Assembly (NCBI GenBank): GCA_965178125.1
Contig: OZ237756.1
Location: 372,001 to 436,000, forward strand
Source: Bilabrum cf. latius
Lineage: Eukaryota
Length of the DNA stretch: 64,000 nt
Reading direction: 5' to 3'
Under the pieces are notes generated by a model that worked only from the letters and a program-made list of their open reading frames with translations, did no database searches and had not been told where the DNA came from. How positions within the stretch are numbered: position 1 is the first letter of the stretch; every line of letters begins with the position of its first letter. A program made the position numbers and the translations under genes. Positions 1 through 64,000 of the stretch are shown one piece after another.

Positions 1-148
1 CCTGGTTAAGCTCTTCAGCTAGAAACTGGAGTTGTCGCTCATCGGGCATCGGAACCGAAGTGCCCCGCAAATCATGACTTGGGGTCCATTCTTCCGCCAC
101 AGCCAGTGAAGCTCCTGCTACTGACAATAAAGCAGCGATTGATTTCAT
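1..148 (-). CDS. 5' end of a secreted protein running off the window edge; possibly GH29 alpha-L-fucosidase-like
   Basis: ATG at 148 reads MKSIAALLSVAGASLAVAEEWTPSHDLRGTSVPMPDERQLQFLAEELNQ. It starts with a signal-peptide-like stretch, and P.P...QL....E loosely resembles GH29 N-termini. Family call is weak. Confidence 0.45.
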   Translation of the reverse strand, partial: MKSIAALLSVAGASLAVAEEWTPSHDLRGTSVPMPDERQLQFLAEELNQ

Positions 149-392
149 GCAAAGTAATCAAATAGTAGCTGGATAGGAGTGGCGCAATCTACCGAATCGT
201 GCGTCGAACTCAATTTGGTATATCGTACAAGCACGCAACAGTCCAAGCCAAGCGTCGAGAGGTCGAATCGAGGATTCGACAGGCAGAGTCTCTCAGAATG
301 CAAGTTTATCTGTCGCTCCCTGTCTGAATCGTGCAGCGCGATTCAGGCCTAGACCCCACAGCCCCCCCTCCCAAATCACCCCCCTCACCAAA

Positions 393-1698
393 TCAGCCCC
401 TGCTGCTCCTCCTCCTCCCGCTCGATCGCCTCCGGCCACTGCCTGTGGAACCCTTGGAGGACGCCGCGGTGGAACTCGGCGAACGTTCGCTGCCCCCCTT
501 CGCCCCTTTGCTTCCCACCACCACCTCCTCCACCTCACTGTCCTCGTCCTCATCCTCACCGCCAGCAGCAGCATCAGCAGCATCAGCAGCGAACGGGTCC
601 TCCTCGTCCCCCTAAGCACCTGCCCCGTGCTCGCCCAAAGCAGCCACCGCTGCCTTCATGGCCCCCACATCCACGCCACCCCCTGCCGCAGAGTCCGCAT
701 CGAAAGCCGCCTGCATGCGGCCAAAGGCCCCACCGACAGACGACCGCCGTGCCGTCGCGGCCGCGATGCTCCTCCTTCTGCTCACCTCCTCCTCGCTCTC
801 AACGCGGGCAGCGAGCGCCACGCACAGGCCCTGCAGGCGATGTGCCTGCTCCACCACGCCCTCCACCTCCTGCGCGGCGCCCTTGGGATCGGTTCCGCAG
901 AAGTCCTCGGTCGCTTTCGAGATGGAATCGCTCGCAGACTCGAACTGGGGAAGCCGCTTCTGGTACAGCCGCCTGACGTGCTTAAGGGCACGGCGGCGGC
1001 GCTTCTCCTTGAGAATGGCCTGGTGCTCCTCCGCGATCTGCTGCCGAAGTTCCGCAAGCGCGGCGTCGGTCGCAGCCTCCTCCTCCTCCTTCTCCTCGTC
1101 ACCCTCCTTGCCTCTGGCCTGGTCAGCATCGTCTTGCTCGCCCAAGTCCAGGGTCGGGGGGATATCGAATATGTTTCGCATGACGTACATTTCAAATTTG
1201 TCCATATTCTGGTCGAAGTGCCGACGCAGGTCCTCCACCAGGCTGTCGCAGCCGTGCGCGATTTCGGCGCGCACCTCGCTATCGCTAGGTAGGCGGCGCG
1301 ACTTAGAAGATGTCGGTGCCTTTGGCAGGGCCTGCAAATTATGTTGAGACAGTAACTTCACCATGATAGTAGGCGGGCTGGTCCGCTAAAGCAAGCTTGG
1401 CAACACTACACGTGCAAATGTGTGACTGCAGCCCAATGCAACATTCTCTCACGCTGTCCAGGCCTTCTTCCATTTTATCAAGACCATCGCATATATAATC
1501 ATCAGCAGCATTATAGACTGCGCGGGTGGTAGAGTAGTATTGAGGGATAGCGGCAATACATAGGTCTTAGGCAAATTTCACAGGACCGGCAAGCAAGCAC
1601 GCAAAATAAAGGCCCTCACTGTCCTCGACGAATCGCATCGGATCGAAGCCAAAGTATTGAACGACCCTAGGGTCGGAACTGCTGCCTGCGGCAGCCAT
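393..1698 (-). CDS. MIS12: Kinetochore protein Mis12-like; 3 exons (1698-1620, 1517-1453, 1331-393)
   Basis: YFGFDPMRFVED-IYNAADDY...FDQNMDKFEMYVMRNIFDIP matches the Mis12 domain pattern. GT-AG introns 1619-1518 and 1452-1332 keep frame. TAG at 612-614 read through to TGA at 393-395. Confidence 0.8.
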
Positions 1699-1856
1699 GT
1701 TGAACGTGAATGGCAGTCTGCGTTTTTCGAACAAACGTCTCCGAATCGGCGCCGCGCTTTGCTTAACGGAACCAAACTTGATGCCGGTCCGGCATTGCCG
1801 GACAGGACCCGTGATCCAACGTGCAACGATGCGTTCATATATCATTCTAAACCGAA

Positions 1857-4445
1857 TCACAACCCAAGGAAATACGCGTGCCCCCCAGCGTTCTGAATCG
1901 GGGTGGCAACGGGCGAAGCCAGCGCCCACTCGTACCACGTCTTGGTGGCGCTGCTGCACCGCCACAGGTGCACCTCCACCAGCTCGCCCTTCTTGACAGG
2001 GACGGGCCGCCGAAACGGAAAGTAGATGGGAAACCAGCTGTACATCTGAGGACTGTGCGTCTCTGGCTTGATGCTGCAGAGCACATCCCGGAACAGCCGA
2101 GCCTCGAAGTACCCCGCAAACCCGTGCATGGACGCAGAGGCAGATGCACGGAACTGCAGCGCAGTGTACCGGTCGTTGGCCAGCTCCCCGGGACGCGTCC
2201 TGTTGGGATGCACAAACCGGAAGCACGGCTGGCTCCCCGCCAAAGGCGCAAAGTTGTGGAGCCTCGCAACGTACGCCGTGTCATACCCCTTCAGCTCGTC
2301 TTCGTTCTGGCCCTTGACCGCATTCCAGAGCTTGGAGCTGGTGATGGGCGCGGCAAAACTGGTGTACTCGTAGGGTATGGATATGCCCCCCGGCTTCAGG
2401 AACCTCTGCGCGCCGTCTAGGCACTCCGGGCTCAGCTCGTTGTCCCCGAAGCTGCCCAGGAGCTCGCTCACAAGGATGTCGGCTTGCTCGGGTGCCTTCC
2501 ACGTCCGCATGTCGTGGTTCACAATCGTCACACGGTCGCCCCACCCCTCCGTGAGTGCCCGCCCCCTCAGGGTCACAACCGCGTTCGGGTTCTTCTCCAC
2601 TGCATACACCTTCACGTCCCTGCCCGTCTCGTCTGCCGCCCGAAGTGCCCTGTGCACCAGAGGTCCCCTGCCCGCGCCAACCACCATGAGGACAGTCCGC
2701 TAATCCTCGGGCGTTTCTTTGAGCGCCCCAACCATGGCCTGTAGGTACAGCCTGTACTTGACCGGGTCCTGCTCGAAGGTCTCGTAGGTGCCGCTCTCAA
2801 GGTTATCCATGAGCGGCTGAAGGGGCGCCTGCAGGTAGTCGTAGTACGGGATCTCGTATTCGTCCTTGTCCGTTGGATCCGGCAGGTCGCTGCACAGCGC
2901 GTGGATGGAATTCACGTACGCGATATGCCCGTGCCTGTGCCGCGCAGGCCCCTCCAGAATGAACTGCGCGCCCTGGAGGTACACCCTCTTTGCGAATGCG
3001 GCGTGTTCCCTGGGCAGGACGGGCAGGCCCGTGCGGGATTCCATGGAAAACAACGAAGTATGGATGGCCATGGCCTTGACCGGCTCCCCGATCCAGCGGT
3101 CCAGTTGTTCCCTGGGAGGCAGTTCCTTGGTCAGCTCGAGGAAGGCGCTCACGTGGGGGTTCGAATCGCAGAGGGTCCGGAGGCCGTCCCACACCCGCCA
3201 GGGGTGCTCCACGTCCTCGGGAGATGGCACGCCCGCGGGTGTGACGAGTGCGTCGGTGCTCGCGCCTGCGGCGCCCCCTGTGGCCGCACCGCCATGCGAT
3301 GCACCCTCGGTCAGCTCGCTCAGCGACATGCTCTTGGAGCCCGCCGTGAGGTGCCTTGCCGGCGGAACCTGAGGCGGCGCCGCACAAAGACCGACACTCT
3401 CGGCCTCGGCCTTGGCAGCCGCAACTGGCGTGGAACTGGGAGCGCCATCAACTCCTCCCGAGGTGCCCGCACCGGATGCGGCTCCGGCTCCGGTGACCGC
3501 ATAGCTTACAGCACCCATCCCCTCCTCACCACTCAACGACCCCAATGCGGGGAATTCCCCCGAGGGGATCACCCCCCAGCTGGGGTGCCCCTGCGCGTCC
3601 TCGATCGCGTCCCCCAGCCCCGCAGTCCCCTCCCTCACCCTCAGCAGCAACGAGGATTCGGAGCCGCGGGCCAGGGAGCAAGCGGCAGCAGCGCCAGAGT
3701 TTGCAGCAGGAGCTGCATCCAACCCATCTGCTGCCCCCTTGCCGCCATCACCATCCATGGGCGCTGCGCCGCTCCCGCTTCCGCTGCGGCCCGCCGCTCC
3801 CGCCACAGCAGGGACAGCAGGGACGGCGGGAACGGCGGGCGGACTCACAGCATCCGGGGAGGGGGCACCAGCACCAGCTGCGGCGCCAGCGCTCGCAGTG
3901 GCAGATGCGGGAGTGGTACTGACGGAGGCAAGTGACGCCGCTGCTGCAGGAGAGGAGGCCTGAAGCAGCAGGGCGTCGGCGGCACCGGTGCGCCTGACGA
4001 GCGGTACGCGGATCCAGAAATGCAGGTACGATTGCCCTTGCACGACCTGGTTGATACACCTGGCCAGGTTGTGATACCTATCTCCTGGCAATGGGGCCAC
4101 AACGGCGGTGACGCCGAGATGAGAGGCCCACGCTGCTTCCTGCTTGAACGCCTTCACCCCGGCTTCCCTGACATCTGGCGATGATGCGTCCACGTCGATC
4201 CAATCGGACATTTTGCCGACTACGCTCGAGTTCCAAGTATCCCCCTTCATAATCATGTCAGATCGAGTAGCCGGCGTCTGCCGAGCATCTGACATTCCGG
4301 CGGCATCTCGCCTTGAGCGCGGATGGAACAAGGGAGCAAGCACATAGTCAAAGTCCTCCTCGCTGCCGACCGCTTGTCGCATGTCTCCCACCAAATCAGT
4401 GGTATGGGGAAGATCTTTACCAACCATGACCCTGGGCCACGACAT
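1857..4445 (-). CDS. PRMT5: Protein arginine N-methyltransferase 5
   Basis: Motifs [65 protein letters not shown] and SWFPIYFP. ORFs 2700..4484 and 1857..2687 are in frame across one TAG (2700-2702). Ends TGA. Start could be 4445 or 4484. Confidence 0.95.
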
Positions 4446-4735
4446 GGCAATGTATGGCTTGGTGAATTGGGGTGCTATTTGCATCCTGCCATTTCAGCAG
4501 AACCCTGTGGAACCTTCGCCGCCCAGGAACACACCAAGGCTTGGTGACCAAGCGTGCCATCATAATCACAAGATCTCTATCCAAACAATCAATTTCAGTC
4601 TTCCATGCAAAGTAGTCCAGAGCGACGCGCGCTTCCATACAGCCTCTCCGCCCGCACGCTGTGGCAACACAGGCCCCAGCACGCGACACACGGCGAAACT
4701 TGAAGTGCTCCCCGCCACCGCTATGCTCCTCCTCC

Positions 4736-6445
4736 TCACTCATCGGTGGCCTGCCTCACCCTCTTCAGAGGTCGATCCACCTTCACCGACTGCGTGAACG
4801 GGTCGTACTTGGCATTGAAGCCCTTCCTCAGATTCTCGCAATACCGCCTCATCCTGACCTTGACGTCGTCGAAATCTTCCGCCACAAAGTATACGGGCTG
4901 GTAGGTAGTGATGGGATAGTCCGTCCCGGCCACGTCGGCGGGCACCCACGGCCTGTACTCGGGCACATCGTCCGTGCCTCCCGCCGGTCGTGTGGGCGAG
5001 CACGCGTACTCGAGTTCTCCAAAGGAACTGAGCAGGCCGGCACCATAAGCTTTCTTCTCCCCGTTCTCGTTGCAGAGACCGAATTCGACGCTGAACCAGT
5101 AGCAAGTGGCCAGTTTCTTGATCTCGTCATCGCTAGCGCCCAGCGAGGCAAGCCCGATCTCCTGGGAGAACTCGGCGAAATCAGGGTCGGCGAACAGGGG
5201 CACGTGGCCTAGCAGCTCGTGGCAGATGTCCGGCTCGGGCGTGTACAAGGGCTTCGTGTGGTGCCGGATGTACTACGTGGAGAAGAACACCCTGAACGCG
5301 AGTGCGTTGAGGAAGTCCCTTGCCGATAGGAGTCCGCTGACAGGACGCAGGGAGAACCCGGTGCAGCCCTGAAGGAACTGGGAGATGTCCTCCAGCTGGG
5401 GGATGGACCTCTCCCCGTACCCGCAATTTCTCTCCAGCAGCGGCATGATTTCTTTGTACTGCTTCACCGCGTACTTGTCCGTCTGCGCCCTCAGCTTGTT
5501 CCAGACGGTAGCCCATGTCTCGACCTCTTCTTCCGTGTATTCCACCCGTGGAATGGGTGTACCATGCCTGTATGTGAGCGCATTATGCACAATGAGCTTG
5601 CGGCGTTCTCTGTACACAGCGTCGGAAAAGCCGGGGTGGTCCGCCTCCAGGTCTTCGCCCGCGTCCAGCGTCTTTGTGCTGAACTTGTCAATGTCCTGGA
5701 CGCGTGTGGGGAACCACGGTACCTCCAATGGGGGCTGTGCGTCCACAGTGAGAGCCTGGGCGTTGAGTTCCCTGATGAGATCGTCGAGTCCCTGCACCGA
5801 TTTCCCGTCGAAGGACACCTCGAAGTCGAAGTTCGGGTCCATCCCCTTGGAGGGCTTGCTCTCGATGTACGTGAGGTTCACGCCGCGGTCCTCGAATATG
5901 CCCAGCAAGCGACGGAGCTCGCCGGGCCTGTCGCGAATGGTCAACTATAACGAGGTGTGACCGGCATCCAGCTGCGAGCAAGAGAAACGTAAGGCTGTGA
6001 ATGCGACAAGATCGATAATCGCGTGAACTCGTCGTGCTTGGCGTGGACTAGAATCGACACGCGAGTCTTACGTCCAATGATTCTCGCTGCCCACCAGAAG
6101 ACACTGACTGCTTCACTTTCTTGTGCCCAGTCACGTGCCCTTCAGCTGTCTGCGAGCAATGATACTAGCGAATGCCACACAGTTGGCCATGATCAATTCT
6201 AGCTCGAGCATACTTGCATGCCACACAGCGTATCCATGCATTTGAGAGCATGGATCGTTGCATTCAATACCACAAATTGATAGAATAGACCAAAATCAGC
6301 ACTGACTAGGTAAAGATGCGAGCAGCTAGGTGCAACAGGAAACCAATCTCACCGAGAGCTAGCGGATACCCACGAAGCGAAAGTTACGAGCTGCACATGA
6401 TCCAATGACCTGTCGCAGGCCCCTTAACTGTCTTAACCCTCGCAT
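4736..6445 (-). CDS. PAH: Phenylalanine-4-hydroxylase (ACT domain plus biopterin-dependent catalytic domain); exons 6445-6353, 6149-6072, 5971-4736
   Basis: Motifs [36 protein letters not shown](TAG)[29 protein letters not shown] and [13 protein letters not shown]. In-frame TAGs at 6359-6361, 5945-5947 and 5273-5275. Ends TGA. The two 5' exons are inferred from frame-preserving GT-AG sites. Confidence 0.92.
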
Positions 6446-6618
6446 GGTAATGTATGACAGCGAAATGTAGGATGGCCCTTCTTTAAATCATATTTGTACG
6501 TTACAATGATTATAGTACGGTGCTAATGGATCAAATACGATTTTCTGCAGCCAACCGAATAATGGACATCTGCGAATTCTGAGACCTGCTCTTCGTTTTC
6601 GTTGCATCCAACTCTAGG

Positions 6619-9446
6619 ATGTAGAACTATGCTCTTGCGCTTTTGACCACTGCAGCTGTGATGGGAGTTTCGGCCCTGGAACAGGGACTGCTGCCCCCAT
6701 CCAGCTGCACTCAGCTTGAGGCAAACACCGCAAACATTGAGTTCGACTTTTCGAACCGTTGCATCCGAGGATCTGTAAGTTGTGGCAATCCATTTCGCAC
6801 TGTGTTGCCGTTGATGATGTACTGTCTAGAGCCGTATGGTGTGGATACATTGAGTGATGGCAGAGCCGCGTGCGATCTCACTGGCAATCACACTGCGACA
6901 GTCGCATAACTTTATCGTTTCAAGACTTTTCGCGCGGCTTGAGTCGTAATCAGATTATACTTTTTGTTATACAAGTGATTTCGTGTACCGATTGTCCATG
7001 TGGGCTGCCTACATGAGCAAGCCGTTGACCTGTTAATTTGCTCGCCCGCGCAGATGGACGACAACGACGTCACGCTGAATTTCACAGTCACCCCTGCAAT
7101 GGTTGAGGGTAACAAGCGTGTGGATTTCTTCCTGTGGAACATCGACCAGGCCCGGTCCCCGACCTTTAAGGTGGACGGCGCCCAGTGGCTGCAGGCCGTG
7201 GATCTCACAGACGACCAGGGTGAGAGAAGGCAAGCGCCAATTTCAACATTAAATTTGCAATTTCGTTGGGCCAGATAATTTCGGCCGATTCAGTTTTCCG
7301 CATTTTCCTCCCCCACCCCCTGTCAACCCTCATGCAATGCAGGCATCAACGGCGCACGCGTTGGCCTGGTGGAGGAGGGCAGCACCGACACCACCACGTT
7401 CATCGCGACCTACCACGGCGATTTGTGCCCTGGCGACTACTCCATCCAGTTCCAGGGAGTGAACGGGAACTACGGTATCTCGATATTCAGCTTCGAACGT
7501 GAGAAAGAAATGAGCACTGCATGCCATGCATGGGATTGAAGTGTGGGCCACTGCCACACCATAGAGAAGATCTACTCACTGCCATTCGAACTCGTCACAC
7601 CGTACGCACTCGTCACACACCCAACGCAGAGACTGACCTGATCGCCGAGATCTCCAACGACGGCACGGACGGCAGGCCATCCAACGTGGCCGCATATTTC
7701 ATCAGCGGCGCAAACTTTCCGACGTTCAACTTCAAGGGGGATTTCACTGAGAAGCGGTATGCCACCAAGAAGCTCATGTTCAACACCACCGGGGACCTGC
7801 TGTACTCCGGCGTAAACTTCCAGGCCGGTGCTGCCTTCCCCAGCTTGGGGCCTTCATCTGACCAATGGAGGGCGGGTGACATGACGCTGGAGACCGTGTG
7901 GAACAACATTGGGAGGCCGTCGGTTTCGGCTCAGGGCTCCGGATTCTTTTTCGGCATTGGTACTGACACCGTGGACGACGTGTTCTTCAACTGGGCAGAG
8001 AAGGGCCCCGTGTCTTCCGTCAACGTGAGCGTGGTGGGACACGTCGACTACCCCACGGTGTCATGGTCCAGCCCCAGCGGGAGCGTTGTGATTCCGAGTG
8101 ACGAGTCCTTCGAGATCGTGAGGATCGGGCCCATGCCCACCAACTTCCACCGGTTCCAGCCCGACGGTCTCATGCAGTCCGTCCGCATGACGAGTGGGAC
8201 CGGCGAGAACCTGGGCATGGGAGGCGATGCCGAGTTCACCTGCCTGGTGGACAACGTGCCCACCCAGGCAACCACCCAGACGACCTGCACCTCCGACGAG
8301 ATTCCGGCCAACAGCCCCACTTCGTTCAGTTCCAACTTCATACTGACTCCCAGGGAGCGAGACACCCCCGCGTACGTGTACTACAGGATCGAGAGGACCA
8401 CGTGTTTGACCACCTCGTCCGCTTCGTCCGGCCTGACTGAGGACCCCGCCCTGAATGTAACCTTCACTTTGGATTACCAGTCCATCGAGGGCGAGTGCAT
8501 GGATTACACGGACTGCTACGTGGACGGGGACGACCACCCGTCCCTGCGAACCTCTTTCTCCTCCACGGGAAACACAAACAAGATGATCCAGTGCGTGGGC
8601 ATGCCCAAGCGGTCCAACCCCGACTTGTTCGAGTCCCGCTGCATGGAGTGCACCAGCGACTGCCACTGCCCCGGCGGGTCCTACTGCCACACGGACAACG
8701 GAGTGTGCAACGACGGAGTTCGGAACTACCTTTGCGATGGCGACTCCCACCGCATGGCGGGCGTGTGCAAGGTGAAGGACGCGGCCAAGGAGATCATCGG
8801 CAAGCCCTGCCGGACAGACCAGGGGGCGACGTACAGCATCGTGCAGAGCAAGTACCGCCACGTGAGCCTCCCCGGCAGCGCACTCATCATCTCGGAGGGG
8901 GCTGCAGATGACAGGTCCGACGGCATCACCGGCGGCGGTTTCTGCGGCGAGGCGCGCTACTACAACTCGTCCAACGTTGATTTCCCGTCGAGCAACGTGA
9001 AGCGTTCCGGCGCCGCCCGGGCGATCCTGTGGGAAGGCCAGTGCGTCAGCGGCATGTGCCAGGAGTGCAGCGATGGCGAGGTGCAGTGCGCGAGCTCGCA
9101 GACCGGCAACGGTGGCGACAAGATGTGCATCCGCGGCCGGCTCAGGGACACGATCATCGTGGACCAGACCATCCGTACGTTCACGAGCAACACGGTGGCA
9201 GGCACCGCGCTCTCCGGTGTGATGATGATCATCGTGGTGCAGATCATCTTCGTGGTCTACTTTGTCGTGGAGCGTGGCGATGCGCACCGCCAGGAGGAAG
9301 AGGCCAAGGAGGAGAAGAAGAAGGAGCAGGCCGAGCAGAAGGCCGAGAAGGCCCGCAAGGAGCTCGCCGCTCACGACGGCAAGGTGATCGCCAAGGAGGG
9401 CGGAAAGAAGAAGGGCGCAGGCGCCTCGGAGAGCAAGGAGAACTGA
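6619..9446 (+). CDS. Cys-rich type I membrane/surface protein of unknown function; exons 6619-6774, 7054-7219, 7343-7498, 7630-9446
   Basis: Starts ATG TAG, giving MQNYALALLTTAAVMGVSA (signal peptide). Three GT-AG introns preserve frame. Has Cys clusters (CMECTSDCHCPGGSYC, CVSGMCQEC), a hydrophobic TM segment near the C-terminus and a Lys/Glu-rich tail. Ends TGA. Confidence 0.8.
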
Positions 9447-9828
9447 GCGAGAACGAGCGAGCGCTGATTATGTGCATGCTGCACTCTTTCAGTTGAACGC
9501 TTTGATGACTGGGTAGATTTGAACCGGGCTTCACTCTGGTTTCGAGCGACTGGTACATCAGCATTGGTTTTGCCATTGCCTTGCATTGATTCCCCGCGCC
9601 TGGTGCGGTTCGGGCACGAAGGGCGGTGCTGGTAAATGTATCTCCACTCAGTATGACTTCAATCAGGTTCGCATCAGTCAACATTGTATGCGCGGGTCTA
9701 CTTAGCCCCCTTCAACGAAGTGGAAGTGGTGGAACGACCGTGAATATTCAAGCAAACTTATATGAAGCTGTTACTTCTTAAATTAAGCTGTGCAGTGGCA
9801 TAACATAGCCACCTAAATAGCAACCAAA

Positions 9829-12132
9829 TCACTATCTCCCGTCCCGAATCACCTCTGCGTCAACCACCTCGGCCCCTCCGCTCGTAGCAGCAGCATCCCC
9901 TCCCGCCGCACCAAAGTCCTCCTCGGGCCCCGCCGCCGTGCGGTCCGCAATCACGTGCGCCTGCATCATCGGCTCCCCCTGCCCCACCGATCCCCCACCC
10001 TCCTGCTCCTCCCCCTCACGAGCGAACATCCCCTGCCCCTCCTGGTCCATCTTCTCCAACTCAGAGGCGAGGTGCACCAGCGCCTCCACAGTCCCCTGCT
10101 CCCGTAGAAGCCTGCTGGGCGGTGTGACGAGTGCCTGGGCCCGGCCCCCGGCCCCCGCGGCGCCCTCCGCCCACAGCCTTGCCACGAACGGAGGCAGGGG
10201 CGCGGCGAGTGTAAGGAACGTGGGCGAAAGCACCTTGTGCTCAAGTATCTCAGCGTCGATTCCCTCCTCCGCCGCTGGACCTCTCCTGCCCTGCTCCATC
10301 GCAAACTGAACGGCTCTCCTGTACTCCAGGTGCAGGCCCACGTGCCGCAGTGCAGTGCGCCTGTGCAGGTGAAGCGCCACGTGCACCGCGGCCCGGACCA
10401 GCCGGCAGAAGTCCGCGGAGGACTGCCGCATGGATTTCGATTGCGGGTCCTATTCGTCCATGGCGATCTGCTCGGGGTCCAGGCCCAGGCTCCGGAGCTG
10501 CATCTCCAGCTCTTCGAGCGGCTCCCCCTTGGCCCTGGCCTCGGCTACCATGCCCGCCGTGCTGTCCGCGGCGATGATCTGCTCGAGGAGGCCCAGGACC
10601 ACGGGGTCGTTGGCGGAGTGCGTGATGATCGAATTGGCGGCGTGCCGGGCCACCTCAAAATGATGCCTCTTCCTAGCAGTGGCGGGATCCGAACCCAGGA
10701 GCTCCTCGGGCAGCTCAGGCCGCTGCACGATGTGCTTGGGCAGGAGCAGCTCCGGGCTGGGCATGCTGACCTGCGGGAGCTGCGCCTCGGCCTTGGCAGG
10801 GTCCACCTTGGCGGTGGCCTCGAGTTCACGAACCTTCGCTAGCGCGTCCGCCTGTCTCCTCGCAGCGTCTGGGTCCACCGCTTCCCCGTACTCGTCCTGG
10901 AAATCGAGCCATTTCGAAGCGATGAGGCACACCTTTCGGACGGGGGAAGGGTCCCCCGTCGCGTAGAAATTGGCCCACAGAGCGTCCACGGTGTCGCACG
11001 ACACCTGGGCCGCGGCGACCTCCCAGTCAAGGGGGGAGAGAACCTTCTCCCGGGTTCCTTCATCATGCTCCTCAGCATCCCCCTCAGGTAACCCCGTCTC
11101 CTTGGCTGCTTGTTCCCTGGGCTGCTCCCCTGCCAACTCAGCCAACGCGCTCTCCCGCAGTGCCACTGCCATGGACACGTGGAAGGCACTCCTGGCCCAA
11201 GGCGGATTGTCCGTCTGTCTCGCACCCTGGTAGAATGCACGCTCCTCGTCCCCCCCCAGTATGGGGACGGGCCACGAGAGGGGGTCCATGGGGAATCGGT
11301 CCCCTTCGCTCTCCGGGACGATGCACCTGATCCTCCTCTCGAACGCCTCCACCACCGTGGCAGTCGTCCCCTCCTCCCCGGCCTCCGCTGCTGCCCTCGC
11401 TCTCGTGAGCAGGTCGTCCGCCAGCTTCGTGCCCACGTCCTCCATGCCCGCAGCACCGGCCTCTTCGGCCTGGAGCACGACGAAGAGCAGCCCCTCCCTC
11501 CTCTCCGCTGTGGCATCGGGGCTGGCCACGTGTGCGGCGCGCTCCACCAGCTCGCTCATCGATCGCATGATGGCCATGATGAAGTCCTCGCTGTCGGAGG
11601 TCGCCGCGATGGCCTGGCCGAAGAAAACAGCCTGCTCCATCTGCGAGGACCCGGTGAAGCCATCGGGCGACTGGAGCAGGTGCGCGAATGCCGGCAGGAT
11701 TAGGTCCGGCCTGGGCAGCGTGTGGAAATGGTGCATCCAGGCCGCGACTGGGCTGTACCCTGCATCTCGCGTAGCTTTGGCATACGGTCTGTACAGCGAC
11801 TCGAATTCTCCCAGGCGCTCGTGGATACCGCGAAGGGTGGGATCAAAGGGAGCATCCGCATTCGACCCGGCCGAATCTCCCTCATCGCCGGAACCCGAAG
11901 CCTTGGGGCCGCCAGACCCCCGAGCACCTCGCGATTTTGACGATTTGCTGCTGCGCTGCCGCGCTAAGCTCCGTGTGCTAACGTGGAGTGCGCGCGAGCA
12001 GCCAAAGTTGCCGCTGGGAACTACGCCAAATGGCCGCGCGGCAGCGCGGCCCGCCAGGCTAGACCGGGCGGTCTGGAGACAGCTTCTAGCGGTACGCTTG
12101 ATTGATTGTACAGATGACACCCGCAAAGACAT
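9829..12132 (-). CDS. Hypothetical protein with a mitochondrial-presequence-like N-terminus
   Basis: N-terminus MSLRVSSVQSIKRTARSCLQTARSS is Arg/Ser-rich with no acidic residues. ORFs 10450..12255 and 9832..10431 join across TAG 10450-10452. Ends TAG-TGA (9832-9834, 9829-9831). Confidence 0.7.
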
Positions 12133-12230
12133 GATTTGATTATTCTGGCTGTGCTCGAAAGCACAACTAGTCACGGAGCTGTGACGAGCAATACACGTCG
12201 GTGCGTGTATTGGCCATTCAAGTGCACAAT

Positions 12231-14021
12231 ATGAGTTTGATACCATTACAGGCATGTATGATTAGTATTCTACTTGTGCTGAGTTCGTATGCGTAGCAGC
12301 TTGCGCAGGAAACCGATGGATTGGGGGTGTTTGTGCACGGATTCTAGCTCTCGCCGAGCCTTGCTAACCAGCGTGTGACTCATGAGGTGTCTGTAGCATT
12401 CGCCAGTTAGGAGAGCATATTAATCAACCCTCTCGCTGACGAGTTTAGCGTGTTCGGGGAATGGCCGCGACGATACAAGGGCGGTGCCGTGTTTGTTCGG
12501 TACACGTGTTCGCAATCGGTGCCAGACATCGCCAAGGCTGTCCGACAAAAACTTAGCGACTTGCTAGAGCTTAGGAAAGATGATTTGCACGTGCAATCTA
12601 AGCATACGCAGCTCGTGCATCGTCCTCGGAATGCGATCGTCTACGACGTGCATGCTCACTCTATGGGCGGGCTCATGGCTACGATCGCTCTTACAGGCAA
12701 AGGAGACGAAACAAAACCAGGTGCGTCCCGCCGAGGTTCCAAGCTCCCACTGCCTAGGGCAGCCTTTTTTTACGATGTCCCGTGGGCGGGGCTCACGCCC
12801 ACACTCCGCATGGCAGTGGACGGACTAGCCAGCATGGCAAAGGAGGCCGCGGAGGAGCAGCAGGAACTGGAGCAGCTGCACGTCGGCGCAGGAGATGGTA
12901 CACCAGATCGCGAATTATCTACCGAAGCGGATGTCGACGGGAGCAGCAGCCGCAAGAAACAAAAGAAACAAAAGAAGAAAAAGAAGAAGAAGCGAGCGTC
13001 CGGGGGGCTCGCGGGCGGCCTCATGAAATCACTCGGTCTCGAGGGCCTCCTACAAACCGGAACTGGTGTCCTAGGGGACAGCGACGGATCGTCTGCCGGT
13101 GATGCCGGCCCCGCTTTGATCCGTCGCACGATCGCGGGTCACCTCCCGTTCGTAGATGCCGTTGCCCGACCCACCTTCGGGTGGTCCAAGGACCTCGTGC
13201 AGGAAGCTGAGCAGATGCTTCACGAACGTTCGTTGGAAGGTACCGAAGGTTCCTGGGGTTTCCTTCTGCGGGAGGGTGGTGGCAGGTCAGTGACAGACGC
13301 GGCCCAGGTCGGCCTGAGACGTCTCTCGAAGGCGAGCAAGGTGGTGTGCTTCGAGTTCCAGACGCACGCCAGGCAGCAGCAGGGGCAGGGGCAGGGACAG
13401 GGGCGTAAAGGGCATGGGCCGGGTGGTGGTGGGCGGGGACTGGGGCTAGGCGGGCCCATGGGGATGGGCGGAGGGGGCGGGGAACTTGGTGACTTGATGC
13501 AGCTTGCTGCCGCGATGGGAGGTGGCGGGGCCGGTGCCGGTGGTGGGGGCGGGCTTGGAGCCATGCTCGGGCAACTGGCTGAGCTGGACGGGAGCATGGG
13601 CGGCGGTGTGACGAGTGTATCGGAGGGTGGGGAGAATGGTGGCCTCGCGCCTGCTTTGCTGAGCATGCTGGAACATTCCTTCGACTCGATGGACGCGATT
13701 GGTCGCAAGCGGCTGCAGTCCAGGGGAGTACGTTTCCTGGAACTTGCCGGGAAACGCGCAGGAAAGGGACGGACGGGGGTGGACGAAGAGGAGCAGGAGG
13801 AGGAGGAAGCACTTGCTCGCGACGTTGGTCGCAAGGGCGGGCTCGGGGCCCTTGAGCACGCGGTGGCCCACGTCACAGCCATCAAAAAGCATGACGCGGA
13901 GCTTTGGCATGCGGTGCTTGCGACTGTGGGTGCGCATGGAGCTGGTAGCGGTGACGGTCGCGCGGATGGGAGTGGTGGTCAGTACACTGGCCCAGGAAGC
14001 CTGGGCTCTGAGGAGCTGTGA
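12231..14021 (+). CDS. Secretory-pathway alpha/beta-hydrolase-like protein
   Basis: With TAG=Gln the ORF extends upstream to ATG 12231 (MSLIPLQACMISILLVLSSYAQQ, signal peptide). Contains VFVHGF (oxyanion-type motif), AHSMGG (nucleophile elbow) and a C-terminal SEEL (KDEL-like). Three TAGs in the 5' part. Ends TGA. Confidence 0.7.
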
Positions 14022-14179
14022 GTCCATAAGAATGTGGGGGCTTAAGTATCGAGACGAGAAAGTAAAGCGTGCATGGCTTAAACTATAATGTCTGGAGCAA
14101 ATCATTCGCAAGTATGGCACGCAACGGGAGTGAACCGAGGCCAGCGACAATCTCAGGCCACGCCGTCAAAACGCACTCG

Positions 14180-15465
14180 TCACCCCCACAGATCGTCCTC
14201 CACCCCGTCAGCATGAGTCACCGACAAGAACACGCGGTCGGTGGACGTTGTGACGTGCTTGGGCACCGTCGTACGGTAGCACCCCTCACCGTACGACGCA
14301 CTCTGCGGCCGCAGCCTCCCGTACCTCCGCTCCCCGATCCCGTTGTCCCGCACCCCCACGTCATTGGTGCGGATGTGCCTCCTGGACGACAGCCGATCGT
14401 CGCTGGCCATGTGCCTGTCATACGTGAACACGCGCCTGCCATTGCCACCGGACCTCCTGCCCCCCCCCTCGGAGACCGTGCCCCTGCCCCCGCCGGTTCC
14501 CCCAACCCCCCCTCCCCCCACAAGGGTCTCGTACTCCGCGGCGGCTTGGGACCGCCGGTCCGTGTGACGAGTGGCACCGGTGAGTCGGGCTGTTGCTGTC
14601 TGTGGCCGTATACTGCTGCCTCCGGGTCCGTCGCCGCGGCTGCTCCTGCTGCTCCTGCTGCCGCGGCGCCCGGCAGCTGCCATCCGTCTCGGGCTGCCCC
14701 GCATTGGGGACGGGGAGGGGTGTCCCCTTCCCGTGTGACGAGTGCGGTCGTACCTCGGGGGTGCGACCGAGCCGTCAGCCTTTGATTCCGAATCTCTTCG
14801 GATGCTTGCCCTGCTGCTGCTGCCGCGACGGCGGCCGGTCACGGACAGAGCTGCTGGGCCTTCCGGGTGCTCGCCTGCTCCCCGCGCACTTGCTCGGACA
14901 GGCCCGTGCTTGCTCGGTTTTTCCTGATTCGACTTCCGCATGGATTCTTCGGCTTGCTTCAGTCCTTTTTCTCTGGATCGTTCCTCCCGCGCGACTTGTT
15001 CCCTGTACTGCTGCATTCTACGGAAGCTCGAATACTCGCCGCGCATGTTGACCTGCTTGATCCCGAACCCGAGCCTGGGCTTCTCGGACCTGTCCCAGCC
15101 AACGATGTCTACGTACTTCTCTGGTTTATATGTTATTTTGGAGAAGCTAGTGCCTTTCTTGATGGATGGGACGATGACTGCTTCCTTCCGGTTCTTGGGA
15201 GCTCCTCGACCGAGCTTGCTGGGCAGCGGGGGATCCACGTACTTGTCTCGCACGTTACCTGCAGATCGCGAGGATAGGGGTAGAAGGAACTAATATTGAC
15301 ATGTTAGCGGCATTTCGTTTTTGTGGACCGAACAACGCTGCGATCGAAACATGTGCGTCATCGTATACTGGTACGTGCGTGCTTCGGGTACCTCCGAGCG
15401 AGCTCACCATATTTCTTCCCGAGTAAATCGCGTGCTCCTGACACTGAATGCTTTACTGTATACAT
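14180..15465 (-). CDS. Basic hypothetical protein, possibly cilia/flagella-associated; exons 15465-15408, 15258-14180
   Basis: GT-AG intron 15407-15259 joins MYTVKHSVSGARDLLGKKYG to NVRDKYVDPP. The segment LGFG...RGEYSSFRRMQQYREQVARE is reminiscent of axonemal proteins (not verified). Ends TGA. Confidence 0.55.
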
Positions 15466-15635
15466 GTCTCCGCTGTGAACTAGCAACGGACCGATACTTG
15501 CGCCGCAAATGAGGGACCCGCGTCAAACGGATAGACTGCCAGACCGCGCGCATCATGACGAGCGGAGCAACGGCAACTTTTGGTTGCAACCGGCAATTTG
15601 CACGACCTGTCTTTGTTTGTACCGGGTCACTACGT

Positions 15636-16832
15636 ATGAATCGAATTCAAGGTGCAACGCGACCGTTTGTTCGTTTAGTACTATGTCGTCACGGTCAGAG
15701 CGCTAACAATGTCTTGATGAGGGAGGGTGTTGAACAGTATGCAAAAGGACGTCTTGCAGATCCTCCTCTGACACCTTTAGGCCATGCGTAGGCGTATGCA
15801 GCTGGCTTAGAGACATCATAGTTAATAAACAAATTTGCTGAGACTTTGCATAAAGTGTGGGTGTCACCTATGAAGCGAACGGTGCAAACAGCTGCTGGAA
15901 TTGCTGCAGGATGCGGTGCATCGTCACCGCTGCCATTCGAGATCCGAGCTGATATCTTCGAGCGCGGGGGTATATTCGTTCGTGAGGGATCTGACTAGCT
16001 AGAGTCGATTCAAGGCTAGCACGAACATGAAGGCAGGATGCCTCGGCTGGAGCTGGACAGCGCGTCGATCAAGCAGCTGCTTCCGGGGGCGCGCATCCCA
16101 CGCGGGACTGTCACGAGCCAGGGTTGGAGCCCAACCGCGCCGAGCTACCAGCGAGAAACCGGCTAGCAAACGTTGAATATAGTAGCTGGTGTGGCCGAGT
16201 CGTTGTGGGAGGAAGCGGAGAAATGGAACGCAGAAGCGCCCGCGTCCACAGGAACCAGCAACAGCCCCGGACCGTAGTCGGATGACCTGGCGGATTCTGG
16301 CTCCGGGTTATTTCTGGATCCCCTGCCGGCCGTCGAGGCAGCTCCGATGAGTCCTGGCAGCATGCGGCAGCTGATGCTGGTGTGTCACGCCGACTTTATC
16401 GACTTGCTGGTGCGGTTCCTCACCGGCGGGGAGTCTGCCGCGAAAGCGCACGTGGATACGGCAGCGGACGGGGAAGAGGTGGTCCCCGATGCACCTGGTG
16501 TAACGAGTGATAGTGAGACCATTAATGGTGTGACGTTTGGGTGCGACAGGCCGCCGGTGCGACCGCCGGCGAGGAGCCATTTCCTGTCCTACAACTGCGC
16601 CTGGACGACCGTTGACTTGTTCCCTGGGCGGGCCGTGCGAGTGGTGCACGCAAATCGCACGCAGCATTTGGTTCGTCGCGCCGACGTGGTGCGACTGCTC
16701 CTGCAGCAAGGGCGTCTGCCGCTGCCAGTGTGCGAGGGGATGGAGGACGGGGCACGGCGGGACTTGCTTGACGCCAGCGAGCAGGATCCCGACGCGTGGC
16801 TGCTATCCGGTTGTGCGGAGGGCCTGGAATGA
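15636..16832 (+). CDS. Histidine phosphatase / phosphoglycerate mutase family protein
   Basis: Motifs LVLCRHGQSANN, DPPLTPLGHA(TAG)A, VWVSPMKRTVQTA and LVCHADFI. One 399-codon frame with six TAGs (15789, 15819, 15996, 16017, 16164, 16275) and no internal TAA/TGA. Ends TGA. Confidence 0.88.
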
Positions 16833-17022
16833 ATATACACGGATTGATCGCCGGGAGGTACACGTAGCACAGTGTCGTTTCGGCGAGTTGGTCGCAATCG
16901 AAGGATGAAGATGGATAACAGGATCGGACAGCAAGAATGCTGGGATTCCATTCAGTACGTCTGAACACAATTAATACGATACTACTACCCAAGCCAAGTG
17001 CATCTATTTTAGTACTAGTAAC

Positions 17023-17791
17023 ATGGATGATTCGTGTGGGTCCGGGCGTGCTGGTGTTGCGACCCAAGCGCGCGTTCTTGCCTTCAACATGTGGAAAGCA
17101 CCAGGCGCGGAGTGCGAGCACCTCAAGTGTTTGATGCCACCTGCGGTCCATCAAGCATTGCATCAGTTTAACCACTAGCCTCTGGTTGTGATTCAGGTGC
17201 AAGGTCCTGGGCGGGGAGGGAAGAGCAGCCTGCTGAACCTGTTGGCCGGGTGGATAACAAGGTGCGCGGGCTTGTCAGCCCCCGAATCGGTTGCTTTGTG
17301 GGACGATCTGCGGAGGTCGATCCCGTATGAGCACATCCAATGTGATTGTGAAGGAGTATGGCATCCCGAACAGGTGTGGTCAAAAACAATGGAGGGCGCA
17401 AAGGTTCTGAATGTGTTTAATGTCTCGCACTCCTCAGATCCGTGCACCCAGGGTGCCGAAGGCTGCTTTATATATCTTCCAGCCGGTACTTTCGGCCGCA
17501 GTGACCCTTTTTCTGTCTTACTGATCGACTGTGAGGGTACGGGGGACAAGTCCAAGGAATACCACAGCAAGGTGATGCTTCCCGGGCTGGTATTCACGAG
17601 CGCCGGCGCTGCCATCGTGCGCACTTCCAACGCTGGGCTCGTGAACGACGCGCTGGACCAGCTGGGCCACCTTGCCGAAGCAGCAAGGGTGTACCAGGTG
17701 GGAATCAAGAGAATGAGCAAATCCACTGGTGGTGCAGCGGGTGCGGTTGCGGGAGCCACTGCCGCCGCTGGGTCCTCTCCCCCTGCACCAC

Positions 17792-17825
<34 letters not shown>

Positions 17826-20004
17826 GGGTGCTGCGTGTGGAGGAGCATCGAGCGGGTCAAGTCATCCACGGGGAGCCGCTGCCCCGGACACCAAACTGGG
17901 CGGGGCCATTCTCCTCTGCAATGACTACAGCCTGGATCTTGACGAGGGGCAGACCACGGAGGGGCAAGAAAGGGCCGTGTTCTGCAAGGAGCCCGAGCCC
18001 GAGGGTGACGGCGACTTGGATACAGATGACGAGGCAGCGGCCAGGAAATAGATCCGCAGCCGAAACCGCAAGAGACGGCTCCTCGATGGCGCATTCAGGC
18101 ACAAATTTCGATGCACCACGGGGCCCCCGGGGCACGGCTCTCTCCGCCCATGCCCGTGCACCGGGCTGCTTCGGGACCTCAAGGGCATCGCGAGCAGAGT
18201 GCTGCTTCCTATCTTGCAGGACAATACGCCGCGCTGCCTGTTCGGCCGCCCCGACCTGCCCCTGACCGTGGGCACTTTTCTGGACATGCTTCCCTCCGTT
18301 GTGGAGGTTGCAACCACCCAGGACCTGGACGTGCCCACGCTCCTCGAGACTGCGGTGGGCCGGGGTCTCAAATCCGTCAAGGCGTCGGCCGATGCAGCCG
18401 TGGCACGCGTGAATGCGGCGTGCGACGCATTCGTCAGCGAGAAGCTATTCGTATCGCGGCAGGTGGTGGACACGTGCAAGCAGGCCATGGAGCGAGAGGT
18501 AGACCGGGCTGTGCTCGCTGCCTCGGACAGGGCCCCCTTGTGCAAAGGCAGGCCCGAGATCGAAGACATCCGTGCAGGGGCGAAGAAGGACCTCGTGGGT
18601 GCGTGCACTGCACTGCAAGGGTATCTCGAGGGAACATCCTCGTCCGCGGGCGAGATGGCCTGGCTCATGGTGCAGTGCATTGCAAGCGAGGTGCCCCTCC
18701 CAGCCCAGGAATCCGCGAGGCAGCTCAAACAGGCGCTCGAGGTCGAGGTGGCGCGCCTCCCAGCTGATCTGCAGCACTCCCCAGTCGACGATAGCGCGCT
18801 GTCTGAGGCAAGAACGGCCCTGGGGCGCGTCCTGGCCGACATCAAGCGCGAGCAGCAGCGAATGTTCCGCCCGGAGTCCAGCCGAGGCCCCGCTGCTTCG
18901 TCTTCAGCCATGCCCGAGGAGGACGAGGATGCGGAAGAGCCCAGCAGGACGGTTCGGCAGGGGATGGCAGATGATCTCAGGTCCAGGGTGCGGGATGCAC
19001 TGCGCGGAGCCATGCACGTGAGAGTATCAGAAGAGGAGCAGACCAGGCAATAGAGTGCGATGTCGGGTTTTCAGGCGATGCTCGAAGCTGCAGCGGACGT
19101 ACGGGATGAAGGGCATGCCCAGAGTGGTACAGCTGCAGGGGCTGGGGCTGGGGCAGGATCGGCCTCTCCATTTGCCGGTGATTTTGGGGACCCGACGACT
19201 GCTGGTAGCAGCGGCCCCGCCTCTGGTGCCGGCGCTTATGCTTCGGAGGAGGGGGCCAGTGCTGCAGGGCGCAGCTCGGGTGATGAACCATCGCAAGGCG
19301 AGCGTGCGTCTGGGATCGAGCTAGCTGGGCTAGAGGACACTCTGCGCGCTTGTTTCAGGCAGGTGATGCTCTCCCACCCGCTGCGACCACCTTCGGTGGA
19401 GCAGGTGCTTGCGGATGTTGGGCTCCGTGAAACCGGCGAAGTATTTGCGGTGGTAGCAAGACTGCCTGGCGTGATGCAGGGGCTTGGGGGGGCCGTAACG
19501 TCTCGCGGTGCGACGCTGAGCGGCATCCTAACTCAGAGGGAACGCCTACTCGCCGCTGAGCTATCGAGGCTCGAGCAGCAGGCTAACAAGGTCTCGTGGG
19601 ACGTGCAGTGGGAGCAGGCGCGCAGGAAGCACGAAGCGGATTTGGCGAGCGACAAAGAGCAAAACGCCAAGCTTGCTGCTGAGCTGAAGGCGATCGAGGA
19701 GAAGAGACAGAAGGAGGCCCAAGAGAGCAGGGATCAGCTTAGACGGGCGCGAGAGGAAGCTAGTAAACATCGAAGTGCAGCTGCCTCGTAGCACACAAAG
19801 CTCCTCAACCAGATGAAGCAGATCGCGGCAATGGCCAAAGGGACGGCAGGCAGCGACTCTGGCGGCTCTGGCAGCGCGTGGCGGCACGTTCCTGGGGCCC
19901 TGAAGGCGTTTGCCGAAGTAGTCAGCGCTTACAAAGGGATGGCCAAGGCGGGTAAAAGGGACACGGGAAAGGAAAACGACCAAGGAGGGAGCAAGGGCAA
20001 GTAA
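17023..20004 (+). CDS. Guanylate-binding protein/atlastin-like large GTPase with helical coiled-coil C-terminus
   Basis: P-loop VIQVQGPGRGGKSSLLNLL, TQG-like G2 region and LLIDCEG (DxEG). Four track ORFs join in frame over TAGs at 17176, 18049, 19051 and 19789. First non-TAG stop is TAA 20002-20004. Confidence 0.75.
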
Positions 20005-20504
20005 GGTTACGGGTATACTTTGTGGTTACAATCATGGTGGGGCCACCTACCTACTCTCAGTCGACAGTTGCGCCCACCACGCACACTGCGTGACTTTCGC
20101 AATTGTGAAGCCCGCCAGGTGATGCTGGCTGTGTATCGCTTCTTTTGGTGTGGTATCTTGTCTTGCTTTGGTGAGTTTGAACTCGATGAAACCGTTCTTA
20201 GGATCGCCCCCCCGTGTGTATACGGGTATACCCCGTATCCGGGATCTGCTAGCATCCATACTACCCGCATCCACGTCGCCCCCTGGTATAGAAGCCTTCT
20301 GAGCAGAGTCCCAGTGCTGGCAGCTCTACTTCAGTCACTGTAGGTGTCCTTGCGCCCTCTGGTGTTCTGTGCTTGGAATCAGTCTGACCGCAGTGCGTCC
20401 TGTACATCCCCAGTGGATGGTGCATCGAATGGAGCTCGAAGGGATCAACATCGCCACTAGGTACGGTGCAAACATTCAGCTTGCGGCCTCTTTCCCACTC
20501 GAAA

Positions 20505-22760
20505 TTATGCAGCACCAAGCAACATCTCCCGCCTGCCCCTCTCCCACAACGCCCCACCCCACCACACGCTCACACTGATACTACCCGACAAAGATTCCAC
20601 ATAGTGCCAGTACCCAGGGGGAATATACAGCGCATCGCCCGCCTCTAGAGCAACCTCCTGAGCATGCTTCACGCTCTTCTGAAACGACTCGGCATCGGGG
20701 GATACGTGGATCGAGTTACGCAGCATCATTGGGATACCGCTGTCTCTGCTACTGCCTGCCATTCCAGCCGGTTCAGACGCAGCCAAAGCACCTGTCCCTG
20801 CACCTGCATTTGCACCTGCTCCTGCGCCTGCCTTTGCCGAGGTCACCGACCCTGGGTCTGGGCCTGGGCGTGCCTCTACTGCAGCCTGCATTAGCTCAGC
20901 CGTGTGTTTCGGAGCCAGCAGCACCACTCGTTTTCTGCCGTCAACTTGGCACAGCCAGTTGTGCTAGGGATCGTGGTGGAAGCAGCTCCGTGTTCCCCGA
21001 GGACCGATCCACGCCAGCAGGGTGGGCGGACCGCCGGGATCCACTACTGTTTCTTCTTCTTCTTCTTCACTGCTGGACGCTCGGTCTGGATCGGTGCCGA
21101 CGTTACTGGAGTCGGGATCCGATGGTTCTGGTCTTGGCTGTTCAACTTCGGCTTTGCCATGGGACTTGGATGTACCAGCCCTGTCGCTCGTTTCAGTATC
21201 CGATTCTTTGACTAGCTGACTTGCATCTAATGTATGCTATGTGGCAGCGGGTGCAGTGTTCTAGGCTGCATCCGACCCACCAACCGGTGCTTCACACCTC
21301 CCCACACTCCCAGAAGTGTCAGGGAAATATCGCGGAAAATATCCCGAGGCGGGCGGGGCACAGTCAACGCTGGTGCAATCCGGAATGATGATGTCGCCTC
21401 TTAGGTCTGGACAGTGGTCAAACAGATGGTACTGAGCCATGTATGCCACAGCCGCAACTGGTCTCGGCCTAGGTGCACCTCCCCGTGAGGATCGCGATGG
21501 GTGTGACGAGTGCATTGACATGGCCTCCCGGATGGCTTCCAGATCGAGGGAGCGCATGAGCGGCAGCACTGGGCTCCCGATCGGGATCGGGCACGGTGTG
21601 ACGAGTGGGCCCGTCTTCCGCGCGGTGGCGTGTTCCGTGCCTTGCGATGCTGTGCCCGTGCCTGAACCAGCTGATGACGAAGAAAAGGAAGAAGAGGAGG
21701 ATGACTGCAACCAAAATTGCCTAAAATTTGATGAAACTGCATCCCCCGCCGTGCATCGCGCCGCCTTGGCGTCGCGGGCCGCCTGAGGACCGGCTCGAGC
21801 ACCTGCTCCAATTGGTGCCGGTGAGCGAGCAGCAAGCCCCATTGCCTGTGCATCTCCTGCCGCCTTTGATCCGCTGCTTGCTTCCTCTACATCAGTTTCG
21901 GACTTTCCGTCCCATGAAACACAATCGCTGGCGGTGGAAGCGGTGGGCGGGGAGGGCAGTGCCGGTGCAGTGCGGCGCCGTTTGGCAGGAGGGGGCAGAT
22001 GCAGGGGAGTGCGAGACTGGTGAGGCTGCCTGCTGTCCCGCAGCACCGCAGTGGAATGCATGGCGCGCACAGAGACACTCGACTCTCTATCTGCACGGGG
22101 GCACTGGTTCCGAGGAGCGCCCGGGTCACGATCGATGTAGTCGAGGAGCACGTCCGCCGGGACGATGGCTTGCGACCAACTATCCGACAGGTAGTGCTCC
22201 CCGAGCTCGACAGGGAGATGAACGCCACTCAAGCGGGAATACAGTCCGGTTCTACCATGCTTGCCGCGCCATGACCGCGCAGGGGCATCAGATCTGCTAC
22301 TGCTGCTGCTGCTTTTCGATGTGGCTCCATGGTCGCCCGCACCGAATGCCGGCCATGACCTTAATGCATCCCTCACCACAGCAGGTTTCCCTAACCGCAT
22401 ATGGTTGCATAAAAATGATGGGATTGATGGCCACGCTTCATATTCCACTACGCTGCCTGATTGAATGGCGCACCGCATCCCTTGCTCGGCAGCACGACAG
22501 GCCCGAATCGAAGCAAGCCGCCTGCTGGCGTCGACTTGCCATGCAGCGGGGTCGCGGACATGAATACGCTAGCCTGTTAGTATGGCTGTGCAGTCGCGAA
22601 GCAATAATGCCGATTGTGGATCCCCTGAGGAGGCAAACTCATTGGCACTAGCTTGTGCAACCGCGGCATATTGTAGCCGCAAGGCTCCTTTTTCCCTGGA
22701 ATCAAGACACGCAGAGTGCAAACTAGTATTGATGCGCTAGAGTTGCGCTAAATCAGTCAT
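20505..22760 (-). CDS. JmjC-domain 2OG/Fe oxygenase, JMJD5/KDM8-like
   Basis: Motifs KPAVVRDALRSWPA, LPVELGEHY, YMAQYHLFDHCPDLRGDI, AWIGPRGTRSCFHHDP(TAG)HNWLCQVDGRK and GDALYIPPGYWHYVESL. Single frame with TAGs at 22737, 22569, 21261, 21237 and 20964. Ends TAA 20505-20507. Confidence 0.88.
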
Positions 22761-22855
22761 GAATATCCATATTTAGTTCTCACCGCCCCGTCGAAGGAAA
22801 ATGAAAGGCCAAGGAAGGTTCGTCACGGTTCGTTCCAGCGAGCCCAGCCTGCCGC

Positions 22856-24277
22856 TCAAACGGCACTGTCTCCACGAGCTTCCCCCTGCAACGGCGCGAT
22901 TTCCACCCCTCGAACCCCTTCCCGTTCCTCCCCCAAATCACCGCCAGCCCTAGACCTCGCCACGCCATTCTAAGACTCCTTGCCCTCACCACCGGGACCG
23001 GGACCGGGACCAGCCCCAGCCCCAACCTCGGCCACGGCCCCAGTACCAGCATCAACGCTATCACGCTATCTCTCAGCTTGGCCCAGCGGAGCCACAGCAG
23101 CAGCAGCAGCAGCAGCAGCAGTAGCAGCAGAAGCACCCGCACCCGCGCCTGCTCCCTTGTCCTTACCTTCACCCTCACCCTCACCGTCCTCACTCGTCAC
23201 ACTACCGGCGTGCATCCTGGAGTACTCGCCCACAAACGCGCCCCCCAGCACCAGGCAGCACCCTACCACACGAAGGGCACTGGGGGACTCGGAATCGTTA
23301 CCGAAGGCCCCCACGGCGTCCAGCACCAGAGACACGAACACCTGCCCTGTGACGATCGCGAGGAACATGCTGCTCACGCTGATGAACTCTGGCAGCACGA
23401 TCGCCGACACGACAAAGAACACCCCGGCCGAGCCCCCGACCCACGCCCACCAGGGGGCATCCCCCGCACCGCTGCCGCTGAAATCGGGGCCCTCCGTGCC
23501 CAGCCCCACCCCGAGCGCCCCCAAACCGGAAGCAGCCAGGCCGGTCGCAAAACTGAGCATGGCGCCTTGTTCCGGTCCCCTGAGCGCACCCGCCGCGGAT
23601 CGGTTCACGGCCGACTAAACCGGGAGCCCCGCCCCCGCCAGCACCGCCACCAGCAGCCCCCCAATGAGCCCCCCCAGCTCGGACCCAGCGGACCCAAGTG
23701 CCTCCGCCGACGCCATCACCACTCCGGCAACGGCAAGAAGCATTGAGAAACCGCGCATGTACGTGAATGGTCGCATCGGTAGTCCCAAGAAGGCAAAGTG
23801 GTCCACGAGGGCGGCCGAGACGAGCTGGCCGAGCACGAGGCCGACGAAGAACAGAGCGAAGCCCACCACTGGGGCGACAAACACGGCAGAGCCGACGAAG
23901 AAAGCACCGAAAAGCCCTCCTGTGCACTCGTACCACTATAATGCGCGCCTAAAGATTAAAGGGTCGCTGGCAGTCGTTTGTTCCCCCTTCCGATCCGTTG
24001 AAACATCCTGCTCGGCCCCATCGTCTGCGATACTACGCTCATTCTCTGGGCTTGATTCGCTTGGTGCGTAGTAAATCCGATAAATCATTGCAGAAATATT
24101 CATGATCAGAAGTATCAGATTGGCTCCTGTGAAACTAGTCAGTATCCCATACATTTCATGGCCGAGCGCTTCTCCTGCGGTTGCGTTCACGCCTGCCTGC
24201 ACCGCAGCTGTGCCCCCAACCGCAAGTGCATCAATCAGACATATTACAACAATGATCCATGGTGTAGTGGATTCCAT
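22856..24277 (-). CDS. DMT-superfamily transporter, YdcZ/DUF606-like, two internal repeats
   Basis: Repeat 1: GGTAAVQAGVN...WYECTGGLFGA...GQLVSAALVDHF. Repeat 2: GAGLPV(TAG)SAVN...PWWAWVGGSAG...GQVFVSLVLDAVG. TAGs at 23936, 23615, 23066 and 22970. Ends TGA 22856-22858. Confidence 0.85.
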
Positions 24278-24444
24278 AGAGGTCGTCCAGAATGGGAGAC
24301 GTGGCAAGTTGTAGTTTGCGCAGCGAACCTTCCTTCAATGGATTGAGGAAGATTTCCGACGTGAGGCTGACCAGCAGCGCCACCACACATTCGAGCCGCA
24401 AAGTACTGGTACCTTCTACTCCAGTCAAGCAAGCAACGGCACCC

Positions 24445-25802
24445 TCACTCCCGCGCTTTCACGACGTGCGACCACCCCGGTTTCTCCACCCTACCGTACT
24501 AGATATCCGTGATCGCCGTCCAGAACCTCTGAGTGAGCGGTCCGGCCCCCTCCTCCTCCCCCACCGGGTGCTTGGGTTCAATCGTCACATCTCCAGAGGC
24601 GATCGATTTCACGGGGCTTACGACAGTGGCCGTTCCGCACCCGAAGCACTCCAGCAGTCTACCCCCCTCATGTGCCCGCTCCAGCTCACCCATGGTAATC
24701 TTCCTCTCGCTCACCTCGAATTCGCCCCACTCCTTCCCCAGCTCAATCACGCTGTCCCTCGTCACACCCGGCAGGATGGTCCCATCCTCGAGAGGGGCAG
24801 TGACCAGCTCCCTGCAGGTCCCGTCCTCCTTCTCCATGTAGGCGAAGAAATTCATCGTGCCCACCTCGGTCACCTCCCCCCCGTCCTCGTCCCCGAGCAC
24901 CCACAGGACCTGGGTGTAGCCGTGCGACGCTGCGAGGACCGACGGCTGCACTGTGGGCCCGTAATTGGCACCCAGCTTGCTGTTCCCTGTGCCACCCGGC
25001 CATGCCCTCACGTACTTGCGCTCTGCTACCAGGCTCACCGGCTTGAATCCCTCCGGGTAGTAGGGGCCCACCGGCGCCGCAATGCAGTACACCTTGACGC
25101 TGGAGCTCGGCCCGAGCCCGAGGAAAGGGTGGGTGGAGATCGCCGTGGGCCTGAGGTAGAGAGAGAAACCATCGCCCTCAGGGATCCATTCCTAATCAGT
25201 GAGCACGAACTGCTCGATGCACCGAAGCAGCTGCTCCTTGTCAAAGGGCGGGAACTGGAGGCGAGCGCACGAATTCTAGAATCGATCCATGTTCTTCATC
25301 GGGCGGAAGAGACGGACATTACCGTCCTAATTACGGTACGCTTTCATTCCTTCGAAACATTCCAGCGCGTAATGCAGCACGCTAGCCGCGGGGTGCATCT
25401 CGAAATTTCCCATCGGCGAGATTTTGGGAGTGGCCCAGCCTTTCTCAGCATCCCAGTCTATCTCGAGCATGTGATCGCTAAACGTGGTACCAAACGTTAG
25501 CTTATCATTTTCAAGTTTGTTGCCAGGCGTCGGGTTTGGCTTCACAACGAGCTAAGATGCCTGCGCAAGTGCCGATGCAAAGAGCTAGAAACTGTGACGC
25601 AAGTGCGTTTGAACTAAAGCAGAAATTACAAGCTTTCGCGATGATCAATCACAATCTTATGATTTACTAATTAAACCGTTCCGCGCTCCTAACGAGCCAG
25701 AAAACTGTCTCTTACATCAATCATAGACGCGGAAGAACTTGAGATCCACCGGTTGGATCCGATTACACGATGCGCACGCGAGCGAATGCATGCCAGCTAC
25801 AT
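24445..25802 (-). CDS. BCAT: Branched-chain amino acid aminotransferase, probably mitochondrial; exons 25802-25716, 25560-24445
   Basis: Motifs FGTTFSDHML, VLHYALECFEGMKAY, RLFRP, SLYLRPT, RAWPGGTGNSKLGANY, EVGTMNFF, ILPGVTRDS, ECFGCGTA and DI(TAG)YG. Presequence MQLACIRSRAHR starts ATG TAG. Six TAGs. Ends TGA. Confidence 0.95.
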
Positions 25803-25969
25803 ACGCCGTAACATTATAATAGATAATAATAACGCAACAGCGATTTGAGTGCAGCGGGTTGTTTCGAATACCCATAACCGGAACCATGCAGCTGACGTGA
25901 CGGAATGCCAGTGACATCGTAATGGCATTATTGCCATTGAAAGAAAGCTTCATTCCTTATCTTACTAGA

Positions 25970-27545
25970 TCACGAGACACCCTTCACACTCCCCCCACCC
26001 ACGCCGTAGATCGCTCGCCTCCGCACCTCCCTCGCAAGCGACCGACGCACTAGCACGCCGCACTCATCGTGTCCATTCGCCATCGCTGCCTCCATCGCGT
26101 CCTGCATCACCCCGCCCACATCCAACTTAAGCTCAGCCCCCCCCGCCATCACACCCAGCCTCAGCCTCCTGGCCAGCTCCAGTGGCCTGCCCTCGGATGC
26201 GGCCCGCCACACCAGCCCCGCATCCCGCCGGGCCTGGCTCGCCACACGGTGACGCAGCAGTGCACCAATGCGCCTGCGCCGGCTGTTGAAGGCCCGCAGC
26301 CGGGGCAGCATGGCAGGGATCGTGTGATCCTTATGATACGTGATATCAGGAGAAATATATTCCCACCAGAAGAACACGATCCGCGGGTTGGCCAGCACAG
26401 CCTCCAGCATTCTGCCGCACTGTCTGGCTGCTTCTTCAGGCTGGCCCCGGAAGTCATTGATGTTCGTTGATCCGATCACGAGCGACCGCAATGCTTGGTT
26501 CTGCCGCACAGCATCACACAGCGGGCCCACTCGGCACGGGGTTGATTTCCGGCCTGCAGTCATGTTGTACCTGAGGATGAGGTGCTGGATGCTGGTGTTC
26601 TCCCTCACAATGCGGGCCCCGCACTCTCCCATCGCATTGTATGGGGCCAAGCCGCATCCCGGCAGAAGGGTCCAGCTCGTTTCCACCTGCACCAACGTGC
26701 TGTTGCTGCTGAGTGCCTCCGTCCATGCCAGCATCGCGTCAAGATCCAAGTTGCATGGACCCAGGTGACAGTACCGAATGCTCCGGTTGCATCGGATGCC
26801 GTCGGCCATGAGACGATTCATCTTGTACAGCTGCTGGATAGCCTCCTGGTCACGGGGCTGCTTGCCGAGCATATCGCGGATCTTCAGCACCTCCAAACTG
26901 CACTGCGAGTCGGCCAGCACTTTCTGGAAGACTTGCACGCAATCCAATGACATCGTTGTCCATCCTTTTAGCTCAAATACTCGAAGCCGGTTCTTGCCGC
27001 CCGCGTGCAGCATGGCAGGTGCCAGGGCCTCCATGCCATCCGCCGTCCAGCTGACGATCTAAAATTGTAAGCACTGCAGATGCGGTGAGTCGTCAATCGT
27101 GTCCATGCATACTGCTGACCGAAGCGCAGATCCCACGCCTGCATCCAAGAGTTTGTGCTCGAGTCCAGGTACTCGCAAGGATCGCAGCCGGATGCCATCC
27201 TCGGCCAGTACCGATGCCAGTTCCTGTATGGCACTACACGGCGACTTTGTAGGCATGCTAACTCTAGATCGCCCTTGCCTGACTGGTCCCACTGCCTTCT
27301 CTACCTGCATGAGTTTCATTGCGTCGTGGAGGGTGTAGGCCTAGGTATAAAGTCTCGTCCAATTGTACAGTCTCTGCGAAAAAGAACAGCGGACAGGTTG
27401 TATGACAAACATAGGCATACCAAGCAATGGGTTAATTCATTTTTGGCTGAAATCAGGTGACTACATGCTGGTCAGAACATACTTGAGAGCGAACGCTGAG
27501 CTTGGCCTGGAAGTACCCGGCCTCCTCCGCGAATTCAGACGACAT
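25970..27545 (-). CDS. LRR (RI-like) protein with ankyrin-like C-terminus, copy 1; exons 27545-27483, 27373-25970
   Basis: LxxLxL-type repeats (LRVFELKG, LEVLKIRD, IRCNRSIRYCHL, LSSNSTLVQV, VRENTSIQHLIL, VRQNQALRSLVI) and ankyrin-like AASEG...AMANGHDECGVLV. Intron position is conserved across paralogues. TAGs at 27341 and 27059. Confidence 0.75.
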
Positions 27546-28399
27546 GCTGGTTCTCCAAGTGCAGTCAGAGAATGTAATCAGTACCTGTATAAGCCACCAG
27601 GTCACAATAAAAGCTGTAGCAAGGCTACCCTGACAAAGTACAGAATAATAAGCCAGCGCGTGACGAGAGTGAGAACCACTCACGGAACCATGCCTGCCAG
27701 TGGATAAAGCTGAATGCCTGCAAAGTTGAAGCGACTCGGAGGTAGTAATTCTTCGTGTCGGTATGCTTTCCAACAGCCTCAGCTCGTGCTCAATTGCACC
27801 GCCACACCGCTCGCCCCAGCCCTCTCCACAAGCCCGTCTCCACCGAGCCTGTTGGCCAACTCGTCCGATGCGGCTCCCACGTCGTCATCAAGCCCAGCCA
27901 CACCGCAACTCTGCAGTGCAATGCACTCCAAGAAGCACTCCCGCTGGTCACCTCCATCGCCCCTCTCGTCATCAGCACCCCCATTACCCTTGCTGTTGCC
28001 ATTCGTGCCCCCTCCAGACCATGGAGTGCCTTGGGTGCTTCCCCTTGCTGTTGCCGTTCGCGCCCCCTCAAGACCATGGAGTGCTTCGGACCCAAAAAGA
28101 CGGCAATCACAGGGGCAGGGACAGGCGTAGGGGCAGAGACAGGTGTAGTGGCAAGCATAGGCCTCTATCCCTGCCTCCCGTAGCCTGTGCCCAGGGACAG
28201 GAGCTGGGTGCCTGCCTCACCATCAAAGCCAGATGCAGTAGCTGCGGTGGCCTGCCCGCAGGAACTGCTGCCGGAGGGATGGAGGGCAGACATGGGCACT
28301 CGAAGGAGGGTGATGTGCGAGCGTGCTGCTGCGAACATGAAGAGAGTGAAGCCCACGGAATCGTTCATTTCATCTGCGGGACATAAGCTTGTCTCCGGT

Positions 28400-28551
28400 G
28401 GGTGCAGTGCAGTGCAGTGCAGGGAGGCACGGCGGAGAGCCCGGTCTACCTGCGGCTGTCGGACGCGTGGGTGCAGTGCAGGGAGGCACGGCGGAGAGCC
28501 CGGTCTACCTGCGGCTGTCGGACGGGTGGGTGCAGTGCAGGGAAGCACGGT
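28400..28551. repeat. 59-bp minisatellite, about 2.5 units
   Basis: Unit gggtgcagtgcagggaggcacggcggagagcccggtctacctgcggctgtcggacgggt. Confidence 0.9.
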
Positions 28552-29784
28552 GGATTGCTCTGCAATGCCGGATTGGGCCAGCAAGCGCGGATTGGAGACC
28601 AGTGGATTCGCCGGAGGATTAGAGCGGCGGCCACGACCTTACCGTGCGCTGGAAGAGTTTCATCCAGAGCTCACTACGACTTGCAGGCCCTGCAGGTCAG
28701 CAGGTGCAGCCCCTATTTGAAATCTGGGCGGGGGGATCGTGTCGTGGCAAGTTGCGTGTAAATTGAGTTTTATTTTGCGATCGAAGGTGAACCGTATGCC
28801 TTGCACCGCCCGCGCATTGCTGCGGGTGCAATCTACATGGATGACTATTTGATATCTGGGAAGAGCAGTGTACCTTCTGTATTGATTGCACGCCAGCTGG
28901 CATGCAATTCATGGAGAGCACCGCAACTCGTTGTTCGCGACAACCACACCCTTGGGCTGAAGATGCTTCGTACGTCGCGCCACAGGGACCTGTATGTAGG
29001 CTTTGATTGTGTGCGAAATGGCATGCCATGGTCGACAGCTCTGGACTGGCGCTTTAGTAGACTGCAGGATGTAGTTGCACTTAGGCTCAGTCGCGCTTCT
29101 CGCGCTGTTTACAGTCCCTTTTCCACATATGCTTACCTTGACATATCATGTACAGTGTGCAAATGACCGCTGCTTAGCCCTGACAGTTGAAGAGTTTTCC
29201 TTGATGGCTAAGTGATGCGAGACGAGGCAACGAAGCGGTAGCATCTAGAGCAGTAGAGGCCATACTCTGCCATAGGACTTCTGCAGTACATGCAAACGGC
29301 CACTGGGCGTCAATTGGGTTTGATTACCACGTAATCGGCCGGATGTCAAGGATTTAGCTAGCAAGCAAAGGTCAAGCAACAGCCGCAATACAATTCGCGA
29401 GCGCAGCAGCTTTCAGCTGGCAGCGCTACTGACCATTAAACCAGTACCTAAGTAACGGTTGAGCAGGTACGGCTTGGTAAACCTCAATTTTGACGTCTGA
29501 AAGCTCGCGATCTGGGACGACTGCAGCAACACTGAGGCCGTTTCTGCCCTGATCCGGCGCCACTCAGGGTCATCGGTCTAGTTCTCGACGAATATGTGCG
29601 ACCGATTGTGCAGCCTGGTTGCTAGGCGAAGCTCCACCTGCCAGTAGGCATAATGCGCTGTAGATTTGCTGAGATTTTGCATCGCGGTCGCTTGTCGGTT
29701 GCTGGTGCTTGCGAGCGAAGCTTCCATGGGATTCGCTCTCGCATTTCGAGCGGTAGATTCGCCGTCCATTCTTGAACACCAGGC

Positions 29785-32700
29785 ATGCGCACGGTTGCAG
29801 CCGCTTGCATCATGGCTATATGCATGGGCTCTTCCATTGCCAAATCGGGTGCTTTGAAGGAAGGCAGCTCGAGAGTGTACCGAAAGACCGGCGCAAACCA
29901 AGCGGTTATGCGAGCCAGAGGTGAGGCAGAACGGCAGCACTATCGCAAGCCGCTGGCACCTATTTGAAGCTTTGTATGCCAGCTCATTTGGAATTCAAGC
30001 TGTCGCTCCTTATTCTCCGTGGTGTCTCCTCCGCAGACTCGAACGACCCATCGCCTGAATCGGCCGGAGGGTCCGCTGGCTCCACCGGTGGGGCCGATCC
30101 TGAGCCTGAGAGAGACGCTAGTCCGGGCCACCAGTGCAAGCACATGATCTTTCATGTGAATGCATTTGAATGGGACAAGGCAGGAGACCTGATATCATCT
30201 GCTATGCTCGCAGATCCGAAGATGGTCGCCGAGGAGCTCGCCGCAGCCTCTCGCCAGCTTGCAGAGGACATCAAGGAGGCCCGGGTGAAGCCATCGCCGG
30301 AGGAACCTTCTACAGACAGGCTTCCGGCGGATACAAATGACACTGTCGATGCGCAGAAGCAAAATACGAGTCTCAAGGTGCCGCAGAAAGGCGCGACGAA
30401 CGACGCTCCCGGAGGGGATGCATACCAAGGTGCGCCGGCCGGCTCTGTCCCCAAGAGGCCTCTAGACCTGGACCCGGTCGCATTGGATGAAGCCGGGGCT
30501 GGTCTGGTCCGCTTCAGCGAGGCCACCAGGCCAGAGGACCCCTCCTCCTCCTCCTCGAGCCCAGCCAGCAGCGGGGTGCAGGGGTGCGTCGACAAGGCGG
30601 CTGGCAAGCTGGCCCGGGGGGAGGCGAAAGAGGTCCGGGCTGCGATCGAGTCTGCATGCCAGGTGCAGGCAGGCATCGATGCGTTCATCGAGGGCCGCAC
30701 ATCCGGCGGCGGGACTCCACTGACGGTTGGGATCGGCATGGCCGTGGCAGCCGAGGCCCAGCGAGCGGCTGCCGTGTCCATGGGCCTGCATCTGGCGAAT
30801 CTCCTGGGTGCCGAGATGCCATTCCAGTACCACCTGAGCATTGGCGGGTACAGGCCGAGCGAGAACACTCCCCATGGCCTCCCTCCCTCCTTCAGCCAGG
30901 CGCTTCTCACGGAGCTGGGGGGTCTTGCCTCCGAGCCGGGAGCATCATCGCCGCACTCTTCGGTTGATCATACGGTGGATCATCTCATGGCTTCGCTTAC
31001 GGCGCTTGGCGAGAAATGCGCAAATGATGAAGTCCTGATTCCTCATCCCGCTGTGATCGGCATGTCTGCATGCACGACCGATGAGGTGGTTCAAGCGCTG
31101 GTTGCAACCGGTGCCATCGGCGACTCCGGATACTACGAGGACCCGGCCGTGCAGCTGGCTGGCGATCTTTCCAACCTGAGGGGCAGTCAGTAGTTTGGGG
31201 GTGACACGCATCACACATCGATGCCCTACGTGACAGAAGACCACGGGCAGCTCATCCCGCCGGCCAACTCCAGCCTGCTTCACCTGGAGGCATCGTCAGG
31301 GGCTGGCAGCCGGCAGGGCCCGCTACTGCACGGTGTTGGCGAGCCCCCAGCTGCAGGTGGTCATGCAGGGGACAGCGGCGAGGAGGGTGGTGGCGTTGGT
31401 GCAGGTGCTTCTTCTGCGAGCATTGGGGGCGCTGGGGGTGCTTCTTCTGGGGCAGGTGGTCCAGAAGCGGCACAAGAAGCTGCTGGCGGTGACAGCATTG
31501 ACATGGCTGGCCTTCCCGTGGAGAGGACCGATCGGCACCAGGTCGTGTTTGTTCTAGACACGGGTGTGCACCGTCGCTACTCTGGGTTTCAGTCCGAAGG
31601 TGCATTCGACTGGGTCGAGAAGGCCTTGTTTCAGGCCACGGGCGGGTATCCGGACGACCCGCCAACGAGCAGAGTATCGATGGGTGTGTCCATGCGGAAT
31701 CCCGATGGGACAGAGAGAAATGACGCGTCCTTGCCTGTTTCGTTGGATTGGCATGGTACCACGGTCGCAAAGGAGGCGTGCGGCGGGCCGGGGATGCGGT
31801 CGATCATCGTGCCGGTGCGAGTCATCAGCATGCCGTGGAACGAGGACCATGGTGGTTTGCCAACCGAAGAGGAGCGCCAACTCGTCGCTGACCTCAGTGA
31901 ATCAGGAAGCCCCGACCCTGGCAGTGAGCCGGTCCGCGCCGAGGATGGTGCAGCTCCCAAGCAGCAGCAGCGCGCATCATTCGCTGGCTGGGGACTGGCT
32001 GCGATAGTGCACATGGCTCAGAATGTACGGCTGACGATCCGACGATCCATGGGCGCCTCTTTCCGTGATGGGGCCGTCCTAGGGGTGGTGAACATGGCCA
32101 TAATTAACTGGGATGGAGACAAGCAGGAGTTCTGGTTCAGAACCAAGAGGCCTCCCATCAGCGAGGCCAAGATGATAAGGATCTCAGAGGAGCTCAATCA
32201 TTTCTCCGATGTGCTGCGCAACCTGGGCTTCCTGCTTGTGGCTGCGGCTGGCAATTTTCACATGAATGCCGCAGACTCCTACCCGTGCAATGCCAAAGGT
32301 GTGATTTGCGTGGGATCCCATGCTGTACAGGACACGGTGGGAGAGGTGCGCATGTCCGATTTTTCTCACTACGGTACTCAGGTAGACATATTCGCCTAGG
32401 GTGAGGGTATTGTACAGGTCAATCTAACGACGTTCAAAGATTGCGATAAGCTCATTCAGGGCACATCATTTTCGGCGCCTCGTGTGACAAGATCGCTGAT
32501 CACCATGGCCGGTACGCTGCGGATCGTCGACGTGACCAAGGCTCTCCATCTGTTACAAGCCAACAACAAGGATGTGGTGCTGGCGATTGCAGCGTCCACC
32601 CCTTGGGGTATCGGTGAGGAATGGCTGGAGGCATAGCTCGCAGATACCATGGCAGGTCGGGAGCACTAGAGATTGGTGATGAGGGACATGGCATCGACCG

Positions 32701-33731
32701 ACCTTGAATCGTGGAAAGTACCGCGTGCGGATCTTCTTCCAGCCATCTGCGACCCCAGTGAGGTTGCGTGTGACCCTGTGTTGCGTGTCTATCGATGTGG
32801 CTGCTTCGAAATTTTAAGTTCGACAGACAACACATGCGTTGCGTCGCCCCGATCCCCCGGTGTGCACGTTGGAATGCAGCGTGACGGCCTACGAGAGCTA
32901 GCCGGTTCTGGTAGCGCGGAATGTTCTGAATCATCTTGCCGCATTACGAACAGCCTCACTCTTCAGGGCATGCATGGGGATGTTAGCGCAGTAGGTTCGT
33001 TGCTTCGGATCGATGCAGACATCTCTGGCATTGGGCGTGATCCTGAGAATGAAGCCAAAGCTGATGCGGCTGGCGACAAGACTGGTGGGGCTAGTGCTTC
33101 CGACAAGACTGGTGGGGCTAGTGCTGCCGACAAGACTGGAGGGGCTAGTGCTGTTGACAAGACTGGTGGGGCTAGTGCTGGCGACCAGGCCGCCAAGGAG
33201 GCCGCTGCTGATCCTGCGGAAGGCCACATTATGCCAGCTGAAGTCCCGTTTAAGGATTTCGTGTTCCCTAGTCGAGTCAAGTGCGACGCAATCGCAGGTT
33301 CACGGCGCCCCCATGCATTCATTAAGCTGTCTGGCATGTGTTTCGACGACACTGGTGGTGCTAACGAAGGGATCGAGGAAACCGACGTGCTGGTCGATGT
33401 CCTGGATGGCTGTCCGTGGACGCTGTATTCGAATACGATGGGCCGATTTGCGGTGCTTGCTAGACGTGTGTCGCGCTGCGGTACCGAGGCTGTGGCAAAG
33501 CCGATCTACGTCACAGCGTATTTGGACCCACATGGCGCTGGTGGGCAGTCCCGGGCACAATCTTGCCAACCCATGGCTGGTGAGACCGAGTCAGAGGAGC
33601 CGCTCCAATGGCATGTCGGAGTCACGGTGAAAGAGCCCTCCCTGTACGTGCATGTACATGCTAATAAGGATGCGGGTCTCGAGGATGTACCACTCAGGGT
33701 AGACGTATCGGTTCGGTATCCAGACTGGTGA
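29785..33731 (+). CDS. Secreted subtilisin-like (S8) serine protease, copy 1; exons 29785-29920, 30037-33731
   Basis: Signal peptide MRTVAAACIMAICMGSSIA. Catalytic motifs FVLDTGV (Asp), WHGTTVA (His), VAAAGN (oxyanion Asn) and GTSFSAPRV (Ser). The Ser motif is reached only by reading TAG 32397-32399. Other TAGs at 31191, 32634 and 32667. Ends TGA. Confidence 0.85.
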
Positions 33732-33949
33732 AACCTCGAAATCAAGTCAATCTGCCGGATCCTGGGACACCTGGACGTACTCGGAGATCAGGACTGTAGC
33801 CACGGGGACCGGGGATGACGAGGAGGTGTAGAACATTGTGGGGACACCGGCACAGGCGACGATCCGGATAGTGCGGTGCAGGGACGCTTGTCATTTCGGG
33901 CTGCATACTAGGCTAACCATGAGTATAGGTTTTAATCTTCTTCTTGAAA

Positions 33950-35459
33950 GTTCAACACGCAAGACCTGACAAAGCTGTGCCTGTGCGCGACCCTTGACCG
34001 GACTGACCGGTGCTGGGAAGAGCACGTGCACTACTCCGCCGAGGAGGAGGGGGTTGGGAGGGTGGGCAAAAATTACCCAATCTCCGCCCCTCTCCTGAAC
34101 ACAAAGAGGGTATGCGCGTCATCGCAAGCAATCCGTTGGCTTGGTCGCACCTTCCCGGTCGCAACTGCCATCGGAACCCAACGAGACATTCACGCGCTCC
34201 CACTCTGGCATCAACACCGAACCCCATACGGCGTTAGGATCAAGGAATCTGCTGTTCTATCGCGTATAAATACCTACCGCCGGATGGAGTTCGTGTTTGA
34301 TGCGACGATGGGAGCGCAGGAAGGAATGTCCCCCAGTTTGTTCCGGTATAGGATCGGTCGCAACCGGTGGTCGACGCGCCCCGGATATACGTGGACCGTA
34401 CAGAGTTGATGGATCTGTGGCATACGAAATCGTTATCTACCCTGCCGGGTACAGTTGCTGAGAAAGACGGCGACGGTGATGGTGTGGGCTGGCCCTCCGC
34501 CAGCACCACCACAGGGCGGCCGCCCTCGGCCCGCCCTCACCTCCACCCATCATGTCGTCGAAGGGAACGTGAGCTCCCTACCGGCAGGTATCAATTCAAT
34601 CAGTACCAACCAAACAAAAAATACTACCATATGCGGTGTGCTGAGTCCCCTAGTCCCGAATCCTCTTCATCGCCCCTGGCGTGAATGGGTGGTGCTCCAC
34701 TTGTGGTCGCACCCCCTCTGTTCAGCTCACGGGTGGGTGGGTCAACTTTAGCTACAACGTCCGTTGTGCGCCTCGTGCACTAGGTATCAGTTACCTTGTG
34801 CCGCAGATTTATATCTTTTGCGCTAATTTTTGCGCGTGCTCCCAAAAGGGTGCCAGATTCCAGGGCCACTCTCCACGGTCCGATCAAACCGGAACTCTCC
34901 GCGCGCTCCGACTCCCAATTTGAAACATTGCAGCTCTCTCTGTGCTCAGGAGAGGGACGGAGTTTGGGTTAATTCGTTATGCGTGCTCCGTTGCTACTGC
35001 CAGCTCGGTGAGGCTGAAGCGGCGCACGGCCACTCCATCCGCATCGCTGCAGTGATGTGCCTGGACCGAGCAGGCGTCGCCTTCGAGACTATCAGGCGAT
35101 TCGGGCGGTGGAAGTCAGCTTCTTCGTGTGAGGTATACCTACGTTCAGCCAGAGAGGGCCTTCCCCCTCTTGAGCTCCGTGGGTCAGACCTCTAGTTGAA
35201 GCTGCCAGCATGGGTGCTGGCGCGCGCCCTTCGCATGTTTGGCGATCATGCTGCTGCGGTGCAGCCGCCGCCTGTTCCGTGTAAGCTGGCTTCCGGTTTG
35301 GCTCAATGGCACCCCACTGAGCTCAAGCATGCAAGGAGAACTTTGCCGCTCGGTAGATACGTAGTTACGCAAGTTGGAGGACGACGCATCCGTGCTCGGC
35401 AAGATCGACGTTGGTGTCGAGGGCGTACCGTTGGCAGCAGGGGAAGAGCATGGTGGTGA
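33950..35459 (+). mobile_element. Degenerate tyrosine-recombinase element (DIRS/Ngaro-like remnant); boundaries uncertain
   Basis: About 35020-35150 encodes HGHSIRIAAV...IRRFGRWKSASSCEVYLRS, the HxxR/GRW/Y C-terminal YR catalytic motifs. The ORF reads through TAG 35193 to TGA 35457-35459. Upstream SSQAIRWLG is weakly RT-thumb-like. Confidence 0.55.
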
Positions 35460-36069
35460 ATCATAGGCTGGTGGAGATGCCTCCGACGAGGCCAAAGAGG
35501 ACTAGGACGAGAATTTGCTGAAGGATCTTCTCGGTGATGACGACAGTGATGATAAAAACTGGGGGGCGGTTGCGATGGAAGATGATTCTGACGGGGAGTT
35601 TGGCTCTGCCAAGGGGTGAGGGGTGTGGCGTAGATGACGAAGGTCGTGGCAGTGACGGGACCGGTGACGATGATGCGATGGATGGCGGAAGCGCAATGCA
35701 GCTGGAAGGCCATGCACATGGGCGAGTGGGTAAGGCAGCCTCTGGAGGAACTCAGCCAGTTGCCCTGTCCAAGGGTATCGGAGGTGCTGGTGTGGCCAAA
35801 GTTAAGTCCTCACGGAGGCAGATGGTTTTGTCCGCAAAGGCATAGCTGCGGACAAAACCATAGCCTGGGCTGGGCTTTATATGAGTGCGAGGAAGAGCAG
35901 CTTGCGACTGGTCGATGCGAAAAGAGCTGCAATGGGTGGTATCCTTCAACGATCCTAAGTCACGGATTGTATCGAGGTCCGTGCCCAGCCAGCGGAGCAC
36001 GTAAGAACTAATGCATCCGGCAATGCTCTTACAGCACAAGCTGCTGAGTCTGCAACTAGGCGACCACGA

Positions 36070-36992
36070 GCGCCTGCACGACGCGAAGCACACCCGCCCA
36101 AGCCCGCCAGGCTGACTTCCACAGCAAGGCAGCCACTGGCAGTCGTACACAAGCGCCATCCGGACCAAGCCAGGCTCAAGTCTATCTACTAGACGACGCG
36201 AAGCATACCCGCCCAGGCTCGCCAGGCTGACGTCCACAGCAAGGCGGCCACTGGCAGGCGCACACAAGCGCCATCCAGTTCAAGCAAAGCTCAAGTCTAC
36301 CTCCACGAGACGACACGACGCGACCCGCCCAGGCTCGCCAGGCTGACGTCCACAGCAAGGCGGCCGCTGGCAGGCGCACACAATCGCCATCCAGATCAAG
36401 CAAAGCTCAAGTCTATCCGCGAGACGACGCGACGCACACCCGCCCAGGCGCGCCAGGCTGACTTCCACAGCAAGGCGGCCACTGGCAGGCGCACACACGT
36501 GCCATCCAGACCAAGCAAGCTCAAGTCTACCCACGAGACGACGCGAAGCGACCCGCCCAGGTGCGCCAGGCTGACGTCCACAGCAAGGTGGCCGCTGGCA
36601 GGCGCACAACAGTGCCATCCAGACCAAGCAAGCTCAAGTGTATCCGCGAGACGACATGACGCACACCCGCCCAGGCCCGCCAGGCTGACGTCAACAGCAA
36701 GGCGGCCACTGGCAGGCGCACACAATCGCCATCCAGATCAAGCAAGCTCAAGTCTACCCACGAGACGACGCGAAGCGACCCGCCCAGGCGCGCCAGGCTG
36801 ACGTCCACAGCAAGGCGGCCACTGGCAGGCGCACACATGCGCCATCCAGATGAAGCAAGCTCAAGTCTATCCACGAGACGACGCGAAGCGACCCGCCCAG
36901 GCGCGCCAGGCTGACGTCCACAGCAAGGCGGCCACTGGCAGGCGCACACACGCGCCATCCAGATCAAGCAAGCTCAAGTCTATCCACGAGAC
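36070..36992. repeat. About 114-bp tandem repeat, about 8 diverged units
   Basis: The anchor ctcaagt recurs at about 36175, 36290, 36406, 36520, 36633, 36747, 36860 and 36973. Confidence 0.9.
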
Positions 36993-37038
36993 CATGCGAA
37001 CGACACCTGCACGAGCGTCAGCGAGACAGAGCATACGA

Positions 37039-37769
37039 ACTGCTCGCACCAGCTGCCGACCCTGCACCACCTCGTGCTCTGCTCGCACCAGCTGCCACGG
37101 CTGCACCATCTCGTGCTCTGCTCGCACCCGCTGCCGAGTCTGCACCACCTCGTGCTCTGCTCGCACCAGCTGCCGAGTCTGCACCACCTCGTGCTCTGCT
37201 CGCACCAGCTGCCGAGTCTGCACCACCTCGTGCTCTGCTCGCACCAGCTGCCGCGGCTGCACCATCTCGTGCTCTGCTCGCACCAGCTGCCGAGTCTGCA
37301 CCACCTCGTGCTCTGCTCGCACCAGCTGCCGAGTCTGCACCACCTCGTGCTCTGCTCGCACCAGCTGCCGCGGCTGCACCATCTCGTGCTCTGCTCGCAC
37401 CAGCTGCCACGGCTGCACCATCTCGTGCTCTGCTCGCACCCGCTGCCGAGTCTGCACCACCTCGTGCTCTGCTCGCACCCGCTGCCGAGTCTGCACCACC
37501 TCGTGCTCTGCTCGCACCAGCTGCCGAGTCTGCACCACCTCGTGCTCTGCTCGCACCAGCTGCCACGGCTGCACCATCTCGTGCTCTGCTCGCACCAGCT
37601 GCCGAGTCTGCACCACCTCGTGCTCTGCTCGCACCAGCTGCCGAGTCTGCACCACCTCGAGCTCTGCTCGCTCCCGCTGCCGAGTCTGCACCACCTCGTG
37701 CTCTGCTCGCACCAGCTGCCGCGGCTGCACCACCTCGTGCTCTGCTCGCACCAGCTGCCGAGTCTGCAC
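37039..37769. repeat. 39-bp minisatellite, about 19 units
   Basis: Unit ctgctcgcaccagctgccgagtctgcaccacctcgtgct, with variants. Confidence 0.92.
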
Positions 37770-40507
37770 TCCACTGTGCTCATAGTACCATTGCCGCACG
37801 CATCCTCCAGGCGATCGCCGGGGGAGAACACCTCGTTGAAAGCCCTTTGATTGAACCCCCGAACATGATAGGCGGGCGCGGAGTTAACCTCCCTCGCCAG
37901 GCCTAGCCATCGTGGGGCTGGATCATCGGAACCCGAGTTGAACTGTACCCCGATCTAATCCCCCTTCTCACTGAGCCGAGTCTACTGAGCGTGGCTGTCC
38001 CTCTGCCTGGTTGCCCAGTGCTAGAGGGTGCCACTGCCTCAGGACTCAAGACCCCGTGATCATCGAGTGTCCCGCTACCAGGTGTCTGTGGTTCTTTATG
38101 CCCGTTTACCAGCTCATCCCGGTGCGAGTCATACGATGGACACGCGAAAACTCTGTCACTTGTGGCCCCTTTTGCCTGCCCACTCTTTTCTCCTCGCGCC
38201 CTAGCGTACTGCACGGCGGCAGCACCGCGCCCCCGGATGCCCGTGCTCCCCAGGCGAAGCCCCCCACCTGTTCTCGTCGTCGCCAAGACGGGCGCCGGGT
38301 GAGCCCCCTTCGTGATCGGCCCAACGCCTGAAACTACATGATTTCATTATAGGCCCGTTCTGCCAGCCGCGCTATGCCTTTCCCCGCCTTGCGCTCCGCT
38401 GTACTCATCATTCGCGCCGGCGGCTTGCGGGGATGTCCTGCCCTGCCCCTTCAAGTACCACCTTGTTCGACTGTGCACGGATATCGAGAAATGTTTATTA
38501 TTCTTGCTGTCGGGGGCGTGCCGTCGCGAACCTGGGAAGGCGACGCGTCTATGGCGCCGGCGTTTCGTTGTGCCGGCGGCGAATTGTCACCACCCCAGTT
38601 CGGAGCGTCCGCACGCACCGCAACCCTGCACATGACGCCGCTATCGGCTGAGGTGTCTGAAAATTTTGAGCCATACGGTAGGGTGCCCAGCGGAGGAATG
38701 TATCTTGGACATGACGAATTCCAATGGGGCATGAGCAATAGGCTGCCGAAATCCAGCGAAGCGTCAAAAGTAACCGACTGTTGCAGTCTCAGCCGCAATA
38801 ATCCTAAAGTAAATACACACGTGTGAGTTAGGAGACCGAATTCTCTGGAAGCTATAGCGTAGTCTGTCCCCGTGAAGAGGAATCGCACAGAAAGACATCG
38901 TGGCGCGTCTCAAAGCCCACCGAATTCAGACTTGCTGGCAGCGAAAGTTCAGCTAAAACTTCTAAAATAACTAGTGCCATCGAAAGCGTTCGAATACTCA
39001 GTGCTGCGGCGCAGAGCTGCGGACTGGCCGTTGTGCCCTGAGCTGCGTCGCATCTCAGCGTCACAGGCCGTGCCAGAGAAGTAAGCTACTGGCTTAGGCT
39101 GCTTCTGCATTTCTTTGCTAATCCTGTCTAGCGCAGAGGCTGATCTCTCTCTTTCCCCAGTGTAGACTCGAACCGGAATGACACCTCGCCGGTCGATCAC
39201 AGGATCACGCCAGTATCAGCTGAACGTTCGCGAACGAACAGCTGACCCTGCCCGGGACGTGCCGATGTAGTGCAGCTAGTGTTGGTAGTAGGGCTAGCAG
39301 GGGAAAGGATGCAGGGAAAAGGGCTTTGGATCGAATGGGGAGGGGTGGGGCAGGAATAGGAAGGGGCAGGGGCCAACCAGGCGAGGGGCGCAAGGGTCGA
39401 CCTGGAGGCGGCAGATACTGGTCAGGGAGGGGGAGAAAAAAAATTCGATCCCACCCGAGCAGCTCCTGCGCGGGCGCCACGAGGTATCGGGCCACGCCGT
39501 CTGGCAGTTCCCTTGTGGGTGGCGGCGGAGGCGGCGTCCTGAGGTGGACAATTCCTTTTTCCTCTTCCCTTTTTTTTCGGAGAGGGCAATCGGCTAGAGG
39601 TAGGGGTGGAGCGGGAAGACTGAAGCAACGGAAACAGAGTCAGGTTCGTGGAGGGGGTTGTCACTGAAGAAGAGGGGCATGGGTCAAACGGGAAGGCAGC
39701 ACTTTCGTGTATCCGTCGATTCTTTGCTTGTTAGACAACGAAGTAGAATCGTCGCTGCTTTAATATGTCGTGTCCAGCTCCATGCAGAGGTGCAATCCGG
39801 ATGGACTAAAAAGCTCGAATTAGTTAGATAGATGTATTATACCCGATAATACACGGTCAGACGCGCATGCAACGCCACGATAAATACATCCAACCCAATA
39901 TGAATCTATGAGCATGCGCACGGGTGCCACATCATCGGTGCACCTTAGTCCAAGGAACCGTGTCTAGCCTAGCTCCATGTGGAGGTGCAATGGACAAAAC
40001 AGTTCTTACAGATATACATCCGGATGGTATCCAGATAAGTTATTACATGTACATGCCAGAATGTGACTGAAAACACGCTGCATGTCGAGCAGTGCACAGT
40101 GCAACAACTACCTGCTCACCATGGAGCAGCTGTGCAGTCGGAAGCGATTCAGCTTTGTAGTCAATCGGTATAAAATGTTCATCGTCCCCTGATATGAGCG
40201 TATTGCACAGTTGATACTACCCTACGTTTGGTTACTACTAGGATAAGCTGTGGTTCGGAACCGATAGCGCCTCAGCATTTTTTGTCATTGACCACCTGCG
40301 AGCACCAGCAGGCCACCCCCTAGGCAAGCCAAGGGATGGCTTCGAGTGGCATCTTCACCCCTAGAGCTAAACATGCATAATTTGTATATTTTATTAACGT
40401 TTGTAGCACTATGCAACATTCAGGCGTTCCATGAGGCTCTAAGCAAGCGGCTCGGTGCCGGCGCCGATGAGGGCCACGAATTAGACTCCTTATCACATAT
40501 CCCTCGG

Positions 40508-42046
40508 TCACGAGACACCCTTCACACTCCCCCCACCCACGCCGTAGATCGCTCGCCTCCGCACCTCCCTTGCCAGCGACCGACGCACTAGCACGCCGCA
40601 CTCCTCGTGTCCATTCGCCATCGCTGCCTCCATCGCGTCCTGCATCACCCCGCCCACATCCACCTTAAGCTCAGCCCCCCCCGCCATCACACCAAGCCTC
40701 AGCCTCCTGGCCAGCTCCAGAGGCCTGCCCTCGGATGCGGCCCGCCACACCAGCCCCGCATCCCGCCGGGCCTGGCTCGCCACACGGTGATGCAGCAATG
40801 CATCGATGCGCCTGTGACGGCTGTTGAAGGCCCGCAGCCGGGGCAGCATGGCAGGGATGGTGTGATCCTTGTGAAACGTGATATCAGGAGAAATATATTC
40901 CCACCAGAAGAACACGATCCGCGGGTTGGACAGCACTGCCTCCAGCATTCTGCCGCACTGTCTGGCTGCCTCTTCAGGCTGGCCCCGGAAGTCATTGATG
41001 TTCGTTGATCCGATCACGAGTGACTGCAATGCTTGGTTCTGCCGCACAGCATCACACAGCGGGCCCACTCGGCACGGGGTTGATTTCCGGCCTGTAGTCA
41101 TGTTGTACCTGAGGGTGAGGTGCTGTATGCTGGTGTTCTCCCTCACAATGCGGGCCCCGCACTCTCCCATCGCATTGTGTGGAGCCAAGCCGGATTCCGG
41201 CAGAAGGGTCCAGCTCGTTTCCACCTGCACCAACGTGCTGTTGCTGCTGAGTGCCTCTGTCCATGCCAGCATCGCGTCAAGATCCAAGTTGCATGGACCC
41301 AGGTGACAGTACCGAATGCTCCGGTTGCATCGGATGCCGTCGGCCATGAGACGATTCATCTTGTACAGCTGCTGGATAGCCTCCTGGTCACGGGGCTGCT
41401 TGCCGAGCATATCGCGGATCTTCAGCACCTCCAAACTGCACTGCGAGTCGGCCAGCACTTTCTGGAAGACTTGCACGCAATCCAATGACATCGTTGTCCA
41501 TCCTTGCAGCACCAGGACTCGAAGGCGGTTCTTGCCGCCTGCGTGCAGCATGGCAGGTGCCAGGGCAGCCATGCCATCCGCCGTCCAACCGACAACCTAA
41601 AACAGTAAGCACTGCAGATGCGGTAAGCCGTCAATTGTATCCATGCATACTGCTGACCGAAGCGCAGATCCCACGCTTGCATCCAAGTGTTTGTGTTCGA
41701 CTTCAGGTACTCGCAAGGATCGCAGCCGGACGCCATCCTCGGCCAGTACCGACGCCACTTCCTGTATGGCCATCTATGACGATTTCGTAGGCATGGTGAT
41801 CTGTACTCGCCCTTGCCTGATTGCTTCCACTGCCTTGTCCAGCTGCTTCGGGTATCTTGTATAATCTAGGAGCTTGTTTGGTCCCTGCGTAGAAGAGCAG
41901 CGGCCAGGTTCCTAGACGAAAGCTGTGCTAACCAATACATGCGGAAATTCAGTGATTTATACTACATGTGGCTCGAAACATACTAGAAAGTGTAAGTCGA
42001 GGTTGGGCTGGAAGTACCCGGCCTTCTTCGCGAATCCAAACGACAT
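40508..42046 (-). CDS. LRR/ankyrin-like protein, copy 2
   Basis: Paralogue of 25970..27545 with the same 21-codon first exon and intron position. TAGs at 41774 and 41597. Ends TGA. Confidence 0.75.
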
Positions 42047-42289
42047 GCTGGTTCTTCGATTGCAGGCTTTCTGGAGTCAGTAACTTCTATCAGCACCTAT
42101 ACAAGCCACCAGGTCACAATACGTATTGCAGTCAGGCCACCTTAACCCAAATGCAATGAACAGAACGAACAAATGAACGAGCAAACAAACAAACGAATCT
42201 TGATTTTCGAGCAATCATCACACTCAGAATGAACAAGCCAGCGCATGACGAGAGTGAGAACCACTTACAGAGACCGGAGGAACTTCTTG

Positions 42290-42560
42290 AAGCTGCCAGT
42301 GAACGAATGCCCTTACTAGGAGACACACCTGCTGCACCGAGCCCATCTCTCTCCCCATCCCCGCCCAAAGCCATCTCACCATCAGCTGGCTCGGGCAGGG
42401 CAGGCAGCACTGCCTCCAGCAGCGAGCAAGCGCCATCCACAACAATGGGATTGCGGCCCAGATCGACGTATCTGAGGGAAATGCACCCGGTTCCGCACCA
42501 TTGCCGCGGCGCCAACGCGCACTCGTGACCATCCAGCAGCTCCTCCACCTCGGGCATGTG
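42290..42560 (-). pseudogene. Short fragment of a different RI-like LRR gene
   Basis: ISLRYVDLGRNPIVVDGACSLLEAVL fits LxxLxLxxNxIxxxGxxxL. No convincing complete gene model. Confidence 0.4.
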
Positions 42561-42877
42561 AGCAGTACTCTGCGGCCATGTGATGGGAATAAGCAACACG
42601 AGGCCAGCCTTGTGATAACCCGACACGCTTTTTTGACTCAGGCAGCAATGCCTCGAAATGCACACAGCCAAGCATATGCCCGCAGCATGGTGGCCTAAGC
42701 ACCAGCGGGCGATGCGCCGAAGTGGTCAGCTCCGCCAGCACCCACATTCACAGGCGCACTGATCGCACGATCCAGTGGATAACCAGGGTGCGAGAACACA
42801 CACTAGAGGCAATGCCAGTGGCATCGTAACGGCATCATTGCCAATGACACAACACCTCCTTATCACATCTGCCTCGG

Positions 42878-44453
42878 TCACGAGACACCCTTCACTCTCC
42901 CCCCACCCACGCCGTAGATCGTTCGCCTCCGCACCTCCCTCGCAAGCGACCGACGCACTAGCACACCGCACTCATCGTGTCCATTTGCCATCGCTGCCTC
43001 CATCGCGTCCTGCATCACCCCGCCCACATCCACCTTAAGCTCAGCCCCGCCTGCCATCACACCCAGCCTCAGCCTCCTGGCCAGCTCCAGAGGCCTGCCC
43101 TCGGATGCGGCCCGCCACACCAGCCCCGCATCCCGCCGGGCCTGGCTCGCCACACGGTGATGCAGCAATGCATCGATGCGCCTGCGACGGCTGTTGTAGG
43201 CCCGCAGCCGGGGCAGCATGGCAGGGATCGTGTGATCCTTGTGAAACGTGATATCAGGAGATATATATTCCCACCAGAAGAACACGATCCGTGGGTTGGA
43301 CAGCACTGCCTCCAGCATTCTGCCGCACTGTCTGGCTGCCTCTTCAGGCTGGCCCCGGAAGTCATGAATGTTCGTTGATCCGATCACGAGTGACCGCAAT
43401 GCTTGGTTCTGCCGCACAGCATCACACAGCGGGCCTACTCGACACGGGGTTGATTTCCGGCCTGTAGTCATGTTGTACCTGAGGATGAGGTGCTGTATGC
43501 TGGTGTTCTCCCTCACAATGCGGGCCCCGCACTCTCCCATCGCATTGTGTGGGGCCAAGCCGCATCCCGGCAGAAGGGTCCAGCTCGTTTCCACTTGCAC
43601 CAACGAGCTGTTGCTGCTGAGTGCCTCTGTCCATGCCAGCATCGCGTCAAGATCCAAGTTGCACGGACCCAGGTGACAGTACCGAATGCTCCGGTTACAT
43701 CGGATGCCGTCGGCCATGAGACGATTCATCTTGTACAGCTGCTGGATAGCCTCCTGGTCACGGGGCTGCTCGCCGAGCATATCGTCGAGGTTCAGCACCT
43801 CCAAACTGCACTGCGAGTCGGCCAGCACTTTCTGGAAGACTTGCACGCAATCCAATGACATCGTTATCCAACCTTTTAGCTCAAAGACTCGAAGCCGGTT
43901 CTTGCCGCCCGCGTGCAGCATGGCAGGTGCCAGGGCAGCCATGCCATCCGCCGTCCAGCTGACGATCTGAAATTGTAAGCACTGCAGATGCGGTGAGTCG
44001 TCAATCGTGTCCATGCATACTGCTGACCGAAGCGCAGATCCCACGCCTGCATCCAAGAGTTTGTGCTCCAGTCCAGGTACTCGCAAGGATCGCAGCCGGA
44101 CGCCATCCTCGGCCAGTACCGATGCCAGTTCCTGTACGGCACTACACGGCGACTTTGTAGGCATGCTAACTCTAGATCGCCCTTTCCTGACTGGTTCCAC
44201 TGCCTTCTCTACCTGCATGAGTTTCATTGCGTCGTGGAGGGTGTAGGCCTAGGTATAAAGTCTCGTCCAATTGTACAGTCTCTGCGAAAAAGAACAGCGG
44301 ACAGGTTGCAAGACAAACATAGGCATACCAAGCAATGGGTTAATTCAATTTTGGCTGAAATCAGGTGACTACATGCTGGTCAGAACATACTTGAGAGCGA
44401 ACGCTGAGCTTGGCCTGGAAGTACCCGGCCTCCTCCGCGAATTCAGACGACAT
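42878..44453 (-). CDS. LRR/ankyrin-like protein, copy 3
   Basis: Near-identical to copy 1. Has CAG at 43967-43969 where copies 1, 2 and 5 have TAG. Ends TGA. Confidence 0.78.
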
Positions 44454-45299
44454 GCTGGTTCTCCAAGTGCAGTCAGAGAATGTAATCAGTACCTGTATAA
44501 GCCACCAGGTCACAATAAAAGCTGTAGCAAGGCTACCCTGACAAAGTACAGAATAATAAGCCAGCGCGTGACGAGAGTGAGAACCACTCACGGAAGCATG
44601 CCTGGATAAAGCTGAATGCCTGCAAAGTTGAAGCGACTCAGAGGTAGTAATTCTTCGTGTCGCTATGCCAACAGCTCCAGCTCGTGCTCACTTGCACCGC
44701 CACACCGCTCGCCCCAGCCCTCTCCACAAGCCCGTCTCCACCGAGCCTGCTGGCCAGCCCATCGTCCGATGCCGCTCCCACGTCGTCATCCAGCCCGGCC
44801 ACACAGCAACTCTGCAGTGCAATGCACTCCAAGAAGCACTCCCGCTGGTCACCTCCATCGCCCCTCTCGTCATCAGCACCCCCATTCCCCTTGCTGTTGC
44901 CATTCGTGCCCGCTCCAGACCATGGAGTGCCTTGGGTGCTTCCCCTTGCTGTTGCCGTTCGCGCCCCCTCAAGACCATGGAGTGCTTCGGACCCTGAAAG
45001 ACGGCAATCACAGGGGCAGGGACAGGCGTAGGGGCAGAGACAGGTGTAGTGGCAAGCATAGGCCTCTATCCCTGCCTCCCGTAGCCTGTGCCCAGGGACA
45101 GGAGCTGGGTGCCTGCCTCACCATCAAAGCCAGATGCAGTAGCTGCGGTGGCCTGCCCGCAGGAACTGCTGCCGGAGGGATGGAGGGCAGACATGGGCAC
45201 TCGAAGGAGGGTGATGTGCGAGCGTGCTGCTGCGAACATGAAGAGGGTGAAGCCCACGGAATCGTTCATTTCATCTGCGGGACATAAGCTTGTCTCCGG

Positions 45300-46494
45300 T
45301 GGGTGCAGTGCAGTGCAGTGCAGGGTGGCACGGCGGAGAGCCCGGTCTACCTGCGGCTGTCGGACGGGTGGGTGCAGTGCAGGGAGGCACGGCGGAGAGC
45401 CCGGTCTACCTGCGGCTGTCGGACGGGTGGGTGCAGTGCGGGGAGGCACGGCGGAGAGCCCGGTCTACCTGCGGCTGTCGGACGGGTGGGTGCAGTGCAG
45501 GGAAGCACGGCGGAGAGCCCGGTCTACCTGCGGCTGTCGGACGGGTGGGTGCAGTGCAGGGAGGCACGGCGGAGAGCCCGGTCTACCTGCGGCTGTCGGA
45601 CGGGTGGGTGCAGTGCGGGGAGGCACGGCGGAGAGCCCGGTCTACCTGCGGCTGTCGGACGGGTGGGTGCAGTGCAGGGTGGCACGGCGGAGAGCCCGGT
45701 CTACCTGCGGCTGTCGGACGGGTGGGTGCAGTGCAGGGAAGCACGGCGGAGAGCCCGGTCTACCTGCGGCTGTCGGACGGGTGGGTGCAGTGCAGGGAGG
45801 CACGGCGGAGAGCCCGGTCTACCTGCGGCTGTCGGACGGGTGGGTGCAGTGCAGGGAAGCACGGCGGAGAGCCCGGTCTACCTGCGGCTGTCGGACGGGT
45901 GGGTGCAGTGCAGGGAGGCACGGCGGAGAGCCCGGTCTACCTGCGGCTGTCGGACGGGTGGGTGCAGTGCAGGGTGGCACGGCGGAGAGCCCGGTCTACC
46001 TGCGGCTGTCGGACCGGTGGGTGCAGTGCAGGGAGGCACGGCGGAGAGCCCGGTCTACCTGCGGCTGTCGGACGGGTGGGTGCAGTGCAGGGAAGCACGG
46101 CGGAGAGCCCGGTCTACCTGCGGCTGTCGGACCGGTGGGTGCAGTGCAGGGAGGCACGGCGGAGAGCCCGGTCTACCTGCGGCTGTCGGACCGGTGGGTG
46201 CAGTGCAGGGAAGCACGGCGGAGAGCCCGGTCTACCTGCGGCTGTCGGACGGGTGGGTGCAGTGCAGGGTGGCACGGCGGAGAGCCCGGTCTACCTGCGG
46301 CTGTCGGACGGGTGGGTGCAGTGCAGGGTGGCACGGCGGAGAGCCCGGTCTACCTGCGGCTGTCGGACGGGTGGGTGCAGTGCAGGGAAGCACGGCGGAG
46401 AGCCCGGTCTACCTGCGGCTGTCGGACGGGTGGGTGCAGTGCAGGGTGGTACGGCGGAGAGCCCGGTCTACCTGCGGCTGTCGGACGGGTGGGT
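45300..46494. repeat. 59-bp minisatellite, about 20 units
   Basis: Same unit as 28400-28551; the pattern shifts 1 nt per 60-nt line. Confidence 0.95.
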
Positions 46495-47853
46495 ACAGGA
46501 CGAGAGGTATAGGACAGCTTCGTGACTCATCCAAGGTTGATTTGTTTGTGAATTGCTGGTCTCAATGCTGCTCGCAGCAATGTTTGCAACTACTTCAGGG
46601 AGCGGGGCGGGGCCGCAGGTGGTTGCTCTGCAATGCCGCAGTGGGCCAGCAAGCACGGATTGGAGACCAGTGGATTCGCCGGAGGATTAGAGCGGCGGCC
46701 ACGACCTTACCGTGCGTTGGAAGGCGTTCATCCAGAGCTCACTACGACTTGTAGGCCCTGTAGGTCAGCAGGTGCAGCCCCTATTTGAAATCTGGGCGGG
46801 GGGATCGTGTCGTGGCAAGTTGCGTGTAAATTGAGTCTTATTTTGCGATCGAAGGTGAACCGTATGCCTTGCACCGCCCGCGCATTGCTGCGGGTGCAAT
46901 CTACATGGATGACAATTTGATATCTGGGAAGAGCAGTGTGCCTACTGTATTGATTGCACGCCAGCTGGCATGCAATTCATGGAGAGCACCGCAACTCGTT
47001 GTTCGCGACAACCACACCCCTTGGGCTGAAGATGCTTCGTTCGTCGCGCCACAGGGACCTGTATGGAGGCTTTGATTGTGTGCGAAATGGCATGCCATGG
47101 TCGACAGCTCTGGACTGGCGCTGTAGTAGACTGCAGGATGTAGTTGCACTTAGGCTCAGTCGCGCTTCTCGCGCTGTTTACAATCCCTTTTCCACATATG
47201 CTTACCTTGGCATATCATGTACAGTGGACAAATGACCGCTGCCTAGCCCTGTCAGTTGAAGAGTTTTCGTTGATGGCTAAGTGATGCGAGACGAGGAAAT
47301 GAAGCGGTAGCATCTCGTACAGCAGAGGCCATGCTCTGCCATAGGAACTCTGATGTGCATGCAAACGGCCACTGGACGCCAATTGGGTTTGATTACTACG
47401 TAATCACCGGGATGTCAAGGATTTAGCTAGCCAGCAGAGGCCAAGCAACAGCCGCGATACGATTCGCGAGCGGAGCAGCTTTCAGCTGGCAGCGCTACTG
47501 ACCATTAAACCAGTACCTTAGTAACAGTTGAGCAGGTACGGCTTGGCAAACCTCAATTTTGACGTTTGAAAGCTCGCGATCTGGGACGACTGCAGCAACA
47601 CTGAGGCCGTTTCTGCCATGATCCGGCGCCGCTCAGGGTCATCGGTCTAGTTCTCGGCAAATATGTGCGACCGAGCATGCAGCCTGGTTGCTAGGCGAAG
47701 CTCCACCTGCCAGTAAGTGTGGTGCGCTGTAGATTAGCTGTGATTTTGCATCGCGGTCGCTTGTCGGTTGCTTGTGCTTGCGAGCGAAGCTTCCATGGGA
47801 TTCGCTCTCGCATTCCGACCGGTAGATTCGCCGTCCATTCTTGAACACCAGGC

Positions 47854-50800
47854 ATGCGCACGGTTGCAGCCGCTTGCATCCTGGCTATATGCATGGGCTC
47901 TTCCATTGCCAAATCGGGTATTTTGAAGGAAGGCAGCTCGAGAGTGTACCGAAAGACCGGCGCAAACCAAGCGGTTATGCGAGCCAGAGGTGAGGCAGAA
48001 CTGCAGCACTATCGCAAGCCGCTGGCACCTATTTGAAGCTTTGTATGCCAGCTCATTTGGAATTCAAGCTGTCGCTCCTTATTCTCCGTGGTGTCTCCTC
48101 CGCAGACCCGAACGACCCATCGCCTGAATCGGCCGGAGGGTCCGCTGGCTCCACCGGTGGGGCCGATCCCGAGCCTGAGAGAGACGCTAGTCCGGGCCAC
48201 CAGTGCAAGCACATGATCTTTCATGTGAATGCGTTTGAATGGGACAGGGCAGGAGAGCTGATATCATCTGCTATGCTCGCAGATCCGAAGATGGTCGCCG
48301 AGGAGCTCGCCGCAGCCTCTCGCCAGCTTGCAGAGGACATCAAGGAGGCCCGGGTGAAGCCATCGCCGGAGGAACCTTCTACAGACACACTGCAGGACAT
48401 CAAGGAGGCCCGGGTCAAGCCATCGCCGGAGGAACCTTCTACAGATACACTGCAGGACATCAAGGAGGCCCGGGTGAAGCCATCGCCGGAGGAACAAACT
48501 ACAGACACGCTTCAGGCGGATAAAATTGACGCTGTCGATACGCCGAAGCAAGAAACGAGTCTCAAGGGGCCAAAGCAAGGCGCGTCGAGCGACGCTACCG
48601 GAGGGGATGCAGTCCAAGGTGCGCCGGCCGACTCTGCCCCCAAGATGCCTCTAGACTTGGACCCGGTCGCATCGGATGGATATGGGGCAAGTCTGGTCCG
48701 CTTCAGCGAGGCCGCCAGGCCAGAGGACTCCTCCTCCTCCTCCTCCACCTCCACCTCCTCCTCCTCCTCCTCGAGCCCAGCCAGCAGCCGGGTGCAGCGG
48801 TGCGTCGTCAAGGCGGCTGGCAAGCTGGCCCGGGGGGAGGAGAAAGAGGTCCGGGCTGCGATCGAGTCTGCATGCCAGGTGCAGGCAGGCATCGATGCGT
48901 TCATCGAGGGCCGCACATCCGGCGGCGGGACTCCACTGACGGTTGGGATTGGCATGGCCGTGGCAGCAGAGGCCTAGCGAGCGGCTGCCGTGTCCATGGG
49001 CCTGCATCTGGCGAGTCTCCCGGGTGCCGAGATGCCATTCCAATACCACCTGAGCATTGGCGGGTACAGGCCGAGCGAGAACACTGCCCATGGCCTCCCT
49101 CCCTCCTTCAGCCAGGCCCTTCTCACGGAGCTGGGGGGTCTTGCCTCCGAGCCGGGAGCATCGTCGCCGCACTCTTCGGAGGATCGTACGGTGGATCATC
49201 TCATGGCTTCGCTTACGGCGCTTGGCGAGAAATGCGCAAATGATGAAGTCCTGATTCCTCAGCCCGCTGTGATCGGCATGTCTGCATGCACGACCGATGA
49301 GTTGGCTCAAGCGCTGGTTGCAACCGGTGCCATCGGCGACTCCGGATACTACGAGGACCCGGCCGTACAGCTGGCTGGCGATCTACCCAACCTGAGGGGC
49401 AGTCAGTAGTTTGGGGGTGACACGCATCACCCATCGATGCCCTTCGTGACAGGAGCCCACGGGCAGCTCATCCCGCCGGCCAACTCCAGCCTGCTTCACC
49501 TGGAGGCATCGTCAGGGGCTGGCAGCCGGCAGGGCCCGCTACTGCACGGTGTTGGCGAGCCCCCAGCTGCAGCTGATCATACAGGGGGTAGCGGCGAGGA
49601 GGGTGATGGCGTTGGTGCAGGTGCTGCTTCTGCGAGCATGGGGGGCTCTGGGGGTGCTGCTTCTGGGGCGGGGGCCTCAGACGATGTCGTTGACATGGCT
49701 GGCCTTCCCGTGGAGGGGACCGATCGGCACCAAGTCGTGTTTGTTTTAGATTCTGGTGTGCACCGTCGCTACTCTGGGTTTCAGTCCGAAGGTGCATTCG
49801 ACTGGGTAGAGAAGGCTTTGTTTCAGGCCACGGGCGGGCATCCGGACGACCCGCCAACGAGCAGAGTATCGATGGGTTTGTCCATGCGGAATCCCGATGG
49901 CGGAAAGAGAATTGACGCATCCTTGCCTCCTAATGAAAATGACTGGCATGGTACCACGGTTGCAAATGAGGCATGCGGCGGGCCGGGGATGCGGTCGATC
50001 ATCGTGCCAGTGCGAGTCATTGGTGCGGCATGGGATAAACCGGGCATAAACCATGGTGGTTTGCCGAGTAACGAAGCGCGCCAACTCGTCGCTGACCTCA
50101 GTGAATCAGGAAGCCCCAACCCTGGCAGTGAGTTGGTCTACGCCGAGGATGGTTCGGCTACTCATCAGCAGCGCGCATCATTCGCTGGCTGGGGACTGGC
50201 TGCGATAGTGCACATGGCTCAGGATGTGCGGCTGACGATCCGACGATCCATGGGCGCCTCTTTCCGTGATGGGGCCGTCCTAGGGGTGGTGAATATGGCC
50301 ATTACGAACTGGGACGGAAGAAAGCAGGCGGTCGGAACCAAGAGGCCTCCCATCAGCGAGGCCAAGATGACCAGGATTGCAGAGGAGCTCGATCACTTCT
50401 CCGATGTGCTGCACAAATTGGGCTTCCTGCTTGTGGCTGCAGCTGGCAATGAGCACATGAATGCCGCCGACTCCTACCCTTGCAATGCCAAGGGTGTGAT
50501 TTGCGTGGGATCCCACGCTGGTTCAGTACCGGATGCTTTTGAACAATCTGCTGCATCCCATGCTGGCCGAGCAGCAGAGCCTGTTGTGCGCATGTCCGGG
50601 TTTTCTCACTACGGCCGTGCTGTCGATATATTCGCCTAGGGTGAGGGGATCAATAAAGTCGATTTTGAGACACTCGCCTAGGGACGTGAAACCACGCGGG
50701 GCACGTCATTCGCGGCGCCTCGTGTGACCAGATCGCTGATCACCATGGCCGGCACGCTGCGGATCGTCGACGCGACCAAGGCTCTCCGTCTGTTGCAAGC

Positions 50801-51986
50801 CAACAACGAGAATGTGAAGCTGGCGATAGCAGCATCCGCCCCTTGGGGTGTTCGTGAGGGATGGCTAGGGCCACAGCTCGAGGATACTATCTACGGTCGG
50901 GAGCACTAGAGATTGGTGATGAGGGACATGGCCTCGACCGACCTTGAATCGTGGAAAGTACCGCGTGCGGATCTGCTCCCAGCCCTATGCGACCCCAGTG
51001 AAGATGCGTGTGACCCGGTGCTGCTTACATACCGGTGTGGCTGCTTCGATAGAATTGAGTCAGACGGTAGCGAGTGCATATCTACGAGTCGATATCCCGG
51101 TGTGCATGTCGCGATACATCAGGCTGCCGGCGGTGGCCCTTACCAGCTGAAAGATGAGCTACGCGAAACTATTTGTAAAGATGCGAGTTGTAGCACAAAG
51201 ACTAGGCTGGTTGGTCGCGCAGAGCCAGGTGGCGAGCGTGTATTTGGTTCGCTTCTTCGTATCGATGCAGATATATCTGGCATCAGGCGTGATCGTGATC
51301 ATGAAGCCGGGGTCGCCGCAGCTGCTAGAGCCAGTAGCGACGAGGCGGAGGCAAGGGCAGGCAGCAAGGGTGAGAAGACGAGTACTGGCGACGATGGTGC
51401 TGGGGCTAGTGCTGGTGTCAAATCTGTTGGGGCTAGTGCGGGTGACGTGGCCGGTGGTGCTGCTGGCTCTGTCGACAGAGACAGCGTGCCGGCAGAAGAT
51501 ACCTCCCGGAATGAGGCATTCCCAAGTCGAGTCAAATGCGATGCACCCGCAGATCCAGGGCTCTCATTTGCATTATTCACGCTTTCTGGCATGTGTTTCG
51601 CCTCTGATCCGGCCGATGCTGAAGCAGAGATCGAGGAAACCGACGTGCTGATCGATGTCCTGGATGGCTGTCCGTGGACGCTGTATTCGAATACCATGGG
51701 CCGATTTGCGGTGCTTGCTAGACATGTGCCACGCTGCGGTACCGAGGCTGTGGTAAAGCCGATCCAAATCATGGTGTTTTTGGGCCCGCGTGGCGCTGGT
51801 GGGCAGCCCCGGGCACAATCGTGCCAACCCATGGCTGGTAAGACCGAGTCAGAGGAGCCGCTCCAATGGCACGTCGGGGTCACGGTGAAAGAGCCCTCCC
51901 TATACGTGCATGTACATGCTAAGGGTGAGGGTCTCGAGGGTGTACCACTCAGAGTAGATGTATCGGTTCGGTTTCGAGATGAGTGA
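47854..51986 (+). CDS. Secreted subtilisin-like (S8) serine protease, copy 2; exons 47854-47989, 48106-51986
   Basis: Motifs FVLDSGV, WHGTTVA, VAAAGN and GTSFAAPRV. TAGs at 48975, 49407, 50637, 50679 and 50907. Ends TGA. Same intron as copy 1. Confidence 0.85.
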
Positions 51987-52324
51987 AACCTCAAACTCGA
52001 GCCATTCTGTCCGACCCTGGTACTTTCGAGCGTACTGGGACACCAGAAGTTGAAGCCGCAGGAAGCAGTGAGGTGCCGAAGAACAATATCCAGATGAAAC
52101 ACCGGCGCTAGCGTCAATATGAGAGGAAAGTCCATGTCATTCATCCGGATGGGCTCTATACCGAAGAAAGATTGGTTCGCTGGCTGCTCTGGTGGGAAGC
52201 GCCGATCCTAGATGCTGGATGCTCGCGTGTAGATACCGCACAGTGAGGCTTACACTCACTTTGTAATTCAGGATTTGGAGCGCGGCACATTCCTACAGCT
52301 TTGTATCTACGCAAGCACGTTTGA

Positions 52325-53902
52325 TCACTTGCCACCTCTGTCAGTAGCCGGATTCAGGCCGTAGATCGCTCGCCTCCGCACCTCCCTTGCCAGCGACCGA
52401 CGCACTAGCACGCCGCACTCATCGTGTCCATTCGCCATCGCTGCCTCCATCGCATCCTGCATCACCCCGCCCACATCCACCTCAAGCTCAGCCCCGCCCG
52501 CCATCACACCAAGCCTCAGCCTTCTGGCCAGCTCCAGAGGCCTGCCCTCGGATGCGGCCCGCCACACCAGCCCCGCATCCCGCCGGGCCTGGCTCGCCAC
52601 ACGGTGATGCAGCAGAGCACCGATGCGCCTGCGACGGCTGTTGAAGGCCCGCAGCCGGGGCAGCATGGCAGGGATGGTGTGGTCCTCGTGGTAAGTACCA
52701 CACGCACGTTGCCACTGGAAGAACACGATCCGCGGGTTGGCCAGCACTGCCTCCAGCATTCTGCCGCACTGCCTGGCTGCTTCTTCATGCTGGCCCCGGA
52801 AGTCGGGATGACCCGTTGATCCGATCACGAGCGACCGTAGCGATTCGTTTTGCCGTACCGCATCACACAGTGGACCGACGCGGCACGGGGTAGATTTCCG
52901 GGCTGTAGTCATTTTGTACCTGAAGGTGAGGTGCCGGATGCTGGTGTTCTCCCTCACAATGCGGGCCGCACACTCTCCCATCGCATTGTGAGGAGCCAAG
53001 CCGCATCCCGGCAGAAGGATCCAGCACGTTTCCACCTGCACTAACGTGCTGTTGCTGCTGAGTGCCTCTGTCCATGCCAGCATCGCGTCAAGATCCAAGT
53101 TGCACGGACCCAGGTGACAGTACTGAATGCTCCGGTTGCATCGGATGCCGTCGGCCATGAGACGATTCATCTTGTATAGTTCCTCAATGACTTCCGACTT
53201 CCGGGGGGGGATACAGGGGAGGCTGCCGAGCATATCGCAGATCTTCAGCACTTCCAAACTGCACTGCGAGTCGGCCAGCACTTTCGAGAAGACTTGCACG
53301 CACTCCAATGACATCTTGCTCTACCATTCTAGCACCAGGACTCGAAGTCGGTTCTTGCCGCCCGCGTGCAGCATGGCTGGTGCAAGGGCAGCCATGCAGT
53401 CCAGCCTCCACTTCGCCCACTGTGATGCCAAGCACTGCAGATGCGGTAAGCCGTCAATCGTGTCCATGCACACTGCTGACCAAAGCGCAGATCCCACGCC
53501 TGCATCAAATCCTTCTCGGTCGGATTCAATTAATGTCAATGATCGCAGCTGGACGCCATCCTCGGCGAGTACCGATGCCAGTTCCTCAATGGCCTTCGAT
53601 TCTATCTTTCTAGGCATGCTGATTTTTGATCTCCCTTGTCTGACTGCTTCCACTGCCTTGTCAACCTGCTTGAGGTTTCTAGTATAATCCAGAGTCTTGT
53701 AGTTGTGTATCCCAGTGTACGGCGCCTGCGAAACCAGACGGCGGGCAGGTAACCAGAGAAATGTAAGTAAAAGAAGCCAGATAATCAGTAAATCAATAGC
53801 CGCTGGCAGCAGGCGGACAATGAACACTTCAGAACATACGAGAAAGTGAAAGTCGAGATTGGGCTGGACATACTCGGCCTCCTCCGCGAGTCCAAGAGAC
53901 AT
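52325..53902 (-). CDS. LRR/ankyrin-like protein, copy 4 (most diverged)
   Basis: ORFs 53321..53902 and 52325..53314 join over TAG 53321-53323. The intron equivalent to that in the other copies happens to be open in frame. Different C-terminal tail. Confidence 0.75.
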
Positions 53903-53993
53903 GCTGGAACTTCGATTGCAGGCTTTTTGCCGTCAATGTACTTGATCAGCACCTATGCAAGCCACCGGGGCACAAGGGACACAGTCGCCCGGC

Positions 53994-56520
53994 TTTTTTG
54001 ACAAAATTCATTGGTAGAGAGACGATAAATTTATGTGATTCAAACTACACGCTACCCAGGCTAAGAAGTCACCCGTACGGCCACCAAGGAAGACGAATTC
54101 TGCGCATCCGAGCTGGACAATACCCGCAACAGGGCACGCCCAACCTTCAAGTGATGGGCACCGCGGTAGAGCAGATGGAGCGGGCCGAGCATGACCATCA
54201 TGCCGGAACGAGACCGTGGCAACCCGATGATGCGGATCAGAATAGAGGGAGGTCCCCTGCCTCTCTCCGGAAAGCATGGGCGAAGACAGCTCTCGCTCAG
54301 GACCCTTGGGACGAGAAGCTGGAGCGCACCAGTAGGGCCAAGCCAATCGTCGAAGACGCACTCACTCGGATAGAGCGTACGATTGCGCGGTCATCGGAAC
54401 GGACAGCTATCAAGGAGCTGGCCAACCGAGTGGTGCAGGTGATCAGGAACCAGCTGCGCTAGCAGGAGTAGCTGACGTGCAGGCAGTGGATGCGAGGCGA
54501 TGCGGCGGCTGCTCTTGCCGCCACGGCCACGCAAGAGCTGATAGCGGCAACCAATGCGAACGCTCGGCTACAGCGACGGATGTTTAAGCCCCACGGCTTG
54601 CTAAGGGACATAGAGAGGCAATGGGCCAAAGGCATGAGCGCGTGCATGCTAGCCTCTCTGAAGGACCGTGAGACGCAGAGACGGTCATGGAGGAGGAAAT
54701 GGTGGGTCCCGGCAGGGGACCCTGATGTGGGACTGGACCGCGCTTTGTGCCGGGCACATGCTCCGCACCTGTATGCTTTCTCCCTGTGAAGGCATCAGGC
54801 TGAGGGCTTGTGGGGGACCACATTGATGGCGAATAAAGGGGACTCGGCGGTGTAGGCTGAGATTGGGGGGCCTTTGGCCTGAAAGGGTCGGGGGTCTTGT
54901 AGTCCTTGTTTGAGGACTCCTCTGGATTCAGGTGATCACTCGAACTCCTTCGGGGGCAACGGTGCATCTGGGTGCTTGTGGAATCTTTACCCAACAATGT
55001 ATTTCTGTATTTCTGTATTTCTGTATTTCACCCGAAGGCTACTTCGACCGGGAGGAACATCTCACTGACCAGCTCAAGCCATGGGGGCTGCCAGCTGTGC
55101 TGCTTCTCCGTGGAGGTTCTGCACATCTGGAGCTCCCACCGCAGGTGCTGGGGGATGTATAAGACCGGCATGGTCAGGGTCAAGGCCATCTACCTCGTCC
55201 CCAGCGCCTCCAACCCCTTCAGCTGGTAGCACTCCTGCCGGGTTCGCTGCCTGCACTACCTCCGCTTGTGCTGCCGCTTGCGCCGCCTCGGGGGCCCCAG
55301 CTCCTGCTGGACCCGCTCCCTGCACCACTCTCGCTTCCCGTAGCCCTGACATGTTCCGCAACTTAAGGTTGAATTGAATCGTGCGGCATGCACTCAGCAT
55401 GGAAACTCCTTTGGCGATCACTCGCGCCCAGATACTGACCTGGGCCTCCACCGACCTGCTGCGGGCCACCCCCAGCCTCTTGCGTCGGATTCGGGCCAAC
55501 AGGCGCAGCAGTCCGCGTGCCCCGTTGCCCAAGCGTCCCGTCGACAGGACAACAAAGTCCTGGAAAACGACCTGGTTCCTGTTCTTGATGGACTTGACCT
55601 TCTCTGCTGCCGTTCCAGGTGCCCTTCGCCCTCCCATCAGCCGATGGGGAGGGATGGGCTCATTGATCTCTCGCTACTTCCTCCCGGCTGCTCGTGCTCC
55701 CGCTGCTTCGTCCTGATGATCCGACCCCACTGGTTTACTGGGAAAGTGCCTGTCCCCATTTTCCGTCCGCCTATTGATCTGAGACAGTCCGCACTTGGCA
55801 TGCGGGTCCGCAGTTGTCACGTCAACGTAGATTGGCTTCGCACCCTCGCTCGGGATGATGATGTCCATCGAGTAGTTCCCTTCCTCATTGTACACCCCTC
55901 TGATCTCCTTCAGTGCCTCTCGTCCGGTCGCCTCTTGTGCGATTTTCAGAACTCTCCGCTCCACATGATAATGCAATCCCGTCATCCTCCTCTTGTCGTC
56001 CTCCCTGATCAGCCGATCTCCGCATTAGCTCAAGTGAGCACACTGGTGCAGGTAGCCTTCTGCTCGGGCGCACCCGGGCATCGGGCACCTCTCTGTCCCA
56101 TCACTCTTACGCCTGATGCGTGCTAGCAGCTTGAGGACCCCTCTGGCTCCATCTCCGATCCTGCCTGAAGGCTGGATCACAAATCCCGAAAGATCACCGT
56201 TTTGGGATTTCTCAGCGTCTTCACTGGGTTCCCCGTCGCCCCCGTGGGGATACGACCAGCCATCCTCCGGTGCGGAGGCACCTCCAGATGAACCTCCCTG
56301 TGCTTCCTGAATGCTCCCCTGACCCAGGCAGTCTCATCCTGGTAGTCCGAGCCCACGGGCTTCGCAGGTCCGGTGCGTTCCCCCTCGCGTGCTCCCTTCT
56401 TGAACCTCTAGTTGATCGGTGCGAGTGCGGCTTGGGCAAGCGGGTCCACGCAAGTCACATCGACTAGGATCTCCTTCTCCCCTGGTCCTCTGTGGATCAC
56501 CAAATCCATCCTGTAATCCG
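53994..56520 (-). mobile_element. Decayed 3' part of an RLE-type (R2/CRE-like) non-LTR retroelement, interrupted by a LINE copy
   Basis: Two PD-(D/E)xK-like segments (RMDLVIH...ILVDVTCVDP and SMDIIIP...IYVDVTTADP...FQDFVVLSTGRLG), with a CxxxC...H..C knuckle between them. Frameshift near 56180 and in-frame TAA at 56025. A6 tract at 53994-53999 may be the tail. Confidence 0.6.
54076..55029 (+). mobile_element. 5'-truncated LINE copy with (TGTATTTC)4 tail and TCACCCG target-site duplication
   Basis: Reverse complement of 60852-61802 with only a few substitutions. Tail at 54998-55029. TCACCCG at 54069-54075 and 55028-55034. Confidence 0.92.
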
Positions 56521-57652
56521 GCAGGGAGAGAGAGAGAGCAGCTAGGGGGGGGGAGTGCAGGGGTGGGGTGGGAAGGGGGGGCGAATGGAGGGGTTGGGGA
56601 GGGTAGAGCGGAGGGAGAGGGGGACGACGGTTCACCGGAACGGGGAAGGAAATGGTGGAGGAGAAGATGATCGGTGGGGTCATTGGGTTGATGAGGCGGA
56701 TAGGAAGGGGGAGGCACAGGCCGGGCAGGTGTGGGTTGGGCATGTGTGGCGAGTGACTCGGATCAGGGGGATCGGATCACCGACCACATGCGGATGTGGA
56801 AGTTGAGAGGTCACAATTAGACTCGAGCGGCAATCAAGCCGCGTGCTATTCGGGCGCTGAGGGGCAGCGTTCGCCAGTTTTTTTTCTTATCCTCTTGCTC
56901 TACAATGGATTCAAGTTAGGCATCATAGGGATAGCAGCGTACTGAGCGTGCTGAACGTCGGGCGGCATCAAAGAGCCGGTCCAATTCTGTATCTTCTGGC
57001 GGGGCTCAGGCGGCCGCCGCGTGATCTCAGCGCTGTATGAACGACCGGCGCCAGTTGAACCCACAACAAAGATGTTTAATGATGTTTGTAATGAGTTTCG
57101 GCATTATGAGTCCGTTTCATGATTGCAAACCTGCTGTTTTGGGACATAGAAAGACTTGTTCAGATTCGGGGCCTCGTGACACCGGCACAGGCGACGATAG
57201 TGCGGTGCAGGGACGCTTGTCATTAAGGGCTACTAGGGCTAGGCTAACCAGTAGTATCCGAAAGGTTGAAACTTAGACTTTGCTCTAAACCTTAAAAGTT
57301 CTTAATCTTCACCAACAGTTGCACAAATAGACAAATCAAGCTACTTTTGGTGGTGGCTTTCGGGCATTCTTTAGTTGGCTCGAAAGGATACCCCCTATCC
57401 AAATAAAAATGAATTAGTGATGCCAATAAGGTCTCTGAGATTGCGGTCGCGCCGTAGGCGCACGATCCGCTCGAGGTGCAGGGTCAGAAAAGCCGTCAAC
57501 GTCTCCACCATCCCGGATCCACAGTGGTAAGAATAAGCACCGGGATAATTATTGATCCCCCACAAGAGGAAATGCCAGTGACAATCATGACTGCATCATT
57601 GCCATTCAGATGACGGCTATATCGCTCATCTCCCTCGGTCACGAGACACCCT

Positions 57653-59219
57653 TCACTCTACCCCCACCCCACCCACGCGATAGATCGTTCGCCTCCGCAC
57701 CTCCCTTGCCAGCGACCGACGCACCAGCACGCCGCACTTATCGTGTCCATTTGCCATCGCTGCCTCCATCGCGTCCTGCATCACCCCGCCCACATCCTAC
57801 TTACGCTCAGCCCCGCCTGCCATCACACCCAGCCTCAGCCTCCTGGCCAGCTCCAGAGGCCTGCCCTCGGATGCGGCCCGCCACACCAGCCCCGCATCCC
57901 GCCGGGCCTGGCTCGCCACACGGTGATGCACCAGGGCACCGATGCGCCTGCGACGGCTGTTGAAGCCCCGCAGTCGGGGCAGCATGGCAGGGATTATGTG
58001 ATCCTTGTGATACGTGATATCTGGAGATATATATTCCCACCAGAAGAACACGATCCGCGGGTTGGCCAGCACTGCCTCCAGCATTCTGCCGCACTGTCTG
58101 GCTGCCTCTTCAGGCTGGCCCCGGAAGTCATGAATGTTCGTTGATCCGATCACGAGTGACCGCAATGCTTGGTTCTGCCGCACAGCATCACACAGCGGGC
58201 CTACTCGACACGGGGTTGATTTGCGGCCTGTAGTCATGTTGTACCTGAGGATGAGGTGCTGGATACTGGTGTTCTCCCTCACAATGCGGGCCCCGCACTC
58301 TCCCATCGCATTGTGTGGGGCCAAGCCGCATCCCGGCAGAAGGATCCAGCTCGTTTCCACCTGCACCAACGAGCTGTTGCTGCTGAGTGCCTCTGTCCAT
58401 GCCAGCATCGCGTCAAGATCCAAGTTGCACGGACCCAGGTGACAGTACCGAATGCTCCGGTTGCATCGGATGCCGTCGGCCATGAGACGATTCATCTTGT
58501 ACAGCTGCTGGATAGCCTCCTGGTCACGGGGCTGCTTGCCGAGCATATCGCGGATCTTCAGCACCTCCAAACTGCACTGCGAGTCGGCCAGCACTTTCTG
58601 GAAGACTTGCACGCAATCCAATGACATCGTTGTCCATCCTTTTAGCTCAAAGACTCGAAGCCGGTTCTTGCCGCCCGCGTGCAGCATGGCAGGTGCCAGG
58701 GCCTCCATGCCATCCGCCGTCCAGCTGACGATCTAAAATTGTAAGCACTGCAGATGCGGTGAGTCGTCAATCGTGTCCATGCATACTGCTGACCGAAGCG
58801 CAGATCCCACGCCTGCATCCAAGAGTTTGTGCTCGAGTCCAGGTACTCGCAAGGATCGCAGCCGGACGCCATCCTCGGCCAGTACCGACGCCAGTTCCTG
58901 TATGGCACTACACGGCGACTTTGTAGGCATGCTAACTCTAGATCGCCCTTGCCTGACTGGTCCCACTGCCTTCTCTACCTGCATGAGTTTCATTGCGTCG
59001 TGGAGGGTGTAGGCCTAGGTATAAAGTCTCGTCCAATTGTACAGTCTCTGCGAAAAAGAACAGCGGACAGGTTGTATGACAAACATAGGCATACCAAGCA
59101 ATGGGTTAATTCAATTTTGGCTGAAATCAGGTGACTACATGCTGGTCAGAACATACTTGAGAGCGAACGCTGAGCTTGGCCTGGAAGTACCCGGCCTCCT
59201 CCGCGAATTCAGACGACAT
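57653..59219 (-). CDS. LRR/ankyrin-like protein, copy 5
   Basis: Near-identical to copies 1 and 3. TAGs at 59015, 58733 and 57797. Small indels at the very 3' end give TGA at 57653-57655. Confidence 0.72.
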
Positions 59220-59837
59220 GCTGGTTCTCCAATTGCAGTCAGAGAATGCAGTCAGTACCTGTATAAGCCGCCAGGTCACAATCTGTAGCAAGGCTACCCT
59301 GACAAAGTACAGAATAAGCCAGCGCGTGAAGAAAGTGAGAACCAACCACAGCACCACTGCCAGTGGGCATGGATACAGCTGAATGCTAATAAAATTGAAG
59401 TGAGAGACAATGACTCTTAGTGTAGGTATGCTTTCCATCAGCCTCAGCTCGTGCCCACTTGCACCTCCACACCGCTCGCCCCAGCCCTCTCCACAAGCCC
59501 GTCTCCACCGAGCCTGCTGGCCAGCTCATCCGATGCCGCTCCCACGTCGTCATCCAGCCCGGCCACACCGCAACTCTGCAGTGCAATGCACTCCAAGCCA
59601 CACTCCCGCTGATCACGCTCATTTCCCCCCTGGTCATCAGCACCCCATTCCCCTTGCTGTTGCCGTTCGCGCCCCCTCAAGACCATGGAGTGCTTCGGAC
59701 CCGGAACGACGGCAATCACAGGGGCAGGGGCAGGTGAGAGCATTATATCAAGCGGAGGTATATGTCCCTGCCTCCCGTAGCCTGTGCCCAGAGACAGGAG
59801 CTGGGTGCCTGCCTCACCATCAAAGCCAGATGCAGCA

Positions 59838-60542
59838 ATGCAGGGAGGCACGGCGGAGAGCCCGGTCTACCTGCGGCTGTCGGACGGGTGGGTGCAGTGC
59901 AGGGAGGCACGGCGGAGAGCCCGGTCTACCTGCGGCTGTCGGACGCGTGGGTGCAGTGCAGGGAGGCACGGCGGAGAGCCCGGTCTACCTGCGGCTGTCG
60001 GACGGGTGGGTGCAGTGCAGGGAGGCACGGCGGAGAGCCCGGTCTACCTGCGGCTGTCGGACGGGTGGGTGCAGTGCAGGGTGGCACGGCGGAGAGCCCG
60101 GTCTACCTGCGGCTGTCGGACGGGTGGGTGCAGTGCAGGGTGGCACGGCGGAGAGCCCGGTCTACCTGCGGCTGTCGGACGGGTGGGTGCAGTGCAGGGA
60201 GGCACGGCGGAGAGCCCAGTCTACCTGCGGCTGTCGGACGGGTGGGTGCAGTGCAGGGAGGCACGGCGGAGAGCCCGGTCTACCTGCGGCTGTCGGACGG
60301 GTGGGTGCAGTGCAGGGTGGCACGGCGGAGAGCCCGGTCTACCTGCGGCTGTCGGACGGGTGGGTGCAGTGCAGGGAAGCACAGCGGAGAGCCCGGTCTA
60401 CCTGCGGCTGTCGGACGGGTGGGTGCAGTGCAGGGTGGCACGGCGGAGAGCCCGGTCTACCTGCGGCTGTCGGACGGGTGGGTGCAGTGCAGGGTGGCAC
60501 GGCGGAGAGCCCGGTCTACCTGCGGCTGTCGGACGGGTGGGT
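59838..60542. repeat. 59-bp minisatellite, about 12 units
   Basis: Same unit as 45300-46494. Confidence 0.95.
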
Positions 60543-60851
60543 ACAGGACGAGAGGTATAGGACAGCTTCGTGACTCATCCAAGGTTGATGTGTTTGTGAA
60601 TTGCTGGTCTCAATGTTGCTCGCAGCAATGTGTGCAACTACTTCAGGGAGCGGGGCGGGGCCGCAGGTGGTTGCTCTGCAATGCCGGATTGGGCCAGCAA
60701 GCACGGATTGGAGACCAGTGGATTCGCCGGAGGATTAGAGCGGCGGCCACGACCTTACCGTGCGTTGGAAGGCTTTCATCCAGAGCTCACTACGACTTGT
60801 AGGCCCTGTAGGTCAGCAGGTGCAGCCCCTATTTGAAATCTGGGCGGGGGG

Positions 60852-63800
60852 ATACAGAAATACAGAAATACAGAAATACATTGTTGGGTAAAGATTCCAC
60901 AAGCACCCAGATGCACCGTTGCCCCCGAAGGAGTTCGAGTGATCACCTGAATCCAGAGGAGTCCTCAAACAAGGACTACAAGACCCCCGACCCTTTCAGG
61001 CCAAAGGCCCCCCAATCTCAGCCTACACCGCCGAGTCCCCTTTATTCGCCATCAATGTGGTCCCCCACAAGCCCTCAGCCTGATGCCTTCACAGGGAGAA
61101 AGCATACAGGTGCGGAGCATGTGCCCGGCACAAAGCGCGGTCCAGTCCCACATCAGGGTCCCCTGCCGGGACCCACCATTTCCTCCTCCATGACCGTCTC
61201 TGCGTCTCACGGTCCTTCAGAGAGGCTAGCATGCACGCGCTCATGCCTTTGGCCCATTGCCTCTCTATGTCCCTTAGCAAGCCGTGGGGCTTAAACATCC
61301 GTCGCTGTAGCCGAGCGTTCGCATTGGTTGCCGCTATCAGCTCTTGCGTGGCCGTGGCGGCAAGAGCAGCCGCCGCATCGCCTCGCATCCACTGCCTGCA
61401 CGTCAGCTACTCCTGCTAGCGCAGCTGGTTCCTGATCACCTGCACCACTCGGTTGGCCAGCTCCTTGACAGCTGTCCGTTCCGATGACCGCGCAATCGTA
61501 CGCTCTATCCGAGTGAGTGCGTCTTCGACGATTGGCTTGGCCCTGCTGGTGCGCTCCAGCTTCTCGTCCCAAGGGTCCTGAGCGAGAGCTGTCTTCGCCC
61601 ATGCTTTCCGGAGAGAGGCAGGGGACCTCCCTCTATTCTGATCCGCATCATCGGGTTGCCACGGTCTCGTTCCGGCGTGATGGTCATGCTCGGCCCGCTC
61701 CATCTGCTCTACCGCGGTGCCCATCACTTGAAGGTTGGGCGTGCCCTGTTGCGGGTATTGTCCAGCTCGGATGCGCAGAATTCGTCTTCCTTGGTGGCCG
61801 TATTCCTGCACCACCGCTGCTGTTGGCATGGCTCCTGGTCCGAAGGCATACCGTCCCTTCGTTGCGTACCGGTTAAGCATGACCACTCCCAGCGCAGCTC
61901 TCTCCCGGTCCCAATCCGACAGTGCCGGATCGTGCGAGCATCCCAGGCTCAGGCTTGTGAACGATCGGTCAGCAGCTCCGGATTTGGATTTCCTCCACTT
62001 TGTGACTTTTTTTGCAGTCTCCTGGCATCCCAGCCAGTCCTTCGCGTCATCGATCCGGTGGGTCCACCCTGCCATCTTGATCCTGAATCCCAGTGCCAGC
62101 GCGGCCCCGAGTGGGCCTGTCTGTACTGGTGGTCCCTGCAGGAATCGGCCCTGGTGGATGAACCTGGCCGCAACATCAAGGCCCTTCTTCGAGGGACACT
62201 CGATCAGGTCCAGCAGGCCCATAGCAACACGCCCTGCTGCCGATGCCGTCAGCAGCTCAGTGTCCATCGCAAGGTTTGGCACGTATCGACCGCCCATGGT
62301 GAAGGGCCTTACCTGTGTCGATCCGCTGACAATCATCCAGCGCGTATCCAGCAGGAATTTGTCCAGCATCTTGAGGACTTCCAGGTTCAGTTCCATCCCG
62401 TAGAAAACTTGGGAACCATATCCTAATCCTGACAAGGTGTCCCATCCTGTTGCACATGCCGCTGCCTCTGCTCCGTAGAATGCACTCGTGATTGCTCCTG
62501 CATGGAGCAGCTGGGCGTGCAGGGAGACCGCCCAGTTGCCGTTCACTGCCGCTCGTGTGATGTCCCTGGCCGCCCGGTACGCCATCGCAATCCTCCTGCG
62601 TACGTGGGGTGCCATATCAATTACCCAGATGTCTCTCGCCTGCGTCAGCCCAGCTACTTCATCTGGGCTGATCCGTACCGGTTGGGTCGAAATGAGTAGA
62701 CCGAGGTACAGGTAGGATGAGGCAAGTGGGATGGTCCACTCCCCATCCGTCTCTCCCGCGTCCGCTGCTCTGCATGCGACGCCCTCTGGCATGTCCCCAG
62801 GAATTGAGTCCCGAGCGTAGCCAAAGGCCATGATCGCTGTCTTGGTTCCCTGGCCCGATGCTGTCAGGGGCTTGATTCCCAGCTACATGCCCGCAAGTGC
62901 AAACAGGCTCTTGACTAGCTTCATGACCGCCACTGCTTCGTTCCAGTTCGACGTCAGTGCCACGTAGTCGTCTGCGTACCCGACTTGTCCACATTCAACG
63001 TATCGTCCGGTGTCGGTCACGATCCTTTGATGGTGCCCGTGCTGGAGCCTCTCTTTCCGCAGCGTTTCCAGGAGAACCCCCATCAGTACCAGGAAGATGG
63101 TGGGAGACAGAATCTCGCCCTAGGGGGTGCCCGCCGTCTTCTGCACTCTGGTAGAGACCCTCCTGGTGAGTGGGTCTCGAACGCGGATGGCCACCTGCAT
63201 GCGGGCCATGAGAAAGCGGACCGTCTGGCGTCCCCATCCTTGTTCCGTCATGATGGCCTCGATGATGTTCCACTTGCAACTGTCAAATGCTCCTTTGATG
63301 TCAAAGAATACCAGAAAACCTCCAGCACCCCTTCGTTGGGTAATCCATTCCATCACCGCTGAGTAGGCCTGCTGGCAGTTCTTGCCGATGCGAAATCCGG
63401 CCTAATCCTGGCCGAAGAGTCCGTGGTTTTCGCAGTACCACATGACCTTCTGGTTTGCGATGGTGCTTACGACCTTCGAGAGAGCCGAGGTCCAGCATAT
63501 TGGCCTGAATTCGTCGACTCCTGTGACTCCTGTGCCCTGCTTGCGCTTGGAGACCGGCCGCATGAACCCCTCCTGAAAGGCCTCAGGCTGAATCCCCGAG
63601 AAGAGTGTGAGATTATAAATGGCCCTGAGGAGGTCCAACAGAGCGTCACTTCGCCGCAGACACCCGTCCTCCTCAGAGCATGGCTAGCATTTGGTCAGCA
63701 ATTCCGCCCTGATCCCATCAGGTCCCACAGCTTTGTTGTGCTTGAGCTTGTCCAGTGCTTGATCCACCTCTGCGTTCGACCTGCAGAATAGGTTGAGCGG

Positions 63801-64000
63801 TGTCGCTGCCCTGGGCATGTGCGGCGCAATCCTGGCCATAAATCCGCCCACATCCGCACTTCCATTCCCACCTGCGTGAGAGAGCTGCTGTGCGTGTGCC
63901 TCTAGGATATCCTCGACGGCCGTAAGCACCTCTCCGCCTAGGTTCGTGATTGGTTCCAGTCCTGGTGCAGCTCGTTGCCTTCTAGAGATTGCATCAGCGA
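60852..64000 (-). mobile_element. Non-LTR retrotransposon (LINE); 5' end lies beyond the window
   Basis: RT ORF plus a short 3' UTR and a (TGTATTTC)3+ tail at 60852-60880. It interrupts the duplicated unit at ggggggat^cgtgtc (empty sites near 28737 and 46805). Confidence 0.92.
61089..63998 (-). CDS. LINE reverse transcriptase ORF (5'-partial)
   Basis: Motifs KAVGPDGI, FRPIC, (TAG)AGFR, FFDIKGAFDS, GTP(TAG)GEILSPTIF and YADD. One frame with TAGs at 63684, 63402, 63120, 62883, 61416 and 61407. Ends TGA 61089-61091. Confidence 0.9.

What the first reader, a model, noticed from the sequence alone, without database searches (positions are those of the whole stretch)
393..63998. Variant nuclear genetic code: UAG = glutamine
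Seen in sequence: about 60 in-frame TAGs (manual count) in about 20 otherwise intact genes. Established knowledge: they occupy conserved Gln sites, namely PAH ST(TAG)YIRH at 5273 (family TQYIRH), BCAT DI(TAG)YG at 24499, JMJD5-type HHDP(TAG)HN at 20964, histidine phosphatase LTPLGHA(TAG)A at 15789, and RT G.P(TAG)G at 63120 and (TAG)AGFR at 63402. Genes expected to be important (PRMT5, BCAT) would otherwise be broken. Inference: UAG is a regular Gln sense codon.
Basis: partly seen in the sequence, partly recalled or inferred. Interest (0 to 1): 0.95.

Follow-up and report, generated by a model that had tools for sequence, protein, structure and literature searches.

The report
UAG read as glutamine in a protist
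This stretch of a GC-rich protist genome uses the normal stop codon UAG as an ordinary glutamine codon and ends its genes with UGA or UAA, a rare but already known kind of genetic-code change.

Summary
All six quoted sites are TAG in the stated frame. Twenty-one long reading frames hold 61 in-frame TAG, no in-frame TGA or TAA, and end in TGA (19) or TAA (2).

- **Inside conserved domains:** 13 TAGs lie within Pfam domain matches.
- **Meaning:** at 10 TAG columns with at least 20 homologs, glutamine scores +16.5 bits and the runner-up, lysine, -6. The same tally recovers 52 of 53 ordinary codons.
- **Kept in mRNA:** spliced contigs from two other studies carry the TAGs unchanged. These include PAH (5273, 5945) and codon 2 of a highly expressed surface-protein gene (6622).

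Caveats:
- One counted TAG (15290) lies in an intron, and four lie upstream of the first ATG.
- A TAG conserved in two subtilase-like paralogs aligns to proline in solved subtilases.
- TAA looks like a stop, but on thin evidence.
- No tRNA or eRF1 gene is in the window, and no whole genome was available.
- The lineage is unresolved; two gene trees disagree.

UAG-only-to-Gln is already known in Iotanema, Protocruzia and some phyllopharyngean ciliates. This is probably a new member of that kind.

The parts
4736..6445 (-). Aromatic amino acid (phenylalanine) hydroxylase gene with an ACT domain. It has 3 exons (6353-6445 and upstream, 6072-6149, 4736-5971). In-frame TAGs at 6359-6361, 5945-5947 and 5273-5275; stop TGA at 4736-4738.
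   Evidence: Pfam Biopterin_H E 3e-148 and ACT. TAG 5273 aligns to Q in 3 of 3 shown PDB alignments. Joints 5971>6072 and 6149>6353 (GT..AG on the minus strand) appear in X5, X6 and X7 but not X1, and contigs cover 5000-5971 with 0 other letters. Spliced model.
24445..25602 (-). Branched-chain amino acid aminotransferase. TAGs at codons 6, 17 (both upstream of the first ATG), 92, 109, 137 and 368 (24499-24501); stop TGA.
   Evidence: Pfam Aminotran_4. Codon 368 has Q in 117 of 120 homologs; the other columns are variable. A 95% identical fragment, P0018, has Q there.
20505..22760 (-). JmjC/Cupin_8 (JMJD5-like) gene. 5 TAGs, including 20964-20966 in HHDP-TAG-HN; stop TAA.
   Evidence: Pfam Cupin_8 E 4e-31. 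The TAG aligns to Q of HQDPQQN in 4 of 4 shown JMJD5 chains. X5 contig 17837-22764 has 0 other letters.
15555..16832 (+). Histidine phosphatase (branch 1) gene with 6 TAGs (15789, 15819, 15996, 16017, 16164, 16275); stop TGA.
   Evidence: Pfam His_Phos_1 E 7e-12. X5 contig 15640-16647 has 0 other letters. Site 15789 shows Q in 3 of 5 and Y in 2 of 5 weak PDB alignments.
1857..4484 (-). PRMT5 gene, all three Pfam domains complete. One TAG at 2700-2702 (codon 595); stop TGA.
   Evidence: Pfam PRMT5_TIM, PRMT5 and PRMT5_C. The column is variable: K 32, Q 21, E 20, N 17 of 119-120.
22856..24307 (-). DMT_YdcZ-type transporter gene with 4 TAGs (23936, 23615, 23066, 22970); stop TGA.
   Evidence: Pfam DMT_YdcZ E 7e-43. 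TAG 23615 aligns to Q in the 77% identical relative P0241.
61089..63998 (-). Non-LTR-type reverse transcriptase ORF that runs off the window end. 6 TAGs, including 63402-63404 and 63120-63122; stop TGA.
   Evidence: Pfam RVT_1. Q in 133 of 141 and 138 of 143 homologs. Q in R2, LINE-1 and group II RT structures.
6619..9446 (+). Highly covered Cys-rich membrane protein gene. Exons end or start at 6774, 7054-7218, 7342-7498 and 7630. Codon 2 is TAG (6622-6624); stop TGA at 9444-9446; poly(A) at 9653.
   Evidence: GT..AG joints in X5, X6 and X7 but none in X1; poly(A) loose end at 9653 in X5; X6 and X7 contigs cover 6578/6579-6774 with 0 other letters. Spliced model 'M-TAG-NYALALLTTAAVMGVSA'.
29964..33731 (+). 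Subtilase-like large protein (paralog 1) with 4 TAGs. TAG 32634-32636 sits at the position of P in the subtilase APG motif.
   Evidence: PDB subtilases at E 2e-7; P in 5 of 5 shown alignments. The TAG is conserved in the paralog.
48033..51986 (+). Subtilase-like large protein (paralog 2) with 5 TAGs. 3 are shared with paralog 1, and 2 columns pair TAG with CAG.
   Evidence: Codon alignment; dN/dS 0.59.
25970..27427 (-). Member 1 of a 5-copy gene family of unknown function. The other copies are 40508-41935, 42878-44335, 52325-53902 and 57653-59101, all on the minus strand. Each copy has 1-3 TAGs.
   Evidence: One column pairs TAG with CAG, and TAG is shared by 3 copies in two columns. dN/dS 0.21-0.53.
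393..1436 (-). Mis12 kinetochore protein gene with 2 TAGs (1386, upstream of the first ATG; 612); stop TGA.
   Evidence: Pfam Mis12 E 3e-18.
17023..20004 (+). GBP-like large GTPase gene with 4 TAGs; stop TAA.
   Evidence: Weak Pfam GBP match, below cut-off.
15257..15405 (-). Intron of the gene at 14180-15361. It contains the TAG at 15290-15292, which was counted as in-frame.
   Evidence: Joint 15256>15406 in X5, CT..AC with cut +2.

Best explanation
The window is nuclear DNA of a GC-rich (about 60%), intron-poor eukaryote in which UAG has been reassigned from stop to glutamine. UGA is the usual terminator, and UAA is probably a second, rarer one. Shown here: UAG is frequent inside the coding frames of conserved, expressed genes. 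It makes up about 11% of apparent Gln codons (61 against CAG 367 and CAA 122). It survives in spliced mRNA, and wherever homologs are strongly conserved it stands at Gln, with one exception. Inferred, not shown: UAG is read by a cognate tRNA-Gln with anticodon CUA, one base change from tRNA-Gln(CUG). Such a tRNA reads UAG but not UAA, which would explain why only UAG changed. An eRF1 with weakened recognition of UAG is a likely accompaniment.
For: 61 in-frame TAG against 0 TGA and 0 TAA in 21 frames that end in TGA (19) or TAA (2). 13 TAGs lie inside Pfam domain matches of 8 genes. Codetta-like tally over 10 TAG columns with at least 20 homologs: Q +16.5 bits, next K -6. The same procedure gives the standard meaning for 52 of 53 sense codons with at least 5 columns, and the score per column for TAG (1.65) is like that for CAG (1.36). 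Q frequencies at single sites: 117 of 120 (BCAT 368), 133 of 141 and 138 of 143 (RT). Q in all shown PDB alignments for PAH and JMJD5. Close relatives have Q where the window has TAG: P0018 at 95% identity, P0002 at 76% (2 of 4 sites), P0241 at 77%. Between paralogs, 3 columns pair TAG with CAG and 5 columns keep TAG in more than one copy. dN/dS is 0.21-0.59 and there are no frameshifts. RNA evidence: contigs of X5, X6 and X7 (studies P2 and P3) carry GT..AG joints that are absent from the DNA-like run X1. X5 also carries a poly(A) end. They cover the TAGs at 5273 and 5945 (all three runs) and 6622 (X6, X7) with no other letters. 19 of the 27 counted TAGs in the laid range lie under a listed piece of these runs with 0 other letters. 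C-termini at TGA match those of homologs in BCAT and PRMT5, where the Pfam PRMT5_C match reaches codon 872 of 875.
Against: The TAG conserved in both subtilase-like paralogs (32634, 50637) aligns to the proline of the APG motif in 5 of 5 shown solved subtilases. Several TAG columns are variable and Q is not the commonest residue there: BCAT 109 is N in 82 of 119, and BCAT 92 is A/D/K. Between paralogs, TAG also faces TGG, TGT/TCG, GTG/TTG, GAT and ATA. In the 76% relative, TAG 109 faces W. No tRNA gene was found in the window and no genome was available, so neither tRNA-Gln(CUA) nor eRF1 could be examined. There is no protein-level evidence. The tool itself labels X5 'RNA? (probably DNA)'. Only contigs that carry splice joints are therefore firm RNA evidence. 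The searches that supplied the homolog columns were run with Q at the TAG positions, which gives a small bias.
Confidence: 0.9

Rival explanations
1. Both UAA and UAG are glutamine (NCBI table 6 type), and TAA is simply rare because the genome is GC-rich.
For: TAA is the rarest stop triplet in the window: 265 and 229 on the two strands, against 435 and 461 for TAG. Only 2 of 21 frames end in TAA. UAR = Gln is the commonest variant in print (PMC11687900, passages read).
Against: There is no in-frame TAA in 13,405 codons. If TAA:TAG followed CAA:CAG (122:367), about 20 would be expected (my arithmetic). Reading TAA through extends the frames upstream by at most 116 codons, and with low GC3 in most cases. 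No conserved domain is cut by a TAA. The JmjC frame ends in TAA 17 codons after the end of the JMJD5 alignment. The frames were delimited by TAA, so this test has limited power.
Confidence: 0.06
2. UAG is ambiguous: Gln inside genes, but still a terminator in some contexts, as in Condylostoma, karyorelicts or Amoebophrya sp. ex K. veneficum.
For: Two frames have a TAG where termination would be plausible. One is TAG directly before the TGA of the frame at 9829-12255. The others are TAGs 414 and 446 in the low-complexity tail after the DMT domain.
Against: In BCAT, PRMT5, PAH and JmjC the end that matches homologs is a TGA or TAA, not a TAG. TAGs occur from codon 2 to close before the end of genes.
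Confidence: 0.1
3. The TAGs are not translated. They would be pseudogene mutations, assembly errors, unrecognised introns, or sites edited in the RNA.
For: One counted TAG (15290) does lie in an intron, and 4 lie before the first ATG. The multi-copy families and the retroelement could include dead copies.
Against: Only TAG interrupts the frames, never TGA or TAA. Essential single-copy genes are affected. TAGs lie inside ungapped domain alignments. RNA-like contigs from two further studies show the same letters and no joints at these sites, while they do show joints at real introns. Paralogs have dN/dS below 1.
Confidence: 0.02
4. UAG is a sense codon for another residue, such as Lys, Glu, Leu or Ser, as in other UAG reassignments.
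For: K is the commonest residue in 3 variable columns (PRMT5 595, BCAT 17 and 137). P stands at the subtilase site.
Against: Summed log-odds are Q +16.5, K -6, E -18, L -27, S -20, P -29. The near-invariant columns are all Q.
Confidence: 0.02

Closest known systems
Nuclear code of Iotanema spirale (Fornicata): UAG = Gln, UAA and UGA = stop (PMC5304391, passages read)
   Same: Only UAG is reassigned, and to glutamine. UAA and UGA are kept as terminators.
   Different: Iotanema uses UAA as its predominant stop (paper passage), whereas here TGA ends 19 of 21 frames. The organism is different: a 60% GC genome whose PRMT5 and BCAT resemble those of stramenopiles or alveolates.
Protocruzia tuzeti and two phyllopharyngean ciliate lineages: UAG = Gln, UAA = stop (PMC11687900, passages read)
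   Same: The meanings of UAG and UAA are uncoupled, with UAG = Gln.
   Different: Those ciliates end 86.9-98.3% of genes in UAA (paper passage); here UGA dominates. Nothing here points to a ciliate.
NCBI table 6 (ciliate, dasycladacean, Hexamita; also reported for oxymonads and Amoeboaphelidium): UAA and UAG = Gln
   Same: UAG = Gln, and UGA is the terminator.
   Different: In this window TAA is never in-frame, and it ends two genes.
Amoebophrya sp. ex Karlodinium veneficum: all three stops read contextually (PMC12005148, abstract and passages; PMC6394959, abstract in the search listing)
   Same: A marine protist with in-frame UAG, probably read as Gln. Introns are GT/AG.
   Different: That genome is 65.2% AT and has in-frame UAA (58% of in-frame stops) and UGA. 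This window is about 40% AT and has none of either.
NCBI table 15 pattern (TAG = Gln), as used for recoded phages (PMC9523058, abstract only)
   Same: The same formal table.
   Different: Those are phages of bacteria. This is a eukaryotic nuclear genome with introns and poly(A).

Membership tests
Nuclear code variant UAG = Gln with UAA and UGA = stop (table 15 pattern) | In-frame UAG in conserved, otherwise intact genes | tested here: met
   61 TAGs in 21 frames; 13 lie inside Pfam matches of 8 genes.
Nuclear code variant UAG = Gln with UAA and UGA = stop (table 15 pattern) | UAG columns are occupied by Gln in homologs | tested here: met
   Q +16.5 bits over 10 columns, next K -6; control 52 of 53 codons. 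PDB alignments agree. One conserved exception aligns to P.
Nuclear code variant UAG = Gln with UAA and UGA = stop (table 15 pattern) | UAG is present in mature mRNA (not spliced out, not edited) | tested here: met
   Spliced contigs of X5, X6 and X7 cover TAGs 5273 and 5945; X6 and X7 cover 6622. All have 0 other letters. Only part of the window (5000-24999) was laid.
Nuclear code variant UAG = Gln with UAA and UGA = stop (table 15 pattern) | UGA remains a terminator | tested here: met
   19 of 21 frames end in TGA, and there is no in-frame TGA. The C-termini of BCAT and PRMT5 match those of homologs.
Nuclear code variant UAG = Gln with UAA and UGA = stop (table 15 pattern) | UAA remains a terminator | tested here: inconclusive
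   No in-frame TAA; 2 frames end in TAA; read-through gives no coding-like extension. The sample is small and the frames were delimited by TAA.
Nuclear code variant UAG = Gln with UAA and UGA = stop (table 15 pattern) | UAG is no longer used as a terminator | tested here: inconclusive
Two ambiguous cases remain: TAG-TGA at 9832, and the DMT tail.
Nuclear code variant UAG = Gln with UAA and UGA = stop (table 15 pattern) | A cognate tRNA-Gln(CUA) gene exists | not testable with these tools
   No tRNA in the window (ARAGORN; Rfam). No whole genome is held.
Nuclear code variant UAG = Gln with UAA and UGA = stop (table 15 pattern) | eRF1 is altered in its stop-codon recognition motifs | not testable with these tools
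   There is no eRF1 gene in the window and no genome.
NCBI table 6 (UAA and UAG = Gln) | In-frame UAA at Gln positions | tested here: not met
   0 in-frame TAA in 13,405 codons and none in any Pfam match. Power is limited.
Ambiguous all-stop codes (Amoebophrya Kv, Condylostoma, Blastocrithidia) | In-frame UGA (Trp) alongside in-frame UAR | tested here: not met
   0 in-frame TGA, against 256 and 282 in the other two frames.

The most novel reading that the evidence does not exclude
This is an independent, so far unreported origin of the UAG-only-to-Gln code in a GC-rich, non-ciliate SAR protist. The lineage could be a bicosoecid-like stramenopile, where my searches found no nuclear code variant in print. 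It could instead be a relative of dinoflagellates or syndinians, and so perhaps a stage on the road to the all-stop code of Amoebophrya Kv. UGA rather than UAA is the main terminator, unlike every described UAG = Gln case that I read about.
Probability: 0.45. Interest if true: 0.75.

Novelty: new member of a known kind. Interest (0 to 1): 0.65.

Why it matters
- **Rarity:** Nuclear code changes are rare, and cases where UAG and UAA differ in meaning are rarer still. The passages I read name Iotanema, Protocruzia, some phyllopharyngean ciliates, a rhizarian and Scotinosphaera.
- **Codon capture:** A further case in a GC-rich genome that terminates mainly with UGA would test the idea that a codon is captured once it has become rare as a terminator. 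It would also test whether a tRNA(CUA) alone can uncouple UAG from UAA.
- **Annotation:** Standard gene callers break about three quarters of the genes in this window. The database already holds truncated fragments of this organism's relatives (P0018, P0002, P0241). Annotation, BUSCO scores and any proteomics of this organism will be wrong unless table 15 is used.

Tried and rejected
- **Whole genome:** none is held, so no tRNAscan-like search, eRF1 search or 18S placement was possible.
- **ARAGORN and Rfam on the window:** 0 tRNA genes and 0 RNA families.
- **Sequencing runs:** the run search listed no holder on record as RNA; RNA status rests on the splice joints and the poly(A) end seen.
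- **Six-frame ORF counts under alternative codes, with shuffles:** uninformative, because GC-rich DNA gives many spurious long frames.
- **Metagenome scan for close relatives of BCAT:** it returned only two distant loci, at 45% and 42% identity, which were not used.
- **Homolog search with the DMT transporter:** only 3 hits.
- **PDB search with the histidine-phosphatase N-terminus:** 0 hits at E 0.01, and only weak hits at E up to 10.
- **Protein Atlas:** A TAG-free stretch of the surface-protein gene gave no usable hit.
- **Cluster look-up of the nearest relatives:** no organism names.
- **Amoebophrya sp. Kv as the source:** rejected on base composition and on the absence of in-frame TAA and TGA.
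- **Lineage placement:** two FastTree gene trees disagree. PRMT5 groups the query with Cafeteria plus two unnamed proteins (support 0.95; 41 of the 120 hits were used). BCAT groups it with unnamed environmental proteins plus one labelled Symbiodinium sp. KB8 (support 0.78; hits shorter than 330 aa were dropped, apart from P0002 and P0018). I draw no conclusion from them.
- **Literature searches for a nuclear code variant in stramenopiles or bicosoecids:** none found. Supplements were closed, and subscription journals are not in the library.


Full report
**What is in the window**

The 64 kb window is about 60% GC. It carries eukaryotic nuclear genes, identified by Pfam:
- Mis12
- PRMT5, with all three domains
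- an ACT-domain aromatic amino acid hydroxylase (PAH)
- a branch-1 histidine phosphatase
- a GBP-like GTPase (weak match, below cut-off)
- a JMJD5-like JmjC/Cupin_8 protein
- a YdcZ-type DMT transporter
- a branched-chain aminotransferase (BCAT)
- a non-LTR-type reverse transcriptase (RT)

It also holds a five-copy family of unknown function, two large subtilase-like paralogs, and several satellite arrays.

**The observation**

I read 21 long frames with TAG as sense. They hold 61 in-frame TAG in 13,405 codons and end in TGA (19) or TAA (2). Beside the TAGs stand 367 CAG and 122 CAA, so TAG would be about 11% of Gln codons.

| Frame | TAA | TAG | TGA |
|---|---|---|---|
| Coding frame | 0 | 61 | 0 |
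| Second frame | 38 | 81 | 256 |
| Third frame | 54 | 78 | 282 |

(All.) The frames were defined as free of TAA and TGA, so the zeros are partly built in. A plain count of long frames under alternative codes was not informative in this GC-rich DNA.

The independent fact is that 13 TAGs, and no TGA or TAA, lie inside Pfam domain matches of eight genes. The domain alignments run through them without gaps.

**What the codon means**

I collected homologs for BCAT (120), PRMT5 (120) and the RT domain (150). For each TAG I tallied the residue that homologs carry there.

| TAG column | Residues in homologs |
|---|---|
| BCAT 368 | Q 117 of 120 |
| RT 199 | Q 133 of 141 |
| RT 293 | Q 138 of 143 |
| PRMT5 595 | K 32, Q 21, E 20, N 17 |
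| BCAT 137 | K 53, R 23, Q 19 |
| BCAT 109 | N 82, Q 4 |
| BCAT 92 | A 35, D 31, K 18 |

- Three columns are nearly invariant and all three are Q. The rest are variable.
- Over the 10 columns with at least 20 homologs, log-odds sum to +16.5 bits for Q. The runner-up is K at -6.
- As a control, the same procedure on all sense codons of the same three genes gives the standard meaning for 52 of 53 codons with at least 5 columns. The one miss is GTA.
- TAG scores 1.65 bits per column. True Gln codons score 1.36 (CAG) and 0.77 (CAA).

Solved structures add three points:
- PAH 5273 aligns to Q in 3 of 3 shown alignments.
- The JmjC site aligns to Q in 4 of 4 shown JMJD5 chains.
- The RT 'G-T-P-TAG-G' site aligns to Q in 5 of 5 shown RT structures.

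The histidine-phosphatase site is only weakly supported: Q in 3 and Y in 2 of 5 weak alignments. The three homolog searches were run with Q at the TAG sites, which is a small bias.

**Close relatives and paralogs**

- A 95% identical fragment in the database (P0018) has Q where BCAT has TAG 368.
- A 76% relative (P0002) has Q at two of the four aligned TAGs, and D and W at the other two.
- A 77% relative of the transporter (P0241) has Q at TAG 231.
- These database proteins are truncated fragments. That is what standard-code gene calling would produce on such genes.
- Inside the window, paralogs pair TAG with CAG in 3 columns and share TAG in 5 columns. TAG also faces TGG, TGT/TCG, GTG/TTG, GAT and ATA.
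- Most of these codons are one step from TAG or sit in variable places.
- The paralogs have no frameshifts, and their dN/dS is 0.21-0.59. They are constrained, if loosely.

**A real counter-example**

In both subtilase-like paralogs a conserved TAG (32634, 50637) sits in '...DIFA-TAG-GEG...'. In 5 of 5 shown solved subtilases this position is the proline of the APG motif. These proteins are too divergent for Pfam to recognise. An A-Q-G variant is therefore possible, but I could not test it.

**RNA evidence**

One 10 kb stretch was used to find sequencing runs. Four runs were then laid on 5000-24999.

- X1 behaves as DNA: long colinear contigs and no joints at introns. It may be the source of the assembly.
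- X5, X6 and X7 come from two other studies. They carry GT..AG joints at 6775-7053, about 7219-7341 and 7499-7629 on the + strand, and at 5972-6071 and 6150-6352 on the minus strand.
- X5 also has a poly(A) end at 9653. None of these joints is in X1.
- These runs therefore hold spliced mRNA, although the tool labels X5 'probably DNA'.
- The spliced PAH contigs cover 5000-5971 in all three runs with 0 other letters, so UAG 5273 and 5945 are in mature mRNA.
- With the RNA-defined exons, PAH becomes a 468-codon CDS with three TAGs.
- The most highly covered gene becomes a 764-codon CDS whose second codon is TAG (6622). This codon is covered by X6 and X7.
- Only by reading that TAG does the protein get its signal-peptide-like start. 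That the start is a signal peptide is my inference.
- No 'other letters' were reported anywhere in the laid stretch.
- 19 of the 27 counted TAGs in it lie under a listed piece of X5, X6 or X7. Pieces without joints could be DNA.
- The same data correct the count. TAG 15290 lies in an intron (joint 15256>15406, X5), and four TAGs lie before the first ATG.

**TAA, TGA, and UAG as a terminator**

- TGA is a terminator. It ends 19 frames, and in BCAT and PRMT5 the end matches that of homologs.
- TAA ends two convergent genes. It is never in-frame, and reading it through gives no coding-like extension.
- If TAA were Gln at the CAA:CAG ratio, about 20 would be expected. The power of this test is limited, so I rate 'TAA = stop' as likely, not shown.
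- Whether UAG still terminates some genes cannot be decided from this window.

**Mechanism**

The window holds no tRNA gene and no eRF1 gene, and no genome was available. A tRNA-Gln(CUA) and an altered eRF1 are therefore inferences from other systems. A passage in PMC11687900 explains that a CUA anticodon reads UAG only, whereas UUA reads both UAA and UAG.

**Which organism**

This is unresolved.
- Named best hits reach only 54-58% identity. They include oomycetes, Nannochloropsis, Cafeteria and a protein labelled Symbiodinium sp. KB8.
- The PRMT5 tree puts the query with Cafeteria (support 0.95).
- The BCAT tree puts it with unnamed environmental proteins and the Symbiodinium-labelled one (support 0.78).
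- It is not Amoebophrya sp. ex K. veneficum. That genome is 65% AT and has in-frame UAA and UGA.
- It does not fit Iotanema or the ciliates either, which terminate mostly with UAA.

**Comparison and novelty**

UAG = Gln with UAA kept as a stop is in print for Iotanema spirale, Protocruzia tuzeti and two phyllopharyngean lineages (PMC5304391 and PMC11687900, passages read). Four searches found no nuclear variant reported for stramenopiles or bicosoecids. Supplements were closed and subscription journals are not covered.

I file this as a new member of a known kind. It has two unusual traits: a GC-rich genome and UGA as the main terminator.

**Verdict**

Noticed in passing
window 28412-28554, 45313-46498, 59835-60546: The same 59-bp satellite (2.4, 20 and 12 copies) lies just downstream of three of the five unknown-family paralogs (25970-27427, 42878-44335, 57653-59101). 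This suggests a repeated 'gene + satellite' segmental unit. The long ORFs listed through these arrays are repeat artefacts.
   Followed up: partly
window 36078-37004 and 37040-37769: Two adjacent tandem arrays: a 113-bp unit with 8 copies and a 39-bp unit with 19 copies. The 329-aa 'ORF' at 36850-37839 is made of these repeats.
   Followed up: no
window 29964-33731 and 48033-51986: Two large paralogs (about 1,250-1,320 aa) contain a divergent subtilase-like core. The D, H, N and S motif contexts are visible (VFVLDTG, DWHGT, AAAGN, GTSFSAP), yet Pfam does not detect it. Solved subtilases match at E 2e-7.
   Followed up: partly
window 6579-9653: This is the most highly covered transcript in the laid stretch (word depth about 400 in X5). 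It encodes a Cys-rich protein with a C-terminal hydrophobic stretch and no Pfam family. It has three short GT..AG introns in its 5' part and a 207-nt 3' UTR before the poly(A) site at 9653.
   Followed up: partly
window 53998-54789 (+) versus 61089-61880 (-): A 263-aa frame repeats almost exactly the C-terminal part of the reverse-transcriptase ORF, including its two TAGs. This is a second, truncated copy of the retroelement.
   Followed up: no
window 20002-20507: The GBP-like and JmjC genes converge with about 500 bp between their ends. They are the only two frames that end in TAA. One X5 contig (17837-22764) bridges both.
   Followed up: no
proteins P0018, P0002, P0241: The closest database relatives (95%, 76% and 77% identity) are N-terminally truncated fragments from unnamed assemblies. 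That is the pattern expected if relatives with the same code were gene-called with the standard table. P0001 (69% identity) is full-length.
   Followed up: partly
window 1857-4484, 20505-22760, 17023-20004: Conserved proteins carry long Ala/Gly/Ser/Pro-rich low-complexity inserts. An example is the roughly 270 residues between the TIM-barrel and catalytic domains of PRMT5.
   Followed up: no

Follow-up and report, generated by a model that had tools for sequence, protein, structure and literature searches.

Hyper-abundant words that take precedence over codon usage are characteristic of bacteria, each of them being tied to the recognition or repair of the cell's own DNA. Repeats can also lie inside genes as longer units, such as the Rickettsia palindromic elements (RPEs), palindromic insertions of approximately 100-150 bp that leave the reading frame intact; the motifs of the C. 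elegans pairing centres are densely clustered and for the most part lie in non-coding DNA. The DNA uptake sequences (PMC3630211 and PMC2346458) comprise the DUS of Neisseriaceae, a 12-bp word with dialects, and the USS of Pasteurellaceae. PMC5861425 reports HIP1 as 15- to 300-fold over-represented, with more than one motif per gene, and PMC11605055 describes clusters of 11/12-bp motifs that recruit the ZIM/HIM-8 zinc-finger proteins to the pairing centres.

The window analysed here is the whole 64-kb stretch of DNA of a GC-rich protist, in which the non-palindromic 12-mer GTGTGACGAGTG (reverse complement CACTCGTCACAC) occurs in nine exact copies, compared to 0.03 expected by chance, a number matched by none of 100 dinucleotide shuffles. 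To our knowledge, a codon-fitted, gene-borne exact word at about one per gene has not been described from any eukaryotic nucleus. With up to one mismatch, 15 matches are found against 0.32 expected, 14 of them within 1-25.9 kb, and the one at position 56744 (plus strand), with one mismatch, in the second half of the window. The regions and copies are the following:

1-25900: 12 single-copy genes (Mis12, PRMT5, C, D, E, F, G, His_Phos, H, JmjC, DMT and BCAT), eight of which carry at least one copy.
2522-2533, minus strand: 11/12 copy on the conserved PRMT5 residues R-V-T-I-V, with the codons CGT GTG ACG ATT GTG, the closest that the protein permits.
3239-3250, plus strand: exact copy, antisense to PRMT5 (a minus-strand gene), read as LVTP.
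7589-7600, minus strand: copy with one mismatch, GTGTGACGAGTT, within the third intron of gene D (a plus-strand gene), 18 nt from the copy at 7607.
7607-7618, minus strand: exact copy within the same third intron of gene D (7499-7629), with 11 nt between it and the 3' splice site.
10122-10133, plus strand: exact copy, antisense to gene E (ORF 9832-12261, minus strand, with TAG as sense), read as LVTP.
13606-13617, plus strand: exact copy, sense in gene F (plus strand), read as GVTS in a Gly-rich linker.
14174-14185, minus strand: one-mismatch copy GGGTGACGAGTG, whose TGA terminates gene G; no other copy uses the stop-containing frame.
14562-14573, plus strand: exact copy, antisense to gene G (minus strand), read as TRHT in an Arg/Ser-rich stretch of low coding potential.
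14733-14744, plus strand: exact copy, antisense to gene G, read as TRHT, within the RNA contig 14586-15219.
16498-16509, plus strand: one-mismatch copy GTGTAACGAGTG, sense in the His_Phos_1 gene, read as GVTS, the mismatch being synonymous (GTA for GTG).
21501-21512, plus strand: exact copy, antisense to the JmjC/Cupin_8 gene (20508-22772, minus strand), read as HSSH in the linker preceding the domain.
21596-21607, plus strand: exact copy, antisense to the JmjC gene, read as LVTP.
23191-23202, minus strand: exact copy, sense in the DMT_YdcZ gene (22859-24334, minus strand), read as SVTS approximately 10 aa past the domain end.
24756-24767, minus strand: 11/12 copy in the conserved ILPGVTR box of the branched-chain aminotransferase (BCAT) gene, with GGT GTG ACG AGG, the closest that the protein permits.
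25904-64000: contrast region with no exact word, in which segmental duplications in tandem (81-96% identity) occur together with 59-nt satellites, five paralogous ORFs of approximately 485 aa, a pair of large subtilase-like genes and an ORF for a reverse transcriptase.

The first-pass annotation had placed seven of the exact copies on the plus strand (3239, 10122, 13606, 14562, 14733, 21501 and 21596) and two on the minus strand (7607 and 23191), had called such a number very rare by chance and had seen none from 26 to 64 kb, all of which is borne out, as are its translations (LVTP, VTS, TRHT and HSSH) and the presence of copies in most genes of the block. Its one-mismatch copies at 7589, 14174, 16498 and 24756 are real; however, the listing was incomplete, as 2522 (minus strand) and 56744 (plus strand) also match. 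Most copies do lie in linkers, as it had stated, but those at 2522 and 24756 fall on conserved residues of catalytic domains. The claimed intronic location was confirmed by a GT..AG joint (7498>7630) seen in one contig each of the runs X5, X6 and X7, which carry spliced contigs though they are not on record as RNA.

The genes of the block are functionally unrelated, and their models require TAG as a sense codon, putatively for Glu or Gln. Among the contigs listed, RNA contigs cover at least seven copies, with those at 3239, 10122 (contigs 10034/10058-12133), 14733, 16498, 21501 (contig 21316-22466) and 21596 traversed unspliced and the intronic pair spliced out; no contig among those listed covers the copies at 13606, 14174, 14562 and 23191, which speaks neither for nor against their transcription. 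The copy at 3239 is found at the edge of a lineage-variable PRMT5 loop, where conservation resumes 12 aa later. The copies at 21501 and 21596 form a local duplicate pair, in which the upstream 22 nt are approximately 64% alike and the word 12/12.

After masking 20,140 bases in repeats of at least 20 nt, the top over-represented k-mers at each k from 7 to 12 are GTGTGACGAGTG and its sub-words, and all 15 copies of the 8-mer GTGACGAG in the masked window lie within 1-25.9 kb. The mismatch spectrum is sharply peaked, with 9, 5, 7 and 15 matches at zero, one, two and three mismatches compared to 0.00, 0.12, 2.0 and 19.5 in simulation, and the information reaches about 2 bits at each of the 12 positions (approximately 24 bits in total), falling below 0.6 bits at both outer edges. 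The 12 copies lie inside 22 kb, where less than 0.4 would be expected, and their density is similar in coding and non-coding DNA (nine per 20.2 kb of CDS and three per 5.7 kb outside it, approximately 0.45-0.5 per kb in both), with a Poisson-like spacing (CV 0.99) of about one per 1.8 kb. They occupy five reading frames and one RNA-proven intron, and in the sixth frame the TGA serves as the stop codon of a gene. Regarding the orientation, eight are antisense and four sense to their genes, and the contig strands are likewise split 8 to 4, which is not significant (two-sided binomial p of about 0.39, computed by hand); a uniform antisense orientation was ruled out by the Pfam-supported gene strands. 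None of the 12 is located in 5' intergenic or promoter DNA, as all have a relative gene position of at least 0.33 (by hand). A second word, GGTGCGAC, with five copies compared to 1.4 expected in the first half, was too weak to claim.

The dependence of the word on DNA instead of protein, also proposed in the first-pass annotation, is supported by the codon choice, since peptides compatible with the word are written in exactly its codons, often rare ones, in three of four cases for LVT, two of two for TRH, one of one for HSSH and two of seven for VTS, with P of about 0.01 each for LVT, TRH and HSSH. When the 6,733 codons were redrawn synonymously with the proteins fixed, 0.028 full 12/12 matches were expected and eight observed, so that the codon-aware background it had asked for was exceeded approximately 280-fold in the first-half genes. 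Eight positions allow at most an 11/12 match because of the protein, and two of these are realised, by rare codons, compared to 0.035 expected. The realisation of 8 of 10 permissive sites is partly circular, as the word itself is probably the reason for the presence of these peptides. The two 11/12 copies, at 2522 and 24756, sit in ungapped conserved blocks of PRMT5 and BCAT, and their position on conserved catalytic residues with rare codons indicates an origin by substitution and not by insertion. Point substitution is the way in which the word was introduced: the exact word is found wherever the protein leaves freedom (linkers, intron, stop codon), and under a fixed protein the sequence approaches it through synonymous codons, including rare ones.

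Among 80 metagenome loci, the only close relative, L001, has 77% nucleotide identity and spans no exact copy; it codes the same PRMT5 residues of the 2522 site as CGC GTC ACA ATC GTA, a 7/12 match to the word. The absence of this near-copy from L001 suggests that the pressure may be young or lineage-specific. Across the copy-bearing linkers, the best identity to any relative was 50% for the PRMT5 linker, at most 54-58% in an exhaustive search of representatives, and for the DMT segment no relative was found. The exact word occurs nowhere in the 691,905 bases of 80 eukaryotic loci, and in the 41 loci of at least 8 kb no 10-mer scores above 17, compared to 33 in this window. Matches to a double-copy pattern, at two viral and six prokaryotic loci, were rejected, being local microsatellite-like GTGAC/GAGTG arrays or one repeat of approximately 100 nt instead of dispersed carriers. 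In the literature searched, with supplementary files outside the search, the 12-mer and its 10-mers were met only within primers, siRNAs and similar sequences, and no description of the word was found. Inside the window, the young DNA, namely the recent tandem duplicates, satellites and retroelement, is without the word. In the 6,046 codons of the second half, none of the nine positions permitting 11/12 realises it, a contrast that rests on few independent genes, as the ORFs there are paralogs with a lower GC3 (0.61-0.70).

Compared to the described systems, the DNA uptake sequences share with GTGTGACGAGTG a short non-palindromic form of similar length, a very high density, which in DUS and USS is about 1 per kb across the genome and here is seen locally, and the use of both orientations and several frames at permissive positions inside genes; DUS and USS are also rarer in recently acquired DNA, and here the word is absent from the duplicated, retroelement-bearing half. 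At this locus, both orientations, several frames and fitting to codons are all seen, as is depletion in young DNA, the last with few independent genes. However, uptake sequences are read by a competence receptor (ComP-type) during natural transformation, the host is eukaryotic, with no natural-competence machinery expected, and the inverted pairs that act as terminators are not present. HIP1 is also hyper-abundant, at about one or more per gene, and kept against codon usage, but it is an 8-bp bacterial palindrome, GCGATCGC, compared to the 12-bp non-palindromic GTGTGACGAGTG, and identity with it was rejected on the same ground. The likening to uptake sequences and HIP1 made in the first-pass annotation fits the observations. 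The pairing centres offer a eukaryotic precedent for dispersed 11/12-bp words enriched in a chromosome region and recruiting a dedicated DNA-binding protein, from which GTGTGACGAGTG differs in being mostly in coding sequence, Poisson-spaced and codon-fitted. The RPEs are similar as repeats inside protein-coding genes with the frame preserved; however, the unit here is 12 bp and unstructured, with at least two copies made by substitution. Polar words of the Chi/KOPS type show a strand skew tied to the direction of replication or transcription; the split of GTGTGACGAGTG is 8:4 (p of about 0.39).

A 12-bp in-frame micro-insertion or transposon footprint, surviving where four added codons are tolerated, would explain the razor-sharp edges, a length divisible by three, the excess of exact over degenerate copies and the location of most copies in variable linkers, at which homologs show gaps, but it is very unlikely, as both 11/12 copies lie in ungapped conserved blocks and are products of codon substitution, target-site duplications, inverted partners and shared flanks are lacking, and the 21501/21596 pair holds the word 12/12 while its flanks fell to approximately 64%. 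A longer repeat, MITE, transposon end or excision footprint was also rejected, given the unrelated flanks, sharp edges and lack of TIR and TSD; the possibility raised in the first-pass annotation, of flanks revealing the remnant of one small mobile element, is removed by the same lack of shared flanks, TIR and TSD and by the sharply peaked mismatch spectrum. An element acting at the RNA level, such as an RNA-binding-protein site or a small-RNA/snoRNA target in transcripts, is extremely improbable. The coverage of at least seven copies by RNA contigs, among those listed, and the uniform conservation across 12 nt, which resembles recognition by base pairing, would agree with it, but the orientation to transcription is mixed (eight antisense and four sense, p of about 0.39), and neither a common fold nor an Rfam match was found. 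The mean fold z of the 12 copies on both strands was +0.3, Rfam gave no matches and the tRNA scan nothing, by which a structured RNA or a REP-like hairpin repeat was discarded. An intragenic cis-regulatory site, by which a transcription factor, e.g., of bZIP type on the TGACG core, would co-regulate housekeeping genes, is unlikely. It would account for the TGACG inside the word and for one to three copies in 8 of 12 expressed neighbours with none in the duplicated or retroelement genes; against it, none of the 12 copies is 5' intergenic or in a promoter, all having a relative gene position of at least 0.33, the carrier genes are functionally unrelated, the approximately 24 bits are far above what is known of typical factor sites, and near-copies are forced into catalytic-domain codons approximately 2 kb from the gene start. 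A bZIP/CRE site proper, of the TGACGT(C/A)A type in promoters with degenerate flanks, was rejected, as the core here is TGACGA, the 12 positions are near-invariant and no 5' intergenic copy exists, which leaves the earlier hint of a bZIP/CRE-like half-site weak.

A regionally confined recruitment motif, marking one chromosome domain like the pairing-centre clusters and not extending genome-wide, also has a low probability. All copies lie within 22 kb and none in the adjoining 38 kb, the 12-bp invariant unit is readable either way round, and a precedent exists in the 11/12-bp clusters that recruit ZIM/HIM-8, according to PMC11605055. However, the edge coincides with the point at which single-copy genes give way to young duplicates and a retroelement, so that age or type of DNA accounts for the contrast equally well, and the spacing is Poisson-like, at about one per 1.8 kb, instead of tightly clustered. 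We also know of no case of pairing-centre motifs fitting into conserved codons of unrelated genes, as occurs here. Molecular drive without a function for the organism, where biased mismatch repair or gene conversion turns near-matches into the word, appears quite unlikely. In Escherichia coli, CCWGG-type words are considered to be shaped by very-short-patch repair, and a similar process would give the equal coding and non-coding density, the random spacing, copies driven to the limit set by the protein and young DNA too recent to have gained copies. Nevertheless, we know of no eukaryotic repair activity with a 12-bp specificity, and unconstrained one-mismatch copies remain at 16498 (a synonymous mismatch) and 7589 (in an intron). 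The present data agree with such a drive and with selection alike.

The best explanation, which we consider evenly balanced between right and wrong, is that GTGTGACGAGTG would be a double-stranded-DNA recognition word of long-resident genes, the eukaryotic counterpart of bacterial signature words such as uptake sequences, HIP1 and Chi. The first-pass annotation had proposed a putative chromatin, replication, recombination or methylation factor as the binder. In the present reading, the word would be bound by a sequence-specific reader, which could be a DNA-binding protein of modular build (e.g., a multi-zinc-finger array) or else a nucleic-acid guide, serving a process on chromosomal DNA and not on single promoters, i.e., recombination or repair, homolog recognition, or the discrimination of resident from incoming DNA. 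Its copies would persist by selection, possibly aided by biased repair or conversion. Such a signature in eukaryotic nuclear genes would mean an undescribed, sequence-specific DNA recognition at the genome scale.

In a broader form, which we hold as a doubtful possibility, the word could be a nuclear "self-signature", placed genome-wide in most resident genes through codon choice and linker substitutions, with a putative dedicated reader guiding homologous recombination or pairing, or sorting resident from duplicated, transposed and incoming DNA; the evidence base is 25.9 kb of one genome, from which "genome-wide" is an extrapolation. If true, words of the uptake-sequence or Chi type would gain their first eukaryotic counterpart. 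Being short and exact, the word makes the hypothesis directly testable, and it offers a practical marker to separate old resident from young DNA in this lineage. In addition, the source organism appears to be in culture, as DNA of the window was found in several DNA and RNA runs.

The 12-mer GTGTGACGAGTG (the word; copies are named by start coordinate) has nine exact matches in the window, against a mean of 0.03 in dinucleotide-preserving shuffles, none of 100 reaching nine, and all the coordinates and strands in the first-pass annotation were confirmed. At up to one mismatch, 15 matches occur versus 0.32 expected, including the four one-mismatch copies recognized earlier (7589, 14174, 16498 and 24756) and two further ones at 2522 (-) and 56744 (+). 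A 59-nt satellite of the second half (~26-64 kb) initially dominated an unbiased k-mer ranking, so repeats of at least 20 nt (20,140 bases) were masked; the word and its sub-words were then the top over-represented k-mers of the window for each k of 7-12. All 15 copies of the 8-mer GTGACGAG lie within the first 25.9 kb, despite 18,043 unmasked bases in the second part, a placement with a chance of about 3.5e-4 ((25,817/43,860)^15, by hand). The enrichment also holds over a Markov background: in 1-25.9 kb, sequences with zero, one, two and three mismatches number 9, 5, 7 and 15, compared with 0.00, 0.12, 2.04 and 19.5 in 200 third-order simulations. The observed spectrum is sharply peaked, and the opposite would be expected from a neutrally decaying repeat family.

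Regarding the host DNA, the window is eukaryotic, encoding PRMT5 and Mis12; among named relatives, its PRMT5 comes closest to stramenopile proteins, at about 50% identity. The GT..AG joints 6774>7054, 7218>7342 and 7498>7630 are each carried by one contig in each of three sequencing runs (X5, X6 and X7), whose contigs also hold CT..AC joints for minus-strand genes and a poly(A) loose end at 9653. In-frame TAGs interrupt the PRMT5 catalytic domain (2700-2702, -), gene E (10450-10452, -) and many further ORFs with Pfam support, with about 30 more in ORFs across 1-64 kb and others, such as that at 250-252, in L001, a metagenome contig of a syntenic relative. The gene models are coherent only with TAG read as sense, by which long ORFs gain the Pfam domains Cupin_8/JmjC, His_Phos_1, DMT_YdcZ and Aminotran_4; true stops are TGA (9 of 11) and TAA (2 of 11). 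L001 (1859 nt, aligned to window 751-2549) retains the PRMT5-Mis12 order and TAG sense codons; its identity to the window is 77% in nucleotides and, for PRMT5, 88% in amino acids, and it holds no copy of the word at up to one mismatch in its 1.86 kb. In the syntenic alignment its TAG stands opposite a window GAG in four of four cases, a pairing that favours Glu as the putative meaning of TAG; human BCAT1 has Gln at two of the four TAG positions within the BCAT alignment, the whole ORF having six TAGs. Among the papers listed, those on a reassigned UAG concern ciliates, trypanosomatids and Amoebophrya alone.

At least one copy of the word lies in 8 of the 12 genes of 1-25.9 kb, as follows.

Copies of the word: start, match, gene (gene strand), orientation relative to the gene, and reading or location
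3239, exact, PRMT5 (-), antisense, LVTP
7589, one mismatch, gene D (+), antisense, intron 7499-7629
7607, exact, gene D (+), antisense, intron 7499-7629
10122, exact, gene E (-), antisense, LVTP
13606, exact, gene F (+), sense, GVTS
14174, one mismatch, gene G (-), sense, the TGA of the word is the stop codon of the gene
14562, exact, gene G (-), antisense, TRHT
14733, exact, gene G (-), antisense, TRHT
16498, one mismatch, His_Phos (+), sense, GVTS
21501, exact, JmjC (-), antisense, HSSH
21596, exact, JmjC (-), antisense, LVTP
23191, exact, DMT (-), sense, SVTS

Neither orientation nor reading frame restricts the word: five frames are used, and the stop-containing sixth is found only where a stop is wanted. 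Coding and non-coding DNA hold it at similar densities (9 in 20.2 kb and 3 in 5.7 kb, respectively), and the spacing of copies is Poisson-like (CV 0.99). The coding copies among these twelve all lie outside Pfam domains; that at 3239 sits at the edge of a PRMT5 loop gapped or unalignable in homologs, conservation resuming 12 residues later. Unspliced RNA contigs span, among the matches listed, 3239, 10122, 14733, 16498, 21501 and 21596.

The word is a discrete, sharply bounded 12-bp DNA unit rather than the centre of some longer repeat: across the 12 accepted copies, all twelve positions carry about 1.4-2.3 bits, falling below 0.6 bits directly outside, and no flanking sequence shared among the copies was found. 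A tentative G six bases 3' of the word (e.g., 3256, 10139), in 10 of 12 copies and worth about 1 bit, may point to a bipartite or longer site, or may have arisen by chance, given that some 50 positions in the flanks were inspected. Separately, GGTGCGAC, similar to the first half of the word, occurs at 14760, 16540, 16556, 16688 and 19507 (+), five in the first half of the window versus 1.4 expected and three of them within 60 nt of a copy, which is too weak to claim.

The earlier proposal that the constraint acts on DNA and not on protein was upheld by a codon-aware background, in which synonymous codons were redrawn with the amino acids of 6,733 codons fixed: eight 12/12 matches are observed versus 0.028 expected, and three 11/12 matches versus 0.37. 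Word-compatible peptides use exactly the codons of the word in 3 of 4 LVT, 2 of 2 TRH, 1 of 1 HSSH and 2 of 7 VTS, at a per-occurrence probability of 0.008-0.016 under window codon usage, low because the word requires the rare codons ACA, ACT, CGT, TCA and AGT. The realization of 8 of 10 permissive positions is partly circular, because the peptides probably exist due to the word. Where the protein limits the match to 11/12, the maximum is reached at two of eight positions versus 0.035 expected (Poisson P ~6e-4, by hand).

Protein-limited 11/12 copies
2522, PRMT5, R-V-T-I-V, CGT GTG ACG ATT GTG
24756, BCAT, G-V-T-R-D, GGT GTG ACG AGG GAC

Both lie within ungapped conserved blocks in alignments to solved structures and are therefore not insertions: ILPGVTR of BCAT is identical in human BCAT1, and the 12-residue PRMT5 segment aligns to QVTVVSGDMREW. 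For these PRMT5 residues the codons in L001 are CGC GTC ACA ATC GTA, a 7/12 match to the word. At least in part, then, the word arose through point substitutions that ran against codon preference, and the sequence was driven toward it up to the limit set by the protein.

A transposon end or a 12-bp insertion is accordingly disfavoured, as the 2522 and 24756 copies were made by substitution and the copies are without TIRs, TSDs or shared flanks. An RNA element is disfavoured as well: the orientation relative to genes is mixed (8 antisense, 4 sense; two-sided binomial p ~0.39, by hand), which argues against an RNA-level role, and a fold scan of the copies found no common secondary structure (mean z +0.3 on either strand), a local palindrome adjoining the 14733 copy only; the window has no Rfam match and no tRNA. 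A promoter-type factor site is likewise disfavoured, since no copy lies in 5' intergenic regions, the word carries about 24 bits, and all twelve copies lie at relative gene positions of 0.33-1.0 (by hand, post hoc), although the empty first third of genes may merely reflect where linkers are. A putative sequence-specific factor would read the word as double-stranded DNA, and selection, biased repair or both would keep it.

The first-pass annotation had proposed a dispersed binding site analogous to bacterial signature words, and this is partly supported: the DNA-level constraint and the bacterial analogy stand, with the binding factor putative and a spread through the whole genome possible. 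Bacterial uptake sequences and HIP1 behave like the word here (PMC3630211, PMC2346458, PMC5861425), and the nearest eukaryotic precedent is the C. elegans pairing centre, with dispersed 11/12-bp recruitment words (PMC11605055). The word would be such a signature word in a eukaryotic nucleus. Among 80 eukaryotic metagenome loci with PRMT5 relatives (691,905 bases), no exact copy and a single one-mismatch copy were found, and no 10-mer scored above 17 for enrichment in the 41 loci of at least 8 kb; in the window the 10-mer of the word scores 33 and the 12-mer 48.6, with slightly different Markov orders. Scans for paired copies elsewhere gave only microsatellite-like arrays, in two viral and six prokaryotic loci, and were set aside.

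The word is absent from the adjacent young DNA and present in most long-resident single-copy genes. The second half shares the genetic code (in-frame TAGs), and its 6,046 codons offer no position permitting 12/12 and realize 11/12 at none of nine permitting positions, a contrast to be read with its non-independent paralogs and a GC3 of 0.61-0.70. It holds tandem segmental duplications (25904-33791, 42801-52046 and 57561-60853; 77-96% identity) whose 8-9 kb unit carries an unknown ORF, about 485 aa long, together with a subtilase-like gene (1268 or 1330 aa), two such genes being present.

Paralogs of the ~485-aa ORF
25973-27436
40511-41956
42881-44344
52328-53932
57656-59110

An RVT_1 reverse-transcriptase ORF (>969 aa, 61089-63998, -) continues past the window end and adjoins a 951-bp inverted repeat of 99.7% identity (54076-55026/60852-61802), together probably a young retroelement. 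Two adjacent tandem arrays consist of 113-nt units (36078-37004, 8 copies, 89%) and 39-nt units (37040-37769, 18.7 copies, 93%). The 59-nt satellite, not a multiple of three, lies at 28412-28554 (2.4 copies), 45313-46498 (20) and 59835-60546 (12), with 96-97% identity; Pfam 'collagen trimerization' hits in ORFs crossing it look spurious, and an exact 13-mer of its unit occurs at 18498 (-), inside gene H.

What the first reader, a model, noticed from the sequence alone, without database searches (positions are those of the whole stretch)
17023..22760. UAG appears uncoupled from UAA: TAA never internal and appears to terminate genes
Seen: no in-frame TAA in any intact gene model, although CAA is used freely. 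The convergent GBP-like and JmjC genes first stop at TAA (20002-20004 and 20505-20507); all other complete genes end in TGA and none needs TAG as a stop (9829 ends TAG-TGA). Established: UAA and UAG are almost always reassigned together in nuclear codes (table 6). UAG-only Gln (table 15-like) is rare, reported in the fornicate Iotanema spirale and a few ciliates. Inference: this GC-rich, intron-containing genome does not look ciliate-like and may be an independent origin, needing an eRF1 that reads UAA/UGA but not UAG. The evidence for TAA as a stop rests on only two gene ends.
Basis: partly seen in the sequence, partly recalled or inferred. Interest (0 to 1): 0.88.

Follow-up and report, generated by a model that had tools for sequence, protein, structure and literature searches.

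The report
UAG reads glutamine; UAA still stops
This GC-rich protist DNA reads the stop codon UAG as glutamine while apparently keeping UAA and UGA as stops, a rare split of two codons that nearly always change meaning together.

Summary
In 20 gene models (13,205 codons) there are 60 in-frame TAG, 0 TAA and 0 TGA. Outside the coding frame TAA is common: 37 and 54 in the two other frames.

TAG lies at conserved glutamine columns in BCAT (116 of 119 homologues), a PAH-like hydroxylase and the JMJD5-like gene. It is kept unchanged in spliced, RNA-like contigs.

With about 25% A-ending codon use, roughly 20 TAA would be expected if TAA also meant Gln. The chance of seeing none is about 2e-8.

Eighteen models end in TGA and two in TAA, the convergent GBP-like and JMJD5-like genes.
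- **GBP-like gene:** the TAA is a convincing terminator. Coding signal and GC content drop there. Read-through would add 218 non-coding-like codons overlapping the opposite gene. An RNA-like contig crosses the gtaagg unspliced.
- **JMJD5-like gene:** the TAA is only compatible with termination, because a TGA follows 19 sense codons later.

tRNAs, eRF1 and genome-wide counts could not be examined because no genome is held. A single-gene PRMT5 tree puts the organism among stramenopiles, not ciliates or fornicates.

Verdict: a probable new, independent case of the known UAG-only-to-Gln code.

The parts
17023..20004 (+). GBP-like gene: a single ORF from ATG 17023 to TAA 20002-20004, with in-frame TAG at 17176, 18049, 19051 and 19789
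   Evidence: Pfam GBP N-domain hit is weak (E 4e-4, 20.0 bits, below the 21.1 cut-off). Codon positions verified. RNA-like contigs cover 16960-17773 and 17837-22764.
20002..20004 (+). TAA that ends the GBP-like ORF; the best-supported TAA terminator
   Evidence: Codon score is +0.189 per codon in the last 218 CDS codons and -0.092 in the 218 codons after the TAA. GC is 0.624 in the CDS and 0.542 downstream. Read-through to TGA 20659 would overlap the JmjC CDS.
20001..20006 (+). gtaagg, a donor-like hexamer overlapping the TAA
   Evidence: It resembles the real donors GTAAGA, GTGAGC and GTATGT. X5 contig record 14 is colinear across it and no joint is listed there. All 7 hypothetical acceptors give non-coding-like tails.
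20005..20504 (.). 500-base stretch between the two convergent stops; presumed overlapping or abutting 3' UTRs
   Evidence: GC 0.542. Covered by the RNA-like contig. For comparison, the convergent pair at 9447-9828 has 382 bases between stops and a poly(A) end after 9653, 207 bases past its TGA.
20505..22760 (-). JMJD5/KDM8-like JmjC (Cupin_8) gene from ATG 22760 to TAA 20505-20507, with in-frame TAG at 22739, 22571, 21263, 21239 and 20966 (top coordinates)
   Evidence: Pfam Cupin_8 3.7e-31. PDB JMJD5 7.7e-17. The TAG at 20964-20966 aligns with Q of human JMJD5 'HQDPQQN'. Human JMJD5 ends 1 residue after the WW; the window runs 17 residues further to the TAA.
20505..20507 (-). TAA that ends the JmjC ORF; compatible with termination but not discriminating
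   Evidence: The next in-frame TGA comes after 19 further sense codons.
24445..25560 (-). Exon 2 of a branched-chain aminotransferase, ending in TGA, with five in-frame TAG; control gene for TAG = Gln
   Evidence: PDB BCAT1 1.8e-105. The TAG at 24499-24501 falls in a column that is Q in 116 of 119 homologues and Q in a 94%-identical relative. Intron 25561-25715 is skipped in X5, X6 and X7 but not in DNA run X1.
4736..6067 (-). PAH-like aromatic amino-acid hydroxylase ORF, ending in TGA, with two in-frame TAG; control gene
   Evidence: Pfam Biopterin_H 4e-148. The TAG at 5273-5275 aligns with Q of 'TQYIRH' in all 3 PAH alignments shown. The TAA just upstream of the ORF lies in a GTAAGA donor-like site.
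1857..4493 (-). PRMT5 gene: 878 codons, one TAG, no TAA, TGA stop; control gene and lineage marker
   Evidence: Three PRMT5 Pfam domains, matched to profile position 166 of 167. Trees.
9829..9834 (-). TAG-TGA tandem at the end of the 810-codon gene 9832-12261
   Evidence: This is the only gene end where TAG could still be acting as a stop.

Best explanation
The window is nuclear DNA of a GC-rich protist, probably a stramenopile near bicosoecids. Its genetic code reads UAG as glutamine, while UAA and UGA remain stop codons (NCBI table 15-like).

Shown here: UAG is translated and corresponds to Gln; UAA and UGA are excluded from coding frames; genes end in TGA (18 of 20) or TAA (2 of 20).

Inferred from established knowledge of such codes (Panek et al. 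2017, PMC5304391, passages read):
- A tRNA-Gln with anticodon CUA, one mutation away from tRNA-Gln(CUG), decodes UAG. C34 cannot pair with the A of UAA, so UAA stays unread.
- An eRF1 with weakened recognition of UAG still releases at UAA and UGA.

The strong preference for TGA over TAA at gene ends is best explained by the genome's GC bias.
For: TAG is a sense codon:
- 60 in-frame TAG in 20 models, about 77% of the off-frame density.
- 5 TAG lie inside BCAT exon 2, which X5 record 15 covers as spliced RNA-like contig with 0 other letters.

TAG means Gln:
- BCAT column is Q in 116 of 119 homologues.
- PAH 'TQYIRH' is Q in all 3 alignments shown.
- JMJD5 'DPQQN' is Q in both alignments shown.
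- A 94%-identical relative has Q at the BCAT site.
- TAG exchanges with CAG at 3 paralogue columns.

TAA is not a sense codon:
- 0 of 13,205 codons, against 37 and 54 in the other two frames.
- 14 TGA-to-TGA ORFs (9,397 codons, 45 TAG) hold no TAA.
- A-ending share is 0.26-0.28 for Gln, Glu and Lys, so 0.75^61 = 2.4e-8.
- TAAs next to ORFs sit in introns or leaders.

TAA is a stop:
- The GBP-like ORF ends at TAA with a drop in codon score (+0.189 to -0.092) and in GC (0.624 to 0.542).
- The 218-codon extension is rich in W, C and F and overlaps the JmjC CDS.
- The RNA-like contig is colinear across gtaagg.
- The JMJD5-like ORF ends at TAA 17 residues after the point where human JMJD5 ends.

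TGA is a stop: 0 in frame, and 18 gene ends.
Against: - Only two TAA gene ends exist. The JmjC one is followed by TGA 19 sense codons later, so it does not discriminate.
- No poly(A) end was seen for either gene. The loose-end table was truncated (157 rows not shown), and contigs are unstranded.
- The tool labels X5 'RNA? (probably DNA)'. I treat it as RNA-like because of the GT..AG skips and one A24 tail.
- The C-terminal half of the GBP-like protein has no homologues (0 hits), so its C-terminus cannot be confirmed by comparison.
- The TAA:TGA ratio of 2:18 is unlike exLh (UAA 56, UGA 15) and I. spirale, where the paper calls UAA the dominant stop in both taxa. It looks superficially like a TGA-only genome.
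- At 4 of 5 BCAT TAG columns, and at the PRMT5 one, Gln is a minority residue.
- 5 of 12 paralogue TAG columns pair TAG with non-Gln codons.
- There is no tRNA gene in the window and no eRF1, and everything rests on 64 kb.
Confidence: 0.75

Rival explanations
1. Both UAA and UAG are reassigned to Gln (table 6-like) and TGA is the only stop. TAA would be missing from these genes only because the GC-rich genome avoids A-ending codons. The two TAA 'ends' would then be an unrecognised 3' intron (GBP-like gene) and a 19-codon longer protein (JmjC gene).
For: - 18 of 20 models end in TGA.
- The JmjC frame reaches TGA 19 sense codons after its TAA.
- gtaagg at 20001 matches real donor sites.
- UAA and UAG nearly always change meaning together (PMC11687900, passages read).
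Against: - A-ending synonymous codons are used at 26-28%, so about 20 TAA would be expected beside 60 TAG. None is seen, P about 2e-8.
- The RNA-like contig is unspliced across 20001.
- All 7 candidate acceptors give non-coding-like tails.
- The unspliced extension has a negative codon score and overlaps the opposite CDS.
Confidence: 0.08
2. TAA is neither a regular sense codon nor a regular stop. It would be unassigned or strongly avoided, or context-dependent as UAA is in Blastocrithidia. Under this view the two TAA ends say little.
For: TAA is rare at gene ends (2 of 20), and only one end is discriminating.
Against: - An unassigned codon should not sit exactly where coding signal, GC content and the room left before the opposite gene all end.
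- There is no in-frame TAA at all to suggest dual use.
Confidence: 0.08
3. UAG is ambiguous: Gln inside genes but still a terminator at some gene ends.
For: The gene 9832-12261 ends TAG-TGA. A tool-less reading cannot tell which of the two codons terminates.
Against: - No model needs TAG as its stop.
- BCAT has a TAG 17 codons before its TGA, and the homologues align through to that end.
- This rival does not conflict with the split between UAG and UAA.
Confidence: 0.06
4. The in-frame TAGs are not translated. They would be pseudogene lesions, assembly errors, or sites edited in the RNA.
For: Some paralogue copies pair TAG with TGG, TGT or TTG, as decaying copies would.
Against: - TAG occurs in 18 of 20 models, including single-copy PRMT5, PAH-like, BCAT and JMJD5-like genes that have full-length domain matches.
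- DNA run X1 and the RNA-like runs X5-X7 show no other letters at these genes.
- TAA and TGA never occur in frame, which random decay would not spare.
Confidence: 0.02

Closest known systems
Iotanema spirale (Fornicata) nuclear code: UAG = Gln, UAA and UGA stop (Panek et al. 2017, PMC5304391; passages read)
   Same: UAG alone is reassigned, and to glutamine. UAA is retained as a stop. It is a non-ciliate protist. The predicted mechanism is the same: tRNA-Gln(CUA) plus an altered eRF1.
   Different: - The paper calls UAA the dominant stop in both of its taxa; here TGA dominates 18:2.
- This genome is about 60% GC.
- Its PRMT5 groups with stramenopiles, not metamonads.
- The eRF1 T32G change reported for I. 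spirale could not be checked here.
Ciliates with UAG-only to Gln: Protocruzia tuzeti and two phyllopharyngean lineages (McGowan et al. 2024, PMC11687900; discussion passages read)
   Same: The same code table.
   Different: - This window is a 64-kb stretch with a retroelement, minisatellites and a segmental duplication.
- No ciliate name is among the 120 listed rows of either homologue search.
- The comparison of genome style with ciliates rests on my own knowledge, not on a call.
Rhizarian exLh (UAG = Leu) and Scotinosphaera (UAG = Ser), both with UAA kept as a stop (PMC5304391; PMC11687900)
   Same: UAG is split from UAA in a nuclear genome.
   Different: The amino acid differs. Here the conserved columns point to Gln.
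Table 6 codes (UAA and UAG = Gln: many ciliates, ulvophytes, Hexamita, Streblomastix, Amoeboaphelidium; listed in PMC11687900)
   Same: UAG = Gln and TGA is the main stop.
   Different: TAA is never in frame here: 0 of 13,205 codons.
Amoebophrya sp. ex Karlodinium veneficum, an ambiguous code using all three stop codons (PMC12005148; passages read)
   Same: Neither is a ciliate, and both carry in-frame stop codons.
   Different: That genome is AT-rich. Its in-frame stops are 58% UAA, 32.3% UAG and 9.7% UGA. Here only TAG is in frame.

Membership tests
UAG-only to Gln nuclear code (NCBI table 15-like) | In-frame UAG inside conserved genes, aligned with Gln | tested here: met
   BCAT column Q in 116 of 119. 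PAH-like Q in all 3 alignments shown. JMJD5 Q in both alignments shown. The other TAG columns are variable, with Q in a minority.
UAG-only to Gln nuclear code (NCBI table 15-like) | UAG is present in the mature mRNA, neither spliced out nor edited | tested here: met
   The spliced BCAT contig of X5 (24340-25559 plus 25715-25836) has 0 other letters. Caveat: the tool only guesses that X5-X7 are RNA.
UAG-only to Gln nuclear code (NCBI table 15-like) | UAA absent from coding frames | tested here: met
   0 of 13,205 codons against 37 and 54 off frame. P about 2e-8 under shared meaning.
UAG-only to Gln nuclear code (NCBI table 15-like) | UAA used as a terminator | tested here: inconclusive
   Two of 20 gene ends. 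The GBP-like end is well supported. The JmjC end does not discriminate. No poly(A) site or orthologue C-terminus is available.
UAG-only to Gln nuclear code (NCBI table 15-like) | UGA is a stop, not a sense codon | tested here: met
   0 in frame and 18 gene ends. The C-termini of PRMT5 and BCAT match those of homologues.
UAG-only to Gln nuclear code (NCBI table 15-like) | UAG no longer used as a terminator | tested here: inconclusive
   No model needs it, but one gene ends TAG-TGA.
UAG-only to Gln nuclear code (NCBI table 15-like) | tRNA-Gln(CUA) present and tRNA-Gln(UUA) absent | not testable with these tools
   No tRNA in the window and no genome held.
UAG-only to Gln nuclear code (NCBI table 15-like) | eRF1 N-domain altered at the GTS, NIKS or YxCxxxF motifs | not testable with these tools
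   eRF1 is not in the window and no genome is held.
Table 6 code (UAA and UAG = Gln) | In-frame UAA at Gln columns | tested here: not met
   No in-frame TAA in any model.
Ambiguous codes with no dedicated stop (Condylostoma, Blastocrithidia, Amoebophrya Kv) | In-frame UGA and/or UAA as well as UAG | tested here: not met
   0 TGA and 0 TAA in frame.

The most novel reading that the evidence does not exclude
This may be the first nuclear stop-codon reassignment in a stramenopile, a bicosoecid-like heterotroph. It would be a further independent origin of UAG = Gln with UAA retained. It would also be the first in a GC-rich genome where UGA rather than UAA is the main terminator. That would show the UAG/UAA split can arise without an AT-rich, UAA-dominated background. 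None of five full-text searches returned a paper reporting a nuclear code change in a stramenopile; I judged this from titles and abstract openings of the listed rows only.
Probability: 0.45. Interest if true: 0.75.

Novelty: new member of a known kind. Interest (0 to 1): 0.62.

Why it matters
UAA and UAG almost always share a meaning. This is thought to follow from wobble decoding by U34 tRNAs and from eRF1 reading both codons with the same elements. Each independent lineage that splits them is therefore a natural experiment on how eRF1 can lose UAG recognition while keeping UAA.

The passages read list few such lineages: Iotanema, Protocruzia, two phyllopharyngean groups, a rhizarian, Scotinosphaera and one oligohymenophorean.

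A case in a GC-rich non-ciliate would matter in three ways:
- It would widen the taxonomic sample.
- It would offer an eRF1 and a tRNA-Gln(CUA) to compare with the others.
- It is a practical warning. Standard-code gene callers cut this organism's proteins at TAG. This may be why its close relative appears in the protein database as a 215-residue fragment of a protein of about 375 residues.

Tried and rejected

- No whole genome is held for the window. Genome-wide TAA counts, tRNA-Gln anticodons and eRF1 could therefore not be examined.
- ARAGORN found no tRNA and Rfam found no family in the window.
That step was dropped. The atlas was not used for lineage, which its description discourages.

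**Searches for relatives**
- The metagenome scan with BCAT returned 4 loci of 42-64% identity and no close relative. They were not used further.
- The genome-contig scan with the LRR-like protein gave 21 pattern matches, none confirmed.
- The C-terminal half of the GBP-like protein had no hit among 8,000 scored candidates of 554-1,766 residues. It also had no hit among 1.84 billion representatives. Its C-terminus therefore cannot be checked by comparison.
- The BCAT tree left the lineage unresolved. The window groups with two unnamed proteins (support 100) in a mostly unnamed group.

**Sequencing runs**
- The look-up of sequencing runs listed no holder on record as RNA.
- Three runs marked 'RNA?' behaved like RNA when laid.
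- No poly(A) end for the GBP-like or JmjC gene appeared among the rows shown, and 157 loose-end rows were not shown.

**Other checks**
- Pfam on ten further small ORFs gave 0 families.
- One apparent in-frame TAA, at 56025-56027 on the - strand between ORFs 56028-56333 and 55077-56024, was examined. It separates two partial copies of the same motif next to retroelement debris. I read it as a decayed repeat, not a gene.
- The simple codon-usage scan was too noisy to find further genes.
- Amoebophrya sp. Kv was considered as the source and rejected. It is AT-rich and its in-frame stops are mostly UAA.
- Supplementary tables of the code papers were not opened.

Full report
**What the window is**

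The 64-kb window is 55-64% GC and carries eukaryotic nuclear genes. These include:
- PRMT5
- a PAH-like aromatic amino-acid hydroxylase with an ACT domain
- a histidine-phosphatase protein
- a weak GBP-like GTPase
- a Cupin_8/JmjC protein
- a YdcZ-type transporter
- a branched-chain aminotransferase (BCAT)
- Mis12
- a reverse transcriptase

It also holds two lineage-specific paralogue families.

These frames are open only if TAG is read through. Total ORF length of at least 200 codons rises from 24,783 to 40,693 codons when TAG is made a sense codon.

Everything below therefore rests on the window, on public runs laid on part of it, and on database homologues.

**The observation**

I built 20 gene models totalling 13,205 codons.
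- They contain 60 in-frame TAG, no TAA and no TGA.
- Eighteen end in TGA and two in TAA.
- With the five LRR-like copies and the two large paralogues counted once each, this is 13 TGA and 2 TAA among 15 independent gene ends.

The absence of TAA could be circular, because I first delimited ORFs by TAA and TGA. I therefore re-delimited every model by TGA alone.
- Fourteen of 19 models do not change. They are TGA-to-TGA frames with no TAA inside (9,397 codons, 45 TAG).
- In the other five, the only added TAAs are one just upstream of the ORF in all five and the terminal TAA of GBP and JmjC. The upstream ones lie before the first ATG or in an intron.
- Two such flanking TAAs lie in sequences that look like introns: a GTAAGA site upstream of the hydroxylase ORF and the span 7219-7343 upstream of the 7503 gene.

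In the two non-coding frames of the same stretches, TAA occurs 37 and 54 times, TAG 80 and 78, and TGA 245 and 275 (19 models, 61 in-frame TAG). In-frame TAG therefore sits near its background density, while TAA and TGA are completely excluded.

**TAG is translated, and as glutamine**
- A TAG in BCAT falls in a column that is Q in 116 of 119 homologues, and Q in a 94%-identical relative.
- A TAG in the hydroxylase aligns with the Q of 'TQYIRH' in all three PAH alignments shown.
- A TAG in the JmjC gene aligns with a Q of 'HQDPQQN' in both human JMJD5 alignments shown.
- The remaining four BCAT TAGs and the single PRMT5 TAG fall in variable polar columns where Q is a minority residue.
- Among 12 paralogue columns that contain TAG, three pair it with CAG, four hold only TAG, and five pair it with non-Gln codons. 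Some of those copies may be decaying.

Three public runs that the tool marks 'RNA?' behave as RNA.
- They skip a 155-base GT..AG intron of BCAT that the DNA run X1 does not skip.
- Two further GT..AG skips appear.
- One contig ends in A24 after 9653, which is 207 bases past the TGA of a + strand gene.
- The spliced BCAT contig carries its TAG codons with no base differences. RNA editing and assembly error are therefore unlikely.

**TAA is not a second glutamine codon**

A-ending codons make up 26% of Gln codons, 27% of Glu and 28% of Lys. If TAA shared TAG's meaning, about 20 TAA would be expected beside 60 TAG. The probability of seeing none is about 2e-8. GC bias alone therefore cannot explain the gap.

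**TAA as a terminator**

This is the weaker leg of the argument.

*GBP-like gene*
- The frame runs 218 codons past the TAA to TGA 20659.
- That extension is rich in W, C and F.
- Its codon score is -0.092 per codon, against +0.189 for the last 218 CDS codons.
- Its GC is lower, 0.542 against 0.624.
- It would overlap the CDS of the convergent JmjC gene.

The alternative is that gtaagg at 20001 is a splice donor. This is plausible on sequence, since real donors here are GTAAGA, GTGAGC and GTATGT. Against it:
- A 4,966-base RNA-like contig of run X5 runs colinear from 17837 to 22764, and no joint is listed there.
- Each of seven candidate acceptors gives a non-coding-like tail.

Contigs drop rare isoforms and are unstranded, so this evidence is supportive rather than decisive.

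*JmjC gene*
- The TAA lies 17 residues after the point where human JMJD5 ends.
- A TGA follows after 19 further sense codons, so both readings fit.

*Spacing.* The 500 bases between the two stops are in line with the 382 bases between another convergent pair, whose one mapped 3' UTR is 207 bases long.

**Lineage**

BCAT has unnamed relatives at 70%, 76% and 94-95% identity. Named hits are at most 58% identical: one dinoflagellate-labelled record, then oomycetes. Its tree does not resolve placement.

The best named PRMT5 hits are stramenopiles (Nannochloropsis 57%, brown algae, oomycetes, Cafeteria). One plant-labelled record, which aligns over only 70% of the query, ranks above them. A FastTree of 56 sequences I selected from the 120 hits, plus the window, gives two results:
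- The window groups with Cafeteria and two unnamed proteins (SH-like support 0.955).
- That group sits inside a stramenopile clade (0.947).

This is a single-gene result on a hand-picked set, so it is a lead only. No ciliate or fornicate name appears among the 120 listed rows of either search.

**Comparison with what is known**

According to the passages I read (PMC11687900; PMC5304391), UAG-only reassignment is known as follows:
- to Gln in Iotanema spirale, Protocruzia tuzeti and two phyllopharyngean ciliate lineages
- to Leu in an uncultured rhizarian and in ciliates
- to Ser in Scotinosphaera

The present case fits that kind. It differs in its probable lineage, its GC-rich genome and its dominance of TGA over TAA at gene ends.

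Five full-text searches returned no paper reporting a nuclear code change in a stramenopile. I judged this from titles and abstract openings of the listed rows only, and did not open supplements.

**Verdict**

I rate this a probable new member of a known, rare kind of code. My confidence in the full statement (UAG = Gln; UAA and UGA stop) is about 0.75. The main residual doubt is whether TAA is a regular terminator genome-wide.

Noticed in passing
25904-33765 and 42811-52020: A segmental duplication of 82-96% identity. It carries an LRR-like ORF of about 485 codons and a 1,268/1,330-codon ORF with no significant Pfam match (one sub-threshold DUF3420 hit, E 0.0085, on the 1,330-codon copy). By eye the large ORF has subtilase-like DTG, HGT and GTS motifs; that reading is from my own recall, not from a call. 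There are five LRR-like copies in the window (25973, 40511, 42881, 52328, 57656). Depth in DNA run X1 is 5-10 times higher over 25984-27251 than elsewhere, so the family is probably multi-copy genome-wide.
   Followed up: partly
45313-46498, 59835-60546, 28412-28554; also 37040-37769 and 36078-37004: Minisatellites. A 59-base unit appears at three places (20, 12 and 2.4 copies, 96-97% matches). There is also a 39-base unit (18.7 copies) and a 113-base unit (8.1 copies). These arrays keep all six frames open, so they imitate long ORFs.
   Followed up: no
61092-63998 (-); 54076-55026 against 60852-61802: A reverse-transcriptase ORF (RVT_1, 9e-18) runs off the end of the window. A 951-base inverted copy of its 3' part, 99.7% identical, lies 6 kb away, which points to a recently active retroelement. 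Next to it, 55000-56420 (-) holds two partial copies of one motif separated by a TAA.
   Followed up: partly
9829-9834 (-): The 810-codon gene of unknown family ends TAG-TGA. This could be a former TAG stop now read through by one codon, or a remaining TAG terminator.
   Followed up: no
20508-22772 (-): The JMJD5-like gene has an atypical codon score of 0.009 per codon, against 0.08-0.23 for the other models. Its GC3 is also low at 0.56. It carries long low-complexity inserts between the two halves of the cupin fold.
   Followed up: no
window 16000-25900, as held in public runs: The locus is held by RNA-like runs filed under two organism codes that differ from the code of the DNA runs (shares 0.90, 0.58 and 0.41). 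The organism may live with other organisms, or it may be filed under several labels. I did not pursue this.
   Followed up: no
6066-6200 (-) and 6979-7527 (+): The hydroxylase ORF has no ATG before the start of its ACT domain and is preceded by a GTAAGA donor-like site, so at least one upstream exon is missing from my model. The 7503 gene appears to have two upstream exons (about 7054-7218 and 7344-7497) with GTGAGA donors. No RNA was laid on this region.
   Followed up: partly

Follow-up and report, generated by a model that had tools for sequence, protein, structure and literature searches.

The locus analysed here raises the question of whether TAG, which occurs within most of its open reading frames, is a stop codon or is translated in the organism that carries it. 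The initial annotation proposed that TAG and CAG interchange between recently duplicated genes in the manner of synonymous codons. The window, a 64-kb stretch of DNA, is nuclear, GC-rich (about 60%) and derives from an intron-poor eukaryote; it encodes PRMT5, Mis12, a JmjC protein and an aromatic amino-acid hydroxylase, and it carries GT..AG introns and a non-LTR retroelement. A tree of a single protein would place the host near the stramenopile Cafeteria. We conclude that UAG is very probably an ordinary sense codon for glutamine in the cytoplasmic translation of the genes of the window, with UGA and UAA still terminating, the pattern of NCBI translation table 15, and the reading of TAG and CAG as synonyms that interchange between duplicated genes is supported. 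The features discussed are summarised in Table 1.

Table 1. Coordinates of genes, repeats and selected codons in the window
Feature	Position	Strand	Details
PRMT5	1857..4484	-	Single TAG (aa 595), before the GAGRGPL methyltransferase motif
Aromatic amino-acid hydroxylase (PAH)	4736..5944	-	Single TAG, where ST-Q-YIRH has its invariant Gln; Biopterin_H E = 3e-148
JmjC protein (JMJD5-like)	20505..22760	-	Five TAGs, one at the Gln of H-x-D-P-Q; ends with TAA
DMT_YdcZ transporter, two internal halves	22856..24307	-	PF04657 E = 7e-43 over two stretches
Branched-chain aminotransferase (BCAT)	24445..25836	-	155-nt GT..AG intron at about 25560-25715; five in-frame TAGs in exon 2
Segmental duplication, copy 1	25904..33765		Contains LRR-like gene A with subtilase gene P1; from self-BLAST
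LRR-like gene A	25970..27545	-	Exon 1 27545-27483, intron 27482-27374 (GT..AG), exon 2 27373-25970; stop TGA; in-frame TAGs 27341, 27059
TAG in copy A, motif CLQF-Q-IVSW	27059..27061	-	Same column: TAG 41597 (B), 58733 (D); CAG 43967 (C), 53420 (E)
Subtilase (S8) P1	29785..33731	+	Exon 1 29785-29920, intron 29921-30036 (GT..AG), exon 2 30037-33731; 1276 aa; stop TGA; TAG 31191, 32397, 32634, 32667; CAG 30759
LRR-like copy B	40508..41935	-	TAGs 41597, 41774 (TGT/TCG in others), 41912 (poorly aligned 5' part)
Segmental duplication, copy 2	42811..52020		Contains LRR-like gene C with subtilase gene P2; a 59-bp minisatellite (45313-46498) adds to its length
LRR-like copy C	42878..44335	-	CAG 43967; TAG 44249, common to A and D
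Subtilase (S8) P2	47854..51986	+	Exon 1 47854-47989, intron 47990-48105, exon 2 48106-51986; 1338 aa; TAG 48975, 49407, 50637, 50679 (GAT in P1), 50907; CAG 50874
LRR-like copy E	52325..53902	-	Most diverged, about 85% nucleotide identity; CAG 53420; TAG 53321 (TGG in the other four)
LRR-like copy D	57653..59101	-	TAGs 58733, 59015, 57797 (GTG/TTG in others)
Non-LTR retroelement reverse transcriptase ORF	61089..63929	-	Six in-frame TAGs, two at Gln positions of RT motifs

Reading frames, conserved glutamines and transcript-like contigs

When TAG is taken as a sense codon, adjacent frames fuse into continuous frames of 1255 and 1317 codons for the two proteases, 875 for PRMT5 and 751 for the JmjC gene, and the longest stop-to-stop frame lengthens from 647 codons to 1330; treating TGA, which is commoner, as sense in its place gives 880. 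The 18 open reading frames that were listed (12,214 codons) contain 50 TAG, 341 CAG and 110 CAA codons and no in-frame TGA or TAA. At least one TAG is present in 17 of them, and also in the BCAT gene, the five TAGs of which are additional to this count. Sixteen of the frames close with TGA and two with TAA and, with BCAT included, the gene ends amount to 17 TGA and two TAA, the latter pair being the small sample on which the assignment of TAA as a stop codon is based. A sense reading of TAA was also considered and rejected: more than 150 open codons follow the TAA in the GBP-like gene, yet their translation is rich in Cys, Trp and Arg and the stretch overlaps the convergent JmjC gene.

The amino acid that corresponds to TAG is indicated by homologues. 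Eleven TAG sites could be aligned, seven of which lie opposite Gln, all in conserved motifs; the other four, where the sequence is variable, lie opposite E, V, M and K. In the hydroxylase motif ST-Q-YIRH, Gln is found opposite TAG in all eight aligned homologues and in the three PDB alignments shown, and the same holds for HQDP-Q-QN of JMJD5 (4/4 alignments shown). Relatives P0006 and P0001 have hydroxylases with 88% and 98% identity, respectively, to that of the window. The reverse transcriptase has TAG opposite Gln in the Q-G-x-x-LSP motif (4/4 alignments) and in D-Q-x-GF (3/4), and the BCAT TAGs include Gln positions in D-Q-EW and DI-Q-YG. For the DMT transporter, TAG in LPV-Q faces Gln in three of three homologues, and both a CAG (24197-24199) and a TAG (23615-23617) occupy the family-conserved Gln of V-Q-x-x-x-N, which is invariant among the aligned homologues. 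The initial annotation had listed these last two codons, in V-CAG-AGVN and V-TAG-SAVN on the minus strand, as an exchange between recent paralogues; the motifs are real, but they fall outside the span that it gave for the exchanges and belong to the ancient halves of a single DMT_YdcZ gene. A search of the HisPhos protein (six TAGs) against PDB sequences, and a tblastn search of plasmids with the second DMT half, gave no match. In PRMT5, PAH, the S8 protease and BCAT, TAGs precede the catalytic regions.

Contigs that resemble transcripts were found in runs X5, X6 and X7, from two studies, in that they lack a 155-nt GT..AG segment which is retained in X2; the latter run may be the source data of the window's assembly and is therefore not independent. 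The RNA status of X5 to X7 is a guess, with X5 marked as "probably DNA". A spliced X5 contig of 1342 nt matches the BCAT gene and spans its five TAGs without a difference, and other X5 and X7 contigs cover TAGs of the HisPhos, GBP and JmjC genes, again with no differences. For the paralogous parts of the window, the contigs of the runs are short and represent several members of a family, such that expression cannot be assigned to a given copy; at position 30759 all four runs carry T, as does P2.

Duplicated protease and LRR-like genes

The two copies of the segmental duplication were aligned by self-BLAST over four stretches, 25904-28554 with 42811-45455 (96.0%), 28545-30318 with 46615-48387 (95.5%), 30265-32325 with 48454-50520 (89.3%) and 33264-33765 with 51519-52020 (85.7%). 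Protease P1 matches Peptidase_S8 (PF00082) with E = 1.8e-14 when the catalytic region is used, and the whole ORF has no match at E <= 0.001. Motifs of P1 occur in the order VLDTG (551), WHGT (617), AAAGN (781) and GTSFSAP (854); we take WHGT and GTSFSAP to be the catalytic His and Ser motifs, with the Asp, His and Ser roles assigned by analogy with other subtilases. TAG 32397 (aa 833 of P1, in VDIFA-Q-GEGI, equivalent to 50637 in P2) is located between these two motifs. The splice joint of P1 is present in X7 and X6 contigs which differ from P1 by about 3% and may, therefore, derive from a paralogue.

The LRR-like proteins yielded no Pfam family at E <= 0.1, and a large protein search gave a single weak and distant match (56% identity over 16% of the query). 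An AlphaFold2 model, with a mean pLDDT of only 63.8, shows alternating strands and helices, and its best Foldseek matches are to the LRR domains of NLRP, NOD2 and ribonuclease inhibitor, with E values from 2e-5 and TM scores of only 0.35-0.44. Exon 1 of copy A begins with ATG and reads MSSEFAEEAGYFQAKLSVRSQ; copy E starts with the peptide MSLGLAEEAEYVQPNL, which resembles it. The splice joint of copy A (27373>27483) was found in one low-depth X6 contig, and the coding status of the region 5' of the shared TAG column leans partly on this contig together with the conserved exon-1 peptide.

The codon exchanges that prompted the proposal of synonymy proved accurate in both families. On the minus strand CTA (TAG) occurs at 27059, 58733 and 41597, and CTG (CAG) at 43967, within the CLQF-x-IVSW motif of the LRR-like copies, and on the plus strand the proteases show CAG 30759 against TAG 48975 and TAG 32634 against CAG 50874, each set falling in one column of the codon alignments. 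The tree of the LRR-like copies, (E,(B,(A,(C,D)))), implies at least two changes at the TAG/CAG column. For the proteases, the argument that exchange occurs in both directions is limited because a family of two copies has no polarity. Three TAGs common to both protease copies (31191/49407, 32397/50637 and 32667/50907) were not mentioned in the initial annotation.

When the codons facing TAG were tabulated, as the initial annotation had suggested, the reliably aligned parts contained seven variable TAG columns, of which only three were opposite CAG and the others opposite TGT/TCG, TGG, TTG/GTG and GAT. If TAG encodes Gln, these four are amino acid replacements, one of them being W to Q at a position where the other four LRR-like copies all retain Trp. 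The mixture is like that of ordinary Gln codons, given that synonymous partners in the same alignments account for 7/33 of CAG, 4/14 of CAA and 3/9 of TAG. The exchanges are thus real but weak evidence on their own, since no nonsense mutation is commoner than CAG to TAG and four of the seven columns face non-Gln codons, and they cannot separate synonymy from decay of CAG to TAG. Synonymy is upheld by additional tests, namely the lack of new TGA and TAA codons, the conserved Gln in homologues and the spliced contig carrying TAGs.

Alternative explanations for the TAG codons

Under the standard code, the duplicated LRR-like and protease genes would be young pseudogenes and their TAGs nonsense mutations, from CAG and from other codons. 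One transition suffices to turn CAG, a very common codon, into TAG, four of the seven variable columns have non-Gln partners, and the copies are so young that short stretches would show little decay. In a neutral simulation at the observed divergence (1000 replicates), new stops in the protease pair were also most often TAG, with 5.8 predicted and three observed; the same simulation, however, predicted 2.95 new TGA and 2.6 new TAA codons, about 5.5 together, and none was seen (P = 0.004), with a corresponding P of 0.07 for the LRR-like A/E pair. All 15 indels between the proteases are multiples of three, past every TAG and with six of them downstream of the last one, against three of five indels in the flanking intergenic DNA that are not. 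Selection persists beyond the TAGs, with dN/dS values of 0.485 (columns 459-879) and 0.523 (columns 970-1337) compared with 1.05 and 0.95 in two frame-shifted controls; Fisher tests gave P values of 1e-4 and 9e-6 for these two long segments and down to 1.7e-9 for all sequence downstream of the first protease TAG. Thus the relaxed selection and frameshifts which the initial annotation had named as signs of decay are not seen downstream of the protease TAGs (15/15 indels in threes, dN/dS 0.49-0.52). Each of the 10 pairs of LRR-like copies gives a dN/dS of 0.20-0.47 on the 3' side of the TAG column, where shifted frames give 1.05-1.26; on the 5' side constraint is only weak, with values of 0.35-1.41 overall and 0.62-0.86 for the seven pairs that include copy B or E and are more diverged. 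Moreover, three TAGs predate the duplication, yet both protease copies stay open for more than 1200 codons, and TAG occupies invariant Gln sites in single-copy conserved genes. We consider nonsense decay exceedingly improbable.

Context-dependent codes operate in Condylostoma and Blastocrithidia, and by a similar principle UAG might terminate in some contexts, for example near mRNA 3' ends, and be read through as Gln elsewhere. The sample of gene ends is only 19, and an ORF at 9829-12255 (minus) has TAG as its last codon, directly before TGA, which is compatible with TAG being the real stop there. None of the 19 genes requires TAG as a terminator, however: PRMT5 ends with TGA exactly at the last residue of its homologues, the TAA of the JmjC gene follows shortly after the last homologue-aligned residues, and TAGs are spread from the second to the last tenth of the ORFs, all of which makes a leaky UAG very unlikely. 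Another amino acid (Glu, Leu, Tyr, Lys, Ser or Trp) could be invoked from the four alignable sites with E, V, M or K and from the W, L/V, C/S and D partners in paralogues, but no residue other than Gln recurs among the 11 sites. Removal of TAGs before translation, by U-to-C editing or splicing, conflicts with the five that are unchanged in the spliced contig, and TAGs are not in introns because they lie midway inside conserved motifs. We give scarcely any credence to either another amino acid or such removal, and the preferred reading remains that of UAG as a glutamine codon.

Proposed mechanism and comparison with known codes

If UAG encodes glutamine, TAG would make up only about 10% of the codons for this residue and differ from the main one, CAG, by a single C/T transition. 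After duplication of the LRR-like and subtilase genes, this transition could then have toggled TAG and CAG silently, and the remaining changes to and from TAG would be ordinary replacements. By analogy with other UAG-only lineages, as described in PMC5304391, a tRNA-Gln would decode UAG through the anticodon CUA, which pairs with UAG and not with UAA; this tRNA would probably have arisen from tRNA-Gln(CUG), and eRF1 would recognise UAG less strongly. A tRNA scan detected no tRNA genes in the 64-kb window, no Rfam family matched there at gathering thresholds, and eRF1 is not among the genes that the window encodes.

With the standard code, annotation pipelines would disrupt roughly three quarters of the window's genes and record active enzymes as pseudogenes or fragments. 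Each further independent split of UAG and UAA tests the tRNA(CUA) and eRF1 change as a general route, and a GC-rich case with UGA as main stop would supply a different mutational background. A code change can be established from paralogues without recourse to databases, provided that the comparison extends beyond TAG/CAG swaps to indels that preserve the frame, to dN/dS downstream of the codon and to the lack of TGA and TAA.

The variant in which UAG alone is reassigned to Gln is already known from a few other eukaryotes, and the present case adds another. Lineages in which UAG and UAA differ in meaning are few (PMC5304391; PMC11687900); they include Iotanema spirale (PMC5304391) and phyllopharyngean ciliates with Protocruzia tuzeti (PMC11687900). 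Our literature search found no report of a code of this kind in stramenopiles, the apparent lineage here. We raise, tentatively and with some doubt, the possibility that the window represents a separate and unpublished origin of the UAG-only nuclear code in a bigyran stramenopile related to Cafeteria, in a GC-rich genome with mostly UGA stops, unlike the AT-rich carriers so far described, and with a resident retrotransposon and fast-evolving, multi-copy families of secreted proteases and LRR-like proteins fully adapted to the code.

The window resembles Iotanema and the phyllopharyngean and Protocruzia ciliates in that UAG specifies Gln, UAA and UGA are terminators, and TAG is a minority Gln codon found across gene bodies. 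It differs in host, which by the one gene tree would lie near Cafeteria and not with the fornicate Iotanema or the ciliates, and in its main stop: TGA accounts for 17 of the 19 gene ends examined, whereas UAA is the main stop in Iotanema (PMC5304391) and terminates 93.5-100% of C-terminal alignments in the phyllopharyngean and Protocruzia ciliates (PMC11687900). Reassignment of both UAA and UAG to Gln is listed, in PMC5304391, for hexamitin diplomonads, many ciliates, ulvophycean algae, oxymonads and Amoeboaphelidium. With these lineages the window shares UAG as a Gln codon, presumably read by a tRNA-Gln derived from tRNA-Gln(CUG) but, unlike them, it has no in-frame TAA in about 12,600 codons and uses TAA to close two genes, so that UAG and UAA are decoupled.

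TAG and CAG codons in paralogous genes

The initial annotation had proposed, from the interchange of TAG and CAG between recent paralogues, that the two are synonymous codons. This reading is supported by constraint on the genes, by in-frame indels, by the lack of TGA and TAA in the protease and LRR-like frames and by Gln in homologues, and a code-level mechanism, with TAG specifying Gln, is well shown. All eight codons originally named are exactly positioned, and codon alignment sets each pair in one column. Of the five LRR-like gene copies (A to E), copies A, B and D have TAG at the named site, and CAG occupies it in C as well as in E (53420). Between the two subtilase genes, P1 and P2, the codons are exchanged in both directions (CAG 30759 versus TAG 48975, and TAG 32634 versus CAG 50874). 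The third example, the DMT_YdcZ transporter, is also borne out: the family Gln is retained in both of its halves, as CAG (24197-24199) and as TAG (23615-23617), on the minus strand.

Tabulation of the codons opposite TAG gave a less regular picture. CAG faces three of the seven variable TAG columns, but the other four face codons for other amino acids (TGT/TCG, TGG, TTG/GTG and GAT, in reliably aligned parts). Three further TAGs are common to both protease copies, and LRR columns 1-83, with two more TAG columns (50 and 73), were excluded from the counts because of an uncertain gene start and poor alignment. Synonymous partners were found for 7/33 CAG, 4/14 CAA and 3/9 TAG codons, a mix which, judged from the alignments, is ordinary Gln-codon behaviour in fast-evolving genes.

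In the tree of the LRR-like copies, (E,(B,(A,(C,D)))), the A+C+D group has a support value of 98 and C+D one of 61; the distribution of TAG and CAG on it thus requires at least two changes at the named column. Sites split 2:2 among the copies fall into conflicting patterns (9, 3 and 11 sites), indicative of gene conversion, which leaves the route of these changes unfixed; both codons persist in open, constrained genes. Besides the copies in the duplicated segments (see table), others lie at 40.5, 52.3 and 57.6 kb. We consider these genes (25970-27545 and four paralogues) a lineage-specific, multi-copy family; no Pfam family was matched, a single distant relative was detected among 5.8 billion clustered proteins, and the structure, predicted with medium confidence, resembles NLR/ribonuclease-inhibitor repeats with a helical C-terminal region after them. 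Summed contig depth in sequencing run X2 was 296-689 at the LRR-like gene (25989-27222), about 100-230 at the protease (29691-33392) and about 44 at single-copy genes, and position 30759 is T, the TAG state of P2, in all four runs compared; further copies of both families are probably present outside the window. Long ORFs spanning the minisatellite arrays of the window were rejected as repeat artefacts.

Coordinates of features in the window
Feature	Position	Strand	Remarks
BCAT gene (branched-chain aminotransferase)	24445-25836	minus	155-nt GT..AG intron, backed by a spliced contig in three runs; five in-frame TAGs; absent from the initial annotation
Segmental duplication, ~8 kb	25904-33765 and 42811-52020		Carries LRR-like and protease genes with the codon swaps
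Flanks of protease coding regions	27428-29963 vs 44336-48032		Intergenic; compared for identity
Minisatellite, 59-bp unit	45313-46498 and 59835-60546		97-98% between copies; adjoins LRR-like C and D
Other arrays, 36-37.8 kb	36078-37004 and 37040-37769		One 39-bp, one ~115 bp
Non-LTR retroelement RT ORF	61089-63929	minus	Six in-frame TAGs, two at Gln positions of RT motifs
Inverted 951-bp copy of 60852-61802	54076-55026		Element 3' end and adjacent DNA; 99.7% identity

Selection downstream of TAG codons

Codon swaps alone are insufficient to argue against nonsense decay of CAG to TAG, because TAG was the commonest new stop in neutral simulation and a two-copy family carries no direction. Frameshifts and relaxed selection downstream of TAGs had been named as signs of such decay, and neither was found in the proteases, which share 86% identity over the frame. 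All 15 of their indels are multiples of three, none breaking the frame and six lying past the last TAG; in the intergenic flanks three of five are not multiples of three. Protease dN/dS was 0.485 for the segment from the second to the third TAG column and 0.523 for that past the last TAG, against 1.05 and 0.95 in shifted frames of the same alignment, with an excess of synonymous over non-synonymous divergence in both downstream segments (Fisher P = 1e-4 and 9e-6) and in all sequence downstream of the first TAG (P = 1.7e-9). Upstream of the first TAG the value was 1.46, from few changes (P = 0.47) and due to a hypervariable patch, so that constraint is not relaxed downstream and, if anything, the reverse holds. 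For the LRR-like genes, dN/dS 3' of the TAG column was 0.20-0.47 in all ten pairs, compared with 0.35-1.41 on the 5' side (0.62-0.86 for the seven pairs of higher divergence, which involve B or E) and 1.05-1.26 in shifted frames.

Neutral simulation of the protease pair at the observed divergence predicted about 2.95 new TGA and 2.6 TAA codons; none occurs (P = 0.004), and three unshared TAGs were observed compared with an expectation of 5.8. The corresponding probability that neither TGA nor TAA arises was 0.07 for each of the LRR pairs A/E and B/E. Taken together, indels, dN/dS and the other stops indicate that selection purges TGA and TAA from these frames and tolerates TAG.

The protease coding regions (29964-33731 versus 48033-51986) are less similar, at 86%, than their flanks (94.7% and 97.9%). 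Synonymous divergence is 0.02 at the 5' end and increases to 0.85 around columns 1051-1200, and columns 151-300 show 31 non-synonymous and four synonymous changes (dN/dS 2.8), which suggests mosaic gene conversion and diversifying selection in a secreted protease family.

Residue identity, gene ends and transcripts

The window, of about 60% G+C, carries eukaryotic-type genes for PRMT5, a JmjC/cupin-8 protein, a GBP-like GTPase, a histidine phosphatase and a reverse transcriptase (RT), together with Mis12 and an aromatic amino-acid hydroxylase (PAH; Biopterin_H, E = 3e-148), mostly as one long frame each with few short GT..AG introns. Eleven TAG sites could be aligned to homologues and seven face Gln, each in a conserved motif: ST-Q-YIRH of PAH (8/8 homologues, one 98% and one 88% identical, and 3/3 PDB alignments among those listed), HQDP-Q-QN of JMJD5 (4/4 among those listed), Q-G-x-x-LSP (4/4) and D-Q-x-GF (3/4) of RT, D-Q-EW and DI-Q-YG of BCAT, and LPV-Q-x-A-x-N of DMT (3/3). 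The remaining four face E (PRMT5, in a gapped loop), V and M (BCAT) and K (RT); no residue but Gln recurs. The TAGs at RT-motif Gln positions imply that the retroelement is adapted to the host code.

Across 18 frames (12,214 codons) there are 50 TAG, 341 CAG and 110 CAA codons, TAG constituting about 10% of Gln codons; TGA and TAA are absent in frame, partly by construction since they delimit the frames. Sixteen of the 18 frames end with TGA and two with TAA, and the BCAT gene, counted separately, also ends with TGA. The PRMT5 stop coincides with the last residue of homologues and the JmjC TAA lies shortly past the last homologue-aligned residues, such that gene ends at TGA and TAA are credible. 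Making TAG sense extends the longest frame from 647 to 1330 codons, but the much commoner TGA extends it only to 880; the order is reversed in Markov-shuffled controls, where TGA lengthens frames more. The GBP-like frame continues past its TAA for more than 150 codons without TGA or TAA; coding there (20005-20661, plus strand) was rejected, the product being Cys/Trp/Arg-rich and antisense into the JmjC gene end. The ORF at 9829-12255 (minus strand) has TAG as its last codon directly before the terminating TGA (9829-9834); it would be a final Gln in the present reading and is the window's only candidate for a TAG that still serves as a stop.

Contigs from four of nine listed runs, of which X5-X7 are tentatively classed as RNA, showed no difference from the window over the single-copy part (15500-25999). 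Those of X5, X6 and X7, from two studies, skip the BCAT intron and X2, which may be the source data of the window, reads through it unspliced. In X5, the contig that lacks the intron (1342 nt) spans the five BCAT TAGs, and further X5 contigs span all six histidine phosphatase, three GBP and all five JmjC TAGs, each with 0 differences. Given the tentative RNA origin, this argues against both editing of TAGs and their location within introns. An X6 contig joins 27483 to 27373 (minus strand), removing a GT..AG intron of LRR-like A; exon 1, with ATG and the peptide MSSEFAEEAGYFQAKLSVRSQ, is in frame with exon 2, and copy E starts with a similar peptide. Both copy A TAGs (27341 and 27059) thus lie within coding sequence, on the basis of one low-depth contig and paralogue similarity. 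In the protease, 29921-30036 is spliced out in X7 and X6 contigs, leading to an ATG at 29785, and intron removal gives both copies a hydrophobic N-terminus. The common TAG 32397/50637 corresponds to aa 833 (VDIFA-Q-GEGI), after the His motif (617) and before the Ser motif (854), both of which we take, from the subtilase family pattern, to hold the catalytic residues; under the standard code the predicted product would lack the catalytic serine.

Lineage and known codes

Placement of the organism relies on one gene, that of the hydroxylase. Its nearest named relative is that of Cafeteria roenbergensis (66% identity) and, in a tree of 28 rows, the window joins two other sequences (support 100/100) in a group beside the Cafeteria clade (90/87), within a larger group (100/98) that has a labyrinthulean sequence just outside. 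In full-text searches on stramenopiles, bicosoecids and Cafeteria, in a collection with few subscription journals, no stramenopile nuclear case of such a code was found, and the interest would be greater if both the stramenopile placement and the lack of prior description hold. No tRNA genes or matches to Rfam families were found in the 64-kb window; by analogy with other lineages, a tRNA-Gln(CUA) and a change in eRF1 would be expected. The Cafeteria genome has about 70% G+C and, in the accessible part of its description, a non-standard code is mentioned for the mitochondrion only (10.1101/751586). According to the accessible text of the respective reports, the first UAG-only codes to be described were those of Iotanema spirale (Gln) and of a rhizarian (Leu) (PMC5304391); UAG encoding Gln with UAA still a stop was later described for two lineages of phyllopharyngean ciliates and for Protocruzia (PMC11687900).
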